64,000 bases of DNA from Phycisphaerae bacterium (GTDB taxonomy: Bacteria > Planctomycetota > Phycisphaerae > UBA1845 > Fen-1342). Under the pieces are notes generated by a model that saw only the letters and a list, made by a program, of their open reading frames with translations, ran no database searches and was not told the DNA's origin. Within the stretch, counting starts at the first letter, position 1; every line of letters starts with the position of its first letter. The stretch is from positions 192,001 through 256,000 of the forward strand of contig CAXXWX010000003.1 in NCBI GenBank assembly GCA_963675745.2, read 5' to 3'. Positions 1-64,000 of this stretch are shown piece after piece. A program made the position numbers and the translations under genes.

Positions 1-162
1 ATGCTGCTGGGGATTGAGAATGCCCGCACGGGGCTAATCTGGGAATTATTCATGTCAGACCGGAACGTGCAGCGCTCCGTTCAGCGGCTGCGCCTCGGGG
101 GAAGTAGCGTGTGTTATCGGTCGGTGGGCGGCGGCCACGGTCTAATCGTAGTTTGCAATTGA
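1..162 (+). CDS. 3' end of a GH144/glucoamylase-like (DUF3131-type) protein, partial (probably starts before the window)
   Basis: Frame 1 reads MLLGIENARTGLIWELFMSDRNVQ..., matching the C-terminal IENxRxGLIWxLFM motif of GH144-like beta-1,2-glucanases; TGA at 160-162. Confidence 0.7.
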   Translation: MLLGIENARTGLIWELFMSDRNVQRSVQRLRLGGSSVCYRSVGGGHGLIVVCN

Positions 163-203
163 CGTTCCGCAACGCGTGGATTACAATCATGAAAACGCTT
201 TCA
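159..203 (+). promoter_or_regulatory. sigma70-type promoter with LacI-family operator
   Basis: TTGACG (159-164), 17-nt spacer, TACAAT (182-187), then near-palindrome TGAAAACGCTTTCA (190-203). Confidence 0.8.
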
Positions 204-266
204 ACCGACATCGTCCCGACCTAAGCCGTCCTTGCGCGGCCCCTTGCACAATCAGGATTTCGCGGT

Positions 267-2690
267 ATGAGTAGCATCGTGAGGGCGTCACGTGAATCGG
301 ATGACCGTCTGGCTCGCCGCGCGGTTCGGAACCCGTATGGCGGATTCTCCATTGAGGGCAACGAGTTCCACATCACCGATTTCCGCACGCCACGTCCCTG
401 GGTCAACATCATTGCCAACCCGCGCTTCGGACTGGCGGTAAGTCAGACCGGCAGCGGTTTCAGTTGGGTGGACAATGCCCAACTCGCGGCAATCACGCGC
501 TGGGAGCAGGATCTCGTCCGTGACAACTCCGGCAAGTTTCTATACGTCCGCGACACAAAAACGGGCGAGGTCTGGTCGCTGTCGCCAGCCCCCACATGGC
601 CGCGCTACGACGAGTACACGTGCCGGCACGGTATGGGTTACACAACCTTTGAGACGCGGTACGCTGACATTCGGGCCACATGGACCCTGTTCTGTCACGC
701 CAGCGAGCCGGTGGAGTTCTGGCGGCTGACGCTCGAAAATCACAGCGGCAGACCGCGGCGACTCGAGCTATGCGCATACCAGGAGTGGTGCTGCGGTGTC
801 GCACCCTCGCCGCGACGGGAATTCCACAAGCTGTTCCTGGAGACCGAGTTCGACGCCGCGCGCGGGGCAATCTTCGCATGCAACCACATGTGGGAGGTCC
901 CGACCGAGCACCATGGCCATTGGAACACGGGCTTTCCGTACGTCAGCGCGCTAGCATGCACCGACGCGGTGCTCTCCGCGACCGGCGACAAAGGGGCGTT
1001 TCTGGGGCGCAATGGCGACGCGCGCTCGCCGGAGGCGCTCGCGCAGGATCTGTGGCGGCCCAAGTTCGGACGCCACGAAGATGCGGTGGCGGCGCTGCGC
1101 CTGGAGGTCGAATTGCGGCGCGACGAACGGCATGAGCTGGGATTCGTGTTGGCAGTTGGCGCCTCGCGCGCGGACGTCGAGCAAACACTGTCGCGGACGC
1201 GCGACGTGGCCGTGCTCGATCGGTCGCTGGAGGATGTGCGGGTTCAGTGGCAGGCGCGTTTGGCCCACCATCGCGTCGAGCTCCCGGAAGCGTCGCTCAC
1301 CTACCTGACGAACGATTGGCTGCGCTATCAGGCGATCGCGGGTCGCATCTGGGGGCGCTGTGGCTACTACCAGCAGAGCGGCGCGATTGGCTACCGCGAT
1401 CAGTTGCAGGACGCGCAGGTCTGGCTGACCATCGATCCGTCCCACTGCCGCACGCAGATCAACACCCATGCCGCCCACCAGTTCGCCGACGGATCCGTGT
1501 ATCACTGGTGGCACCCACTGTCAGAGCAGGGCTTGGTCACGCGCATGACGGACGATCTGCTCTGGCTGGCGTTCGTGACCGCCAACTACATCCGCGAAAC
1601 TGGCAAACTCGATATTCTGTATGACGAGACGCCCTTCCTCGACGACAAGACGCCGAGTTCGCTGCTCGAACACGTGCGCCGAGCATTCGCGCGGGCGTTC
1701 CAGCGGACGAGTTCGCGTGGGTTGCCGCACATTGGGGCCGGTGATTGGAACGACGGGCTCAGCGCCGTGGGCCTTCACGAGCGTGGTGAGTCCATCTGGC
1801 TGGGGCATTTTCTTGCGGGCCTGCTGGCCGACTGGGCGGGAATCTACCGGCGCGTCGGTAACGAGCGGGGCGCCGCCGACCTCGACGCGCGCCGGGCGGC
1901 GCTCGTCACCGCACTCAACACGCATGGCTGGGACGGGCAATGGTATTTGCGGGCGACGCTGGATGATGGTTCGACGCTGGGCAGTTCCGAAGGCGAAGCC
2001 GGACGTATCTTTCTGAATGCGCAGACGTGGGCAATCTTGAACGACGTCGCGCCGCCCGATCGCGCCCGGGCCTGCTGGGACGCGGTTTGCCGGCATCTGA
2101 TCAGTGAGGCGGGGGCCCTGCTGCTGGCCCCGGCGTTTGAAGCGCCCGACCGGCGCGTCGGCTACATCACGCGCTATGGCCCGGGGCTGCGCGAGAACGG
2201 CGGCGTCTATACGCATGCGGCGACATGGGCGATAGCGGCGGCGTGCAAGATGCGTGATACACAGCGCGTGGGCGAATTGCTGACCGCGATCAATCCCGCA
2301 CTCAAGGACCCCGAGCGGTACTGGGCTGAGCCGTACGTCCTGCCCGGCAACGTTGACGGGCCGCAGTCGCCGCACCACGGTCGCGCCGGGTGGACCTGGT
2401 ACACCGGTTCGGCGGCGTGGCTACATCGCGTGATCAGTGAGTGGGTGCTGGGTGTGCGGCCGGAATGGGACGGGCTGCGGATCGCGCCGTGTCTTCCGCC
2501 CGGGTGGAAGCATGCCAGCATGCAGCGTCCTTATCGCGGTGCGACGCTCGACATCACGATCGATCGACAGGATGGCGCATCGGCGGACCGCAACGTGTCG
2601 GTGACGCTGGATGGCAAGACGCTGGATGACAACCTCGTACCGGCGGCGAGGTTGATACCGGGGGCGCACACGATCGCGGTGACCTACTAG
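267..2690 (+). CDS. GH94 glycoside phosphorylase (resembles the beta-1,2-oligoglucan phosphorylase domain of NdvB/Cgs)
   Basis: 807 aa; TPRPWVN, GYRDQLQD, GDWNDG catalytic motif, RENGGVYTHAATW, WYTGSAAW; no signal peptide. Confidence 0.9.
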   Translation: MSSIVRASRESDDRLARRAVRNPYGGFSIEGNEFHITDFRTPRPWVNIIANPRFGLAVSQTGSGFSWVDNAQLAAITRWEQDLVRDNSGKFLYVRDTKTGEVWSLSPAPTWPRYDEYTCRHGMGYTTFETRYADIRATWTLFCHASEPVEFWRLTLENHSGRPRRLELCAYQEWCCGVAPSPRREFHKLFLETEFDAARGAIFACNHMWEVPTEHHGHWNTGFPYVSALACTDAVLSATGDKGAFLGRNGDARSPEALAQDLWRPKFGRHEDAVAALRLEVELRRDERHELGFVLAVGASRADVEQTLSRTRDVAVLDRSLEDVRVQWQARLAHHRVELPEASLTYLTNDWLRYQAIAGRIWGRCGYYQQSGAIGYRDQLQDAQVWLTIDPSHCRTQINTHAAHQFADGSVYHWWHPLSEQGLVTRMTDDLLWLAFVTANYIRETGKLDILYDETPFLDDKTPSSLLEHVRRAFARAFQRTSSRGLPHIGAGDWNDGLSAVGLHERGESIWLGHFLAGLLADWAGIYRRVGNERGAADLDARRAALVTALNTHGWDGQWYLRATLDDGSTLGSSEGEAGRIFLNAQTWAILNDVAPPDRARACWDAVCRHLISEAGALLLAPAFEAPDRRVGYITRYGPGLRENGGVYTHAATWAIAAACKMRDTQRVGELLTAINPALKDPERYWAEPYVLPGNVDGPQSPHHGRAGWTWYTGSAAWLHRVISEWVLGVRPEWDGLRIAPCLPPGWKHASMQRPYRGATLDITIDRQDGASADRNVSVTLDGKTLDDNLVPAARLIPGAHTIAVTY

Positions 2691-2867
2691 CAGCGAGCAC
2701 ACAGTCAGAGCCCGAGCGGATGCGCGGGCGTATTCGCGGTTGGTCTGGGACATTTTGCCACCACCTCCAAAGGACTTGCCACGATTCTTCGCTGATAGCT
2801 GACAGCTGACAGCACTGTGCCCGCTTGCTTCTGCTCGGGCTCAGACCTTCCTTCCGCGAGGTCGCCG

Positions 2868-4709
2868 ATGATTTCCCTTCGTAGTCGACTGGCGTCTCTG
2901 ACCATCGTCTCACTCATGGTTGCCGTGGGATCGCGTGGAGGCGCCACACAGTGGCCGGTCGTGCAGGCGGAAGATGAGGAATATCTGCGTGGCGTGGCGG
3001 TGGACACTTGGGCGTGTATCGCGCACTTTGTCGAACCGACCACGGGATTGCCATTCGACAGCAGCAAGCGCGCTGAGCACAGCTCGGTCTCGAATCTCGG
3101 CTATTACGCGGCAAGTTGCGCCGCGGCGGCGGAGATGGAGCTCATGTCGCGTGAGGAGGCCACGCGGCGCGTCCGGCGCGTACTCGATGGATATCGCCGC
3201 TTCCAGCACTGGAACGGGTTCTCGCAGTCATGGAACAACGTCCACACGCTTAAGCCGGCACCACATGACACGATGATCTCGCTGTTGGACTCGGCGAACA
3301 TGGTGGCCGGCTTCGTGGTCGCGGGGCAGCTTCTGCCGGATGTGCGTGCGGATGTTGGTCAGGTTCTCAGTGCGATGGACTGGAAGCCCTTTCACGATGC
3401 GGCGGACGGTCGGCTGTTCGGCGGGTATGACATGGCGCGGGGGCGGATCGATCGCGGCTGGCACATCGGAGACTACGCCGGCGACGGGCGCTTGGCGGCG
3501 TTCTGGGCGATCGCGGTGGGCGCCGCGCCGCCCGGGTCATGGGAGAAGCTCGGGCGCGAGACCGAAACGCATTTTGGACTGGAGATCTACAAGCCGGCGT
3601 GGTTGGGTGGTGGGCTGTTCATGCAGGTGCAGGATGGTCTGTTCCTGGATGAGCGTTGCACGCCGGCGGGTCGCTCCGCAGCCGATTTCGCGTATGTACA
3701 AATGCTGTTTGCGCGGCAGCAGAAGTTGCCCGCGTGGGGTTGGTCAGCGTGCTGCGCGCCGGATGGCGAGTATCTTGGGTGGTGTGGGTTGAAGGTGTCC
3801 GTGGTCACGCCGCACGCGGCGGGGATGGCGGCGAACTTCTATCCGCACAAGGCCGCCGAGTGTTTGCGCGAGTTGGAGAAGTGGGGCGCGCGAACGCCGT
3901 TTGAGGAGCACGGCAGGCAGCTCAAGCTCGGCTTTCGCGATTCGATCGACCTCGACAGCGGTGTCGTGTGTGATCGCTACCTGCCACCGCTGGATCAGGC
4001 AATGATGTTCCTCGCGCTGGCCAACGCGCTCGAGGATCGCGTTGTGCAGCGGGCGTTCATGTCGCATCCGGTGGTTCGCACGGGCTGCACGCGTATCGCC
4101 GAGTATTCGAAACAGGTGGATGACGCGTGGCTAGCGGAGCTTCAGCGGCGCGATATTAAGCCGCTGCGTGTTCCCGACGCAGGCGGGCGCGGCGGCCCGG
4201 CGCGCGTGGTCATCGATGACTTTGAGCGGGCCGAGGCCACGACTAACCTGCTTGGTGCGGCGAACAGCGTCTGGACGCGCGACGCTGACGATGACACGGT
4301 GACAATCGGGATGCGGCACGAGACTCTCGAGCAGGGTGGCAAACGCTCGGGCTGTCTGCGTGTTGATTACGACGTGGAGTCGCCGAACCCGGCGTACGGC
4401 GGCGTGACGCTGAGTCTCGGGCATGCGAACGGCTCCGGATGCAATCTGCTGACGCTGCGGGCACGCGGGTTGCCGGATCGGACAAAGGTCGAACTGCATG
4501 GGCGTGGCGGATCGGGGGCGGTCCGCGTGCGTGTGAAGGATGCGGGGCAATGGACGGACATCGAGCTGCGCTACCGTGACTTCGGCATGATCACAGACTG
4601 GTCAGATCTCGATCGACTCGTCATCGTGTTCGAGGACAACGTGTCGAAGCCAAAGGTCGGCACCGTCTGGCTCGACGATATTGAGTTGATGCGTGGTGAA
4701 TCGAAGTGA
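2868..4709 (+). CDS. Secreted GH144/GH189-related (glucoamylase-like) glycosidase with C-terminal CBM11/CIA30-like domain
   Basis: Signal-like N-terminus from ATG 2868; TGLPFD, SSVSNLGYY, ISLLDSAN, WGWSA, GFRDSID, LDQAMMFLALAN motifs; C-terminal IDDFE...WLDDIEL beta-sandwich. Confidence 0.7.
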   Translation: MISLRSRLASLTIVSLMVAVGSRGGATQWPVVQAEDEEYLRGVAVDTWACIAHFVEPTTGLPFDSSKRAEHSSVSNLGYYAASCAAAAEMELMSREEATRRVRRVLDGYRRFQHWNGFSQSWNNVHTLKPAPHDTMISLLDSANMVAGFVVAGQLLPDVRADVGQVLSAMDWKPFHDAADGRLFGGYDMARGRIDRGWHIGDYAGDGRLAAFWAIAVGAAPPGSWEKLGRETETHFGLEIYKPAWLGGGLFMQVQDGLFLDERCTPAGRSAADFAYVQMLFARQQKLPAWGWSACCAPDGEYLGWCGLKVSVVTPHAAGMAANFYPHKAAECLRELEKWGARTPFEEHGRQLKLGFRDSIDLDSGVVCDRYLPPLDQAMMFLALANALEDRVVQRAFMSHPVVRTGCTRIAEYSKQVDDAWLAELQRRDIKPLRVPDAGGRGGPARVVIDDFERAEATTNLLGAANSVWTRDADDDTVTIGMRHETLEQGGKRSGCLRVDYDVESPNPAYGGVTLSLGHANGSGCNLLTLRARGLPDRTKVELHGRGGSGAVRVRVKDAGQWTDIELRYRDFGMITDWSDLDRLVIVFEDNVSKPKVGTVWLDDIELMRGESK

Positions 4710-4735
4710 TGGTGCCGCGCGTGACGCAGCCACAC

Positions 4736-4810
4736 TTAGCGTCAGGCCTCTGCGCCTGACGTTTCGCTGTAGTGCCGACGGAAGACGTCGGGCACGGGGC
4801 CTGACGCTAC
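4736..4810. repeat. REP-like inverted repeat pair between convergent genes
   Basis: TAGCGTCAGGCC (4737-4748) and GGCCTGACGCTA (4798-4809) are reverse complements, each with an internal palindrome; right end CTAC is GTAG on the minus strand. Confidence 0.6.
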
Positions 4811-4829
4811 AGGGGGGTTTGATCGGGGG

Positions 4830-5678
4830 CTACCCTTTCAAGCCCGTTGTCGAGATGCCACGGATGAAAGTACGCTGGGCGAAAAGGAACAGGATCACGA
4901 CGGGCAGGATGATGAGCGTTGCGGCCGCCATGAGTTGATTCCAGGGTGTGTCGCCGGCTCTGCTCTGGAGGAATTGCAGACCCAGCGCCAGCGTGAACTG
5001 CTCCTGGTGCGAGAGGTAGATCAGCGGGCCGACGAGGTCGTTCCAGACGGCGAGGCAGTGGAACAGGGCGACGACCGCCAGCGCGGGGCGCGAGAGCGGC
5101 AGGATGATCAACCAGAAGCAGCCCCAGCGTGAACAGCCGTCGAGCATCGCCGATTCCTCGAGGTCCTTCGGGATGCCCATGAAGAATTGCCGTAGGAGAA
5201 AGATGTTGAACGCGGCGCCGAACCACGCCGGCACCCAGAGCGGCAGAAACGTCCCGACCCAGCCGAGCTTCTGAAAGATTATGTACTGCGGCACCATGAT
5301 GACGGGGAAGGGGATCATCATCGTCGCGAGGCATATGCCGAACATCAGGTTGCGGCCGCGGAACTGAATGCGCGCGAAACCATAGGCGGCGATGGCGCTG
5401 GCGAGCACCATGCCGACGAGGCTGAGGGCCGCGATGATGAGCGTGTTGCGGGCGTAAAGCGCGAAGTCGAAGCTGTCCGAGCGCACCACCTGCTGGTATG
5501 CCAGCAGTTGCGGATTCTCGGGGATGATATTGGGGTGGCGCAGTTCGTCCGGCGGCTTGATACTGACGCTGAACATCCAGACCAGTGGAAGCACGAACAG
5601 GCCGGCGACGATGCACAGCAGTGCGTAAACCACCAGCCGGCTGCGCAACTTGCGATAACGTGTCTGCCTCGTAGGCAA
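4830..5678 (-). CDS. Carbohydrate ABC transporter permease (MalG-like)
   Basis: Multiple TM segments, EESAMLDG EAA loop, WNDLVGPLIY. Confidence 0.93.
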   Translation of the reverse strand: MPTRQTRYRKLRSRLVVYALLCIVAGLFVLPLVWMFSVSIKPPDELRHPNIIPENPQLLAYQQVVRSDSFDFALYARNTLIIAALSLVGMVLASAIAAYGFARIQFRGRNLMFGICLATMMIPFPVIMVPQYIIFQKLGWVGTFLPLWVPAWFGAAFNIFLLRQFFMGIPKDLEESAMLDGCSRWGCFWLIILPLSRPALAVVALFHCLAVWNDLVGPLIYLSHQEQFTLALGLQFLQSRAGDTPWNQLMAAATLIILPVVILFLFAQRTFIRGISTTGLKG

Positions 5679-5681
5679 AAT

Positions 5682-6656
5682 CTATGCTCCGCGGTAGTGA
5701 ACCGCTCGCCGGCTGACGAGGAACACCAGCCCGGTCAACCCGACGATGATCAGCAGTTGAATCCACGCCATCGCGCTCGCATAGCCCATCCTCAGATAGC
5801 GGAACGCGTTGTCGAACAGGTACATCGTGTAGAAGTACGTCGAGTCGTTCGGGCCGGAGCCCGTGCGCCACATCACGTACGGCAGCGCGAAGATCTGCCA
5901 TGTACCGATGATGCCGACCACCACGTTGAAGAGGATCACGGGGCTGAGGCCGGGCAGGGTCACGTGCCGGAAACCTTGCCAGCGCGAGGCGCCGTCGAGT
6001 TCGGCGGCCTCGTAGAGCGTCTCCGGGATTTCCTGCAAGCCGGCGAGATAGATCACGACGGGCGACCCGAGCAACCACATGCTGATGATGACCAGCGCGA
6101 GCATGGCCCAGCGCGGCTGACTGAGCCAGCCGGGGCCCTCGGCGAGATCCTGGCCCAGGCTGGCGATGGGCTCCGTAAGTTCGCTCTTGCCCGTGGCGTC
6201 GTGCAGGGCGCTTGTGACGGGCTCCACGAGCTGTCCGAGGGGCCGGATCGCCTGGTTCACCAGGCCGGCCTCGGGGCTGAGCATCCACATCCACATCACT
6301 CCGACGGCCACCAGCGGCACGATCGTCGGCAGGAAGATACAAGCCCGGAAAACGGCCTGGCCGCGTGCTTCCTGGTTGAGCAGCACCGCGAGCAGGACGG
6401 CGACCATCGTCCCGAGCGGGATCGCGATGGCAGCGAAGAGCAGCGTATTGCGAATCACCGCATGGAACTTGGCATCCTGCATCAGATTGCTGTAGTTCTC
6501 GCCGCCGATGAAGACCGGCGATTCGAGCAGTGGATAGTCGCAGAAGCTGATGTAGAGCGAGAGTCCCATCGGTAGCGCCAGGAACAGCAGGAAGCCCAGC
6601 CACCAGGGGGCCGTCCACAACAGACCGCTGAGCCAGGCTGGCCAGGATTGCCTCAC
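5682..6656 (-). CDS. Carbohydrate ABC transporter permease (MalF-like)
   Basis: YLAGLQEIPETLYEAAELDGA motif; GTG start overlaps the stop of the upstream binding-protein gene. Confidence 0.93.
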   Translation of the reverse strand: MRQSWPAWLSGLLWTAPWWLGFLLFLALPMGLSLYISFCDYPLLESPVFIGGENYSNLMQDAKFHAVIRNTLLFAAIAIPLGTMVAVLLAVLLNQEARGQAVFRACIFLPTIVPLVAVGVMWMWMLSPEAGLVNQAIRPLGQLVEPVTSALHDATGKSELTEPIASLGQDLAEGPGWLSQPRWAMLALVIISMWLLGSPVVIYLAGLQEIPETLYEAAELDGASRWQGFRHVTLPGLSPVILFNVVVGIIGTWQIFALPYVMWRTGSGPNDSTYFYTMYLFDNAFRYLRMGYASAMAWIQLLIIVGLTGLVFLVSRRAVHYRGA

Positions 6657-8014
6657 GGCGTTGGGCTCCCGACTTGCTCGCCGCGACGCAGGGCGGCCAT
6701 GCGTTGATGTTCGGCAACGATGGCGTCGACACGGCGCTGGGCCGCGCTGACCTCGGCTCGGGGGTCGAGCCGGCCGCCCAGGATGTTCTCATGCATCTTC
6801 TTGAGTTCGTCGGTGGCCATGGGCCAGGTCGGCATCTGCGGATAGCCGAAGGCCTGGGGCGATGAGGCCAACTCGTCGAACACGCGGATGAACGGATTGG
6901 TGTGCGCGGCGTGGAAGTCGGCGCCGGGCGTGCGAAACGGGGAGATTTTGCCATGCTCGCGGCAAAGACGCTCCAGGACGTCCTGCCGCAACACGTATTC
7001 CAGGAAGATCACCGCCTCGTGTGGGTGGCGCGCACCGGTCGGGATCACGAAGAGATCCGTGCTGGCAAACGCGCGGTGCAGGTCGGCGCGGACCGAGGGG
7101 AACGGCGCGACGGCGTAGTCCAGGTTGGGCGTGTACTTGTTGATCCAGTTCGAGAGCCAGGGGCCCTGGAAGACCATCGCCAGGCGCTCGTCGAGAAACG
7201 GGTTCTGCGCGCCCTCAATTGCGCCCATCGTGCCCTCGAATCTCAGAACGGCGGGCAGGCCCAGCGCTTGGCGTCGCTGCGCCAGCCAATCCGCCGCCCC
7301 GCGCCCGGCGTCCGTGTCAATCATGAAGTGCCGGCCGTCCCACATGTGGGCGTCAAAGAAGCAGGGCCAGATCCAGTGCCACCATCCCAACATGCCAGGC
7401 GAGGTGGTGAAGCCGAGCTGCACGATCCGTTCGCGTGTCTCGGGGTTCTCGTAGCGCGTCAGGCAACGGGCGTATTCGTTCACCTCGGCCGTCGTCCGAG
7501 GCGGCCGGTTTGGGTCGAGACCGGCCTCGCGGAACAGTCGGCGGTTGTAGTACAGACCGATGGTGAACGGCGTGCTCGGCAGCGCGTAGAGTGTGCCGTC
7601 GTACCGCCCGATCTGGAGCCAGATCGGTTTGAAAGCGTCGAGGTCGATCGATGTTCCGGCGATGACCTCTTCGAGTGGCATCAGGGCGCCGCGGTCGGCG
7701 AACTGCGGGATGATGTAGTCGAACAGGCCGGCGACGTCGGGCGGGTCGCCGCCCGCGGTCGCTATCAACATGCGTTGGTCGACGTTGCTGACCGAGTTGT
7801 AGTCGACCCAGATGTCGTGTTCGGCGCCGACAGTCGCGTTGAATTCATCAACGATGCGCTGCATGGCGAGCGCCTCGACGCCCGACCATTTTTCCCAATA
7901 GTGAACGACTGTCCGGTGCGGAGGTACATCAACCTGCCCGCGCGGTCCAAACAACAAAAGCCCGGCGGCGGGGATACCGAGGATGATGAGCAGAATTGCG
8001 CCTCGCACACTCAT
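6653..8014 (-). CDS. Sugar ABC transporter substrate-binding protein (N-terminal membrane anchor)
   Basis: Probable start ATG 8014 (MSVRGAILL); AGGDPPD, LYYNRRLF, LAMVFQGPW; paralogous to 40078-41562. Confidence 0.9.
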   Translation of the reverse strand: MSVRGAILLIILGIPAAGLLLFGPRGQVDVPPHRTVVHYWEKWSGVEALAMQRIVDEFNATVGAEHDIWVDYNSVSNVDQRMLIATAGGDPPDVAGLFDYIIPQFADRGALMPLEEVIAGTSIDLDAFKPIWLQIGRYDGTLYALPSTPFTIGLYYNRRLFREAGLDPNRPPRTTAEVNEYARCLTRYENPETRERIVQLGFTTSPGMLGWWHWIWPCFFDAHMWDGRHFMIDTDAGRGAADWLAQRRQALGLPAVLRFEGTMGAIEGAQNPFLDERLAMVFQGPWLSNWINKYTPNLDYAVAPFPSVRADLHRAFASTDLFVIPTGARHPHEAVIFLEYVLRQDVLERLCREHGKISPFRTPGADFHAAHTNPFIRVFDELASSPQAFGYPQMPTWPMATDELKKMHENILGGRLDPRAEVSAAQRRVDAIVAEHQRMAALRRGEQVGSPTP

Positions 8015-8047
8015 GGTCGTCGTAACCCAAGGTACCGCACTATGCGT

Positions 8048-8095
8048 GGCACGGGCATCCTGCCTGTCAGGATCCAAGGGCAAGATGCCCGTGCC
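8048..8095. repeat. REP-like palindromic element
   Basis: GGCACGGGCATCCTGCC (8048-8064) pairs with GGCAAGATGCCCGTGCC (8079-8095), 16/17 match. Confidence 0.7.
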
Positions 8096-8157
8096 GCCCA
8101 GAATGCGGCCCACCCTAAACAGAACTCAAACGGCGCGGGCAACAGCGCGCGCCGACA

Positions 8158-10149
8158 TCAGCTTCCACAGCCCGGGTCGGCCGGAACTTCAGGGCCGCTG
8201 GCACTGAGGCAGTCGAAAAACGCGTCCAAGTCGTCGCCGCCGATCGCGCGGTCGCCGCCACGGTCGAAGCACATGCAAGCCTCTGGATTGGCGGCGTCGT
8301 CGGCTGGACAGGACTGCAACAGCGTGAAATCGCCGAAATCCACGTCGCCGTCAAGGTCGGCATCGGCAAAGGGCAGCCCGCAATCACACGCGTCGCCGAT
8401 GCCATCGTCGTCCGTGTCCTGTTGCGCGCGGTTCCAGACGCCCGCACAGTTATCGTAAACGTCAGCGATGCCGTCCGCATCCGCATCAGACTGGAATGGC
8501 TGGCGGGCCTTGAAGAACAGCGGTTCGATGCTCTCCATCAGGCCGAACATCAGGAACGTGTGATCGACCAGGCCGGCATCGTTTGGCAGCCAGTTGGGGT
8601 CCTGGGATGAGACACGCGTCGCGCCGTAACGCAGACGGGAGTCGCTGGTTGGCGGCTGGTCCTCCAGGAACTCGAGCACAGAGTGGATGTCACCCCAGGC
8701 ACCGACAGCCTCGGGACCGAACACGTTTTCGTGGTCGTAAATGCGGTCGGCGCTATAGCCGCTCGGATTGACCCCCGCCGTCAGGCCATAGCGGTAGGGC
8801 TGGCCGAGCTGGTAGGCGCAATAAAGACTGTCCGCGTACTGATGGTTGCGGAGGAACTGCTCGAAGTCCGCGTTGCGCGCGAAGTCGGAGTTGAAAAAGT
8901 GGCTCTGGTGGACCCAGAAGGCCGGTGCGTATACGGAGGTGTTGTCCGTCAGCGTGGGGATGCCGCGGTATGATTTTGTGGGCGCGTTTGCGGGATCAAG
9001 CCACAGGTGTGCGATCGCGGGGGCGCGTGTCGCGCCGGGTTCGCGCAACGCCAGGCTCACAACCAGCACATATTCGTTCCATGGCGGCAAATCACCTGGG
9101 GCACCACCCCCGCCGGCGGCCATTCCCAGGTAGACGCGTCCGTTCAGGCTCGGGTTGATGGCCGCTTCGAAGTTCGTCGTCGCGAACATCTCGTCGGCGT
9201 AGGAGGCAATTGTCGCGTTGTCAGGAAAGTGGTTCTTGGCGAACAACGCCCCACTCACCAGCAGCGCCGAGCCGATCGTCGTATACGTGCCATCCCATCC
9301 GCCAGCATAGGCGCCGGTGTTGACATCCATGTAATGTACCCAATGGCCATCGGCGGAACGCTCGGGCGTGACTCCCGGTGTGTGGCCTGAGTACGCGCTT
9401 AGGATGCTCTCGACCAGGGACTCGCTGAAACCGATGATCTCGAGTTGATCGACCGCACACAGGCCGAGCAACGCGAAACCAGCCGCGTCCGGCGTCGCTG
9501 GGTGGTAGGGTTCGACGGACGGTGAGAGTGGCAGTGAGTCGCGCACCATGCCGGTCGCCTGGATGGCGTCCATGAGGTAGAACGTCGCACGCTGGAGTTG
9601 GTTGAATCGCGCGGACTCGACGGTGCCGCTGACGACCGTGCGACTGAGCGACCACCGACTCCACTGGATGCCCGTCGGTAACCCTTCGCCGACCTGTACG
9701 CCCACGCCCTTGATCCGAATCCAATTCGTCTGTCCCGGAGTGAAGCGGTCGAGGGGGATGGTGGCGGCGTAGACGCGCGCGCTGTCGACGAACTCGCTAT
9801 GCACCTGCTCGAGTTCGCCGAGCGTGGGGCCGGCCCATAGGGTAAGGTCGAAGGTCTGCTCCATGTGCAGCGAGATGACGATGCGGAAGCGATAATGCAG
9901 AGTATCGGCTGGCACGTTGGCGGGCAGATCGAACGCGATGTCGATCTGATCGCCTTCCCACCCCATTTCGCCGGGCCAGGTTGGTGTCGTGCCGACGGTA
10001 CCGACGAAACCATCGGGGTACTCGATGGCCCAAGGTGGGCTGGCGAAGTCGGTAACGACGAAGATATCGTCGGCGCCGCTCAGCGGCGGGCCGGCTCCGA
10101 GCGAGAGGAGAGTGCATATCCCAGCTAGGATTCGGCGTGTCAAGGGCAT
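8158..10149 (-). CDS. Secreted GH144-related glycosidase with N-terminal beta-domain, thrombospondin type-3 repeat and dockerin-like tail
   Basis: Signal peptide from ATG 10149; TGMVRD, AAGFALL, GHWVHYMD, WNEY, YGLTA motifs; DADGIADVYDNC...DTDDDGIGDACD; DADLDGDVDFGDF. Confidence 0.7.
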   Translation of the reverse strand: MPLTRRILAGICTLLSLGAGPPLSGADDIFVVTDFASPPWAIEYPDGFVGTVGTTPTWPGEMGWEGDQIDIAFDLPANVPADTLHYRFRIVISLHMEQTFDLTLWAGPTLGELEQVHSEFVDSARVYAATIPLDRFTPGQTNWIRIKGVGVQVGEGLPTGIQWSRWSLSRTVVSGTVESARFNQLQRATFYLMDAIQATGMVRDSLPLSPSVEPYHPATPDAAGFALLGLCAVDQLEIIGFSESLVESILSAYSGHTPGVTPERSADGHWVHYMDVNTGAYAGGWDGTYTTIGSALLVSGALFAKNHFPDNATIASYADEMFATTNFEAAINPSLNGRVYLGMAAGGGGAPGDLPPWNEYVLVVSLALREPGATRAPAIAHLWLDPANAPTKSYRGIPTLTDNTSVYAPAFWVHQSHFFNSDFARNADFEQFLRNHQYADSLYCAYQLGQPYRYGLTAGVNPSGYSADRIYDHENVFGPEAVGAWGDIHSVLEFLEDQPPTSDSRLRYGATRVSSQDPNWLPNDAGLVDHTFLMFGLMESIEPLFFKARQPFQSDADADGIADVYDNCAGVWNRAQQDTDDDGIGDACDCGLPFADADLDGDVDFGDFTLLQSCPADDAANPEACMCFDRGGDRAIGGDDLDAFFDCLSASGPEVPADPGCGS

Positions 10150-10438
10150 GCTTGTGTCCACGGTTGGCCTCCGGGTGGGCACGGATTGCTGGAAACGCGT
10201 CGATGAACCGCCGGGTTGTGGGTCGTGCAGAGGCCCATAACAGGTTACTGGCCCGGGAGTGCATCAGGGGCCGTGTTCCGTAACAGATTGATATCACAGA
10301 GCTTATCGATAGTTCCGTCCACTGCGTTGGGCTATGCGGCCGCGCGGCCAATTCCTGGCACGGCAGTTGGCTACGCGCGTTCCGGCGTACCCGGGTTCTT
10401 CCCCAACTCCTGTCGCCATGCGCCAGCATAGCAAAGAC

Positions 10439-10452
10439 TGAAAACGCTTGCA
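10439..10452. promoter_or_regulatory. LacI-family operator in a divergent promoter region
   Basis: TGAAAACGCTTGCA, 13/14 identical to the operator at 190-203. Confidence 0.7.
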
Positions 10453-10567
10453 AAGAGATTCGTTCCAGATTACACTATACGTACTGGGGCCTGTCCCTGG
10501 GCACGCTCTGTGCAGAGCGGAGGCATGTCGGATTGATAAACATTTCCTTGGAGGATGGAGAAGACTC

Positions 10568-11338
10568 ATGAAAAGGACACTGGGAACCAAGGCGCTAATC
10601 ATCGCGGCGGCGGTCGCCATCTTGGCGATTCCGGCGCTGGCGGATGTGACGGACATCAACGCCGTCAAGATCCAGGAGCGCCGCTTCAACGACTTCCCGC
10701 TCTCATCACTCACCACCACGAACAACTACCCCACACTTGTCAGCTTCGTTGAGACCGACTTCGGCGCCGGTGGCTGGGCCAACCAGCATGTCGCGCGCTT
10801 CTCCGCCGACGCCGGCGCTACCGATCGCCTGTTCAACAACAACGAAGCCTTCGACATCAGCTTCGAGATCATGTTGGATGCCGGCTCCGTCACGCCCACT
10901 CAGAAAGAGGCGGGCTTCCGGATGGACAGCTTCGTCGGCGGCGAGGGCTTCTTCCTCGCCAAGAGCGGCGGCGAGGTGGCGGCCTTTGGTGGACCGTTCC
11001 CGTTCTATAGCTTCGGCGCCAGTGCCTACACACCCGGGACCGTGGCCACCATGGAGATGATCTACACCCCCGACGATGACGCCGACCCATGGGATGGCGA
11101 CGCCGCCACAATGGAATACATCTACAACGGCCTGTCGAGCGGCCCGCTCGATTTTGCCAACCTCGAAAACGGCATGATCGACGGTTCGGACCTGGGAATG
11201 TACCTCCAGAACGTCGTCGACACGAGCAACCCGAGCGATTTCGGGATGGTCGAATACACCAACTTCAACGTCGCCGTGCCGGAGCCCGGCAGCGCGTTGC
11301 TGGTGTTGTTGGGTCTGGCGTGGCTGCGGCGGCGATAG
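10568..11338 (+). CDS. PEP-CTERM sorting domain surface protein
   Basis: GGAG RBS, signal peptide, C-terminal VPEPGSALLVLLGLAWLRRR. Confidence 0.9.
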   Translation: MKRTLGTKALIIAAAVAILAIPALADVTDINAVKIQERRFNDFPLSSLTTTNNYPTLVSFVETDFGAGGWANQHVARFSADAGATDRLFNNNEAFDISFEIMLDAGSVTPTQKEAGFRMDSFVGGEGFFLAKSGGEVAAFGGPFPFYSFGASAYTPGTVATMEMIYTPDDDADPWDGDAATMEYIYNGLSSGPLDFANLENGMIDGSDLGMYLQNVVDTSNPSDFGMVEYTNFNVAVPEPGSALLVLLGLAWLRRR

Positions 11339-11483
11339 TCAGACACCGTGAATCAGCCGGCATGGAGCCGGCGTGTTGAGATGTGTGCAGCGAGGTGGGC
11401 TGGCCTCGGCCGGTATAGCCGGGGCCAGTCGACACTCGCGGCCACTTACTGAGACGGGGCCGGCGATCGGCGGAGCGCAGATC

Positions 11484-12326
11484 ATGAGTCGGGCAGATAA
11501 GGACATTCGATTCCGCACGGGCGCGTTTACGCTGATCGAGCTTCTGGTGGTCGTCGCGATCATCGCGCTGTTGATCTCGATCCTGCTTCCCTCGCTCAGT
11601 GCGGCACGCGAGCACGCCAAAGCGGCCGTGTGCAAGTCGGGTCTGCACCAGTTGGCCCTGGCGACTACGTACTACAGCGAGGATAACCGCGAGCACCTGC
11701 CCTACATACTCGGGTCGCCCGATACCCTGGGCAATCCGACCAACGCGCCATTCTACCAGTTTCACCAGATCTTCCTGTTCTGGAAGTACCAGCAGAACTT
11801 GAAGATCTACCAGTGTCCCAGCGCCAAGAATGAGAACTCCGTCAAGAAGTACTTCGGTTCGGTCGGGACCACCGAGTACTACAGCTATTACTACGTGCAG
11901 AAGTCAGACCCGTACTATATCGATGCCTATCTCGACCGGCGTTGGCCCGAAATCGACCCGACCGAAGTCAGCGGCGAGGAAATCCCGCAGCTCTTCACCG
12001 AGTATTGGTTCAATGACTGGAGCACGGGCGCCAAAAACGGGACGCGCGACGTGCCGGCTATCAACGGCGGCGCGATCTCCAAGATCCCGCTGCCGAACTT
12101 GGCCGTGATAATCAGCGATGCCGTTTGGGAGTCGCCGGACCCTCGCCATCGCGGGGGCAGTCAATTGGCTTTCCTCGACGCGCACGCGGGCTGGTACAAG
12201 CGTGACCGCTACCTCGACCCAGAGGGTTCCACCGGCGATCATTCGCCCAACGACTATGACGCGTGGGGCAATCGCCCGTTCTACGCGTGGGGATTGACGA
12301 AAGAGGGATTCGACGCACTGCCGTAA
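11484..12326 (+). CDS. Prepilin-type N-terminal cleavage/methylation protein, DUF1559/H-X9-DG family
   Basis: [34 protein letters not shown] motif, [14 protein letters not shown] (H-X9-DA variant). Confidence 0.9.
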
Positions 12327-12433
12327 CCGTAATGGCTTGTCGCACGGCGGGCGCCACGCGACGCCGCCGTGGTCAGCGCCAGCGGCGTTCCGCATCGAAG
12401 ACCCGTGGCGGAGGTTTGAAAGGAAAAGCAGAC

Positions 12434-14224
12434 ATGAGACGGTGCCTAACGATCGCTGCGCTTATCAGCGTGGCCCTGATGCTCTCGACAGCCAGTGCCG
12501 AGCAGAACATTGTGGCGAACGGCAGTGCCGAGGCCGGTGGTGGCGCGGGTGGCCCCGACGACCGCATCGCCGAGAGCTGGACGTTCTTCGGCGGCGACAC
12601 CATCGAACGCAGCAACGAAGAGAACCTGGAGCCACTCGCCGGAAGTTGGTCGCTGAAGATCTTCGGCGGAGAGGGTACCGTCGGGGCTTACCAGGATATC
12701 TCCGTGGCGGAGGGCGCGAACGTCACCATCAGCGCGCAGCTCTACACGCGCGACGGGGATGCGATCGACGGCGATGCGCAGGCCAAGATCAAGATTGAGT
12801 TCCTGGATGCCGCGTCGCAATCGCTCGGTGCCACGGAGCTGGTCGTGCTCGATGCCGGATCCGCGACCGACACCTGGACGCCTGCTTCACTGGGCCCGAT
12901 CGAGGCACCGGCCACCACCGCTGTCGCACGCATGGTCTGCGTGTGGACCTACAGTGCAACCTCGTTTGGCTCGGCGTACTGGGACGACTGCACATTGACG
13001 GTCGGTGCCGGGGGCAACTTGCTGGACAACGCCGATTTCGAGATCGCTGGTATCAGCGGCTCGTCACCGTTCGGTATTGACGAATGGACCGGCTTCGGGA
13101 CTCAGGAAAAGTCCTCGGACGCCGCCTATGACGGATTGAACAGCGCATTCGCTCAGGTTGGCGGCGCGGCCGGAGAGTACTCAGGCCTGTACCAGGATAT
13201 GGCCGAGTTGGCCGCTGGCGACCGACTCTTCTTGCACTGCCGAGTCTGGATCCCGGCCGCGACACCATTGACCGGCACGTCGGCGGCGGCGATCAAACTC
13301 GAGTTCTATCCGACCAGCGGCAGCTCGACGCCGCCCCCGGAGGAGGCGCTCGACTTCGACGCAAACGACCCGGCTGACTCCTGGGAGCTCGTCAGCTACT
13401 CCACGATTGTTCCGGAGGATATTTCGCTGGCGCGCGTGGTGTTGCTTTCATTCGATGAGGATCCCAACAACGGTCCGGTCTACTTCGAGTCCGCCTGGGC
13501 CGAACGCAGTAGCCAGGTCGGCGTGAATCAGCTCGATAACCCAAGCTTCGAGCAGGGTACGAGCGGCGCTAACGGCCTCATCAGCTGGACCGAGTTCCGT
13601 GGCTTGGGTTGCTCGGCACGCAAGAACGCATTTGAGGTTCCCGCGATGGATGGCGTCTCCGTGCTGAAGATCGTGGGCGACTGCGTGGCAGGCGTTTTCC
13701 AGGACATTGAAGTTGCCCCCGGAGAGACACTCACGATTTCAAGCTATCTACGCTCAAATTCCGCTGAACCGTACGCTGCTCCGGGCGTGATGGCCGGCGT
13801 CAAGGTCGAGTGGGTCAGTGGCGTCGTGCCACCCTGGATCGACATTGGCGGCGCGCCGAACAACACCGCCGAAGAGGGGACGCCGACGGATCAGTGGATG
13901 CCGCTCTGGATCGACTACACCATGCCCGCCGGCACCGCTGCCTTGGTCCGTTACACCCTTATCGTGGCCCAAGGTGATGCAGCCGAAGCCGCGGCCTACT
14001 TCGACGCCTGCGAGGCGGTCGTCATGAACCTCTATGACGGCGCGGACATTGACGCAGACGATGATGAGGACCTGGGCGACTTTGTCTGGCTCCAGCGGAC
14101 TTTCCGCGGCACCGGCGTGACATCGCTCGAATGGAACAAGTACACGTACGACTTCGATGAAGATGGAGACGTCGACATAACGGACTGGAACTTCTTCGAG
14201 CCGCGTCTTGTCGGGCCGAATTAA
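12434..14224 (+). CDS. Secreted non-catalytic protein: three tandem CBM-like (galactose-binding fold) modules plus dockerin-like tail
   Basis: Signal peptide; three repeats starting NIVANGSAE / NLLDNADFE / NQLDNPSFE, each with YQD/FQD and K(I/L/V)E(F/W); tail DIDADDDEDLGDF...DFDEDGDVDITDW. Confidence 0.75.
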   Translation: MRRCLTIAALISVALMLSTASAEQNIVANGSAEAGGGAGGPDDRIAESWTFFGGDTIERSNEENLEPLAGSWSLKIFGGEGTVGAYQDISVAEGANVTISAQLYTRDGDAIDGDAQAKIKIEFLDAASQSLGATELVVLDAGSATDTWTPASLGPIEAPATTAVARMVCVWTYSATSFGSAYWDDCTLTVGAGGNLLDNADFEIAGISGSSPFGIDEWTGFGTQEKSSDAAYDGLNSAFAQVGGAAGEYSGLYQDMAELAAGDRLFLHCRVWIPAATPLTGTSAAAIKLEFYPTSGSSTPPPEEALDFDANDPADSWELVSYSTIVPEDISLARVVLLSFDEDPNNGPVYFESAWAERSSQVGVNQLDNPSFEQGTSGANGLISWTEFRGLGCSARKNAFEVPAMDGVSVLKIVGDCVAGVFQDIEVAPGETLTISSYLRSNSAEPYAAPGVMAGVKVEWVSGVVPPWIDIGGAPNNTAEEGTPTDQWMPLWIDYTMPAGTAALVRYTLIVAQGDAAEAAAYFDACEAVVMNLYDGADIDADDDEDLGDFVWLQRTFRGTGVTSLEWNKYTYDFDEDGDVDITDWNFFEPRLVGPN

Positions 14225-14542
14225 CTGTCCGTTTTGCTGATTCCGTCCTCTGTCCTGGCCTGTCGAATCTCATGCGCCGCCCATGATGCGTAACGGCCTC
14301 CCGTCGATGCCGTTATGGTCGCTGGTGGCGTGGTGGGTAGGCAAAGTGGCCAGGCACCAGAATCCTCCAGGAATCCCCCTGCCGCAGCGTTGGTCGCGAC
14401 GCGTCAGGTCGGCCATGAACGCTGGGCGAAAAGTGCTGCGCCTGCGGGGCTGCCGAGGGTCGGTTAAACGGTGCGGCGACCGACTATCTGGCATGCCCGG
14501 CCAGGCGCGAAGCGACGGACAGAGTCACCGGGCATGCGTACC

Positions 14543-14810
14543 TGTCCCTGCCGAAAAGCTAATCCTCCTTATGCAACAAGGACTTGCGTGTTTCGAGTGC
14601 GGTGGCCGGATCGGCTGCGATGAGCCCTTACAGATTCCGATTTGAGGAGTTGAGACGGGCCTCATGACCGGTGGCATATTGTTCGTCCGCGTCATGGTTG
14701 CCGGCCGCGCGGCGATTGTGGCCGAGAGCCTGGCGATGCGTCATCAGCTTGGCATCCTCCTACGCCGCGTGAAGCGTCGCGCGCTATGGTTGTGCAATTC
14801 ACCTGTATAG
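14543..14810 (+). mobile_element. Truncated IS remnant (IS481/integrase-core type): left end plus 48-aa N-terminal fragment
   Basis: TGTCCCTGCCGAAAA terminal-like sequence at 14543; ORF 14664-14810 reads GRAAIVAESLAMRHQLGILLRRVKR, resembling the AENLALRHQL N-terminus of integrase-core transposases. Confidence 0.55.
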
Positions 14811-14866
14811 ACGAGCCAAACGGCAATCCCGTTCTTTATTCACCAAGACTATCGTGAAACTCTCGG

Positions 14867-15466
14867 GTTAACGCGTTACGAACACAGGGCCAACCTGAAG
14901 ATCCCAGATCTGCTGGACGAACTCGCCCCACAATCGCTCACCATCCCCGTGATGTCGCGTCGTACCTCCTCCTGGCTCCTCGACTTTGTGTTACTTCCAC
15001 TTCTGGATGACATCACGGCGGCGCGGGCCGCCAATCGGTGTGACGGGGTCGACGTCGATCCTCATTCGCGGCACATCGACTTGGTCGGCGAGGACGTTCG
15101 CCGCTTCCGCGAGGCCCACGACAGCTTCAGCGTGGGAAACGGGCGGGCAGTTTGCCACCCTCCGATGGTCACCTTGTCGAGCATCTCGCGGAACAGTCGA
15201 TGGCCGTACAGCTTTGGGTTGGCAATGTCACTTCTGTACCGGGCGACGGCCGCAATGCGGGCGAGTTTCTCGGCGGGAATTGAGTTGGCCCGCTCGGTGG
15301 GGAGTCCGGCTCGGGCATCTTTCCAGGTTCTGAATTCCTGGCGCCTCCCATCGGATCGGATAGTGTAGAATCTGCGCCGTGCTTTGTTGGAGAAAATGGC
15401 GGCGTTCGTCCTGACGGGTCTTCCGTGCCGGTTAACCCGGATGCGAGGACGTGCTGCACGTGACAC
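14867..15466 (-). pseudogene. Degraded gene, possibly the N-terminal part of a recombinase/integrase
   Basis: ORF 15466-15062 continues in a shifted frame as VSHAEAVVGLAEAANV...DVIQKWK*HKVEE...TTRHHGDGERLWGEFVQQI with an internal stop; family is a guess. Confidence 0.3.
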
Positions 15467-15616
15467 TCAGTCCTTTTGTCCTGGCTCTCAGTACGGGAAC
15501 CGCCACGGGCCGCCGCCACGGTCGCCCCGCGGATTGCCAGCGAAAGAAACCGCGGCAGGCAGCCGGTGCGAATGCAAGTTCAATTCTGACAGAGCGTTAC
15601 GAGAGTAGAAATGAGG

Positions 15617-15662
15617 TTCGCATCCCGCCCAGTATACGGTCGTATACTGGGCGGGATGCGAA
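15617..15662. repeat. 46-bp palindrome (perfect 22-bp arms, 2-nt centre)
   Basis: TTCGCATCCCGCCCAGTATACG-GT-CGTATACTGGGCGGGATGCGAA. Confidence 0.95.
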
Positions 15663-16275
15663 TGCCCTTGCCGCCCGAAATCAGACCCAGCAGCGCGTAG
15701 TCAAAATCGGGCAACAGCGCGGCTTCGGTGTTGCGTTGTTGGAAACTACCAACGCGGAGTGCGTAGGAGACTGAGGCCCGGTGGTGCGATCGAGCCTCAG
15801 GCAAAACCGGTAGCGGCCAGTTTCCCACGTCGCCGGCACGTCACGGTTGATGGTTGCGGCCGGGCAGGCTGCCTACGCCACGAGCGCAAGCAACTGTCCG
15901 GCCGCTTCGTTCCCTTCGACGCGCGTCAACTGTCCCTTTCCCGGCCGGGCGCGCCGGCTTTCACGGCCAGGAGGGCACATCGGTTTACATGCGGACATCC
16001 CAAGAGTTTGTGGCGGTTTTGTGGCGGCAGTGCCGGACTCATCCGCGCGTGGTGCCGACCGGCGGTATGATTGACAGAAGCGTAAGGAATGGCTATTTAG
16101 GCACTTACGTCAAGCGGGATCTGGGTGACTGACGGATGGCGGAGAATCCCGCCCTCTCCGTTACGTGCAAGGGTTGCGGCAGCTCATGATTCGAGTTGCC
16201 GCAACCCTTTCTCGTTTGGTGATTCATGGCCGCGCGGTCGCGAGTTTCGTGCGGAAGATGGCAGGCCGATTTGCG

Positions 16276-17538
16276 TTAGCGACAACGCTCGGCGAATCTC
16301 TCGCGTGCCTCTGTCGCCGTCGGGAGCAGGTCCTCGCCGGTGTTGAGCCAGCGGCCGTCTTCGAGCGTCAGCGAACGCAGGTCGAATTGATGCTCGCCGG
16401 TCGGCTGGGTCAACCGGGCGACGACCGCCACCGTCTCATCCCCGCAGTACAAGACCTCGACGATCTCCGCGCTTCGCCACATGGCGGCCGCCGCGGGCGT
16501 AACCGTGTACGCGGGTTCATCGTCCGGCGGAAACGCGTCGCGCAGCGAGCTGGCGGAGACGCGCGCCCACGCGTTGTTCGTGGCGGCCACGCACGCCCGA
16601 TTGATGTTCGCGTAGGCCGCCTGGGGCGTGGAGAAATCCTCCACGTCGGTGAATTCGGCCACCGATCGGCCAACCGGAACCGCGCGTATAGACTGCCCCG
16701 CCGCTAGTGTCTCGCGCTTGCCGTCGTCGGCCCCTCCCGGTGGCTCGACGTGGGCCGGCGGACTACCCGCGCCGGCTGTCGGGGGTTGCAGCGCATAACC
16801 CTCCGGAATCGCTAACTCGAACAGACCATCGTCGAGCGGCACGTCAAAGCGGATGTCCCAGGCGACCGCGCGCTCGTCGTCGGTCGTCTCGCCTCGGTCA
16901 ATGCGCACCGGCAGGCCGGTCGGTGCATCAACCCAAACAACGAATTCCGCCGACCGCGAACCGTCTGTGGCCGGAATAGGCGCCGTTACACGAAATCCGA
17001 GAGCCGTCCGCCCGTCGACGAGATTGTTGCCAATGCAGCGCGAACCGCCGCTCGGCAAGTCGCGCAGCCACGAGTAGATGTCAAACCCGGTCCACGCCTG
17101 AGCCGGGACCAGGCGGGCGCTGTGCTCGCGTGCATCCAGCATCAACGCGCGGTGGGCGTCCTGGTCGACGATCATCACATCGCCGGTGTCGGATTCGAGG
17201 CGCATCCCATCGCCGGCCTTCACCATTACCCGGGCCGTACCCCAATGCTCGCGGAACTGAAAGACAACGGTCTGAGTTTGCAGCGTGCGTTGTGTCACGT
17301 CGGCGAGCGCCAATTGCTCCAGCTCCGCTGAACCGCGTATCACGTACGCCCCGACGGCAACGACGGCAATCACCGCCGCCGCGGCCCACCGTGTGTAGTG
17401 AATCCGCCGATACCGCGGGCCGGCGGCCTGTTCGTGTCGGCGCAGCGCCCGCACAGTGTCCGCATCCAGTGCTGCGCCCGGCCCCGCCGGCACCGGCGCC
17501 TCACGCAAGGCGCGCATGCAATCGTCGACAGGTGGCAT
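16276..17538 (-). CDS. Membrane-anchored putative anti-sigma factor with LolA-like periplasmic domain
   Basis: Short cytoplasmic N-terminus, TM RWAAAAVIAVVAVG, WVDAPTGLPVRI and FDVPLDDGLFELAIPEGY motifs; directly downstream of an ECF sigma remnant. Confidence 0.65.
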   Translation of the reverse strand: MPPVDDCMRALREAPVPAGPGAALDADTVRALRRHEQAAGPRYRRIHYTRWAAAAVIAVVAVGAYVIRGSAELEQLALADVTQRTLQTQTVVFQFREHWGTARVMVKAGDGMRLESDTGDVMIVDQDAHRALMLDAREHSARLVPAQAWTGFDIYSWLRDLPSGGSRCIGNNLVDGRTALGFRVTAPIPATDGSRSAEFVVWVDAPTGLPVRIDRGETTDDERAVAWDIRFDVPLDDGLFELAIPEGYALQPPTAGAGSPPAHVEPPGGADDGKRETLAAGQSIRAVPVGRSVAEFTDVEDFSTPQAAYANINRACVAATNNAWARVSASSLRDAFPPDDEPAYTVTPAAAAMWRSAEIVEVLYCGDETVAVVARLTQPTGEHQFDLRSLTLEDGRWLNTGEDLLPTATEARERFAERCR

Positions 17539-17547
17539 AATCAGTCC

Positions 17548-17740
17548 TCAACGCCCCCCGCGCGTGATTTCGGTGTCCAGTATCCGTGACAGCCGCAGGC
17601 GCGATTTCTGCAGGAGCACGCTCACGGCTCCAACACGCAGGTGCAGACAGGCGGCGATCTCTTCGTACGACAAGCCTTCCAAGTACCGCAGCGCGGCCAC
17701 TTCGGCCTGTCTCCGCGACAATCCGCGTCCAATCGTGCAT
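17548..17740 (-). pseudogene. ECF sigma-70 factor, internally deleted and frameshifted
   Basis: AAGGA RBS, MHDWTRIVAE start, then in another frame LSRRQAEVAALRYLEGLSYEEIAACLHLRVGAVSVLLQKSRLRL (region 4); region 2 absent; 193 nt. Confidence 0.8.
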
Positions 17741-17994
17741 CAGTGTCCTTGTCGGCGTGCGATCGTACGTCTACACAATATTGTCGCCCGCGGACGGCAT
17801 CTTGCTACCGTGAAATGCACAGGAACACACGACCCGGCCACCGGCGTCAGGCGACGACCGGGACGCCCGAACGAAAATGCCTGCTCACGCCGTTTGCATG
17901 CGCCACTTGCCCGGCGCGGCCGCGAGATTCGCAACCGCGGTCAAGAAGCGCCGGTCGGCGGCGGATACGATCCGGAAACGGAAGTGGAGAACCG

Positions 17995-18900
17995 ATGCTG
18001 ACGCAGTGGGACAAGATCAGGGCCGCGGAGCGGATGCAGGCGTATATCGAGTCGCACCTTGGCGACCGGATCACCATGGCCGCGCTGGCCCGCGCGGCGC
18101 GCTACTCACGCTGGCATGCCGCGCGGCTGTTCAAGGACATCACGGGCAAGACGCCGTTCGAGTACATCCGGTTGCGTCGCCTGTCAGCGGCCGCCGCTAA
18201 GCTCCAGACGACGCCGTGCAAGGTGATAGACGTCGCCCTTGATTTTGTCTTTGACTCGCACGAGGGCTTCACACGTGCCTTCGCCCGCCAGTTCGGCATG
18301 CCGCCGGCCCACTTCCGCAAGACCGGAGCGACCGTCGAGCTGTTCCTGCCTCCGCAGCTTCGAGACTGGTACACACGGAGGCAACGAGGAGGATTCGCCA
18401 TGACCGAAACCCGGAAACCCGAGACCGTTTTTGTGCAGGTCCTCGATTGGCCCGCCCGCAAAATGATCGTCAAGCGCGCCACGAAGGCGACGCACTACTT
18501 TGAGTATTGCGAAGAGCTGGGCTGCGACGTCTACGACCAACTTGCGGCCATCCCGGATACGCTCCAGGAGCCGATGGGCATGTGGCTACCCGAGGGTCTC
18601 CGGTCACCCGGGACGTCGCAGTATGTCCAGGGCGTCGAGGTCGCCGCCGACTATGACGGCGACGTGCCCGACGGCTTCAACGTCACCACGCTGCCCCCCT
18701 GCAAGATGATGATCTTTCAGGGCCCGCCGTACGACGACAAGGACTTCGAGAGTGCCATCGCGTCACTCTGGGACGTGATGAACACCTACCAGCCGGAAAC
18801 CTACGGCTTCAAATGGGCTGATGATGACGGACCCCGTTTCCAACTTCGGCCGGAAGGCTACCGCGGCTACATCGAGGGCCGCCCCGTCCGGCCGGTATAG
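17995..18900 (+). CDS. AraC family transcriptional regulator with C-terminal GyrI-like effector domain
   Basis: GGAG RBS before ATG 17995; MQAYIESHL, FDSHEGFTRAFARQFG HTH motifs; YVQGVEV domain. Confidence 0.9.
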   Translation: MLTQWDKIRAAERMQAYIESHLGDRITMAALARAARYSRWHAARLFKDITGKTPFEYIRLRRLSAAAAKLQTTPCKVIDVALDFVFDSHEGFTRAFARQFGMPPAHFRKTGATVELFLPPQLRDWYTRRQRGGFAMTETRKPETVFVQVLDWPARKMIVKRATKATHYFEYCEELGCDVYDQLAAIPDTLQEPMGMWLPEGLRSPGTSQYVQGVEVAADYDGDVPDGFNVTTLPPCKMMIFQGPPYDDKDFESAIASLWDVMNTYQPETYGFKWADDDGPRFQLRPEGYRGYIEGRPVRPV

Positions 18901-18909
18901 ACCGGCACG

Positions 18910-19087
18910 CCGCAATGCCCGCCCGGCCCGCGACATCGACAACTACATCATGCCGCTGATCAATGCGATCACCGAGACGGAGTGCGTCTGGCACGATGAT
19001 GAGCAGGTTGATCCCCTCCTGATCGGGCGACAGCACGACAGCAATGCAGACGCGACCGCGATTGAGTTGGAGATCGATGTGATATGA
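18910..19087 (+). pseudogene. RusA-like Holliday junction resolvase C-terminal fragment
   Basis: RDIDNYIMPLINAIT...VWHDDEQVD matches the RusA DxDNxxKxxxD...DDxQV motif with K>M and D>N; no N-terminus. Confidence 0.55.
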
Positions 19088-19177
19088 CGGAAACACGCCA
19101 TCGCCGAGCCCCCCCGGCGGCTGTTTGGCTTTACGGGATGCGGTCCGCGCCACGCACAGCGTACGCTACAATGCCGG

Positions 19178-20896
19178 GTGACCCGGAGTAACTTCTTGCG
19201 ATACGGAGCAATCCTCCCGAGGCGACTCATGCGTTCGTTCAGTTCTTGTCCAGTGAAGCAGAACCTCGCGGTCGGTTTGCTATGCGCCCTTGGCAACCTG
19301 CAGGCCGAGGCGACGGGGCCTGCTTACGAGACCGATTACCAGCTCGCGCAATATCCACTGATCGTCGTCGCGAAGTGGAACAAGGCAGAGCTGACGCCGC
19401 ACGAGCTCGTTCGAGGAAACGTCCTTGAGAAGTTCGAAGTCTTCACCGACCTTGAAGTGGAACGCGTGATCAAGGGCGATCTGAAGCCCGGCCGGCACAG
19501 GATCATGCAGGGCTGGGGGATAGGCTGGCTGGAGGATGGAACCGGGCTGGCAACCTGGACGTCCACACATATTCTGGGGGACGTGGACGACGTCACCAAG
19601 CCCAATCTGTGGTTTCTCGACCGACAGCGGAGCTGGGACGCCAGCGACCGCACAGAATACCTGCACGTTCCACACTACCGCGCGATTCAGCCGCTCGTGC
19701 TTGAGCCCTACTTTCGCGCGGTTGCGAGTGAGGATGGTGATCAGAAAGTGCCACCCCTTCTCTCCTCGCGCGAGCAGTTGATCGTGCGCCGCGCCCTCGG
19801 TTACATCTGCGGTTACATCCTGCCGTGGCCGTATGAGCCACCAGCGTGGGACCTCTGCGAGCACCCCAAGAAGCGTGAGCGGCTACTTGTCGATGCCGCT
19901 CCTAATGTGGAGGGCGTGATTGCCGGTGGCCTCGAGGAGGTGCGTCCGCTGGCAGTCGCCGTGTACGCAGAACTGACGCAGAGCGATGGCCGCACACGAC
20001 TGCGCAGACTGCTGACCGACCAGAATCCGACCGTGCGCGGCGTTGCGCTCGGATTGCTCGCCCGGGAAAAGGACGCTTCACAGCTCGACGCGATGATCAA
20101 CGCGGCCGCAGGAGTGCGCGATGCGGAAATCGCATGCAAGATCGCGGATGTCCTTCAGGCCTGGGCGGAACCTCGAACCGCGCCGATTCTGATCGACTTT
20201 CTCGATAATGACGAATTCGCGTACCGCCACGGCGACGACGTCGGGATTCCGGCAATCAAGGCCCGCACGACCTTGCACAAACTGACGGGCTGTTGGTTTC
20301 CGTACGATTCTGCCGCAGCCTCGGAAGCGTGGTCCACAACTGAGCGTATCGGCGAACCCGAGCAGCGCCAACGGCACTTGGCGGAGTTGTTGCCTGATCC
20401 AGAACTCCCCGTGCTTGCGGAGCTGGTTGGCAAGCCGCGCACGCCCCCAATCGCTACGACACAAAGCAGTCTACCCGCACTGGCGCGCGCTATATCCGCC
20501 GGTATCACTGCGGGTCTGTTTGGGCACGAAGAAGGAGACGTCCTGGCCACGGTGCGGGTCCGTAATGTCGCCGGTCATCCGGTAACCATCGCCAGGATTC
20601 CCTCCAGCATCGAGCAGGATTGGCCGGCCGGTAGCTCCTCGCGACGGCTGCGGCCGCGCTGCGGCGAAATAACGCAGGCCGATTGTCTCACCCTCGATCC
20701 GAACGAAGGACTGGATCTGGAGATTATGCTCGACGGCAGCTTCCTGCTTGCAAAACCAGAGACCCGCAAGCTCACGCTCATGTACACCGAATTCGGACCA
20801 GCCCGGGGGCCGGGCAGATGGATTGGAGCACTGCCGGTTCGGTTCGGTGCACTGTGGAACGAGGAGCGGAAGCTCGGGCGCGTCGAGGAACGCTAG
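19178..20896 (+). CDS. Hypothetical exported protein with HEAT-like repeats, probably truncated by a premature stop (start uncertain)
   Basis: 572-aa ORF; LLTDQNPTVRGVALGLL HEAT-like segment; reads VEER*PNGNLHAAG across the TAG. Confidence 0.6.
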   Translation: MTRSNFLRYGAILPRRLMRSFSSCPVKQNLAVGLLCALGNLQAEATGPAYETDYQLAQYPLIVVAKWNKAELTPHELVRGNVLEKFEVFTDLEVERVIKGDLKPGRHRIMQGWGIGWLEDGTGLATWTSTHILGDVDDVTKPNLWFLDRQRSWDASDRTEYLHVPHYRAIQPLVLEPYFRAVASEDGDQKVPPLLSSREQLIVRRALGYICGYILPWPYEPPAWDLCEHPKKRERLLVDAAPNVEGVIAGGLEEVRPLAVAVYAELTQSDGRTRLRRLLTDQNPTVRGVALGLLAREKDASQLDAMINAAAGVRDAEIACKIADVLQAWAEPRTAPILIDFLDNDEFAYRHGDDVGIPAIKARTTLHKLTGCWFPYDSAAASEAWSTTERIGEPEQRQRHLAELLPDPELPVLAELVGKPRTPPIATTQSSLPALARAISAGITAGLFGHEEGDVLATVRVRNVAGHPVTIARIPSSIEQDWPAGSSSRRLRPRCGEITQADCLTLDPNEGLDLEIMLDGSFLLAKPETRKLTLMYTEFGPARGPGRWIGALPVRFGALWNEERKLGRVEER

Positions 20897-21108
20897 CCGA
20901 ATGGCAATCTCCACGCGGCCGGCAAGAAGATGTTCTCGCCACGTACGGACGAGCACGGACGACGGTGCTACCTCGCCGTGCGTTGGTCTACAAACGCCAG
21001 CACCTCCGCAGTTGCGTCGATTTCCACCCGCTGGAACGACCCGTTGCCGCGTGGGAGTCGCATCCACTGATGATCCATGCCCATGCACGGCGTACCGCGA
21101 ACCGCGGG

Positions 21109-23214
21109 CTAGCCACCCGCCAGCAGCGCGACAAACGGATCGACGTCGCCATTGTTGATCGTGCCGTCGTCGTTGATGTCAGCCGCCGCGGCGTCGCAGT
21201 CCGGGTACGCCAGAGCATATGCATCGGGATCGGTCAACGCCAAGACGAACGGGTCGATGTCGCCGTTGTTCACCGCGCCGTCGCAATTGAGGTCGCCCAA
21301 CTCCTGCGGGTCGCTCGTGATTGCCTCTCCACCGCCGAGCAGACACACGTCATCGATTTCGATGTCCGAGATCGGGCCATCAACGCCGAGCAACTCGAAG
21401 AGCATGCTGACCTGCGAGAGATCGACCGCGTCAGAGATGTCGGTCATGGGAATCTCGACCACGTGCCACTGTCCGTTACGAACGAAGCCGTACGGGTCGT
21501 TCCCGTTTTCGAACTTGATCCACTTCTGGCCAATATCGTCGACATTGCCGCTGCGCATACCAAGGAAGAACGGGGCCGTCGAACTGGTCTTCATCGCCAG
21601 GTGCAGCGTGCTTTCCGGGTAGCGAAAGGCCGTGAGGTTGTACTTGATCGTGGGTGTGAACGCCGCGCCAAACCAGGTCAGGCCCGGCGTCGAGTAGTAC
21701 GACAGACTGGCGGAACCCTCGAAGGGGGCTTGAACACCCGGCTGTAATGTGTTCTCCCAGATGTAAAACTCCCCGTCCACGCCGAGCGCGTATTCGCCGG
21801 CGGTCTTGTGGCTCGGATCTTCGGTGAAGATGCCGAAACTCCCATTCTCCGGCGTCGCGCGCGCCACGCTTGGCGACCAATACACATTGTCGATCCCAAA
21901 CTCGAAGGTGGCCGGCGGAGCATCGCCCGCGATCATGAACAGTTGATGGACGGTATTGAAATCGACGTTGAGGAACGCGTTCAGCGGGATGACCACTTCG
22001 TGCCAGTTACCGTCGCGCACCAGGCCGAACGACTGTTCGCCATCGATGAACTGTACCCAACTCTCACCCGCGGCCGAACTCTTGATGCCGATCTTGAATG
22101 GCGCCGTCGAGCTTGTCTTCATGTGCAAGTGCAGGTGACCGTCGGAGTAATTCTGCATGTTACGATCGATGTGTGAAAACACGCCCATGCCGAACCAAGC
22201 GCCGGCCGCGGCGGTCATGTTCCACGCCTCACTACCCTCATACGCATCAACCGGCCCCGCGGTCAGGTTGTTCCATAAATACAGCGACGCATCAACATCG
22301 TACGTGACACTATTGTTGACCGTAGTAGTTTCTGTGAATACACCGAAGTTCTCTATCTCGGCGACATCTTCCCCGAAATACAGCTCCGTATCACCGTTGT
22401 CGTACAGACGTATGTAGTCAACGTACATTCGGCCCGGGAACGGGGCCGTGATCAACGCCGGATCAGTAATCTCGACGAAGTTCCAGCCACCAACCGATAC
22501 ATTGGCGATGATGTACATGGGCGCGTGGAATTCCTCGAGCGAGTGGGTCTCAATATCGCTGATGTCAATCTCCCAGAATTGGGTACCATCGACTGACGTG
22601 CGGATGTGCGTCGGTGTCCACTCCACGGCGAAGATGTGGTAGTCGTCATAGAGATCCACGGGCCAATCGATCGAGCCGCCGAAGTCAGCCTGGCTGCCCT
22701 CAAAATCCCAAAACACGTGCGCCCCCACACGGCGGTTGACCACACCCGCAAGGAACGCGGCCCGACTGCCCACTTCCATAATGTCGAGCTCGCCGCAGCC
22801 CGGCCACGGAATCTGACCGACGTTGTTGCCCAAGAGCCAGAAAGCGGGCCACATGCCATTGTCCACGTCGGGCAGCTTTATTCGCGCCTCGAGCGTGCCG
22901 TATTTGAACGCCATGCGCCCATGCGTCACCAGGCGTGAGGAGGTGAACTCCTTGCCACCCAGGAAGTTTTCGCGACGCGCTTCGATCACCAGATTGCCGC
23001 TTTCGATATACGCGTTTTCGGGGCGGGCGGTGTGATATTGCAGTTCACCGTTGCCGAAGCCGCTACCACCAACGTTGTACGTCCAGGTTGAATGGTCGAT
23101 GTTGGGATCGGTGAACTCGTCAGACCACACCAGCGTCTGGGCGCCGGCCAACGGCGAACTCACCAACAGTGCGGCGATCCCCAAGCCACACCACGCTACC
23201 TGTTGAACCTTCAT
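21109..23214 (-). CDS. Secreted GH16 beta-1,3-glucanase with two repeated CBM-like modules and dockerin-like tail
   Basis: WSDEF, GNGELQY, WPAFW, GELDIME (ExDxxE); repeats FGVFTE...VRDGNWHEVVIP and FGIFTE...VRNGQWHVVEIP; GDLNCDG tail. Confidence 0.9.
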   Translation of the reverse strand: MKVQQVAWCGLGIAALLVSSPLAGAQTLVWSDEFTDPNIDHSTWTYNVGGSGFGNGELQYHTARPENAYIESGNLVIEARRENFLGGKEFTSSRLVTHGRMAFKYGTLEARIKLPDVDNGMWPAFWLLGNNVGQIPWPGCGELDIMEVGSRAAFLAGVVNRRVGAHVFWDFEGSQADFGGSIDWPVDLYDDYHIFAVEWTPTHIRTSVDGTQFWEIDISDIETHSLEEFHAPMYIIANVSVGGWNFVEITDPALITAPFPGRMYVDYIRLYDNGDTELYFGEDVAEIENFGVFTETTTVNNSVTYDVDASLYLWNNLTAGPVDAYEGSEAWNMTAAAGAWFGMGVFSHIDRNMQNYSDGHLHLHMKTSSTAPFKIGIKSSAAGESWVQFIDGEQSFGLVRDGNWHEVVIPLNAFLNVDFNTVHQLFMIAGDAPPATFEFGIDNVYWSPSVARATPENGSFGIFTEDPSHKTAGEYALGVDGEFYIWENTLQPGVQAPFEGSASLSYYSTPGLTWFGAAFTPTIKYNLTAFRYPESTLHLAMKTSSTAPFFLGMRSGNVDDIGQKWIKFENGNDPYGFVRNGQWHVVEIPMTDISDAVDLSQVSMLFELLGVDGPISDIEIDDVCLLGGGEAITSDPQELGDLNCDGAVNNGDIDPFVLALTDPDAYALAYPDCDAAAADINDDGTINNGDVDPFVALLAGG

Positions 23215-23339
23215 CTTTCGCCGTCCTTATGTCGCGTAGTAAGAGACACGTGTGTTGTCGTGGCTATACCACGACACCTATCACATCGTAGTCAAAGCCG
23301 GGATTGAACACAACGAAACCGTAGGCTAACGCCGCCGTC

Positions 23340-23408
23340 CGTAACTGTTACGTTTTGCATAAAAGAGCCACAAGCGTGACTGGTCCTCTTTGGAGTGAAA
23401 CAGTTACA
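23340..23408. promoter_or_regulatory. Two 13-bp palindromic operator candidates between divergent GH16 genes
   Basis: CGTAACTGTTACG (23340-23352) and TGAAACAGTTACA (23396-23408). Confidence 0.7.
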
Positions 23409-23701
23409 TTCCAGCACTGACGCCGGACCATGCCACGTCCCCACTGTCCAGTCCTTGCTCGGAACCGTCCCCTATCGCGGCCTGCCCTGGATCGGCGTAA
23501 CGACCATGGGCGACCTGATTCACCAGACGTCGCGCGGTCGGCGAAGAGGCGTGTGGCTGCGCCAGATCACATGTTGCCCGGTGAATGCGGGCGCTCGGCT
23601 TCCTCACCCGCCGGATCGCCAATGCCCAGCACAGCGGCATCGTGCTACAGCTATCGGGGTTTGGGCTATGCCCCGCAGTTCTGTAAAATGAAGCACGGCT
23701 G

Positions 23702-25177
23702 TTGATGAAGCGCCTGAGGAGCGATCTGATGCGGCGGTACATTCTGCACAGCACGGCGGCAATCCTGGTCAGTATCGCCACGACTACGGGGGCGAGGGCC
23801 CAGTGCCAACTCGCCAACCCGAGCTTCGAACTGCTCGGACAAGACGGCACCAACTTCGCCGGCTGGGAGCAGTACGGCAACGTCGAAATATCAACAGCTC
23901 TCGCTCCCCATGGCCAGTACTCCGCCAGGCTGTCCGGCAACTTCACCGGCGCCTGGAATCTCTCAGCATACTGGCAACCACTCGACTCAGATCCGGGGGA
24001 GCGCTGGCGCGTCGCCGTGCGCGTCGGCCACAACTCGTCCAACCCGCTGACAGGCGATACGCGGGCCATCCTCAATGTCGAGTGGCGTGACCAGAATGAT
24101 GACCTGATCGACTACGAATCCCATGTCATCGCCGACGCATCGACACCACCCGACACGATGCTTCGCATTGAGCTGGAGACCGCCGCCGCACCCGCCGGCA
24201 CCGTGTCCACGCGCCTGCTGCTGGGCGTGCTTCAGGGGCCGACAAGTGACCCAGGCGCGGCGTATTACGACCTCGCCGAGTTCAACAGCCTGACCACGCC
24301 CACAATCGATGACATTCAATGGAACGACTTCCCGGGTGGACGCATGCTGACGTTTGCTGACCACGTGTGGCGTGTCAAAGGGCCCGGCTACTACGGCCCC
24401 GGCCCCAGCCTGTTCGCCGACTCCGCCAGCCACATCTGGGTCGACGCGCAGGAGCGCCTGCACATGACCATCAAGCGCGTCAGCGACTCGTGGTACAGCA
24501 CCGAGATTGCGACGGCGGAACCGCTTGGATATGGCGACTATATCTTCACCACGGTTGGCCGCCCGGACACGTGGGACGATAACGTCGTGCTCGGGCTGTT
24601 CACGTTTCAGTATCCCGTGTGCTGGGACCCGGCCAACCCGTGGAATCTGCACAACGAGTTTGATATCGAACTCAGCCGCTGGAACTCGCCCGGCAACTCG
24701 ATGGGCCAGTTCGTCGCCCAGCCGTGGGACTACCCCGGCAACATGAGCCGCTACAACATGGATTTCAGCGGCGGCGGGCTGACCAGTCATGCCTTCCGCT
24801 GGCTGCCAGACCGCATCGAGTGCCGAGCCTGGTACGGCGGCCCGACCGACGAGTCAGCGGAGTCGTTGGTTCACAACTGGGCGTACTACGGCCCGCACAT
24901 TCCGCGCCCCGAGCAGCCGCGCGTACACATCAACTTCTGGCAGCTCAACGGCCCACCGGCAAGCGGCGCCGACCACGAGGCGATTATCGACACGTTCACT
25001 TTCATACCATCCTGCGACGACAGCAACAGCGAAGTCCCCTGCTTCGCGTTCTGCCTGAGTGGCCCCGACACAGCAATCCCCACCTCCTGCGCGGCGTTCG
25101 ATCTTGCCGGCGACAACGACACAGACCTCCACGACGCCGCCCTGTTTCAGCGATTCTTCGCGCCGACAAATCCGTAA
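23702..25177 (+). CDS. Secreted CBM-like plus divergent GH16 domain protein with dockerin-like tail
   Basis: Signal peptide; LANPSFE CBM-like module; LGYGDY, NEFDIELSRW (ExDxE); DLAGDNDTDLHDAALFQ. Confidence 0.75.
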   Translation: MMKRLRSDLMRRYILHSTAAILVSIATTTGARAQCQLANPSFELLGQDGTNFAGWEQYGNVEISTALAPHGQYSARLSGNFTGAWNLSAYWQPLDSDPGERWRVAVRVGHNSSNPLTGDTRAILNVEWRDQNDDLIDYESHVIADASTPPDTMLRIELETAAAPAGTVSTRLLLGVLQGPTSDPGAAYYDLAEFNSLTTPTIDDIQWNDFPGGRMLTFADHVWRVKGPGYYGPGPSLFADSASHIWVDAQERLHMTIKRVSDSWYSTEIATAEPLGYGDYIFTTVGRPDTWDDNVVLGLFTFQYPVCWDPANPWNLHNEFDIELSRWNSPGNSMGQFVAQPWDYPGNMSRYNMDFSGGGLTSHAFRWLPDRIECRAWYGGPTDESAESLVHNWAYYGPHIPRPEQPRVHINFWQLNGPPASGADHEAIIDTFTFIPSCDDSNSEVPCFAFCLSGPDTAIPTSCAAFDLAGDNDTDLHDAALFQRFFAPTNP

Positions 25178-25272
25178 CCCGCGCCCATCCCATCTCATGC
25201 GGCATATTATAGGACGTGTGGGCAATATCCGCCCGACGAGCAGAATCTTCCGCAAAAAGTGCTGGAACGAGT

Positions 25273-25330
25273 TTGACGTGTGCCCGATACAATGTTACAT
25301 TGTTTCGTAATAGTTACGGTAACAGTATAT
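25273..25330 (+). promoter_or_regulatory. Promoter of lacI-1 with tandem operators
   Basis: TTGACG (25273-78), 17 nt, extended -10 TGtTACATT (25293-301); CGTAATAGTTACG (25306-18) and GGTAACAGTATAT (25318-30). Confidence 0.7.
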
Positions 25331-25362
25331 GCACTTGTTACCGTCAGTGAGGAGTTCATTTC

Positions 25363-26478
25363 ATGGCGTCAGTTCGTGATATCGCCGAGCAGGCGGGCGT
25401 CTCAATCGCCACAGTATCTCGCGCGCTGAACAATGATGCCGGCGTGAGCAGTAGTACGCGAGAACGCGTGCTCTCGATCGCCAATGGCGTTGGTTATGCG
25501 GCAACCGTTGGCCGGCGCGCGGCCAGCCATATTGGATTCGCCTACACCGGTGAGCAGAACTTCACCCATGCCTTTGAGGCCGCCGTACTGGAGGGTGTCG
25601 CCAAGGCCCTCGGCAGCAGCGGCCACAGCATGGTGCTGATGAACCTCAAACGTTCCAGGATGCCGGGTGAAAACTTCACACAGATGTTCATGCGCAACGG
25701 GGTGCGCGGCGTGATCTTGCGCGTGACGGCCGAATCTCGCGATCTGTGTCATGAGATCGCCGCCGAGCGCTTTCCGCATGTAGTTCTTGCGGAGCGATTC
25801 GAATCGCCCGACGTCTGCTGCATTGACTGCGATTCAAAGCCGGACAGCTTGCGAGCGGTCGAACACCTGATCGCACTTGGACACCGACGGATCGCGTTTG
25901 CGGTTCATAACGTACCAGACCGCGACCATCAGGACCGTTTTGAGGGCTATCGCGAGGCGCTGGCGCTGCACGACCTGCCGTTCGAGGCCAACTGGGTGTA
26001 TCGGCAACCGGCGACGCTGTCCGGCGGCGCTACGGCGTTCAAGATGATCATGAGCGAGCCGAACCGCCCCACCGCGATCTACTTCGCCGACTGGCTGCCC
26101 GCGGTCGGCGCGATCAAAGCCGCCCATGAGTTGGGCGTACGTGTGCCCGACGGCATTTCGATTGTGGGGTTTGACGATGCGCACATGCGGCACACGGTGC
26201 ATCCGCCGTTGACAGCCGTATGTCAGAACGCCATCCAACTGGGCAGCGAGGCAGCGTTGCGGTTATCGCAGATGCTGGCCGGACGTCGTCGCGCGCCGTT
26301 CCAGATTACACTGCCGAGTTTCTTCGAGATCAACGAATCCAGCGGCCCGCCCCCGGCCAGGCCGGAGCGCGTGAACCCCAACGGTCACAGCGCCGCGTAC
26401 CGGCCGAGCGCGGGCGACGTCGCCAGGGACACCACAGATTCAGCGGCTTCCGATGGTGCCGCTCGCCGAGACCCGTGA
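25363..26478 (+). CDS. LacI family transcriptional regulator
   Basis: SVRDIAEQAGVSIATVSRALN HTH; LGHRRIAF, SIVGFDD, PPLTAV. Confidence 0.95.
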   Translation: MASVRDIAEQAGVSIATVSRALNNDAGVSSSTRERVLSIANGVGYAATVGRRAASHIGFAYTGEQNFTHAFEAAVLEGVAKALGSSGHSMVLMNLKRSRMPGENFTQMFMRNGVRGVILRVTAESRDLCHEIAAERFPHVVLAERFESPDVCCIDCDSKPDSLRAVEHLIALGHRRIAFAVHNVPDRDHQDRFEGYREALALHDLPFEANWVYRQPATLSGGATAFKMIMSEPNRPTAIYFADWLPAVGAIKAAHELGVRVPDGISIVGFDDAHMRHTVHPPLTAVCQNAIQLGSEAALRLSQMLAGRRRAPFQITLPSFFEINESSGPPPARPERVNPNGHSAAYRPSAGDVARDTTDSAASDGAARRDP

Positions 26479-26494
26479 CACCAGGAGCACAGCC

Positions 26495-27631
26495 ATGTCA
26501 TCAACCAGACGGATTCACGCCATGGCGCGACGGCGTTGCCGATTGCACCGACCGGCGTTCACCTTGATCGAGTTGCTAGTCGTTGTCGCAATCATCGCCT
26601 TGCTGATCTCGATTCTGCTGCCATCACTCGGCCGCGCCCGGGAGCAGGCGCGACTGGTGACCTGTCTTGCGCACATGCGCGGCACCGGGCAACTCGTCAT
26701 GCTGTTCGCCAATGACCACGACGGCCGCATGCAACTGACGTCCACGGAGTTTGCGGTCCAGAACGCCGACGCGTCGCGTTCGAAGTATGCCTACGGCGAC
26801 AGCGGCGAATTGCTGGCCTGGCCGGTGGCGCTGGCGCAGGCCAACGGCCTGCCCATTCGCAACAACTGGGACTGGGGCGTGCGCGCCGACAACTACTTCT
26901 ACGCAAAGGAACGCGAGAAATTCATCTCGAAACAATTCAAGCTCATGCAATGTCCATCGGACCGGGCGCGTATTGCAACGCCCTTCTTCTCACGCGGTGA
27001 CGGTCTGCGCGGGGCAGGTAATCCGGACGACGATCACTCACAGGACAACAGCCCCGGGCCACGCACCGCTTATTGGGGCCTGTTGAGCTTTGCGATCAAC
27101 GAGGACATCACCGGAGCTGAGTATTCGAGTCTGAATGCAACCTGGGGTTCCTGCTGGCGCGCGGTGTACAACGATGGTGAGTGGACTGAGTGCATCGGCG
27201 AAGAGCGCTATGGCCCCAGCAGCCCCTGCTTCGGCCGAAACGGCTTTCGCCTGCGCGGCGAGCTGGACAAGATCGAATCATCGGCAAACCTGATGCTGCT
27301 CGTCGATGCGGGTCCGGAAAACGACGCGATACCGACACAGGCGGAGGACGAGTGGACCCACGTGAACCTGATCCACAGCGGCGCGGGAGCCGAAGGTCCG
27401 TTTCTCGGCCACTCGCTGCAGGCCAATGCGTCAGCCACAGGGACGCGCGTACCCATGCGGCGGCACGTGGACGGCAATGTGAACGTGCTGTATGTCGACG
27501 GGCACGGCGCCACCGCCAAGATGGTCGAGACAAGTTCCGAGAACGCCTACAACGTCGAAGTACCGAAAAGATACGCCCCCCGCGTACGTGTGTCGCCATA
27601 TTCGATGGGCAACATCAATGTTGACGATTAA
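26495..27631 (+). CDS. Prepilin-type N-terminal cleavage/methylation protein, DUF1559/H-X9-DG family
   Basis: [61 protein letters not shown]. Confidence 0.9.
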   Translation: MSSTRRIHAMARRRCRLHRPAFTLIELLVVVAIIALLISILLPSLGRAREQARLVTCLAHMRGTGQLVMLFANDHDGRMQLTSTEFAVQNADASRSKYAYGDSGELLAWPVALAQANGLPIRNNWDWGVRADNYFYAKEREKFISKQFKLMQCPSDRARIATPFFSRGDGLRGAGNPDDDHSQDNSPGPRTAYWGLLSFAINEDITGAEYSSLNATWGSCWRAVYNDGEWTECIGEERYGPSSPCFGRNGFRLRGELDKIESSANLMLLVDAGPENDAIPTQAEDEWTHVNLIHSGAGAEGPFLGHSLQANASATGTRVPMRRHVDGNVNVLYVDGHGATAKMVETSSENAYNVEVPKRYAPRVRVSPYSMGNINVDD

Positions 27632-27907
27632 CCCTGGTGAGGGCGCGATGTTTGCTGGGATGGAGAGTTAAACCCTCGACGCAGGACACTGAATAACGTG
27701 ACCCCAATCTCGCCAGAGGTGTGATTCGGCGGCCTGATGGTGGGCACGCGGGTCGCGAAATCAGAAGGAGGAAGGGAGTCTCAGAGAGCTTTCGAGCACC
27801 GGAGATGGCGAGCCGCGCCTTTGGGTTCGCACAACGAGTGAAGCGCCGCCGGGTCGCGCCACAGCGCGGCGGACCTGCGGCCTGGAAAGGGATCAGGAGT
27901 GTCTGAC

Positions 27908-30900
27908 ATGTCTCATACCTTAACATCCAACTGGCGCAGCGCAGCTATTACCGCCGCACTGCTATCGCTGGCCTTCGGAGTAACCGCCGGGGCCGATTCC
28001 TTCTTCGAGAACTTTGATGCGGCTACCGGCACGGGGGGCGGCATCTTTCTCGACGGCCGCGGCTTCAGCGCGCTGGAGGACTGGGACGACGGGCTGCTCA
28101 ACGAGACGGCGTTCGGATCGACTTCCGGGCATGCCAACGCCATTCTCTCGGCGCAGGGCGCGCCGGGCCTCGGCGTCAGCGGCGGCGCGGGACTCCTCGA
28201 GATTATCGACGTCAATTTCAACTTCATCGATGAAGACTTCAGTTCAGTGACCGGCACTGGTGGCGGTGTGTTCCTGATCGGAGACGGAAACACCCCCGAT
28301 CTCACCGGTTACACCGGAGCCTGGGATGACGGGCTCGGTGATGAGTTCGCGTTCTTCGGCACGGCCAACGGCGCGATTCTCGTCGGTGATGTGTCGGCCC
28401 AGGGCATTCCCGGTGGCGGCGCGACAGACGGCGGCGGACAGATGATCGTCAACAACGTCAATGTCACCGCCGGTGAGTGGTATGGCGGCCTGGCCTGGAC
28501 GGTGCCCGGATTCCCCGCCGGTGCCGCTCCCGTGCTCGTCAACGGCGGATTCGATGTTGACGGGACCATCCCTCCGGGTGGCGACCCCACCATCACGGGC
28601 TGGACGCTGGGCGGCGACGCGATGTGGTTCCAAGGTGGGCCGAGCTGGGAAGGCAGCGTGTACCTTGAACCCAGCCAGATGCCGCCAATCAGCCCGGCGC
28701 ACGCGCTGAAGATCTGGTGCGCGTGGCAGGTTGGCTATCCAAATGAGTCGACGGTGTACCAGGACCTGGCCGCCACGGAAGGACAGACCTGGGAACTGGA
28801 TTGCTTCGTGGCGAACTACAGCGGCGACCCGTTGGCGACCAATAACACGGCCGAGATGCGGATCGAATTCTACGACCCCAATGACAACCTGCTGGGCACG
28901 CCCGCCGTGGCGACAATCCTCACTGTCTCTGACCCGATCGACACCTGGATCGACGTGACGCCGCTGAGTGCGGTGGCTCCGGCCGGCACAGCCTACGCGC
29001 GCGCCGTGCTCGCTTACGTCGCGCCGGTCGCACCGGCCGGCAATTGTGGTGCGGCGTTCATCGAAGATGTGACATTCGAGGTCACGGATGGGCCGCCGTC
29101 GTTCAATTTGGGTGACTTCAGCCTGACGGCCGATGTGCGCGGCGAGGCGCTCGGCGCCGGCGAGCAGCTCGGCCACTACCAGTTGCGTCTGGAAGACTCG
29201 TCCGGTGGGCGCCTGGTCTTCACGTCCACTGCGGTCGCCGATCCGAACGCCTGGACGCCGATCGGCGGCACGCTTGATCTGGCCGATGAGCGTGATGCCA
29301 ACGACGTGCCGACGCCCGGCGCGTTCGACCCGTCGTCCAGCAACTTCACGGTCGTGGTGGCGTTTGACAACAACCGCGCGACGACCTGGGGCACAGGCGG
29401 CACGCTTGAGGTCGACAACATTCTGATGCCGAACACGGTTCAGACCGGCAGCGGCTACGTCGCAGGCCTGTACTGGGATGGCATCCCGGCCGAGGCCGAG
29501 GTCGATCCGCGCAACCTGCAGCTCACAGCCGATCTGCTCGGCGACGTCGCCGGCGGTGACTACCAGCTCCGCATGGAGGTCTTCGGCGACATCCCATACG
29601 TCAACGAGAACTTCAGCACCCTGACCGGCGAGGGTGGCGACCAGCTCAAGGCCCCGAACGACGAGAACGGCTATGTCGAGACGGGCGACTGGGATACGGG
29701 CATCGACTTCGAGTTCGGCTTTGCCGGTACGTTCGAAGGGGCCGTCGTGACGACACCCGCCGGCGGCATCTGGATTGAAGGCGACTTGGCCGAAGGGGCG
29801 GCGAAGCTCGAAGCACACGAGATCGCCGTCGGCGGCCTCGCGGGCTGGTATGTCGGCGCGGGGTGGCGCGATCAGGCGCTGGCCTCGACCGATCCGAATC
29901 TCGTCACGTTGACCGCCAGTATCAAGGGTGATGCCAGCGGCGCTCTGGAGTCGCTAGGCACAGTCCAGCTTCGCATCGAAGACCCCGATCTCGACTACAT
30001 CGGATTTGAACAGATGGCGACAACTGGTTGGCAGCCCATCGGTGGCGCGCTCTCGACGACCAACGCTTCCGGCGCACTCGGCAGTGGCGACGGTGTGTTC
30101 GACTGGAACGCCGAATCCTACACCGTTGCCGTCGTATTCGAGGGCACCGACTCCAACTGGAACTGGGGAGGCACGGTCTGGGTCGACAACGTGCAGATCA
30201 CCGAACCCGCCAATCCGGTCCGCACGCAGCGCGGCCAGATCAGCTTCAGCGGGTCGGCCAACGGTTCTACATACGATAGCGTCGGCGGATTGCTGATCGA
30301 CGGCGATTCGAGCTTCCCCCCGGTCGGCGGCGTGATCCAGGATGGCAACGCCAACTGGGAGCGCGGCATCGAGGGTGAGGCGGCGTTCTTCGGCGGCTGG
30401 CTGGCATCGATCGCTCAGGTTGAGGCACAGGGCTGCACGGATTGCGGCATGTCCGGCACTGGCGGCGCACAACTGATCGCCACCGGAATAACGCACGACG
30501 ATCCGAACGGCACCTACTGGGCCGGTCTGGCCTGGCACAACATCCCGATCGATATCAGTGACCCGAACCTGGTCCGCTTCACCGCGGATGTGAAGGGCGA
30601 GTGGGACACTTCGGGCGGCACGCTCGCCGGTTACACGGTCATCCGCCTCGAGGATGGCAACGGCGGTAACTTCGGCTTCGAGTTGCAAGCTGACGGTGCG
30701 TGGCACGCCATTGGCGGCACTATGAACACCGCCATTGACTACAACGGCTTTAACAAGGCCACCACGCAAGTCTCAGTCGTGCTGATTATCTACACGCACG
30801 ATTCAGACGAGGGGCCGAACGCCACTATCTCGCTCGACAACCTGCGCCTTGAATACAACGACCCGGTCAACGGTTGGACCGATGTGCTCTACGAGAACTT

Positions 30901-31249
30901 CGATACAGCCGTCGGCCCGACGCCGGGCTATCTCGACGACGCGGGATCGTTCGACACGTACACGCTGGTGGCCACCATGGAGAATGGCCTGACGACGTGG
31001 CCGGCTGGTGGTTCGCTGCTGATCGACAATCTGTCGCTCGGTGGCCTGCCTCAGTACGAGTTGGGTGATCTGAACTGCGACGGTTTCGTCAACAACGGCG
31101 ATATTGACGCGTTCGTTTTGGCGCTCAACGACCCCGGTGTGTATGCCAGCGCATATCCGGATTGCGATATCAATCTGGCGGACATCAACGACGACGGGTT
31201 CGTCAACAACGGTGACATCGACCCGTTTGTCGCATTGCTCAGTGGTTGA
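27908..31249 (+). CDS. Large secreted multi-repeat beta-sandwich protein with dockerin-like tail
   Basis: AGGAG RBS, signal peptide; four homologous units (E(N/D)F..TG.GG, W(D/E).G, GL.W, LTAD, LR.ED, IGG, (V/I/L)DN) plus one CBM-like module; GDLNCDG tail. Confidence 0.8.
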   Translation: MSHTLTSNWRSAAITAALLSLAFGVTAGADSFFENFDAATGTGGGIFLDGRGFSALEDWDDGLLNETAFGSTSGHANAILSAQGAPGLGVSGGAGLLEIIDVNFNFIDEDFSSVTGTGGGVFLIGDGNTPDLTGYTGAWDDGLGDEFAFFGTANGAILVGDVSAQGIPGGGATDGGGQMIVNNVNVTAGEWYGGLAWTVPGFPAGAAPVLVNGGFDVDGTIPPGGDPTITGWTLGGDAMWFQGGPSWEGSVYLEPSQMPPISPAHALKIWCAWQVGYPNESTVYQDLAATEGQTWELDCFVANYSGDPLATNNTAEMRIEFYDPNDNLLGTPAVATILTVSDPIDTWIDVTPLSAVAPAGTAYARAVLAYVAPVAPAGNCGAAFIEDVTFEVTDGPPSFNLGDFSLTADVRGEALGAGEQLGHYQLRLEDSSGGRLVFTSTAVADPNAWTPIGGTLDLADERDANDVPTPGAFDPSSSNFTVVVAFDNNRATTWGTGGTLEVDNILMPNTVQTGSGYVAGLYWDGIPAEAEVDPRNLQLTADLLGDVAGGDYQLRMEVFGDIPYVNENFSTLTGEGGDQLKAPNDENGYVETGDWDTGIDFEFGFAGTFEGAVVTTPAGGIWIEGDLAEGAAKLEAHEIAVGGLAGWYVGAGWRDQALASTDPNLVTLTASIKGDASGALESLGTVQLRIEDPDLDYIGFEQMATTGWQPIGGALSTTNASGALGSGDGVFDWNAESYTVAVVFEGTDSNWNWGGTVWVDNVQITEPANPVRTQRGQISFSGSANGSTYDSVGGLLIDGDSSFPPVGGVIQDGNANWERGIEGEAAFFGGWLASIAQVEAQGCTDCGMSGTGGAQLIATGITHDDPNGTYWAGLAWHNIPIDISDPNLVRFTADVKGEWDTSGGTLAGYTVIRLEDGNGGNFGFELQADGAWHAIGGTMNTAIDYNGFNKATTQVSVVLIIYTHDSDEGPNATISLDNLRLEYNDPVNGWTDVLYENFDTAVGPTPGYLDDAGSFDTYTLVATMENGLTTWPAGGSLLIDNLSLGGLPQYELGDLNCDGFVNNGDIDAFVLALNDPGVYASAYPDCDINLADINDDGFVNNGDIDPFVALLSG

Positions 31250-31277
31250 ACACGCTCAGCCTGAATGAGCGGATTCT

Positions 31278-31314
31278 GACGACCGCGCCCGGGGCAGCGC
31301 CCGGCGCGGTCGTC
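31278..31314 (+). terminator. Strong GC hairpin after the large gene (terminator or mRNA stabiliser; no U-tract)
   Basis: GACGACCGCGCC pairs with GGCGCGGTCGTC (12 bp). Confidence 0.5.
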
Positions 31315-31506
31315 TGTGTCTCCGATGCACGGAACCGCTGAACTGTTTTGAAGGGCCGCCGCCGGGTGTTAAACTGGAGGTAATCTCTTGTGGCGGTGGC
31401 AACGGGCAGTCAGAAGTCGTCGCCGGCGGGAAGACGCAGCACCGCCATAACGTGCTGGTGAACACACTCGCATTGCCGCGCCGTGCGGCGGGCCACGCGA
31501 CACTCG

Positions 31507-33009
31507 ATGGAGTCCGACGTGCATATCACTCGAATAACCGCGTTCATCCTGCTAACCGCGGCGCTATTACCGATCGCGACATCTCTGGCGGAGTACACGC
31601 TCGTCTGGTCGGACGAGTTCGACGGCCCGGACATCGATCCGGCCAACTGGGAGTTCATGTACGGCGACGGGAGCGACTACGGCAATCCGGGGTGGGGCAA
31701 CAATGAGTGGCAGTGGTACACGGACCGTTCGGAAAACTGCTATATCTCCGGTGGGCAGATGCACATCGCCGCCCGGCGTGACTACTGGCAGGGGCATGAG
31801 TACACCTCCGCCCGGCTGCGCACGCTATATCGCGCCGACTTCCTCTACGGTCGTATCGAAGCGAGTATCAAGCTGCCATCGACGCAGGGCATCTGGCCGG
31901 CCTTCTGGATGCTGCCGACCGACTCGCCCTACGGCGGCTGGGCCGCCAGCGGTGAAATCGACATCATGGAGTCGATCAATACCGCGGACCGTGTTTACGG
32001 AACGATCCACTACGGCGGAACCTGGCCGGAAAATGTGCACTCCGGCGGCGACTACGCCGACGGTACGGACTACTCCGCGGACTTCCACACATACACGCTC
32101 CAATGGGAGCCCGACGCAATGCTCTGGTACGTTGACGGGCAGCTTTACTACGCCGTCACCAGCAGCGGCTGGTACAGCGACGCCGACCCGGGCAACACGC
32201 GGGCGCCGTTCGACAATGCGTTCCACATGCTGCTGAATGTCGCGGTCGGCGGCAACTGGCCGGGCTATCCCGACGGGTCGAGCGTGTTCCCGCAGGAACT
32301 GGTCATCGACTGGGTGCGTATCTATCAGGACGAGGCCCCACCGCCCGAGCAGCAGCCATATCACGGCACACCGCTCGCCATTCCCGGCCGGATCGAACTT
32401 GAAGACTTCGACATCGGGGCGGACGGCGTCGCGTATCATGATTGCGACGCCGCCAACAACGGTGGCCAGTACCGGCCATCGAGCGGCGTTGATATCGAGG
32501 AGTGCGGCGAAGGCGGCTACAACGTGGGCTGGCTCTGCGAGACCGAGTGGCTCGAGTACACGGTCGATATCGCAATCCCCGGACCCTACATCGCCGAAGC
32601 GCGTGTCGCCTCGCAATCCACCGGCGGGCCCTTCTCGCTGGAACTTGACGAAACGCCGATCAGTTCACCCTTTAACGTGCCCGTGACCGGTGGTTGGCAA
32701 ACCTGGACGACGATCTCGCGCGAAGTAATCCTCAGCGCCGGTGAGCACGTGCTGAGGTTTGCAAACGGGGGGACATCCGAAGAGTACAACATCAACTGGC
32801 TGGCCTTTTACGCGTTTGCCGACATCAATCGCGATTTCGCCGTGGACGTGCTCGACCTGGGTCTGTCCACAGCCAGCCTCAGTGGACCGGATGACACGAC
32901 TCCACCGGCCGGTGTGACGCCCACGGAGTTTGCCAACAGCGACTTCGATGGCGATGGCGACGTGGATGTGCTCGATGCCGCCGAGTTCCAGTATCTACTG
33001 GGAAGTTGA
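31507..33009 (+). CDS. Secreted GH16 laminarinase with CBM6 and dockerin-like tail
   Basis: WSDEF, WGNNEWQWY, WPAFW, GEIDIME, NVAVGGNWPG; CBM6 IELEDFD...TGGWQTW...YNINW; DFDGDGDVDVLD. Confidence 0.92.
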   Translation: MESDVHITRITAFILLTAALLPIATSLAEYTLVWSDEFDGPDIDPANWEFMYGDGSDYGNPGWGNNEWQWYTDRSENCYISGGQMHIAARRDYWQGHEYTSARLRTLYRADFLYGRIEASIKLPSTQGIWPAFWMLPTDSPYGGWAASGEIDIMESINTADRVYGTIHYGGTWPENVHSGGDYADGTDYSADFHTYTLQWEPDAMLWYVDGQLYYAVTSSGWYSDADPGNTRAPFDNAFHMLLNVAVGGNWPGYPDGSSVFPQELVIDWVRIYQDEAPPPEQQPYHGTPLAIPGRIELEDFDIGADGVAYHDCDAANNGGQYRPSSGVDIEECGEGGYNVGWLCETEWLEYTVDIAIPGPYIAEARVASQSTGGPFSLELDETPISSPFNVPVTGGWQTWTTISREVILSAGEHVLRFANGGTSEEYNINWLAFYAFADINRDFAVDVLDLGLSTASLSGPDDTTPPAGVTPTEFANSDFDGDGDVDVLDAAEFQYLLGS

Positions 33010-33108
33010 CAGCCCGTCCCGACGAAATTGTCGTGTGCCACGGCTCTGTGAGCCGTGTTGTGCCGGGGCCCGCGACAATCCCGACGCTACCGGCGCCGCG
33101 AGCCCGCT

Positions 33109-35013
33109 CTATTCGAGGCAGCCGGGGGCGTTGTCCGGTCCACGCAGGCAATCGAGGACGCCACTCAGATCGGCGCCATTGAGCGTGTCGTCCACAACGA
33201 ACTCAAACACACTTCCACAGACGCCGGCGGCGTCCGCGCCTAGGCAGACCTGGAATTCGGCGACATCGAGCACATCCACGTCGCCGTCACCGTCGAAATC
33301 AGCGGCGTCGTAGGCCAGCTCCTGTGCCAACACACTGACGGCCAGCCGCGGGTGCAGGATGTCGGGGGCGGCACCGTTGTCTTCCACGGCGAAGAGCCCC
33401 CACCACTCTTCGTTGGAGTAGCCGTCCGGGTGAAACCGCGTGCCATATCCGCCGGCATCGTGCGTGGTGGGCGAGTCGGCTTTCCACCATTCATCACTGT
33501 AGGCCATCAGTGAGCCGCCGGCGCAGTTGGCCTTGATTTGCCGCCATTGGCGGCGGATGTATTCGGCGTGTACGTCCTGATACTCGGTTTGTGTGCGGTT
33601 ATCGAGGGCGTCAATTCCATACTCGGTGAAGATCAGCGGTTTGTCGGTCAGACGCTCGTAGTAGTCGAAGTAGCAGTGGGCGTCAGCGCCGAAGTAGGTG
33701 TTGTGCCCCCACATATCGACGTAGTCGAGCGACACGTCATCCGAACCGAGAGCCGTGTCGCCGACATCCCACAGGCCCGCGTTCGTCACGATCGTCGGAT
33801 GGTATAACGCCCCTTCCTCCTCCCAGGCAATCTCAGCCAGGCGGTTGGCCAGCGCAAACCAATGCGGCAGCATCTCGGTCGAGACATTGAAATTGACTTC
33901 GTTGCCGATCCCCCAGCCCAGCACAGCCGGATGATCCTTGAATTGCCGGACAAACGCGCGGAAGTGGCTCTCATAATACGCGATCGTGCCTGGATCGCTG
34001 TAGTCATCAAGTCCGTTCTGTGGAATCCAGAAGCCGATGATGGCGTAGATCGGCTCGGCGGCGTCATAGTACAGGGCGTCGAGCAGGGTTGTGTCCGGCG
34101 GGGGCGACCACGTGCGGATCGTATTCAGGTTCAGAGTCTCAAAACAGGCCAGATCGCGCGCGATGATCGCCGGGTCTGTAAATACGGAGTATTCGCTTGG
34201 CCAGTACCCGATCGGTGTCGGAGCATAGCCGACGCTCTTGACGGTGAACGGCGCGCCGTTGACAAAAAGGCGGCGTCCCACGACTTGCACCGGCCCCGTG
34301 CTCGGCGGCTTCGCGCTGGGGGCTTTTTGAAACCGCTCCGCCGACCAGACATACTCGGCGTACGCTTCGGAGTCAGAGAACTGCCAATCGAAGAACCGCA
34401 GTTCGTCGACCACACCCTCGCCATATCCGTGATAGCCCGTGTAACCGACTTGCAGTAAGCCGGCGACCGGCGTGCGCGTGCCGTCCAATGAGGCCCACTG
34501 CGCGATGCGGCCGTTCACGAAAATCCAGAGCACGCAACGGCCGGGCGTACACTCCCAAGCGGCGGCCACATGAGTCCACTCGCTCTCGGACAGCAGGTCC
34601 GGCACGGCCGCTTGCAGTAGATTGCCGTCGTCGTCGCGCATCTCGAATACGAGATAGTCGTCGGCGACGTAAAACAGCCCGAGGCTACGCGGCTGACCGA
34701 TCGTGCCGAGCTGCACAATACCGCCGTCCGTGTCGGCGGAGTTCTTGCGAAACCAGAAGGTCAGCGTGCCGGCCTCGGCCACAAAGGCGCTGTCAGCGTA
34801 GATGATGTACTGACTGCCGGAGAACGAGGCGCCGTTCCCATTAACGGCGGGCGTGAACTGCAACGTCCCGCTGATGAAACCACCATTGGCCTCAACGCCG
34901 GCGCTGGTCTCCAGTCCGTCGTAGCGCACGGCGCAGTCGGCCGCGGCAAGCGGCGTGAAGAGCCCGCTCAACGCCAGGGCCACAAGCATGACAACGCGCG
35001 GGTAACCCATCAT
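33109..35013 (-). CDS. Secreted LamG-domain plus clan GH-A TIM-barrel glycosidase (GH158/GH2-like) with dockerin-like tail
   Basis: LamG EWTHVAA...IFVNG...VDELRF; VNGAPFTVKSVGY, WGIGNE, FTEYGID, DEWWK, NEEWWG. Confidence 0.75.
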   Translation of the reverse strand: MMGYPRVVMLVALALSGLFTPLAAADCAVRYDGLETSAGVEANGGFISGTLQFTPAVNGNGASFSGSQYIIYADSAFVAEAGTLTFWFRKNSADTDGGIVQLGTIGQPRSLGLFYVADDYLVFEMRDDDGNLLQAAVPDLLSESEWTHVAAAWECTPGRCVLWIFVNGRIAQWASLDGTRTPVAGLLQVGYTGYHGYGEGVVDELRFFDWQFSDSEAYAEYVWSAERFQKAPSAKPPSTGPVQVVGRRLFVNGAPFTVKSVGYAPTPIGYWPSEYSVFTDPAIIARDLACFETLNLNTIRTWSPPPDTTLLDALYYDAAEPIYAIIGFWIPQNGLDDYSDPGTIAYYESHFRAFVRQFKDHPAVLGWGIGNEVNFNVSTEMLPHWFALANRLAEIAWEEEGALYHPTIVTNAGLWDVGDTALGSDDVSLDYVDMWGHNTYFGADAHCYFDYYERLTDKPLIFTEYGIDALDNRTQTEYQDVHAEYIRRQWRQIKANCAGGSLMAYSDEWWKADSPTTHDAGGYGTRFHPDGYSNEEWWGLFAVEDNGAAPDILHPRLAVSVLAQELAYDAADFDGDGDVDVLDVAEFQVCLGADAAGVCGSVFEFVVDDTLNGADLSGVLDCLRGPDNAPGCLE

Positions 35014-35093
35014 CCACCGCCGCTTCCGTTTACGGCGTGTCAGTGTGCATGTGCGGACACGCTACCATTGAGGCTGACCTGCCGCAAAACGGG

Positions 35094-35121
35094 GCGAGGC
35101 ACACCTGACGGTGTGCCTCGC
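35094..35121 (-). terminator. Probable intrinsic terminator after the PEP-CTERM gene
   Basis: 12-bp perfect stem GCGAGGCACACC/GGTGTGCCTCGC, 4-nt loop, followed by CCCGTTTT on the minus strand. Confidence 0.6.
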
Positions 35122-35146
35122 GCCGATGCACTGTACTCGTTCAGCC

Positions 35147-35866
35147 TTAGCGACGGCGCAACAGCAACAGCCCGATGCCGAACAGAGCAATGCTCGCCGG
35201 CTCCGGCACGAAGTTGATGTTGTCGTAGATCATGCCGCTCTGATCGTAGTTGGTTGCTACGCTCGAGAAGCCGATTTGCAGAATCTGGCCATCCAGCGCG
35301 GCGTCGATCGGGATCGAGATTGAGTCCGAGCCCCAGGTGGTTGGCAGCTCGTGCGTATCGACAGTCAGGAAGTTCGTCATCGCCCAACCGTTGGCTGGAT
35401 CCAGCGTCTTAATGAACGCCAGCGCGGTCGTGGGGGGCACCAGATCGCCGTGCTTGACATCGAAGCTGAACGTCCAAATCGAGCCCACGTCAGCCGTACC
35501 AACGGTGAACTCCTGGTACACGTTGGCTTCGATCAGATTGCCGTTGGCATGGTCGCCGTTGTTGTAGTCACTGTAGACCACCAACTGCTGGGCGCCCTGG
35601 TCCAGACCACCCTCGCCGGCGGCGATGGAACAAAAAGCTGCGCCGCCGTTGGGAGCCGGGAAGGAACCATAACCGTACAGGTAGTTCCACGCCGGGTCGA
35701 AGACGTTACCGTATACCAGCCAGCCGTCGTTTGCCAGCGCGTCCGGGTCCGCCTGGACCAGACCCTCGAAATCCTGCGAGTATGCCGGCAGGTCCGCCAG
35801 GGCAACGCCGCTTGTGCACAGCAGAAGCGTCGTGGCTATCCCGCCAATCAGAATACGTTGCAACAT
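35147..35866 (-). CDS. PEP-CTERM sorting domain surface protein
   Basis: AGGAGG RBS, signal peptide, VPEPASIALFGIGLLLLRRR. Confidence 0.9.
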   Translation of the reverse strand: MLQRILIGGIATTLLLCTSGVALADLPAYSQDFEGLVQADPDALANDGWLVYGNVFDPAWNYLYGYGSFPAPNGGAAFCSIAAGEGGLDQGAQQLVVYSDYNNGDHANGNLIEANVYQEFTVGTADVGSIWTFSFDVKHGDLVPPTTALAFIKTLDPANGWAMTNFLTVDTHELPTTWGSDSISIPIDAALDGQILQIGFSSVATNYDQSGMIYDNINFVPEPASIALFGIGLLLLRRR

Positions 35867-36291
35867 TGAGCAATCCTCCTCCTACTTTGCCAGTCAGGTT
35901 AGATGTGGAACCGCGATCAAGAGGTCAGGCACACCGGCCGGCCGTATTCGACCTTACACAAACCGCAAGATAGCGCTCCACCTTCGTCGTCCACAAAACG
36001 TCTGATTCTCGCCTCTCGTGCGTCGGGTGCTCCTCTCAAGACATCCGGAGCCCCAAAATCACACGGAAGACACGCACAAATCGTGATGTCGCAAACACTC
36101 CATCTGGGAAGTTCAGGTCCCTATGCCATCCACTTCTCCTTTCCTGAGAGACGGGCCGGGATATATCGCTGGCGGAATTGCCGGACGTCCCGACTCTCCT
36201 CACACGGAACCCTAAACAATCGCACAGTGCTACGACGCAAGTGACACGTGCGAACTCGCTCGCCACCCCAGTGGTGGCGCCTCCTGGTCTC

Positions 36292-37356
36292 CTAACTGTC
36301 CAGCGCCGCCGCCGTCGGCGCATCAGCATCGACCGGCGAAGACGCCGCAACCCGGCGCGACCCCGCCGGCGGGGCCGTGGACTGGTTGATCTCGAGGAAC
36401 GTGCGCGTCGTCTTCTGAAGACCGCCCGTGTCCTGTCCTTTGACGGTCCGAGACAGCCAGCGTCCCGCTTCGTAGCCGAGCGCACCCGCATCCTGACAGA
36501 CGGCGGTCAGCGTCGGGTAAACGCTGTGGCGCATGTTGCTGTCGTCGAACCCGATGATCGACATGTCGTCCGGCACACGAACGCCGAGTTGCTGCGCCTT
36601 GTTCACGGCCCCGACCGCCAGCAGCGGGTCAGCGAAGTAGATCGCCGTGGGCGGGTCGATCATGCTCTGCGCCAGCTTCATAACCGTCGCCCCGCCCGCC
36701 AGCGAGATTTTCTGCCGGAAGACAAGACGCTCGTCGAACGGCAGATTGTGGTTATCCAACGCTGACTTGTATCCGGCCATGCGGTCAATGTGGTCACGGT
36801 CGGTGACGGTGTGCGTGGCGAACGCGATGCGCTGGTGGCCGAGCGCGATCAGATACTCGATGGCGCGGGTACTGTCGGCCATGGAGTCGTAGTCGATGTA
36901 GTTCGTGTCGGGCGAGTCAAAGCGCTCGCTGATCACGACGTGCGGGAATCCCTCGCGCGCAATCGCGCCGCACACATCGCGCGTCTTCGCCGTCGTGCGC
37001 AGGACAACACCGCGCACCCCCTTGCGCATGAAGAACTGCGTGTAGGTCTCGTCCTGCTCTTTGTCACGCTGAAGATTGAGGATTACCACGTCAAAGCGGC
37101 ACTCGTCGAGGCCGCGCACGACGCCGTGCAGAACCGCCGCATCGAACGCATCGGCGAGGGTGGATTCGGCGGTATAGGCGAAGGCGATGTTGGTGGTGAC
37201 GCGCCGGCCGATGGTCGGGACATAGCCGAAGCGGTTGGCGATTGCCAGGACCCGCGCGCGCGTATCCGGATTGACCGCGGAGTCATTGTTCAGCGCCCTG
37301 GATACGGTGCTGATGGAGACACCGGCTTCTTCGGCGATTTTCCGAACGGATGCCAC
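36292..37356 (-). CDS. LacI family transcriptional regulator (paralogue of 25363-26478)
   Basis: GTG start 37356 gives MASVRKIAEEAGVSISTVSRALN, aligned with lacI-1; LGHQRIAF, SIIGFDD. Confidence 0.93.
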   Translation of the reverse strand: MASVRKIAEEAGVSISTVSRALNNDSAVNPDTRARVLAIANRFGYVPTIGRRVTTNIAFAYTAESTLADAFDAAVLHGVVRGLDECRFDVVILNLQRDKEQDETYTQFFMRKGVRGVVLRTTAKTRDVCGAIAREGFPHVVISERFDSPDTNYIDYDSMADSTRAIEYLIALGHQRIAFATHTVTDRDHIDRMAGYKSALDNHNLPFDERLVFRQKISLAGGATVMKLAQSMIDPPTAIYFADPLLAVGAVNKAQQLGVRVPDDMSIIGFDDSNMRHSVYPTLTAVCQDAGALGYEAGRWLSRTVKGQDTGGLQKTTRTFLEINQSTAPPAGSRRVAASSPVDADAPTAAALDS

Positions 37357-37391
37357 GGCACGCTCGCCACTGTTGGTTCGACAACGTTCTT

Positions 37392-37451
37392 GGAAACAGT
37401 TCTTGAAACAGTTGCAGGGTTTAGTGTACGATGTCGATCGCGGCAGGTCAA
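37392..37451 (-). promoter_or_regulatory. Promoter of lacI-2 with tandem operators
   Basis: Minus-strand TTGACC (37451-46), 17 nt, TACACT (37428-23); boxes TGAAACAGTTGCA (37404-16) and GGAAACAGTTCTT (37392-404). Confidence 0.72.
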
Positions 37452-37662
37452 GTGTTTTTTCGCCCTTGACGCACAGGATGACGAACAACCGGTTTCGACC
37501 ATAACCTCGTGTAGGAAAAAGAGATGTGTGAAAGCCCTGACGCCGTTGCCACGCGATCGGCACGCACACCCGCCTCGCAATCCCGGAGATAGCGCATCGG
37601 CCGAGCTGACCGCCACCAAACGCATCGCGTCAGTGTCGCACCGCCGAGCTTTGACCGTGACG

Positions 37663-40071
37663 ATGGGAAGTGCTGCACTGCATCTGCTTACGCTCGGGCT
37701 GTTGGCTGCGACTGCGGGTGCGGCTGTGTCTCCGCCCGACGACCAGCGAGCGTTGTCGTTTGTGATGGACGGCGCGTGGCGTGGCGACGGCATCTGTTAT
37801 GGCCCCCACCGCGATGGTCAGCGGCCCGGTGGCCCTGGACCGTCATCGGAACAGCTACGCGAAGACCTGCGCATCATGCGGCCGCATTGGCGTATCTTTC
37901 GGCTCTACGCCGTCGGCGATGAGACTGAGACAGTCCTGCGCACAATCCGCGACGAGCACCTCGGCATGAAGGTCTTGCTCGGCGCCTGGATCGATCCTGA
38001 ACAGCCCGGCGACAGCGAACATCCCGATGCGCAAACGCAGGCCCGTAATCGCCGACAGCTCGAACTGGCCGGGCAGCTCGCAAACCGCTATCCCGAAGTC
38101 GTGCTCGGCATCAGCGTGGGGAATGAAACACAGGTCTCCTGGTCATCCCATCGTGTCCGCCCGGAAGTACTGGTCGCCTACGTTCGCCAAGTCCGGGCGA
38201 CGACAAGCGTGCCGATCACCGTCGCCGACGACTACACTTTCTGGCTCGAACCGCGGGCGGCGCAATTGGCACGCGAAGTCGACTTCATTCACGCGCACAT
38301 TTACGCCATGTGGCGCGGCAAGACCCTGGACGAAGCGCTCCCGTTCACACAGATGCAGTACGCCGCCCTGACGACGCATTATCCCAAACACCCGATCATC
38401 ATCGGTGAGCTCGGCTGGGCGACACAGATGCACAGCGCCGGCGACCAGGCCAAGTACATCAAAGGTCGCGCGGGCATGGCAGAGCAGACGGCGTTCTATG
38501 ATGCGTTTCTGACTTGGGCGCGGCGTAAGCGCGTAGCGCACTTCTGGTTTGAGGCTTTTGACGAGAATTGGAAGGGTGGCCCGCACCCCAATGAGGTGGA
38601 GAAGCACTGGGGTGTGTTCAACTCGGACCGCTCACCCAAGGCCGCCATGCAGCCGATGGCCGTCTGGGCGCGCCGCGTGCGAGCGCTGGATTGGATCTGT
38701 TACTCCCCTACCAACGCCGACCCGGATGCGGGTCAAATGCCGACGATCGAGTCGATCCGCGCTGACCTCGCGGCGTTGCGGACCGCCGGATTCAGCGGCT
38801 TGATCACGTATGGCTCAGACGGGGTCCGCGGGCGCGACCTGCCCAAGCTGGCGGTGGATGCCGGCTTCAGTGGCCTGATCATGGGCGTGTGGGACCCGAC
38901 AAGCGCCGAAGAGCTTGCCGCCGCCCGGAACGCGGCGCAGCTTGACGAGGTATACGGCTATTGCGTCGGAAACGAGGGGCTGCGCGGCCGGTACAAGATG
39001 GATGCGCTGCGCAACGCGATCGCCGAGCTGAAGCGCGCTACCGGCAAACCCGTTACCACAACGGAGGAAATCGACGACTACGCCGACCCCGCGTTGCGCG
39101 CGGTTGGTGACTGGGTGTTTCCCAACGCGCATCCGGTTTTCCACGGCCGTGTTGATCCCGATCGCGCGGCGGATTGGACGGTCGGCGCGTATGATGAACA
39201 GGTGCGCCTGTGCAAGAACTGGGTCTGGTTCAAGGAAGTGGGGTTGCCGACCGGCGGCGACGAGAACGGCATCCTGTCCCCCGCCGCGCAGGTCAAGTAC
39301 TACACGGCTCTGGCCAAGACCCCGGTCATCTTCGCGTATTTCGAGGCGTTCGATCAGCCCTGGAAGGACTGGCGGCCATTTGAAACCCAGTGGGGGCTCT
39401 TTACCGCCGAGCGGGAGCCCAAGCTCCTGGCCAGGCAGTTGATCAAGTCAGGCTTTCCCGAGCGCGGCGTTCACGTGCAGTCCCGGTCGGCGGCGGCCAC
39501 CGAAACCGACACGCCACGCCGCGCGACCCCGTTCTGGGTCTATCGCGACGCGGAGTCTCCCGAGAACCACTTCGAGCCGAGCGGCCTCGACGGTGACACC
39601 GGCGACGTGATGATAGATGCCCATGTCAGCGACCGGCCTCACTCCGGAACAACCTGTTTGAAGCTCGTCTATACGGCCAAGGGCACCGGGCCGCACAAGT
39701 GCGCGTACGACCCGCCCTGTCGGTGGGCGGGGATTCGCTGGCTACACCCGGCGAAGAACTGGGGCGACAAGGAAGAGCACGCCGGCGCCGGATTCGATCT
39801 GCGCGGTTATCATCGACTGACATTCTGGGCCCGCGCCGACAAGCCGACACGGGCACAATTCATGGTCGGTGGTCTCGATACGCCATACGGCGACTCGCTC
39901 GCATACCCGCACGCCCTGGTTGCCGAGCTCGAAACAACGTGGCGTCAGTTTGAAATCGACTTGAAAGCCGGCGATCTAAGCCACATTATCGCCGGCTTCG
40001 GATGGAGCACGAATTGGGATTTGAACCCCGACGGTTGCTGCATTTACCTGGATGACATCCGCTTTGAGTAA
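37663..40071 (+). CDS. Secreted tandem GH17 beta-1,3-glucanase with C-terminal CBM11-like domain (start approximate)
   Basis: Two GH17 domains: ICYGP/VGNE/GELGWAT/FEAFDENWK and ICYSP/VGNE/KEVGLPT/FEAFDQPWK; tail LTFWAR...IYLDDIRFE. Confidence 0.85.
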   Translation: MGSAALHLLTLGLLAATAGAAVSPPDDQRALSFVMDGAWRGDGICYGPHRDGQRPGGPGPSSEQLREDLRIMRPHWRIFRLYAVGDETETVLRTIRDEHLGMKVLLGAWIDPEQPGDSEHPDAQTQARNRRQLELAGQLANRYPEVVLGISVGNETQVSWSSHRVRPEVLVAYVRQVRATTSVPITVADDYTFWLEPRAAQLAREVDFIHAHIYAMWRGKTLDEALPFTQMQYAALTTHYPKHPIIIGELGWATQMHSAGDQAKYIKGRAGMAEQTAFYDAFLTWARRKRVAHFWFEAFDENWKGGPHPNEVEKHWGVFNSDRSPKAAMQPMAVWARRVRALDWICYSPTNADPDAGQMPTIESIRADLAALRTAGFSGLITYGSDGVRGRDLPKLAVDAGFSGLIMGVWDPTSAEELAAARNAAQLDEVYGYCVGNEGLRGRYKMDALRNAIAELKRATGKPVTTTEEIDDYADPALRAVGDWVFPNAHPVFHGRVDPDRAADWTVGAYDEQVRLCKNWVWFKEVGLPTGGDENGILSPAAQVKYYTALAKTPVIFAYFEAFDQPWKDWRPFETQWGLFTAEREPKLLARQLIKSGFPERGVHVQSRSAAATETDTPRRATPFWVYRDAESPENHFEPSGLDGDTGDVMIDAHVSDRPHSGTTCLKLVYTAKGTGPHKCAYDPPCRWAGIRWLHPAKNWGDKEEHAGAGFDLRGYHRLTFWARADKPTRAQFMVGGLDTPYGDSLAYPHALVAELETTWRQFEIDLKAGDLSHIIAGFGWSTNWDLNPDGCCIYLDDIRFE

Positions 40072-40077
40072 GCTCTG

Positions 40078-41562
40078 ATGCGGCAGTTCAAGAAAGCCCT
40101 GCAAACCGCCATCGGCAGCGCCATGTTGCTGGCCGCATTGGGGCTCGTCGCATTCGGGCCGCGCTCGACGCGCCCCGACGCCGGCGGCCGTACGGTCGTC
40201 CGCTACTGGGAGAAGTGGACCGACTTTGAAGGCGAGGCGATGCGCCGGCTGGTCGGCGTATTTAATGATACGGTCGGGCGCGAGCGCGGCATCTTCGTTG
40301 ACTACCAGACCACGACGCAGATTGATTTGAAAGCGCTGGTTGCCGTATCCGGCGGTGATCCGCCTGACCTGGTGGGTCTCTGGCAACACAACGTCACCAG
40401 CTTTGCGTCCAGAGGCGGGTTGCTGGCACTCGACGAGCGCGCCGCCGCCGCGGGCATCACGGCGGACATGCTCATCCCGATCTACTTCGAGCCCTGCCAC
40501 TATCACGGCCGCTTGTACGGCCTGCCGCTCACGCCGTGGTCGATCGCCCTTTACTACAACAAAGACCTCTTCGCCGAATTCGGCGAGCAGTTGCGTGCCG
40601 CCGGCTATGACCCCAATCGCCCGCCGCGTACGCTGGATGAGCTCGCCGGCTATTCGCGCGTGATCCACCGCCGCGACAAAAACGGCGACATCACGCTGAT
40701 GGGTTATCTGCCCGGCGCCCCGGCCCCATCCATCGCCTGGTACTGCCACACCTGGCCGATCTGGTTCGGCGGGTCGTTCTATGACGCCGATGCGCAGACA
40801 GTGCCGGTCGCAAGCGATATCTCCATCCGCGCGCACGAGTGGGTACGTGATTTCGAGCAGCAGTTTGGTGTGGCCGACGTACAGAAATTCGAATCGGGCC
40901 TCTCGAACTTCAATTCGCCGGACAATCCGTTCATGAGCGGGCGGCTGGCAATGATGCGCCAAGGACCGTGGTTTGCGAACATGATCCGCCAGTATGCACC
41001 CAATCTGAACTGGGCGGCGGCGCCGTTCCCCACGCACGACGGGAGCGAGATCAGCTTCTGTGGCCAGGACGTGCTCGTCATCCCCGATGGGGCACACCAC
41101 CCCGACGAGGCCTGGGCGTTCATCGAATGGCTGTTGACCGGCCCGCCCGTCAACGTCCCATCGGGCCAGGCCACGCCACAGCGGGGCTACGAGTATTACG
41201 AGGCAAGAACGCCCGACGGCATCGAGCGCCGCCCGATGCCGCCGCTGCGGCCGATCGAGTGGATTTGCTGGATTCACTACAAAAACAGCCCCCTGGTGAA
41301 CCCGTCGCCCGAGTTCATCGAGACACACCCCAGTCCGGCGCTGGCGATCCACGAGCGCTTGGCGCGCCTGCCCGGTGCGCAAACCGAGCCGGGGCTACCC
41401 AACTGGATACAGCTCAGTTCGGAGCTGATCCAGACGTACGCCGACATCTGGGCAACCGGAGCGCCGGTGCGGCCGCGGCTGGAAAGCTGTCAGCAACGCA
41501 TTGACACCCTCATCGAGCTCGCCCGCCGACAACAGGCGCGCCTCGGGGAGCAATACCCATGA
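40078..41562 (+). CDS. Sugar ABC transporter substrate-binding protein
   Basis: YWEKW, SGGDPPD, LYYNKDLF, LAMMRQGPW. Confidence 0.9.
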   Translation: MRQFKKALQTAIGSAMLLAALGLVAFGPRSTRPDAGGRTVVRYWEKWTDFEGEAMRRLVGVFNDTVGRERGIFVDYQTTTQIDLKALVAVSGGDPPDLVGLWQHNVTSFASRGGLLALDERAAAAGITADMLIPIYFEPCHYHGRLYGLPLTPWSIALYYNKDLFAEFGEQLRAAGYDPNRPPRTLDELAGYSRVIHRRDKNGDITLMGYLPGAPAPSIAWYCHTWPIWFGGSFYDADAQTVPVASDISIRAHEWVRDFEQQFGVADVQKFESGLSNFNSPDNPFMSGRLAMMRQGPWFANMIRQYAPNLNWAAAPFPTHDGSEISFCGQDVLVIPDGAHHPDEAWAFIEWLLTGPPVNVPSGQATPQRGYEYYEARTPDGIERRPMPPLRPIEWICWIHYKNSPLVNPSPEFIETHPSPALAIHERLARLPGAQTEPGLPNWIQLSSELIQTYADIWATGAPVRPRLESCQQRIDTLIELARRQQARLGEQYP

Positions 41563-42488
41563 GTGATCCGCGCGGTGCCACTGCAACCAATCGGCGTGAC
41601 ACGCTCACGGGTGTGCTGTGGATCAGCCCCTGGATCATCGGCTTCTCGGTCTTCATTCTGCTGCCCGTGATCATGTCGGCGTATCTGAGCTTCTGCACGT
41701 TTGACGGCGTACGCCGGCCGATCTTCACCGGTCTCGAAAACCTCTCCACGCTGATCGCTGATCCGCGCTTCTGGAAAGTCCTGAAGAACACGGCGATTTA
41801 CGCCGCCGTCTCCCTGCCGGTCGGAACGGTGCTGGCGATCACCATCGCCATTCTGCTCAACCAGCGCGTCCCGGGCCGCGCCCTGTGGCGCGCGATGATC
41901 TTTGTGCCGACGCTCGTCCCACTGGTGGCCTCCGCCATGATCTGGATGTGGATGTTCAATGCCAGCCACGGCCTGATCAACGCCCTGTTTCGCCTGCTCA
42001 ACTATCTACCGTTTGTCTCCGGCGTCGATGGACCAAGCTGGTTGACCAGCCAGTACTGGACGATGCCGTCGATGATCCTGCTGAGCTTCTGGGCGATCGG
42101 CCATCCGGTGGTGATCTACCTGGCCGGTTTGCAGGACGTTCCGCGGAGTCTCTATGAAGCGGCTCACGTGGACGGTGCAGGCCCGGGTCAACGTCTCTGG
42201 CACGTCACCCTGCCGATGATCTCGCCGACCATCTTTTTCAACGTGGTGATGGGCATCATCTATGTCTGGCAGGTGTTCGCCATACCACAGATCATGCTCG
42301 AAGGTGGCGGTCCCGGCCGGAATGCTTATTTCTACACCATGTACCTCTATGACGTGGCGTTTCGCGATTTGCGTTTTGGTTACGCCTGCCTGCTGAGTTG
42401 GGTGCAACTGCTGATCATCCTGGGCCTCACGGCGCTGGCGTTTCGGCTCAGCAAGAACCTGGTTCACTATCGGGGGGCAGCGCGATGA
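41559..42488 (+). CDS. Carbohydrate ABC transporter permease (MalF-like)
   Basis: YLAGLQDVPRSLYEAAHVDGA; ATGA overlap with upstream gene. Confidence 0.93.
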   Translation: MSDPRGATATNRRDTLTGVLWISPWIIGFSVFILLPVIMSAYLSFCTFDGVRRPIFTGLENLSTLIADPRFWKVLKNTAIYAAVSLPVGTVLAITIAILLNQRVPGRALWRAMIFVPTLVPLVASAMIWMWMFNASHGLINALFRLLNYLPFVSGVDGPSWLTSQYWTMPSMILLSFWAIGHPVVIYLAGLQDVPRSLYEAAHVDGAGPGQRLWHVTLPMISPTIFFNVVMGIIYVWQVFAIPQIMLEGGGPGRNAYFYTMYLYDVAFRDLRFGYACLLSWVQLLIILGLTALAFRLSKNLVHYRGAAR

Positions 42489-43393
42489 CGGCCGCAACAA
42501 TCAAGCACATCGTCGCCACGGGTCTCGTTGCGATCGTTGCCGTGGCGTTCGTCACTCCGTTGGTGTGGATGATCGCCACCAGTCTCAAGCCACAAGAGGA
42601 GATCAGCACGGCGGGGCTCTCGCTGTTGCCCGACGAGCCGTCCAAGCTGCCACGCTACGCATACGAGAACTATTATGCCGGCCGCCCCAAAGCCATCGAC
42701 AAGGACGGTGTCGAGCGCGTCGGTTACGAGGGCGTGCTCACCAGTGAAAACGTCCACTTCCTGCTGTACGCCCGCAACACGTTGATCGTCGCGCTGCTCA
42801 GCGTCGGCGGCATGGTGCTTTCGAGCGCCATCTGTGCCTACGGGTTCGCGAAAGTTCAGTGGCGCGGCCGAAACGTCGCCTTCGCGATCATGCTCGCGAC
42901 GATGATGATCCCGTTCCCGGCGGTCATGATCCCCACGTACTTCATCTTCAAGAGCCTGGGGCTGATTGGCACGCTCGCGCCGCTGTGGCTGCCCGCGTGC
43001 TTCGGCGGCGCGTTCAATGTGTTCCTGTTGCGCCAGTTCTTCATGCAGATCCCCAACGAGCTGTCCGAAGCCGCCCGCCTTGACGGGCTGGGACACTGGG
43101 GCATTTTCTGGCGCATCGTCATCCCGCTCTCACGTCCGGCCCTGGCGGTTGTGGCACTGTTCCACTCGATATACGTCTGGAACGACTTCATCGGTCCGCT
43201 GATCTACCTCAACCATCAGGACCTGTTTACACTGGCACTGGGCTTGCAGTTCTACGAGTCCCAACATGGCGGCACACCGTGGAATCTGCTCATGGCCGCC
43301 TGCACCCTCGTCACCGCCCCACTGCTGATGCTGTTTGTCATGACTCAGCGGACGTTCATCGAGGGTATCGCCACCACGGGCACGAAGGAGTGA
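42485..43393 (+). CDS. Carbohydrate ABC transporter permease (MalG-like)
   Basis: ELSEAARLDG, WNDFIGPLIY; ATGA overlap at 42485. Confidence 0.93.
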   Translation: MTAATIKHIVATGLVAIVAVAFVTPLVWMIATSLKPQEEISTAGLSLLPDEPSKLPRYAYENYYAGRPKAIDKDGVERVGYEGVLTSENVHFLLYARNTLIVALLSVGGMVLSSAICAYGFAKVQWRGRNVAFAIMLATMMIPFPAVMIPTYFIFKSLGLIGTLAPLWLPACFGGAFNVFLLRQFFMQIPNELSEAARLDGLGHWGIFWRIVIPLSRPALAVVALFHSIYVWNDFIGPLIYLNHQDLFTLALGLQFYESQHGGTPWNLLMAACTLVTAPLLMLFVMTQRTFIEGIATTGTKE

Positions 43394-43519
43394 CTCGGCC
43401 CGGAATTGAGCCGCGCCGAGCACTGCCCGGCGCGACCACGACGCAGCTACAATGATGAAAGGGATTATTTGGTGTCCACAACTTTCGACTTGATACAACG
43501 CGCGAGCGGCGATCTGAGC

Positions 43520-46500
43520 ATGCCCGATTATCAACTCGAGCAGGACGGCAGCTACCGCATCAACCAGTATGACTCAGCCGCGGCGTTTTGCAGCTTCTTG
43601 CCCGGGATTGGTGGGCCGGCCGGCGTCCCCCTGTGGTGCATGTACGTCAACCGCGCCCAGGCGATTGTGTCTTTCGGCGTACACAACAAGGACAACGCCA
43701 TCTGCGAGTACCTGCCGGCAACCTGGGCCTATCAGCTTGTCGGCATTCAGGGCTTTCGCACCTTCTGCAAGATTGACGGCAACTACTATGAGCCATTCCG
43801 CGCGCCGGCCGATGGACGATCGGGCGCAGCGCGCGCGATGCACATTGAGCCCGATCATCTGACGCTGCGCGAAACAGCCGCACCGCACGGCCTGTCGTTC
43901 ACCGTGCGCTACTTCGCCCCCGTGAACCAGCCATTGGGCACGCTTTGTCGACGATTGACCATCACGAACACCGGCGACGAAGCCAAATCGGTGGAGGCGC
44001 TCGATGGCCTGCCGCTGATCTTGCCGGCGGGATTCACCGACCATGGCATCAAGACGATGCGGCACATCCACGAGGCATATGCCGCCGTGCGACTCACTTG
44101 CGGTCACGTCCCGTTCTTCGCCTCGAAGGTCCACGCCCACGATGAAGCCGAGGTGACCGAGGTGCGGCACGGCAACTTCTACGCCGCGTGGACTGTCCGC
44201 GATGGCGGCCTGGTACCGGTTGAGCCGTACGTCGACCCGCACGTGATCTTCGGCGGTGGGCATGACCTGATCTCACCACGGCGTTTCATTGCCGAGGATG
44301 CACTGTCGCGCGAGCAGCAGATCTGGGAGAACCGACTTCCGTGTGCCCTGGCGCCGATAAGCGCCACACTTGAACCCGGCGCCTCGATCGAGCTGGTTGC
44401 CCTGGTCGGCACCGCCCCCAGCGAGAAGCGCCTGGAGGCTTTCCTCCCACGCTATCAGCGGATCGAAGACTTGGACGCCGCGCGAGAAGAGAGCCGGCGA
44501 CTGTTTGAGAGCCTTGTCACTCCCGCATTCACGGTCTCGCGGTATCCGACGTTCGATGCCTATGCGCGGCAGAATTACCTCGACAATGTACTGCGCGGCG
44601 GGCGCCCCGAGATGCTGCCGTCGCGCTCCGGGCCGACGCCGCTGTATCTCTATGCCCGGCGGCACGGTGACCTCGAGCGTGATTACAACTACTTCGTGCT
44701 CCCGCCGACGCCCCTCTCGAGCGGCGCCGGAAACTATCGCGATGTCTGCCAGAATCGACGTAGCGACGTCTGGTTCTATCCGGACCCCGACGCCACCTGC
44801 ATTCGCATGTTCGTCGAATTGCTCCAGCCTGATGGCTATAACCCGCTGTCGGTCGAAGGCTATCGCTGGCGCCTCGGGCGCGACGTCGATCCGCTGCGGC
44901 ACTGCCCGGCGACCGACACCGCCGCGCGCGACGCATTCCGCACGCTGCTCGACGACACGTTTGTGCCCGGCGAACTGCTTCATTGGGCGCAGCGTTACGC
45001 AGTGCCGCTCGACCAGCCGCGGGCCTGGCTCGAACGCGTGCTCGGCGACTGCGAGCGCAGCCTGGTGGCCAACGGTCACGCCGGCGGCTACTGGATCGAC
45101 CATTGGACATACATCATCGACCTGCTCGAAGCCTTTGCGGCCGTATATCCCGACCGGGTCGAACAAATGCTCACGGGCGCGGCGGACGTTGGCTGGTTCG
45201 ACGAGGGCGCGAGCGTGGCATCCCGGCACGAGAAGTACGTTCGCCGGGGTGATCAGCCGCTTCAGCTCAATGCCGTTCAAACCGGCCGCCAGGCCACCGC
45301 TGCGTTGCCGCCCACGACAATCCTCGGCAAGCTCTGCGCGCTGGTCGCGATCAAGGCTATCAGCTTTGACTACGCCGGTCGCGGCATCGAGATGGAAGCC
45401 GGTCGCCCCGGATGGAACGACTCGCTGAACGGCCTGCCAGGCCTGTTCGGGTCCTCCACTTGTGAGGCCGCCGAACTGACACGCCTCGCGGCCTGGCTGC
45501 GGGCGGCGCTGCCGAGCGCGCCGAATACGGAGTTACCGGTCGAAATCGCCGACCTGATCGTCGACGTTGTGGCAGACCTCAAGGCGCCAACCTATGACTG
45601 GGATCGGGCCGCGGGATTGCGCGAGCGATGTCGCGCGCGGCTGTACGGGGCCGGCGGCGGCGAGACGCGCGTGGTCAGCGGCACGCTGCTCACCGATTTA
45701 CTGGCCGGCGCTGAAAGCCGCGGACGCCGGGCGACCAAGAACTCGATCGATAGCGCGCGGGGGCTGATCCACACCTACTATGTCGGCAATCCGCAAAGCC
45801 ACCCCGACGAGACCATCGGCGGATTCGCGTCCGAGCCGTTGCCGCTCTATCTCGAGGGGCAGGTGCATTGGCTGCGCATCCAGCGCAGCGCGGACGACGC
45901 GCGCGCGATCTACCAGGCCGTCCGCAACAGCCCGCTCTTTGACCAGGCCCTGCGGATGTACAAGCTCAATGAGTGTCTCGATGGCCAACCTCCCGAGATC
46001 GGCCGGGCACGGACGTTTACGCGCGGCTGGTTCGAGAATGAGTCAATCTGGCTGCACATGAGCTATAAGTTCCTGCTCGAGTTGCTGCGAGCCGGCCTGC
46101 ACGCTGAGTTCTTTGAAGACATCCGCACGATGTTCGTACCATTCATGAACCCGGAGACGTATGGGCGCAGCACGCTCGAGAACTCGTCGTTCATCGGCTC
46201 GTCGGCGAATCCCGACCCCCACACGCACGGGCGCGGCTTCATCGCCAGACTCAGCGGTTCGACCGCCGAGTTCATTCACATGTGGTTGCTAATGACAGTC
46301 GGCCAGCGGCCCTTCCACATTGAAAACGACACGCTCCACTTTCAGCTCGAGCCCGTTCTTCCTGGCGAGTGGTTCACCACGCAACCAGAGACGATTTCGT
46401 GGCAGGGTGAGAAGGTGGAAATCCCAGTAAACGCCTTCGCCTGCGCCCTGCTCGGAAACACGTTGCTCGTCTACCACAACCCCACCCGGGCAAACACCTT

Positions 46501-46639
46501 CGGCCCCAACGCCGTGCGGCCGGTGGATTACGTGCTCGACGGCTGTTCCTGCGAGCGACAAGCCGCGGGTCTGGCGGGCGAGCTTGCCGAACGCGTTCGC
46601 GCCCGGGCATTCACGCGCATCGACGTACACCTGGCCTGA
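43520..46639 (+). CDS. GH161-like beta-1,3-glucan phosphorylase
   Basis: SFLPGIGG..GVPLW..YVNRAQ, RHGDLERDYNYF, GNYRDVCQNRR, GWNDSLNGLPG, GWFENESIWLHMSYK, RLSGSTAEF; cytoplasmic. Confidence 0.8.
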   Translation: MPDYQLEQDGSYRINQYDSAAAFCSFLPGIGGPAGVPLWCMYVNRAQAIVSFGVHNKDNAICEYLPATWAYQLVGIQGFRTFCKIDGNYYEPFRAPADGRSGAARAMHIEPDHLTLRETAAPHGLSFTVRYFAPVNQPLGTLCRRLTITNTGDEAKSVEALDGLPLILPAGFTDHGIKTMRHIHEAYAAVRLTCGHVPFFASKVHAHDEAEVTEVRHGNFYAAWTVRDGGLVPVEPYVDPHVIFGGGHDLISPRRFIAEDALSREQQIWENRLPCALAPISATLEPGASIELVALVGTAPSEKRLEAFLPRYQRIEDLDAAREESRRLFESLVTPAFTVSRYPTFDAYARQNYLDNVLRGGRPEMLPSRSGPTPLYLYARRHGDLERDYNYFVLPPTPLSSGAGNYRDVCQNRRSDVWFYPDPDATCIRMFVELLQPDGYNPLSVEGYRWRLGRDVDPLRHCPATDTAARDAFRTLLDDTFVPGELLHWAQRYAVPLDQPRAWLERVLGDCERSLVANGHAGGYWIDHWTYIIDLLEAFAAVYPDRVEQMLTGAADVGWFDEGASVASRHEKYVRRGDQPLQLNAVQTGRQATAALPPTTILGKLCALVAIKAISFDYAGRGIEMEAGRPGWNDSLNGLPGLFGSSTCEAAELTRLAAWLRAALPSAPNTELPVEIADLIVDVVADLKAPTYDWDRAAGLRERCRARLYGAGGGETRVVSGTLLTDLLAGAESRGRRATKNSIDSARGLIHTYYVGNPQSHPDETIGGFASEPLPLYLEGQVHWLRIQRSADDARAIYQAVRNSPLFDQALRMYKLNECLDGQPPEIGRARTFTRGWFENESIWLHMSYKFLLELLRAGLHAEFFEDIRTMFVPFMNPETYGRSTLENSSFIGSSANPDPHTHGRGFIARLSGSTAEFIHMWLLMTVGQRPFHIENDTLHFQLEPVLPGEWFTTQPETISWQGEKVEIPVNAFACALLGNTLLVYHNPTRANTFGPNAVRPVDYVLDGCSCERQAAGLAGELAERVRARAFTRIDVHLA

Positions 46640-47046
46640 ACGACCGCCGACCAGGAAGATTGCCCGCCCAAGCCGGAGTGACCAACGTTGCGCCACGCCG
46701 ATAGTATCCGGCGCGGCGCGCGTGGAAAACGCGCTTCTCGCCTTGATTCTCACCAAAACCGCGACCTAGCATTGGTGGAGCTATCACGAGATTACTTCCC
46801 TCCGAAGGGTTGTCGGCCGCACTTGCGGCTGGCAACCCTTCATTATGGGGCTTCATGTACGCGGGCGATCACTACACCCGTTGCGCGCAGGCCGAGGAAT
46901 CAGAGCGCATCAACTCTGCAGCGTGTGACTAGCCACGCCCCTCAACACTGAAGCCCGAAAACTGAACTCTGAACTCTTCACGTGCGGCACAACCCAGCCA
47001 AAGCGGTACAATTCGAGTAGAGGGCGTTTCCGTGAGGGATGCCAAA

Positions 47047-47766
47047 ATGACTCACGCTCACAAACACCACCACGACAACGAGGCCGCGACCTCAGCGTTC
47101 ACGCTTATCGAGCTGCTCGTGGTCGTGGCGATCATCTCACTGCTGATTTCGATCCTGACGCCATCGCTGTCGCGTGCGCGCCAGCAGGCCAAGTCAACCG
47201 TGTGCCTGACACGGCTCAACGAATTTATGAAGGGCATCACCGCCTACTCCAACGACCATGATTTCGCTATACCTTTGATGCAGTTCGACAAGATCGACCC
47301 CAATCAACCGGGATCGACAGCGGCCCGGCACGGCTGGGCGGAGTTGCTGTACACCTACCTCTACTCCGACCACGATTACAGCGACCGGGAAGACTTCCCC
47401 GTGCAGCGCAACAATCACGGCCGGCACGAGCTGTTCGTCTGCAAGGAGGCGAACCCCACCACCGACAGCACCGGACACTACCGGGTTTACGAAGTTTCCT
47501 GGGCGCGCGGCGTCATCGACCAGGTGAAACTCAAGCTACCGCTGATCACCGACGCCAATCCGGTCGTGACCGACGAAGAGGATCTGCGGCTCAGCTACAT
47601 TCCGCGCGAGCGCATCGCCGGGCTCGAGGGCGAGGCCTACATCGATGAACGACACTACGGCGGCGCGAATTACGCCTTTCCCGACGGCCACGCCAACCGC
47701 AGCACCGGCCTGAAGGAACAACTGGCCCTCGATTGGGACCTCAATCCGGAAACGCCGAATCAATGA
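47047..47766 (+). CDS. Prepilin-type N-terminal cleavage/methylation protein, H-X9-DG family
   Basis: [48 protein letters not shown]. Confidence 0.9.
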   Translation: MTHAHKHHHDNEAATSAFTLIELLVVVAIISLLISILTPSLSRARQQAKSTVCLTRLNEFMKGITAYSNDHDFAIPLMQFDKIDPNQPGSTAARHGWAELLYTYLYSDHDYSDREDFPVQRNNHGRHELFVCKEANPTTDSTGHYRVYEVSWARGVIDQVKLKLPLITDANPVVTDEEDLRLSYIPRERIAGLEGEAYIDERHYGGANYAFPDGHANRSTGLKEQLALDWDLNPETPNQ

Positions 47767-48917
47767 ACCAACCGACTGTGTACCTGGACAACAACGCGAC
47801 CACGCGCGTGGACGAAGCGGCCGTCGAGGCCATGCTGCCGCTGTTTTGCGAGCAATTCGGCAATCCCGCCAGCACGCATCGAGCGGGGGCGGCCGTCGGC
47901 GCGCTGGTGGATCAGGCTCGCGCGCAGGTCGCCGACTTGCTGGGAGCGCGTCCGGGCGAGATAGTCTTCACCAGTGGCGGGACCGAGGCTGACAATGCAG
48001 CGTTGTTTGGAACGCTGGCCGCGCGCCCCACGAAGCGACACGTGATCATTTCGAGCGTCGAGCATCCGGCCATCAATGAGCCGGCTGATCGTCTCGAGCG
48101 CGAGGGGTATGAGATCACGCGCCTGGACGTGGACAGTGATGGACACATTGATCTGGCGACCTTCGAGGCGGCGCTGCGCGACGATACCGCGCTCGTTTCC
48201 GTCATGCTGGTGAATAACGAGACCGGGGTGGTGTTCCCGCTCGCGGATATCTCACGGATCGCCAAGGCGCGCGGCGTGCTCGTGCACACCGACGCGGTCA
48301 ACGCAATTGGCAAGCACGTTGTCAACGTTGACGAGTTGGGCGTCGATTTGCTCTCGCTGAGCGCGCACAAGCTGCACGGCCCCAAGGGCGTCGGCGCGCT
48401 GTATGTGCGCCGCGGAACGCCGTTCGTACCGGTGATGCTCGGCGGTAAACAGGAGCGCAGCCGGCGCGGCGGCACCACCAACAGTCCCGGCATCGTCGGG
48501 TTGGGAGTTGCCTGTGAGCACGCCGCCAGCCGCGACGCCGGCCGATTGGATCGCATCAGACAACTGCGCGACCGACTCGAATCGCGGATCGCCGAGCGTT
48601 TCACCAACGCCCGCGTAATCGGCGCCGCGGCCGACCGCGTGGTCAATACAAGCTGCATCTGCTTCGCCGGCATGGCGGCCGAACCGATCGTGTTGCTGCT
48701 GAGCGAGGCGGGTATTTGCGTGTCGAGCGGTGCGGCGTGCGCCAGCGGGTCATTGGAGCCTTCACCAGTTCTGCGCGCCATGCGCATTGACCCGGAGATT
48801 GCGCAGGGGCAGATTCGCTTCTCGCTGGGCAAGCACAACACCGCTGAGGAGATCGACCGCACGCTCGACGCTTTGTCGGTCGTCATCAAAAAGGCCGCCG
48901 CCTCGAACCTGTGCTGA
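47763..48917 (+). CDS. iscS: Cysteine desulfurase (IscS/NifS family)
   Basis: YLDNNATT, FTSGGTE, SAHKLHGPKG (PLP lysine), SSGAACASG (catalytic Cys). Confidence 0.92.
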   Translation: MNQPTVYLDNNATTRVDEAAVEAMLPLFCEQFGNPASTHRAGAAVGALVDQARAQVADLLGARPGEIVFTSGGTEADNAALFGTLAARPTKRHVIISSVEHPAINEPADRLEREGYEITRLDVDSDGHIDLATFEAALRDDTALVSVMLVNNETGVVFPLADISRIAKARGVLVHTDAVNAIGKHVVNVDELGVDLLSLSAHKLHGPKGVGALYVRRGTPFVPVMLGGKQERSRRGGTTNSPGIVGLGVACEHAASRDAGRLDRIRQLRDRLESRIAERFTNARVIGAAADRVVNTSCICFAGMAAEPIVLLLSEAGICVSSGAACASGSLEPSPVLRAMRIDPEIAQGQIRFSLGKHNTAEEIDRTLDALSVVIKKAAASNLC

Positions 48918-49736
48918 AAAACGTGGGCGAACGACGATTCTATTGCTCAGAGATTTCCGTCGACCGCATCACGCTGGATGCGGAGCAGTCTCGGCACGCG
49001 CTGAACAGCCTGCGTCTGAAAAGTGGGGATGCCGTCGTGGTTTTTGACGGACGCGGCCATGTCGCGCGTGGGCGGCTCGGCGGGCTATCAGATGATCCAT
49101 CCCGCCGCTCCGCCGCCAAAGGTCGATTGGCGCAGGTTGATATCGAGGCGGTCGAGCATACACCGGCGGCGGCACTGTCATTGACCGTGCTGGTGGCCGG
49201 CTGCAAGGGGCCCCGGCTTGCCTGGATGGTGGAGAAGTGTACCGAATTGGGCGTTGCGCACATCGCGCTGGCGGAGTTCGTCCGCTCGACCGTCCGTGTC
49301 AGCAGCTCCCACGCCCGCAAACTGCGGCGAACCGCCGTCGAAGCTTCGAAGCAGTGCGGGCGCGTGTGGCTGCCGACCATCGAGGTGGGTATCCAGGTCG
49401 GCGACGATTGGCGAGCGCGTGGGCAACGCGGCGCTCGCCGTCGCACATCCGTGCGCCGAAGCGCAGCCTTTCGCAACCTGGCTGGATACTCGATTGCGGA
49501 ACGCTATGTACCAGAGCCGACACGCGGCGGATTTGGGTGGCAATACCCCCGACTCATACGCAGTGGTAATCGGGCCCGAGGGCGGATTGACCCCCGATGA
49601 AGTCTCGGCCCTGACTTCCCTGGGGGCCACGCCGGTGCGCCTGGCGATGGATACTCTGCGCGTGGAGACGGCCGCGGTCAGCGCGGCGGCGGTGTGGGCC
49701 GCGCAAGCTGCGATACAGCAGGCTCACCCCGAGTGA
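48911..49736 (+). pseudogene. rsmE: 16S rRNA m3U1498 methyltransferase, frameshifted near 49390-49420 (real lesion or sequence error)
   Basis: Frame A: LRLKSGD, EKCTELGV, EASKQCGR; frame B: IGPEGGLTPDE, LRVETAA. Confidence 0.8.
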
Positions 49737-50479
49737 CCGAGGAACTCGCGCACACCCGCCCGCGATTCTTCCGTGAGGCGCATCGTGGCGCTCAGGTGGC
49801 GCGCCGTTTCAACACCCGCCCCGTGGTCCATCTGCCGAATTTCATTAAACAGGCGTTTGGTCTCGCGGACTGCGCTGGGTGGGTAGGCGGCGATGAGATC
49901 GGCGTAGTAGCGCGCTCGATCCAGCAGCGCTGTATCGGGCGCAATCTCACTGGCCAGACCGCACTGCACGGCGCGTTCGGACATGATCTTCTCGCCGGTG
50001 AGCAGCAGGTGTTTCGCGTGCCGATCACCAACCAGCCGACGCAGGTAAACCATCACGATCGCCGCCACCAGGCCCCGCTTGATCTCAGGGTAACTCGCAA
50101 ACGCCGAGCTGCCGAGAATGACAATGTCACAGACAGTGATCAGTCCGGCGCCACCGGCCACCGCCGGCCCATTCACCGCCGCAATCACGGGCTTGCCGAG
50201 ATTGTCGATGGTCTCATACAACGTGAGCAGCGCCGAGGCATCGTGCGTGGCCTGCTCCGATGCGACCTCGGCGATCTCGTTGAGGTCAAGACCGGCACAA
50301 AACGCCGGCGGCGCCCCCGTGATAATCACGCACCGCACTTCCGGTTCCATGTCCGCCTGACGCAGGCGATCGGTTAGCTCGGCGATCAGCGCGCGCGACA
50401 GCGCGTTGCGACGTTCCGGGCGATTCAGCGTGAGCTCGATTGTCGCACCACGGCGGGCGATCTTGAGAGGGGTGTTCAT
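49724..50479 (-). CDS. Enoyl-CoA hydratase/crotonase (methylglutaconyl-CoA hydratase-like)
   Basis: LNRPERRNAL, FCAGLDL, AVNGPAVAGGAGL, PEIKRG; GGAGG RBS. Confidence 0.88.
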   Translation of the reverse strand: MNTPLKIARRGATIELTLNRPERRNALSRALIAELTDRLRQADMEPEVRCVIITGAPPAFCAGLDLNEIAEVASEQATHDASALLTLYETIDNLGKPVIAAVNGPAVAGGAGLITVCDIVILGSSAFASYPEIKRGLVAAIVMVYLRRLVGDRHAKHLLLTGEKIMSERAVQCGLASEIAPDTALLDRARYYADLIAAYPPSAVRETKRLFNEIRQMDHGAGVETARHLSATMRLTEESRAGVREFLGHSG

Positions 50480-50919
50480 GATGCACCTCCGTTGCGCGCC
50501 GGACTGCCCTGCTCTCCGCAAGTAGCGGGCAGCGCCTTGTGACCGTAGAGCACCTCTCCGTTGGGGCGTTCAGCTCCCAAGCGGCGAAACACGAGGCGAA
50601 CCAGAAGACCAGCGCACAGGTTCGACGGCTGGCAGTCAGTGATCTCGCACACCAACCGGGCGCCGCAATCGGTTGCCACTATGCCGACGGCCCGTGGCGC
50701 CGTATCGGCCTCGCGGCCGCGGCACTGTTGGATCGTATATGCCAGCAACCTCCCAGTCAGCGCCAGGCGGTGGAGTTCTGTCCGGCGCCGGCCGCAGTAA
50801 CGGCAGATGCCGAACGGCGGGTACATGATGCGGCCACAGTCGGTGCAGCGCGTCGCCTCCAGTCGATAGCGCTGTGGTATTTGCCGCCGCTGGCGATCAC
50901 CGGTCATGGCTGGTTCCAC
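50476..50919 (-). CDS. Zn-ribbon/OB-fold protein (DUF35 family)
   Basis: CTDCG..YPP...CRYCG, LVFRRL, YGHKA. Confidence 0.85.
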   Translation of the reverse strand: MEPAMTGDRQRRQIPQRYRLEATRCTDCGRIMYPPFGICRYCGRRRTELHRLALTGRLLAYTIQQCRGREADTAPRAVGIVATDCGARLVCEITDCQPSNLCAGLLVRLVFRRLGAERPNGEVLYGHKALPATCGEQGSPARNGGAS

Positions 50920-52073
50920 TCCGCGCTGAGAATCGTCACCACGGCGCTGGCGCCGGTGCCGCCGATGCAGTGGGCCAGCGCGTTTCGCGCATGAGACACC
51001 TGTATGGGCCCGGCCTGCTGCCGGAGCTGTTGCCCGAGTAACACAATCTGGGCCACGCCGCTGGCCGCCAGCGGGTGCCCGCGTGCCAGCAACCCCCCGG
51101 AAGGATTGATCGGCCGCGAGCCTTCGATCGCGGTCAGGCCGTCGGCCGCCGCCGGCCCGCCCTGGCCTGGTGCGAAGAAACCCAGTGCCTCAGTGGCGCG
51201 GACCTCCGCGATCGTGTACACATCGTGAACCTCGGCCACGTCGATATCGCCGGCAGTCAATCCCGCGGCATCATAGGCACGCCGGGCGGCGCTGCGTGTC
51301 GCGCGGCACACGGACCAGTCGTCACGCTCGTGGAATGCAAGCCGCTCGCAGGCCACACCGATTCCCGCCAGCCGCACCCACGGCGCGGCGCGCAACTTCC
51401 GCGCGCGCTCCAGCGTGGTAACCAGCACCGCGGCCGCCCCATCGCAAACTGTCGCCGCATCAAGCGTGTGCAGCGGATCGGCCAGCATGGGCGAGTCCAG
51501 CACTTCATGGCGTGTGACGCGCCGTCGATTAAACGCGTATTCGTCGTGGATGGCATTCGTGTGGTTCTTCTCGGCGATCGCCGCAAGTTGTGCCGGTGTG
51601 GTGCCGTGGCGTTCCATATGCTCGCGCGCCATCATCGCAAAGACAGCGGCGTGCGACGCCCCGCGCTCGACCTCGTACTCCTGGTCCAGCGTCGCCGACA
51701 ACGGATCGCTCAGCGATTCGTCATCCACGTCGGTCACCTTCTCCACGCCGATCGCCAGGGCGGCCTCCACTTGTCCGCTGGCGACATCCAGCCACGCCGC
51801 GCGCACAGCCAGCGCACCAGACGCATCAGCCGATTCGACGCGCCCCGAGGGAATCGATCCGAGCCCCATGTGGGATGCGATCAGCGGTCCCAGGTGCTCT
51901 TGCCCGGTGAGCAATCCGGATTGGGCGCAGCCCACCCAGAGCGTGTCAACCGCCGCCAGGCCGGCATCGTCCAGGGCGGCCACCGCAGCGGCGGAGGCCA
52001 GCTCGCGCAGCGACATGCAGACCTGCCACCCGAACGGAACAATGCCGATCCCAGCTATCGCGGCCTCACGCAT
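50904..52073 (-). CDS. Thiolase-fold protein (archaeal/SCP2 type) with the nucleophile Cys replaced
   Basis: RVESADASG, GVEKVTD, DGAAAV, AEVHD, NPSGGLLARGHP. Confidence 0.85.
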   Translation of the reverse strand: MREAAIAGIGIVPFGWQVCMSLRELASAAAVAALDDAGLAAVDTLWVGCAQSGLLTGQEHLGPLIASHMGLGSIPSGRVESADASGALAVRAAWLDVASGQVEAALAIGVEKVTDVDDESLSDPLSATLDQEYEVERGASHAAVFAMMAREHMERHGTTPAQLAAIAEKNHTNAIHDEYAFNRRRVTRHEVLDSPMLADPLHTLDAATVCDGAAAVLVTTLERARKLRAAPWVRLAGIGVACERLAFHERDDWSVCRATRSAARRAYDAAGLTAGDIDVAEVHDVYTIAEVRATEALGFFAPGQGGPAAADGLTAIEGSRPINPSGGLLARGHPLAASGVAQIVLLGQQLRQQAGPIQVSHARNALAHCIGGTGASAVVTILSAEWNQP

Positions 52074-52083
52074 TGTGGCCTCG

Positions 52084-53088
52084 CTACGAAGTCCGCGCCG
52101 ATTGCGCCGCTTGATCGGAGCGGCCTGACCTGTCGCCGGTCAGAGCGGCGCGTTTGCTCGCCATCGCCGCGCGCAGTGATTCGATGCGCGGCCGTATTGT
52201 CACTGCACGCGCCTGCGCTGCGGTGATCTGTTCAGTCGTGGTGATCACCAGGGCATCAGCCCCACTGCGCGCATCTGAGGCGCAGATCAACAAGCGTCCC
52301 GCGGGCTTGGCCACGTCGAGCAGCGCGGCCAGGCTCACTAATGGGAACGCCGGGTTGGATGGCTCCATGAGGGGATCGAGAAACCGGGCGGCAAGCTGCG
52401 TTCCACCAAACCCCAGCGTCGGCCCCGCCTCCAGTAGAGGCTCGACGTCAACCGGGGTGAACGCGGCGTGTGCGAAATCCGCCGGACTGAAACGCCGGCG
52501 TGTCATGATGTCGCGGCCAAGCCGCAGCATGGCGTCCAGGCGCGCATCAACGCGGGCGGACGCCTCTTCCTGCGATGCGCCCAACGTGTGCGTCGCGTCG
52601 GGCGCCGCCGATGCGTCGCGGAGATATTCCTGATCGTTGACGCGCGCAATCATCCGATCCTCGGCACGCGTGATGACAAACGCCGCGGCACCGCACAATC
52701 GTCCCTCGGGGCCTGTGTGCCGGCGATCCGGCGCGTCGGCGACAACCATCAGCCCCAGATTAACCGCGCTGGGCTTGACGATGTTACATACGGCGAAGAA
52801 CACCTCCACACCGCTGCGCGAATCGGCCTGCACATCCGCGCAATGACAACGCGCCGAGACACCCAGCACGTCTGCCAGCGCCGGAGCGACGATGTGCGGG
52901 CCACGCCGCCCGGGCGCTGCGCCAACGTAGAGCGCTCCGATGCCATCGGCCGCCTCAATCTCAGCATGGGCCAGCGCATGACGCGCCGCCTCCACCGCCA
53001 TGGTCAGTTGATCCTGGTCATCCGCCGGTGATCCATCATCCGGCGTGCCGCGGCAGACGTGACAGCCGTAACCGAGTATTCCAATCAT
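52084..53088 (-). CDS. Degenerate HMG-CoA synthase/PhlA-like protein
   Basis: MIGILGYG, DQDQLTMAVEAARHAL, IGALYVG, LAALLDVAKP; catalytic motifs lost. Confidence 0.7.
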   Translation of the reverse strand: MIGILGYGCHVCRGTPDDGSPADDQDQLTMAVEAARHALAHAEIEAADGIGALYVGAAPGRRGPHIVAPALADVLGVSARCHCADVQADSRSGVEVFFAVCNIVKPSAVNLGLMVVADAPDRRHTGPEGRLCGAAAFVITRAEDRMIARVNDQEYLRDASAAPDATHTLGASQEEASARVDARLDAMLRLGRDIMTRRRFSPADFAHAAFTPVDVEPLLEAGPTLGFGGTQLAARFLDPLMEPSNPAFPLVSLAALLDVAKPAGRLLICASDARSGADALVITTTEQITAAQARAVTIRPRIESLRAAMASKRAALTGDRSGRSDQAAQSARTS

Positions 53089-53211
53089 CCTCACCCCACA
53101 GTGGAGCGGCGTCCGACCGCACGCCGCGCCCAATTCCCATCCTGGTGGTGGTAGCTTTCGCCAAACATGAAGGAATGTCAACCACCAGTCCGTGGCGCCC
53201 GATGTTACGAC

Positions 53212-54456
53212 TCAGCGTGCAAGCAACGCGCGCGCGGCGGATAGCGCTTCGGCGCGCGTCGTGACCTCCTCGTCCAATTGTCGCGTGTAGATATCATCCA
53301 ACACGCGTTTGAAAACCGGTCCAGGCGCAACGCCGATGGCCAACAGATCGCTGCCGGTGACCAGCGGCGGCGGCGCGATGCGCTCCGCGGGAATGGAATC
53401 GATACGCCGACTCAGGATTCGGCTTCGCTCGGCCCCATCGCACATGTCCGCATAGCGCGCTCTCGCCCAGGCGCGCAACGCGCCGAACGACGCCACTGAT
53501 AGCAAACGCTTGAGCGCCGCCAGCGAGATGTCCGCCGGCGCATCAAGCGTGCTCTGGTTCTCAACCAGCCAGGTGACGGCCACGCGCCGAGCATTGGAGC
53601 AGGCGAGCCGCCGGCAAATATCGTCAACTTCACGCGGCGGCCGATCGCCCAGCAGTACCGCCCAGGACAGCTCGAAGCCCGCGTTTTCAGGTAGCCGGGC
53701 GATCAACGTCAACGCACGCGCCAGCGCCTCATCAACCCACGTCGCGCCGGGCCAGAGATGTTCGAGCAACCCCGTATCCCGCAGCAGCCCGATCGCGGCG
53801 CAGCGATGCGGATGGCGGAGCATGCGGTCGAGCTCGTCGTGGATGCGCTCGGGCGCAACCTTGCTCAGACTACTGCGCGCGTCGTACATCGCCGTGCGGG
53901 TCTCCGGTTCGATCTCGAAGTCAAGCCGAGCCGAGAAACGCACCGCGCGCAGCAACCGCAGATAGTCCTCACCAAAACGCTTCGCCGGCTGTCCGATCGC
54001 GCGGATGCAGCCCGCCTGCAAATCGCGGCGCCCCCCCACATAGTCAATCACGCGCTGTTCGAGTGGGTCGAGAAACATCCCGTTAATCGTGAAGTCGCGG
54101 CGCTGCGCGTCTTGCTCGGCATCGCAATACGTCACGCTTGCCGGCCGGCGACCGTCGTGGTACTCGCCATCCGAGCGAAACGTGGCTACCTCGACCCAGC
54201 GGCCGCGCCGGCGCACCAGCACCACGCCGAACTGAGCGCCCACCCGGCGGGTGGCGCGGAACAATTCGCACACACGCTCGGGCCGCGCGTCGGTTGCCAC
54301 GTCGAAATCGTGCGGGGTCTCGTTGCGCAGCAGATCACGAACGCACCCGCCGGCGAGCAGGGCCACATGCCCCGCGGCGTGCAACGCGCGCACAATCTCC
54401 ATCGCCGGCTCAGCATCCGCCGGCAGCGTCTTGTTGATTGTGGCAAAATCACCCAT
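53212..54456 (-). CDS. cca: CCA tRNA nucleotidyltransferase / poly(A) polymerase family
   Basis: GGCVRDLL...DFDVAT, EVATFR, RRDFTIN, EDYLRLLRAVRF. Confidence 0.9.
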   Translation of the reverse strand: MGDFATINKTLPADAEPAMEIVRALHAAGHVALLAGGCVRDLLRNETPHDFDVATDARPERVCELFRATRRVGAQFGVVLVRRRGRWVEVATFRSDGEYHDGRRPASVTYCDAEQDAQRRDFTINGMFLDPLEQRVIDYVGGRRDLQAGCIRAIGQPAKRFGEDYLRLLRAVRFSARLDFEIEPETRTAMYDARSSLSKVAPERIHDELDRMLRHPHRCAAIGLLRDTGLLEHLWPGATWVDEALARALTLIARLPENAGFELSWAVLLGDRPPREVDDICRRLACSNARRVAVTWLVENQSTLDAPADISLAALKRLLSVASFGALRAWARARYADMCDGAERSRILSRRIDSIPAERIAPPPLVTGSDLLAIGVAPGPVFKRVLDDIYTRQLDEEVTTRAEALSAARALLAR

Positions 54457-54655
54457 ACACTAAATCGTACCGTGAACGGGCGAATGCGTCGTTAGCGACG
54501 CCGACGACGCCCACGCGCGAGGTGGACCGACCATCCCCGCGCAGAGCCTCGCAACTCGCCGTGCCCCCAGAGTTTGCGACGAGCCGTGCAGTGCCGCGTC
54601 AGACCGACACTCGGCCATAGCGTTGGCACACAGCCCACCTTTTTCGCCGCCTGGC

Positions 54656-54690
54656 TTGACCTTACCATTAATAGTAATAATATCTTATAT
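54656..54690 (+). promoter_or_regulatory. Promoter with AT-rich Fur/PerR-box-like site
   Basis: TTGACC at 54656 followed by TTAATAGTAATAATATCTTATAT, conspicuous in a GC-rich background, directly upstream of a Fur-family gene. Confidence 0.6.
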
Positions 54691-54707
54691 CGTTAAGGAA
54701 TCTGCGT

Positions 54708-55130
54708 ATGAATGCCAGCGTGCGACGACGAAATACGCGACAGCGCCAGGTGGTGCTCGAAGAGCTGAAGAAGACCACCTCGCACCCAACCGCGGCGGAG
54801 TTGTACGAGCTAACGCGACGTCGTCTGCCCAGAATCAGCCTGGGCACGGTCTACCGTAACCTGGAGTTGCTCACCCAGACCGGGCACGTGCGTAAGCTGG
54901 TGGCGGGTGGTTCGGAGACGCGCTTCGATGCCGACGTCACCGACCATTATCACGTCCGCTGCCAGCGCTGTGGACGCGTCGACGACGCACATGACTTACG
55001 TGTGGAACCGCTCACACGCGGCGTCGCGGACGTGAGCGGTTATGAGATTCTCGGATACCACCTGGAGTTTTTCGGCATCTGCCCGGAGTGCCGAGCGCAA
55101 CAAACAGGACCCGATACCTGTCAGGCTTGA
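54708..55130 (+). CDS. Fur family transcriptional regulator (PerR-like by context)
   Basis: TRQRQVV, HPTAAELY, SLGTVYRNL, HYHVRCQRCG, GICPEC. Confidence 0.93.
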   Translation: MNASVRRRNTRQRQVVLEELKKTTSHPTAAELYELTRRRLPRISLGTVYRNLELLTQTGHVRKLVAGGSETRFDADVTDHYHVRCQRCGRVDDAHDLRVEPLTRGVADVSGYEILGYHLEFFGICPECRAQQTGPDTCQA

Positions 55131-55210
55131 TCCAGAATTACCTGGAGCGGCTCGGAGCCGCAGGCAAGCCGGTGACACAATTGACATCTGATCATGCGAC
55201 GGGGATAAAT

Positions 55211-55726
55211 GTGCTGAACCACGAAATGCAGGAAGCGTTAAACCGCCAGATCAACGCCGAGCTGTTCTCTTCGTACCTGTATCTATCCATGTCGGCCTGG
55301 CTGGACGCGCAAGGGCTCAAGGGTATGGCCCACTGGATGCGCACCCAGGCCCAGGAAGAAACGTTGCACGCACTCAAGTTCATCGACTTCGTCAGCGAGC
55401 GTGATGGACGCGTATTGCTGACGAGCATCGACGCGCCCCAGACCGAGTGGAAGTCACCGTTGGCCGTTTTCGAGCATACCTGCGAACACGAGGCGCACGT
55501 CACGGCGTTGATCGGGCAGCTTGTTGACCAGGCCGTTCACACCAAGGACCACGCCGCCAACGGGTTTTTGCAGTGGTTCGTGACGGAGCAGGTTGAGGAG
55601 GAAGCCACGGTCCGCGACATCAGGGACAAGCTGAAAATGATCGGCGACACCGGGGCCATGTTGTACATGATTGACCAGGAGCTCGGCCAGCGCACACTGC
55701 CGGTGGCCGACCAATCCGGCGCGTAA
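55211..55726 (+). CDS. ftn: Non-heme ferritin
   Basis: LNRQINAELFSSYLYLSM, QAQEETLHA, FLQWFVTEQVEEE. Confidence 0.93.
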   Translation: MLNHEMQEALNRQINAELFSSYLYLSMSAWLDAQGLKGMAHWMRTQAQEETLHALKFIDFVSERDGRVLLTSIDAPQTEWKSPLAVFEHTCEHEAHVTALIGQLVDQAVHTKDHAANGFLQWFVTEQVEEEATVRDIRDKLKMIGDTGAMLYMIDQELGQRTLPVADQSGA

Positions 55727-55781
55727 CAGATACATGCGCCTCCGGCGCATGATGCACATAAGGCAACAGAAAGGGTGGAAC

Positions 55782-56114
55782 ATGAAAAAGTGGAAATGTG
55801 TGTGCGGTTACATTCACGATGGCGACGAGGCACCGGCGCATTGCCCCAAGTGCGGCGCCACAGCGGACAAGTTCGTGCTGCTTGACGACAGCGCGGCCAA
55901 CCTCGTCGAAAGATCCCGACGCACGAATGCCTTGCACTGCCGGCTGGTCAATCTGGCTCGCAAGATGGAGGCGGCGTGCAAGGACGGCATCGAAGACAAC
56001 CTCGACCCGAACTGCGTCAAGGTTTTTCAGCAGACGCTCGGGCACAGCTACGAAATAATGAAGCTGGCCATGACCGAGATGCAAGGGCACATGGCCAAAG
56101 GTAAGTGGGGATAG
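55782..56114 (+). CDS. Rubredoxin-like domain protein with helical C-terminal domain
   Basis: WKCVCGYIHDGDEAPAHCPKCGA; C-terminal HMAKGKWG. Confidence 0.85.
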   Translation: MKKWKCVCGYIHDGDEAPAHCPKCGATADKFVLLDDSAANLVERSRRTNALHCRLVNLARKMEAACKDGIEDNLDPNCVKVFQQTLGHSYEIMKLAMTEMQGHMAKGKWG

Positions 56115-56174
56115 ACCGTTGTCGGTCCACCTCGCGCGTACGCAACTAACTCACAGCAGGGAGATCACCAACTC

Positions 56175-56765
56175 ATGAGCACTCTGGTTACCAACCCGGC
56201 CCCCGATTTCGCGGCCCAGGCCGTCATGCCGGACAATACTTTCGCCGAACTGAAGCTGTCATCGTATCGCGGCAAGTACGTGGTCCTGTTTTTCTACCCG
56301 CTTGATTTCACATTTGTCTGCCCGTCCGAGATTATCGCGTTCGGCCAAAAGCTCGACGCGTTCAAGGAGCGGAACTGCGAGGTCATCGGCGTCTCCGTCG
56401 ACTCGCACTTCTCGCACTGGGCCTGGAAAAACACCCCGGTCGAGAAGGGTGGCATCGGCAACGTGCAGTTCCCGATCGTCGCCGACATCAAGAAGCAGAT
56501 ATCGCGCGACTACGGCGTGCTGTTCGACGACTCGGTCGCGCTGCGCGGGCTGTTCCTGATCGACAAGGAAGGCGTAGTGCGCCACGCGCTGGTCAACGAC
56601 CTGCCGTTGGGGCGCAACGTTGAAGAGGCGCTCCGCGTGGTCGATGCGCTGCAATTCACCGAGAAACACGGAGAGGTGTGCCCGGCTAACTGGAAGAAGG
56701 GCGAGGACGGCATGAAGCCAACCGCCGACGGCGTCGCCGGCTATCTGGCCAAGCACGCGGGATAA
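56175..56765 (+). CDS. ahpC: 2-Cys peroxiredoxin
   Basis: FYPLDFTFVCPSE and GEVCPANW. Confidence 0.95.
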   Translation: MSTLVTNPAPDFAAQAVMPDNTFAELKLSSYRGKYVVLFFYPLDFTFVCPSEIIAFGQKLDAFKERNCEVIGVSVDSHFSHWAWKNTPVEKGGIGNVQFPIVADIKKQISRDYGVLFDDSVALRGLFLIDKEGVVRHALVNDLPLGRNVEEALRVVDALQFTEKHGEVCPANWKKGEDGMKPTADGVAGYLAKHAG

Positions 56766-56785
56766 CCGCCAACAACCGAGGGGAT

Positions 56786-56818
56786 GGGGCGCAGCGCCCG
56801 GTTCGCCGGGCGCGCCCC
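56786..56818 (+). terminator. GC hairpin with UUCG loop after ahpC (no U-tract)
   Basis: GCGCCCGG-TTCG-CCGGGCGC extended by GGGGC/GCCCC. Confidence 0.45.
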
Positions 56819-56909
56819 GGATACATCACGCCCCCGGGCAGGGCGTCATGTTGTCCATAAGTTGTACGCGGCGGCAGGGCCAGGGTGTGCCGCCACAGAG
56901 GTTCGGGCC

Positions 56910-57506
56910 ATGTTCACGAAGAAGTTTGAGCGCAGGCTGTACATACTCGTCGCCGTGTTTCTGTTTTCGGCGGTGCTGGGCACGTCATTCGGCGCGTATG
57001 TGCTGTGGCCCTCGCGGCGCGAGGCCGGGTATGAGCCGCGCCAGCCGATCGCCTATAGCCACAAACTCCACGCCGGCGAACTAAAGATCGACTGCCTCTA
57101 CTGTCATTCGCAGGCGGACAAGGGGCCACATGCCACGGTTCCTTCATTGACCACCTGCATGAAGTGCCATGAGCAGGTCCAGACCAAGGACGAAGATGGG
57201 AACCTCACTCCCGACATGGCGATCTTGCTTGATCACTGGGAGCAGAACTCGCCCGTCATCTGGAATAAAGTCAATGACCTGGCCGATTTCGCGTATTTCG
57301 ACCACAGCCGCCACGTAAACGTGGGCATCGACTGTCAGGAATGTCACGGGCCGGTTGAGACCATGGAGCATATGCGCCGCGAATACGGATTGAAGATGAG
57401 CTGGTGCCTGGCGTGCCATAAGCAGCAGCCGCGGGAAAGCGATCCCGCGTTCAGCAGGCAGGATCCCACGCGCGGCCCGATCAACTGCACAGCGTGCCAC
57501 CGTTAG
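56910..57506 (+). CDS. actA: Alternative complex III pentaheme cytochrome c
   Basis: N-terminal TM; QPIAYSHKLH; five CxxCH motifs. Confidence 0.9.
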   Translation: MFTKKFERRLYILVAVFLFSAVLGTSFGAYVLWPSRREAGYEPRQPIAYSHKLHAGELKIDCLYCHSQADKGPHATVPSLTTCMKCHEQVQTKDEDGNLTPDMAILLDHWEQNSPVIWNKVNDLADFAYFDHSRHVNVGIDCQECHGPVETMEHMRREYGLKMSWCLACHKQQPRESDPAFSRQDPTRGPINCTACHR

Positions 57507-57518
57507 GCGACGACCACT

Positions 57519-60500
57519 ATGAGCGAACAAGCGGGCAAAAAACACCACAGCCTCAACACCATGCGGCTCCTGAAGGACGCGGCCCTGCCGTCGCACGCGG
57601 AGAACTTCGGGTTGCCGACCGAGATGAGCCGCCGTGGATTGCTCAAGCTGCTGATGGGCGCGTCAGCCGCACTGGCGGTGGGAGTTCCGGGATGCGCGCG
57701 CAAACCGGTACGCAAGATCGTCAGCCGGGCACGCGGCCCGGAGTATCAAAAGCCCGGCAAGCCGCTGTACTACTCGTCAACCTGGACCGACGGGCCCTAT
57801 CCCTACGGGCTGTTGATCAAGACGGTTGACGGCCGCCCGATCAAGATCGAGGGCAACCCGGATCACCCGATCAACCAGGGGACTTCAACGGCCGCCATGC
57901 AGGCCTCGATCCTCTCGCTCTACGATCCGGACCGATTGCGCACGCCAACGCGATCGGGGCAGACGATCTCCTGGCAGGACGTCGACAAGCAGGTCATTGA
58001 CGCGCTGAGCAAAGCCGCGTCGGTTGTGCTGCTGACGCGCGCAACACTGGGTCCGGCCGAACGGGCGCTGATCGACGACTTTCTGGCACGTTGCCCCGCC
58101 GCGCGGCACTTTGTACACGAGCCCGCGCACGACGGCCCGCGCAGAACCGCCTGGCAGCAGATTTACACGAAAGATGGCGAGCTGCTGCCCCGCATCGATC
58201 GGGCGAAGATCATCCTGAGCCTCGAGTGCGACTTCCTCGGCACTGACGGGGCCGTGCTCGAGAATGTCCGTTCGTTTGTGGCGGGGCGCCGACTCGATGA
58301 CGCGGCTCACCAGCATGCTGAGATGAACCGCCTGCATGTGGCCGAAGGTGTCCTGACGCTGACCGGGTCAAACGCCGACCAGCGGTTGCGGCTGCGCCCG
58401 TCGGCGCTTGGGGCACTGGCATTGGCAATCCGTGCGGCGCTTGGCGGCGACGACGCCGCACTGAGCAGCTTTGCCCAGGAACATCACGTCGAGCGCCCCG
58501 TGCTCGACGCCATCGTGCGTGATCTCGCTGAAAATCACGGCGCCGCGCTGGTAGTCGCCGGCGCACACCTGCCCTCATCCGTCCACGCCGCTGTCGCCCT
58601 CTTGAATGATGATCTGGGCGCGGCGGGGCAAACGCTCGAGTGGAATCCCATGCCGGCCGCGCTGCCGGTATCAGATCCGGCCGACGTCCGGGCGGCATTT
58701 GCAACCGGCGTCGACGTGGCCATCTGCGTCGGAGTGAACCCGGTATACGACTGGCCGGACGGCGATTTCAGCGCATTGCTCGCAAAGGCCAACCTCTCGA
58801 TCGGCCACGGGTTGTACGCCGACGAGACCTTATCCGTTTGCAACCTCGCTCTGCCCAGCAATCACTATCTCGAATCGTGGAACGACGCCGAACCGCGAGC
58901 CGGCGTGAAAACTCTCTGCCAACCGGTGATCGCGCCGTTGTTTGATACGCGCCAGGAAGCGGAGTCGCTGTTGATCTGGACGCGTGGACTGGCCGGCGAC
59001 GATGCCGCGTCCGGCGAAACGGAAGACTGGCACGGGTACTTGCAGAATCGCTGGCAGCGGCGACTCGTCAGCGAGGACACGCCCGACGCCACCACGCGCC
59101 GTGCGCGGGCTTGGGAAGACAGCTTGCGCATCGGCGGTGAGTTCGCCGCGACGGTAACACCGTTGCCCGCGCTGAATCGCGACGTTGCCAAAACGCTGGC
59201 TCAATCAGCCTCGCCGGCCGGTGAGTACGAGCTGGTAGTCCTCCCGCACCACGCCGTGCATGACGGACGTTTCGCCGGCAACGGCTGGCTACAGGAGTTG
59301 CCGGACCCGGTCAGCAAGCTGGTCTGGGACAACGCCGCCGCGATCAGCCCCAAGACGGCCGAGCGGCTCAACTTGGCGGAAGGCGATCTGCTGGGCATCA
59401 CTGTCGGGAGTCGATCCGCGATCCTGCCGGCATTGCTCCAACCAGGAATGGCCGATGGCGTCGTCGAGACGACGCTGGGGCATGGCCGATCCGCGGGCGG
59501 CAGCGTCGCGCAGGAGGCGGGCGGCACGAACGTAGCGCCATTGATGGCGGGGCCGGAAGGTCATGCGGCACGCCGATTGGTGCCCGACGTGAAGCTACAC
59601 AGAGACTCGCTGGCGAAGAGCCTGGTGCGCACGCAGAAGCAGGTCTCGATGCACGGGCGCCCCATCGTTCTGGATGGCAATCTTGATGAGTACCGCCACG
59701 CCGCCGATTTCGTGAAGCACAGACGCCATCTGCCAGAGTCGGCCGATCTCTACCAGCCGTACGACTATTCAAAGGGGCACAAATGGGCGATGGCGATAGA
59801 CCTGAACGCGTGCACCGGGTGCGGCGCGTGCATGACCGCCTGCCAGGCGGAGAACAACATCCCGATTGTCGGCCGCGAGCAGTGCGACAAGGGGCGCGAG
59901 ATGCACTGGATACGCATCGACCGCTATCACGCCGGCGACCCCGACAACCCCACCGTGCATCACCAGCCCATGCTCTGCCAGCATTGCGACAACGCCCCTT
60001 GTGAAAACGTCTGCCCGGTCAATGCCACCACACACAGCCCCGACGGGCTGAACGAAATGGTCTACAACCGCTGCGTTGGCACGCGCTACTGTGCCAATAA
60101 CTGCCCGTACAAGGTGCGGCGGTTCAATTTCCTGCGCTTCCAGGAAAAGCGACTGCGCGACCCCGTGCAGGAACTGGTGTTCAATCCGCAGGTGACGGTG
60201 CGCGGCGTGGGGGTGATGGAGAAATGCACGTTCTGCGTACAGCGCATCAACGCCGGCCGGTACACCCTGGCGGATGCGCAAGCGCGCGTGCCGGATGGAA
60301 CAATACAGACGGCCTGCCAGCAGTCCTGCCCCGCCCAGGCGATCGTGTTCGGCGACCTGAATGACCCGGACAGCAAGATCACCAGACTGAGGGCCTCGGG
60401 ACGCGCGTTTCACGTACTGGAAGAGTTAAACGTCAAGCCGAACGTGTCATATCTGGCACGCGTGCGCAACCCGCACCCCGGCGCCGCCCCCAAGACTGAT

Positions 60501-60527
60501 ACCCACGCAGGGAGCCACGAAGGATGA
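57519..60527 (+). CDS. actB: Alternative complex III molybdopterin-oxidoreductase-like / Fe-S subunit
   Basis: TAT motif SRRGLLK plus Cys; [27 protein letters not shown]; ferredoxin motifs CTGCGAC, CQHC..APC, CVGTRYC, EKCTFC. Confidence 0.92.
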
Positions 60528-61903
60528 GTGCGACCCCGATTTCTCTGGCCGCGCCGCCGCTCTTTACGCGCGATGTCAGCCTGCGCCAGATGGACGACGA
60601 CATATTTCGTCCGCTGGAGTCGTTCCCCACCGGTCGGTGGTGGGTGGCGGTGTTGTTGACGGGCACACTGGCGGGCGTGTTCATGGCCTGTGTCGGCATC
60701 ACCGTCACGCAGGGCATCGGCGTGTGGGGCAACAACAACCCGGTCGGTTGGGGCTGGGCGATCGTGAACTTCGTCTTCTGGATCGGGATCGGCCACGCCG
60801 GCACGCTCATTTCCGCCATCCTGTTCCTGCTGCGGCAGCGTTGGCGTACCGGCATCGCGCGGTTCGCCGAGGCCATGACGATTTTTGCGGTGATTTGCGC
60901 GATGCAGTTTCCGCTGATCCACACCGGCCGGCCGTGGCTGGCGATGTTCTGGCTGATCCCCTACCCCAATGATCAAGGAATCTACCAGAACTTCCGCTCA
61001 CCGCTGGAGTGGGACGTCTTCGCCGTCGCCACCTATGGACTTGTCTCGCTGATGTTCTGGTTTACCGGGCTGATCCCCGACCTGGCGATCGCGCGCGACC
61101 GCGCCAAGCACCCGCTGCGCAAGTGCATATACGGCATACTGAGCCTGGGCTGGCGCGGGAGCCACCGCGCGTGGAGCCACTACGAAAAGGCCTACCTGCT
61201 CTTTGCCGGGCTATCCACGCCGCTCGTGCTGTCGGTACACAGTATTGTCTCGTTTGATTTTGCGGTATCGGTGGTTCCGGGCTGGCATACCACCATCTTT
61301 CCGCCGTACTTCGTGGCCGGGGCGATCTTCAGCGGCTTCGGCATGGTGGCCACGCTGATCATCCTGATGCGCTGGATGTTCAAGCTCGAACACTTGATAA
61401 CCACCAATCACCTGGAGTTGATGAACAAGATCACGATCGCGACCTCGCTGATGGTCGGATACGCGTACGCTATCGAGCTTTTCATTGCCTGGTATGGCGG
61501 CATAGGTGTCGAGCGCTTTGCGTTTATGAACCGAGCGCTGGGCCCCTACGCCTGGGCCTACTGGACGATGGTCTTCTGTAACGTCGTGGCCCCGCAGCTT
61601 CTGTGGTTCCGCAAGATCCGCCGTTCGGTGCTGTTAATGTACCCGGTGGTGATTCTGATCAACGTGGGCATGTGGTTTGAGCGGTTCGTGATTGTCGTCA
61701 CCAGCCTGCACCGCGATTATCTGCCATCGAGCTGGGACTATTTCTCGCCAACCTGGATCGACATCGGCCTCTTCACCGGCAGCATCGGCCTGTTCCTGTT
61801 CCTGATGCTGTTGTTCTGCCGCTTCCTCCCCACGATTGCCGCCGCGGAATTGAAGGCCGTCGCGCCAAACGCGCAACCGTCTCATGGAGGGCATCATGGC
61901 TGA
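60524..61903 (+). CDS. actC: Alternative complex III NrfD-type membrane subunit
   Basis: [45 protein letters not shown]. Confidence 0.93.
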
Positions 61904-62465
61904 GAAGCGCACAAAAACGGTCGGCGTGGTGGGGCTGTACGATGACGTTGACGCGCTGGTGCGCGCCGCCGAGTCGGTGCGCGACGCCGGTCTGCGCAAG
62001 TGGGACTGCCATACGCCCTATCCGGTACACGGACTCGACCGCGCCATGGGACTTAAAGAGTCGCCAATCCCGTACGTAACGCTGATCGTCGGATTCGTCG
62101 GACTGCTGACGGCGATCGCGTTGACCGGCGGGTTGAGCGTTTTTCAGTACCCGATTCGCATCGGCGGCAAGGCGCTCTTCAGTTGGCAGGCCTTTGTCCC
62201 CATCTACTTCGAGCTGTTTGTCCTGTTCGCGGCATTGGCCACGATGGCGTCGATCGTCGTCTTCTGCCGGCTCGGACGCTGGCACTCGCCGCTGCACGAT
62301 TCGGACATTATGCGCGAAATCACCTGCGACCGATTCGCCATCGTGCTTGACGCAGACAACGGCAATCGCGGCGAACAGGAGCTGCGCGGAATACTGGAGA
62401 AGACCGGGTGCAGTGACATCCGGCCCCTGGTGCAATTCGAAGAAGAGGATGATTCGATCATATGA
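61896..62465 (+). CDS. actD: Alternative complex III subunit (DUF3341)
   Basis: [29 protein letters not shown]. Confidence 0.9.
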
Positions 62466-63112
62466 GCTCGAACGCGCCACAGGACAATGCGAGCAGCTCG
62501 GAATCCCGCTGGTTTGTGCCGGCGTATAAGGCCACGCTGGTAGCCCTGGTCGCCGCGGCGCTGGTCATTCCGCTGGCCCTCGCGGCGTTGCCGTTTATCG
62601 AGTTCTTCAACGGCATGGCGGCCCAGCCGAAGGCCAAGACGCAGATGCCCTACGGGCGTACTCATGGACAGGAGCTGCTGTCCGAGCGGCCCGCCGTGGA
62701 CGGCACGGTTCCCCGCGGATACGTCGCCTACGAGTTTGCGGAAGTTCCGGCCACGCTTGAGGACGCCAAACGCGTGGGAATGCTGCTCGAGAACCCCCTC
62801 CCGCGTGACATGGAAAACATGCGCCGCGGGCAGGAGCTCTACAATATCTACTGCATCGTGTGCCATGGGAAGCAGGGCCGCGGCGACGGGCCGGTGATCG
62901 GCCCCGATCGCTTTCCGGCCCCCCCATCGCTGCACACCGATCAGGCGCGCGGCTACGCCGACGGCACGATTTACCACATCATCACCAACGGGACGGAGAA
63001 AATGCCGTCTTACGCCGACAAGCTTGAGCCCGACGATCGCTGGCAAGTCGTGCATTACCTGCGCGCTTTGCAGCGCGCCATGAACCCCACGCCGGAGGAT
63101 CTGGAGCCATGA
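62462..63112 (+). CDS. actE: Alternative complex III monoheme cytochrome c
   Basis: GTVPRG, YCIVCHG, MPSYA, RWQVVHYLRALQ. Confidence 0.88.
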   Translation: MSSNAPQDNASSSESRWFVPAYKATLVALVAAALVIPLALAALPFIEFFNGMAAQPKAKTQMPYGRTHGQELLSERPAVDGTVPRGYVAYEFAEVPATLEDAKRVGMLLENPLPRDMENMRRGQELYNIYCIVCHGKQGRGDGPVIGPDRFPAPPSLHTDQARGYADGTIYHIITNGTEKMPSYADKLEPDDRWQVVHYLRALQRAMNPTPEDLEP

Positions 63113-64000
63113 GCAGCGACTGCGCGCCACCCATGACGGAGTTGGTCGCCGCCCCGCGTGCCAACCTGCGGCTGGACCGGGTCGCCGGCGGCCTGTTGGC
63201 GGTCGGTGCGTTGCTCAGCGTGGCAGCGCTGTTCGGCGCCGAGAGCCGGGCGCGCTTCGGGTTCGCGTACATCTGGGGTTTCGCTTTCGTCTGGACCACC
63301 GTGCTGGGGTGCCTGTTCTTCATCGGCTTGCAGCACCTGACCCGCTCGGTCTGGTCGGTGGTCATGCGGCGCACCGCCGAGGTGTTTGTATCACCAATGT
63401 GGCTGCTGGGCATTCTCTTTCTGCCGGTGCTGCTGTTTGTGTTGATGCCGCATACATTCCCGGTGTTCCCCTGGGCTGATGCCGAGTACGTCGCGCATGA
63501 CGCGCTCCTTTCCGGCAAGCAGCCCTATTTGAACACGCCCTTCTTCATCGCCCGGGCAGTCGCGTATTTCGCGATCTGGATTGGGTTCGCACGGTACTTC
63601 GTCAACACCTCGCTGGCCCAGGATCGCGGCCACGGCGGCATCGAAGCCTCACTGGGCGTACGCAAATGGTCGGCACCTTTCATGCTGCTCTTCGCGGTCA
63701 GCGCCACATTCGCCTCGTTTGACTGGCTGATGAGCCTCGACCCCCATTGGTTCAGCACGATCTTCGGCGTATACGTATTCTCGGGGATGGTGCTCGCCGC
63801 AGTCGCGGTGATCACGATCACGACGGTCAAGCTGCGTGAGAGCGGGCGTCTGGGGGCGGGTGTGGTGACCGGCGATCATCTCTACAGCCTGGGCGCGTTG
63901 CTCTTTGCCTTCAGTTGCTTCTGGGCGTACATCGCGTTCAGCCAGTACATGCTCATCTGGTACGCCAATATCCCCGAGGAGACGCCCTACATGGTTCATC
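63109..64000 (+). CDS. actF: Alternative complex III membrane subunit, partial (runs off the window)
   Basis: ATGA overlap with actE; LGCLFF..LQHL...WS, K.PYLN.PFF, FDWLMSLDPHWFSTIFG, IWYANIPEE. Confidence 0.88.
   Translation, partial: MSSDCAPPMTELVAAPRANLRLDRVAGGLLAVGALLSVAALFGAESRARFGFAYIWGFAFVWTTVLGCLFFIGLQHLTRSVWSVVMRRTAEVFVSPMWLLGILFLPVLLFVLMPHTFPVFPWADAEYVAHDALLSGKQPYLNTPFFIARAVAYFAIWIGFARYFVNTSLAQDRGHGGIEASLGVRKWSAPFMLLFAVSATFASFDWLMSLDPHWFSTIFGVYVFSGMVLAAVAVITITTVKLRESGRLGAGVVTGDHLYSLGALLFAFSCFWAYIAFSQYMLIWYANIPEETPYMVH

Follow-up and report, generated by a model that had tools for sequence, protein, structure and literature searches.

Operator-linked pilin genes in two beta-glucan loci of a Phycisphaerae bacterium and their possible role in catching glucan

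Introduction

Planctomycetes are major polysaccharide degraders, and the question raised by the DNA described here is how glycans cross their outer membrane without SusC/SusD. In the Bacteroidota, a SusC/SusD PUL is one regulated cluster per glycan and comprises surface binders, endo-enzymes, an importer and intracellular enzymes. SusC/SusD loci are named as a model in the available text of PMC11131199. For planctomycetes, a 2025 review, in its available portion, describes the players in sugar passage over the outer membrane as unknown (PMC12673574). Under the 'fishing rod' hypothesis, polysaccharides attach to pilin-like proteins in pili and are drawn by them into the periplasm (Boedeker 2017; reviewed in PMC12078418 and PMC12673574). 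The available portions of these reviews name no genes and speak of 'players unknown'. Planctomycetes also have an expanded set of N_methyl + SBP_bac_10 proteins (DUF1559, PF07596; TIGR04294) encoded by scattered genes (PMC8567305); that account, in its available part, gives no function and no link to a glycan locus or operator. No link between DUF1559-type pilins and glycan loci or operators was found in the literature, of which subscription papers and supplements may hold one.

The window is a 64,000-nt stretch of a Phycisphaerae bacterium MAG (GCA_963675745.2, CAXXWX010000003.1, positions 192,001-256,000, forward strand). Its GTDB lineage is Bacteria; Planctomycetota; Phycisphaerae; UBA1845; Fen-1342.

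Results

Two glucan loci

Positions 1..46639 hold two beta-glucan loci with different operators, likely regulated separately. Locus 1 is a beta-1,2-glucan locus (GH144-clan, GH94, ABC) and locus 2 is a beta-1,3-glucan locus (GH16, GH17, GH161, ABC). A sequence-only reading of this DNA had described a single glucan system. Its gene content stands: profile and structure-database matches place the GH94, ABC, prepilin, LacI, GH16, GH17 and GH161 genes where that reading put them. Its unity does not, as the two loci have different operators and are separated by 6.6 kb of unrelated genes (~14.3-20.9 kb). These intervening genes were rejected as members of either locus because they are absent from every neighbourhood compared.

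The beta-1,2-glucan locus starts 4.8 kb left of the window and contains the following features.

C3:187219-189432, left of the window: secreted GH144-dockerin gene (5gzh match, E 1e-120)
C3:189603-190619, left of the window: lacI1
1..162, +: 3' end of a GH144-clan beta-1,2-glucanase-like gene without signal peptide (5z06, E 7e-36)
190..203: operator 1, a LacI-type 14-bp palindrome, TGAAAACGCTTTCA
267..2690, +: GH94 phosphorylase, likely acting on beta-1,2-oligoglucan
2868..4709, +: secreted beta-1,2-glucanase-clan protein with a CBM-like domain at the C-terminus (weak Glycoamylase/DUF3131 match; weak 8wy1 match, E 2.8e-13)
4830..8014, -: ABC importer 1, a membrane-anchored binding protein and two permeases, no ATPase
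8158..10149, -: secreted beta-1,2-glucanase-like protein with a TSP3/dockerin-like tail, related to GH194 PgSGL3 (8xuk, E 5e-19)
10439..10452: operator 1, in the divergent region ahead of the PEP1-pilin 1-CBM cassette
10568..11338, +: PEP1, a PEP-CTERM surface protein with an uncharacterised domain (TIGR02595 above cut-off)
11484..12326, +: pilin 1, a DUF1559-type prepilin with an aromatic-rich head (TIGR02532 above cut-off; type IV pilin fold)
12434..14224, +: secreted three-domain CBM4-like protein with a dockerin-like tail, downstream of pilin 1

Full-length homology to a characterised GH144 (E 1e-120) is found in the gene upstream of the window, and the three other glucanase-like proteins are more distant clan members. 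The 8wy1 structure belongs to GH189, and the PgSGL3 relative takes its family name, GH194, from the same source (PMC12102758). The PEP-CTERM assignment rests on a signal peptide, a C-terminal PEP motif, a TM helix and a basic tail, with exosortase present in the genome. An atlas search with PEP1 returned unnamed or DUF leads only (DUF6645, 140 shared features).

The beta-1,3-glucan locus contains two further lacI genes and a second pilin.

21109..23214, -: secreted GH16 with a dockerin-like tail (motif ELDIME)
23340..23408: operator 2, a 13-bp palindrome in two copies (23340, 23396)
23705..25177, +: secreted protein with a CBM4-like domain (CBM profile E 1e-24), a probable GH16-like domain (EFDIE motif) and a dockerin-like tail
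25273..25318, +: sigma70-like promoter (25273-25301), then operator 2 with one mismatch (25306)
25363..26478, +: LacI2, 13 bp ahead of pilin 2
26492..27631, +: pilin 2, a DUF1559-type prepilin (TIGR02532 above cut-off)
27908..31249, +: giant secreted protein of 1113 aa with a dockerin-like tail
31507..33009, +: secreted GH16-CBM6-dockerin
33109..35013, -: secreted LamG + clan GH-A barrel (weakly like GH158, GH2, GH72) with a dockerin-like tail
35147..35866, -: PEP2, a PEP-CTERM protein (TIGR02595 above cut-off)
36292..37356, -: LacI3
37404..37416: operator 2, between lacI3 and the GH17-ABC-GH161 operon
37663..40071, +: secreted GH17-like protein with two barrels and a CBM-like tail
40078..43393, +: ABC importer 2, a binding protein and two permeases, no ATPase
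43520..46639, +: GH161 phosphorylase (PDB 9qqk, residues 12-949, E 1.6e-181)

We take the specificity of GH161 to be beta-1,3-glucan. In the giant protein, four CBM11-like sandwiches that are homologous to one another and a single CBM4-like domain are nested one inside another; the protein's best atlas match (0.86) is a lead only. The 23705-25177 protein has no Pfam or PDB match, and the tail of the GH16-CBM6 protein scores 21.8 against PF00404 (cut-off 22.9). The ABC clusters of both loci lack an ATPase gene, and their permease matches fail to separate the two modules and were not used as substrate markers. Three similar cassettes had been read from the sequence. Two of them contain a pilin and the third, lacI3-PEP2-GH-A, does not. 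In relatives, the LacI3 orthologue is directly ahead of a pilin-2-clade gene, which is not so in the window. A third prepilin gene, just after GH161 (47047-47766), was rejected as a part of the glucan system: its orthologues occur with iscS (20/20) and none with glucan genes. It serves below as the control pilin.

Transporters and filament machinery

No TonB receptor or porin family is present among the 49 window proteins scanned, in agreement with the sequence-only reading, and neither locus has the TonB-dependent transporter and SusD partner of a SusC/SusD system. The genome encodes a single TonB-dependent receptor and a single OprB porin, at sites outside the window, which match none of the neighbourhood loci L028-L098. 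A co-regulated TonB transporter outside the window was also searched for. None was found, and the one receptor was rejected as the importer because it is unlinked and has no operator match with up to two mismatches upstream. A TonB receptor search gave no match in 21/30 pilin-1 family genomes. The search for BBP2 porins gave no match, and its control was equally silent. With the OprB porin, oligosaccharide entry is possible without a pilus.

The genome contains 5 secretins, 5 PilT-family ATPases, 3 exosortases and one PilD-type peptidase, the last found by PF06750 (PF01478 matched the Tad-cluster peptidase only). Several secretin/assembly-ATPase gene clusters are of the type II secretion kind. 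The window scan found no pilM-like gene. One partial cohesin match in the genome is above cut-off.

Pilin fold and family

Both pilins carry the G/A-FxxxE prepilin motif (class III signal), and F1 and E5 are invariant in the alignments of both. The model of pilin 1 has a long helix (4-54) and an alpha/beta head (pLDDT 95). In a comparison with known structures (VIA), its best match is PilA4 (Z 5.0, rmsd 3.0, 118 aligned) and the top 19 rows are all pilins; Foldseek gave no match for this model at E 0.001. By its predicted fold, pilin 1 is a type IV pilin. Pilin 2 has a skeleton in common with pilin 1 and a different head.

The family labels DUF1559 and H-X9-DG, both assigned from sequence, apply unevenly. 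Pilin 1 is just over the PF07596 cut-off (23.9 bits, cut-off 23.3; residues 77-115 of the long ORF only, the N-terminal part), and pilin 2 has no match, as is true of all but 2/20 of its clade. Neither is among the 11 genome matches to TIGR04294 (H-X9-DG) at E 0.1, and the two carry H-X9-DA and H-X10-DG variants instead. In these matches the window pilins are unlike the N_methyl + SBP_bac_10 proteins, with which they share a prepilin N-terminus, signal-peptide flanking genes and a C-terminal RH...DGH-like motif (PMC8567305, available part).

In an explanation close to the sequence-only reading, the pilin head would be a lectin that binds glucan directly and retraction would draw the chain through the secretin, while the CBM protein and the PEP-CTERM protein would each assist independently. 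The head is conserved and aromatic-rich, PilT-family ATPases are present, a lectin-bearing minor pilin is described in Streptococcus sanguinis (PMC9934059, available part) and the 'fishing rod' hypothesis is published (PMC12078418). However, the model contains no lectin-like grafted module and its best structural matches are plain pilins. Related pilin-2 heads also occur in beta-1,3-glucan, mannan-like and starch loci. In addition, the invariant neighbour is the CBM protein, which suggests that the partner does the binding. We regard a lectin head as improbable.

Conserved linkage and operators

Pilin 1 is single-copy in 30/36 family genomes and in 1/24 other genomes, and its clade was not found in 200 other genomes of the phylum; the pilin-1 loci compared are kin inside one family. 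Beta-1,2-glucan genes are within ~10 kb of pilin 1 in 27/31 loci and of the iscS-linked control pilin in 0/20. PEP1 is present in 25/31 pilin-1 loci, and the giant, GH17 and GH161 in none of the 31. Across 60 relatives, pilin 1 and the binding protein of ABC importer 1 are both present in 29, both absent in 28 and discordant in 3.

The genome contains exactly 3 copies of the operator 1 motif, all of them in the beta-1,2 locus. The copy at 10439 is the operator that had been noticed before 10568, and it is real. Operator 1 is upstream of the pilin-1 cassette in 31/31 loci, compared with 0/20 for the control pilin and 0 matches in 316,798 bp. In the six loci without PEP1 in front, it is 134-349 bp ahead of pilin 1 itself. 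The linkage of orthologues to glucan genes, proposed earlier as a test, is thus kept, together with the locus operator.

Pilin 2 follows lacI in 17/19 loci; 15 loci also encode the giant with its five nested CBM modules, and 14/19 have operator 2 upstream. Operator 2 has 4 exact genome matches, 3 of them intergenic in the beta-1,3 locus. The pilin-2 clade is also found in mannan-like, starch and GH123/GH3 loci and is not substrate-pure; the window's copy groups with the mannan-like ones. The earlier proposal of one pilin per glucan type agrees with pilin 1 and only loosely with pilin 2.

For 3 of the 7 LacI genes in the genome, the next gene downstream is such a pilin. A promoter scan located 1 site, compared with a mean of 1.9 in shuffled sequence, and on its own the promoter is not evidence. 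Judged from the operator sites, the pilin of each locus is likely switched on with its enzymes by a LacI repressor. The common operators and conserved clustering point to co-regulated clusters of CAZymes, binders and transporter.

We give little credence to a role in adhesion only, in which the cassette would build a tether, induced by sugar, that attaches the cell to particles or cells rich in glucan without a part in sugar transfer across the envelope. Most beta-1,2-glucans are soluble, and there would be little gain from a tether. The operator link in 31/31 loci and the joint occurrence with the ABC binding protein agree with a component required for utilisation. On the side of adhesion, the secreted endo-enzymes and ABC importers of the loci suffice for external digestion, and the type IV-like pilus of Akkermansiaceae MUL2 is described as mediating glycan attachment (PMC13174399, available part).

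Genome-wide, 29 pilins are of DUF1559 type and only 7-9 are glycan-linked; most are solitary or beside ECF sigma/kinase genes. CAZyme enrichment beside the 29 is not significant against 2/18 random loci (Fisher p 0.45, 0.16; Pfam scans at differing E limits, 1e-5 and 1e-9, with 5 neighbours beyond the fetched DNA). Both glycan loci in the random set (n=18) are without a pilin. In other families, a prepilin is found in 0/4 GH144 loci and in only 3/6 GH161 loci, where the heads are unrelated.

The position of most of these pilins is compatible with a passenger or sensor, that is, an inner-membrane-anchored periplasmic pilin outside the filament (scaffold, signal relay) or a product of inherited gene order. 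Synteny with iscS is just as strong for the control pilin (20/20), so synteny alone is no proof of function. This explanation is nonetheless very improbable. The operator stays with the pilin in the 6 rearranged cassettes, and E5 of the class III signal is invariant. In a quick tree, pilin-1 copies of one genus are scattered, which suggests that the cassette moves while keeping its parts.

The CBM4-like partner

The gene directly 3' of pilin 1 encodes the CBM protein in 28/29 loci with downstream DNA, and the 29th has a CBM fragment at the contig edge. The window copy has no Pfam match; CBM_4_9 is matched by 13/28 alignment members. The cassette's CBM4-like domain occurs in 7 proteins of the genome, all 7 in pilin-bearing glycan loci.

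Structure prediction of pilin and partner, an approach suggested with the sequence-only reading, gave an interface score of 0.57, in a range where the tool rates predictions more often wrong than right; the best control scored 0.00. The score fell to 0.00 when the CBM protein was swapped and PEP1 retained. At least 53% of contacts are in common between runs, and the partner pLDDT is at least 79. In calibration, 116/157 solved pairs and 2/215 mismatched pairs reached the mark, with only 18 solved pairs and both mismatches reaching it at 0.60 or below; unlike the calibration set, this job had three chains with their own alignments. The model lends weak support to the CBM protein as the predicted binding partner of pilin 1. 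Over 17 loci, CBM protein distances follow PEP1 (partial r 0.68) and not pilin 1 (0.24), and pilin-CBM co-variation is not above background in the mirror-tree test.

The pilin could also be an export adaptor, a cargo-specific pseudopilin of a type II secretion system that recognises the periplasmic CBM protein, and maybe the enzymes of the locus too, and drives its export. Surface proteins alone would then do the capturing, with uptake through general porins to the ABC importers. The fixed adjacency, common operator and weak predicted interface are explained equally well in this way, and the genome has the type II secretion-type clusters. In one planctomycete, type II secretion is up on fucoidan (PMC11685898), and such pilin genes commonly have signal-peptide genes as neighbours (PMC8567305), according to the available parts of these papers. 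However, the dockerin-like tail is found on about 138 proteins, and a tailed protein is encoded within two genes of only 12/29 pilins, so a private pilin is not required for most of the tailed secreted proteins. The pilin heads are also rich in conserved aromatics (19 in pilin 1), which are frequent in glycan-contact surfaces. We regard export as unlikely.

Discussion

Our tentative preference is for a minor pilin, dedicated to each locus, that recruits the neighbouring sugar-binding protein to catch glucan at the surface. Once induced, the pilin would likely be built into a type IV filament as one of its minor subunits and may hold the secreted multi-domain binding protein, a contact that is weakly predicted. 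The pair would bind glucan at the cell surface and the dockerin-tailed endo-glucanases would cut the captured chain. Oligosaccharides may then cross the outer membrane via a secretin or general porin, the ABC importers would bring them to the cytoplasm and GH94 and GH161 would phosphorolyse them there. A more ambitious form of this proposal is doubtful: a modular type IV filament importer in place of SusC/SusD, with a private minor pilin and a docked non-pilin binder from each nutrient locus, in which PilT retraction through the secretin would bring polymer or large fragments into the periplasm.

Like SusC/SusD PULs, each locus is a regulated cluster per glycan with binders, endo-enzymes, an importer and intracellular enzymes. 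Unlike them, the loci have no TonB receptor or SusD and use ABC importers and LacI regulators, with a prepilin, PEP-CTERM proteins and dockerin-tailed CBM proteins as the surface components. Compared with the 'fishing rod' hypothesis, the loci offer specific, substrate-dedicated, operator-linked genes and a partner protein, in Phycisphaerae. Akkermansiaceae MUL2 is likewise a PVC-superphylum pilus tied to glycan use without SusC/D, but it is described as a single conserved locus of four genes that includes PilM and an archaeal-type pilin (PMC13174399, available part), whereas here each glycan locus contains a private pilin and the machinery is encoded at other sites. In the S. sanguinis PilA-PilC pair, minor pilins similarly give a type IV filament glycan specificity. 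There PilC has a fused lectin module and serves host adhesion (PMC9934059, available part), whereas in the present loci the binder is secreted as a protein of its own and lacks a prepilin signal. Dockerin-like tails on secreted enzymes are also a feature of the 'planctosome', a cohesin-dockerin assembly of freshwater Phycisphaerae; planctosomes are proposed for peptidases (PMC6461901, available part), and the tails here are on CAZymes and CBM proteins.

The loci supply named genes, two defined substrates (beta-1,2- and beta-1,3-glucan) and operator sites, and one specific protein pair, the pilin-1 head and the CBM protein, is testable in vitro without culture. Independently of the pilins, the nested CBM giant has an unusual architecture. 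The arrangement of these loci suggests pilus-based catching of polysaccharides, and with it the heavily expanded DUF1559-type family gains a role that can be tested. If the modular filament importer proved true, the expansion of DUF1559-type pilins would represent a set of interchangeable adaptors for different substrates.

Layout of the glucan loci

The genome comprises 5.2 Mb in 28 contigs and is 91% complete with 6% contamination; the window corresponds to C3:192001-256000. Gene calling by a self-trained hexamer model gave 3796 genes, whose starts are therefore approximate. The sequence-only reading treated 1..46639 as a single beta-glucan system. The glucan genes are present, but the span splits into two loci with different operators and unrelated DNA between them:

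Locus 1: from 4.8 kb beyond the left end of the window to 14224; beta-1,2-glucan genes
Insert: 14283-20896; integrase-like remnant near 14660-14800, anti-sigma-like gene (16276-17538), AraC regulator (17995-18900), HEAT-repeat gene (19253-20896)
Locus 2: 21109-46639; beta-1,3-glucan genes: two GH16, a CBM/GH16-like protein, lacI2-pilin 2-giant, a clan GH-A enzyme, the PEP-CTERM protein PEP2, lacI3, GH17, a second ABC set and GH161

The substrates are those we presume from homology and known family activities. Locus 1 contains an ABC binding protein (binding protein 1), two permeases and two further GH144-clan members, with family names taken from PMC12102758. Its divergent arm encodes the PEP-CTERM protein PEP1, pilin 1 (11484-12326) and a three-domain CBM4-like protein (the CBM protein, 12434-14224). 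Pilin 2 (26492-27631) precedes the giant (27908-31249). The insert genes are absent from every fetched neighbourhood, and the pilin 1 homologues bear Phycisphaerae labels from their sources.

Just left of locus 1, region L001 (C3:180401-185156) contains tandem Rhs/YD-repeat fragments with differing C-termini and probable immunity genes. Window positions 54708-63112 are ordinary: an alternative complex III operon comes after genes for Fur, ferritin, a rubredoxin-like protein and peroxiredoxin.

Pilins across the genome

There are 43 prepilin matches in the genome, and 29 of them are long and solitary. Of these 29, 10 have a PEP-CTERM gene no more than two genes away (background 6.1%) and 12 have a dockerin-tailed gene at that distance (background 12.1%), with p values inflated by clustering. 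The glycan-linked pilins are the two in the window, two with starch genes (C3:12594 and C19:230035), one with GH1/GH5 (C26:192692) and two with GH130 on C23. Two more with glycan genes near by are probably chance neighbours. Glycan linkage of pilins (7-9 of 29) does not differ significantly from that of random loci (2 of 18). The reverse view, from LacI genes and CBM4-like proteins to pilins, is sharper than that from pilins to glycan genes. Three of the seven LacI genes in the genome are directly 5' of such a pilin, and the seven genome proteins that match a profile of the cassette's CBM4-like domain are all within pilin-bearing glycan loci.

Pilin cassettes occur with starch genes (GH13, X25-PEP-CTERM, X25-dockerin, sugar ABC), GH1/GH5 and GH130/esterase genes in regions L004 (C3:7329-16867), L109 (C19:227-236 kb), L115 (C26:189944-198926) and L059 (C23:80-101 kb). 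The C23 symporter/GH130 region appears frameshifted. Several other pilins of this type, in L113, L114, L099 and L107, have ECF sigma factor genes as neighbours, together with Ser/Thr kinase genes or a FecR-like anti-sigma gene, and PEP-CTERM genes follow some of them.

Pilin clades and substrates

A single orthologue of pilin 1 (45-85% identity) is present in 30 of 36 family genomes and in 1 of 24 genomes from other families, with at most 40 candidates scored per genome. A search of 200 further phylum genomes did not find it. Locus counts come from kin, which are not independent; the 31 pilin-1 loci, all of them fetched, contain the CBM protein in 28, PEP1 in 25, the GH144 clan in 25, GH94 in 8 and any beta-1,2 gene in 27. 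The giant, GH17 and GH161 are found in none of them and GH16 in one. Where downstream DNA is available, pilin 1 is directly followed by the CBM protein gene in 28 of 29 loci. The presence of pilin 1 and of binding protein 1 is concordant in 57 of 60 relatives. Same-genus copies of pilin 1 are apart in a quick tree, which suggests that the cassette may move.

Of the 25 other matches to pilin 2, all but the five weakest (20) were fetched, which gave 19 loci, including one in this genome. These contain lacI (17), the giant (15), GH16 (11), GH17 (6) and GH161 (6), and none contains GH144, GH94, PEP1 or the CBM protein. The window's pilin 2 groups (96/93) with two paralogues of this genome and two relatives. 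The loci of these paralogues and relatives hold GH5-like, GH130, esterase and symporter genes, and their substrate reads as mannan-like. Of the more distant members of the clade, one lies amid GH13/GH57 starch genes, one amid GH3/GH123 and one alone. The pilin-2 clade is mixed in substrate. The expectation of one pilin per glucan type is congruent with pilin 1 and only loosely so with the pilin-2 clade. The linkage of pilin orthologues to glucan genes, also predicted by the sequence-only reading, is consistent; the control pilin 3, represented by the 20 best of 32 matches, has iscS in 20 of 20 loci and glucan genes in none.

In the window (47047-48917), the gene for pilin 3, a DUF1559-type prepilin, overlaps the start of the cysteine desulfurase gene, and the pair is kept, at 63-71% identity, in all 20 of these loci. 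This suggests a conserved housekeeping role tied to sulfur or Fe-S metabolism. Among genes of the relatives' beta-1,2 loci (L029-L058) that are absent from the window locus, GH1 is present in 25 of 31, a 280-aa dockerin-like-tailed protein with no Pfam match in 14 (this genome has three paralogues at other sites) and a 1050-aa protein with an F5/8 domain in 12 (none in this genome).

Operators

Operator 1, a 14-bp LacI-type palindrome, has exactly three genome copies (-4819, 190 and 10439), each 5' of a locus 1 operon, and an extra copy with two mismatches before lacI1. Operator 2, a different 13-bp palindrome, has four exact genome matches, three of them intergenic in locus 2 (23340, 23396 and 37404), and a one-mismatch copy at 25306 before lacI2-pilin 2. 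Both patterns were derived from this genome and then run on relatives with one mismatch allowed. Operator 1 is within 3.5 kb upstream in 31/31 pilin-1, 1/19 pilin-2 and 0/20 control loci; operator 2 is upstream in 14/19 pilin-2, 0/31 pilin-1 and 0/20 control loci. Background matches in 316,798 bp of control DNA number 0 for operator 1 and 5 for operator 2. In six loci without PEP1 in front, operator 1 is 134-349 bp before pilin 1 itself. Operator conservation is the strongest evidence that the pilin is a regulon member and not a bystander; that it is a passenger or sensor is very improbable. In L060 (9475-10521), a pilin-2-clade gene stands alone among unrelated genes with operator 2 approximately 90 bp upstream.

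Outer membrane and secretion machinery

Uptake through a co-regulated TonB-dependent transporter encoded elsewhere is not borne out. A single TonB receptor of 683 aa is encoded, its gene next to an ABC-binding-like gene and convergent with GH2/GH38. The one OprB porin gene lies upstream of genes that resemble acetate metabolism. With up to two mismatches allowed, no operator match is found upstream of either gene, and neither protein has a match in any fetched neighbourhood locus. No TonB receptor was found in 21 of the 30 pilin-1 family genomes, which are MAGs. At other sites the genome also encodes five secretins, 13 T2SSE-family ATPases (including 5 of the PilT family), a PilD-type peptidase and 3 exosortases. 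At C24:57518-68178, secretin sequence lies within very long reading frames (2385 aa and neighbouring pieces).

Structures and predicted contact

The pilin 1 model (pLDDT 95, 83 sequences) consists of a 51-residue helix and an elaborated head. Type IV pilins fill the first 19 places among its VIA structural matches (best Z 5.0). Pilins 1 and 2 have a common skeleton (CPS motif, RH...DxH end) and different heads. That the head is itself a lectin is distinctly unlikely. The giant is modelled as all beta-sandwich (pLDDT 82), and its structural matches are CBM4/16/22-like and CBM11-like (Z up to 14.5, rmsd 2.9, 149 aligned). From the profile of one module, its hub is in three pieces (34-94, 511-557 and 1016-1044) that enclose three homologous modules (107-198 + 398-507, 563-766 and 808-979), the first itself interrupted by a CBM4-like domain (209-395). 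These five nested CBM-like sandwiches are conserved in 14 full-length relatives, and a paralogue is at C23:80605-83871.

Prediction of a pilin-partner complex, proposed in the sequence-only reading, was run for pilin 1 with three chains (CBM protein, PEP1 and the pilin-1 head as partner) and gives weak support. The pilin 1-CBM complex scores 0.57 versus 0.00 in all three controls, including one with the CBM protein replaced and PEP1 kept; contact agreement is at least 53% and partner pLDDT at least 79. Of 157 solved pairs, 116 reach the support mark, as do 2 of 215 mismatched pairs; only 18 of those solved pairs, but both mismatches, score 0.60 or under. The sequence of the CBM protein co-varies with PEP1 rather than with pilin 1. 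Five loci have a CBM protein without its first domain, and four of them have a CBM4-like PEP-CTERM protein in place of PEP1. Because the first CBM domain and PEP1 vary among loci, the constant core is the pilin with CBM domains 2-3.

Our tentative preference is for a dedicated minor pilin, private to its locus. It would join a type IV filament and bring the neighbouring CBM protein to it, so that glucan is caught. That the pilin is instead an export adaptor is somewhat unlikely. The two readings differ only in the purpose of the pilin-partner contact, and sequence cannot separate them. That the cassette serves adhesion only is improbable.

Distribution beyond the family

Among 300 phylum genomes, GH144 occurs in 4 and GH161 in 6. 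Outside the family, no prepilin or PEP-CTERM motif is found in the 4 GH144 regions; prepilins are found in 3 of 6 GH161 regions, one of which is a PEP2-like/GH16/two-pilin cluster. The heads of these pilins are related neither to pilin 2 nor to one another; one is like a non-glycan pilin of this genome. The cassette is therefore not needed for these substrates across the phylum.

Relation to published work

Polysaccharide fishing by pilin-like proteins is a published hypothesis that names no genes (PMC12078418, PMC12673574). The pilin family has been described as expanded, with secreted-protein genes at its flanks (PMC8567305), and Akkermansiaceae have a known glycan-linked pilus (PMC13174399). 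No published link of these pilins to glycan loci or operators was found in the literature, supplements aside. New here are the operator footprinting over 50 loci with a negative control, the invariant partner gene, whose predicted contact can be tested, the bound set on a one-pilin-one-glucan rule and the nested CBM architecture. The feature is real and is a variant type of glycan utilisation locus.
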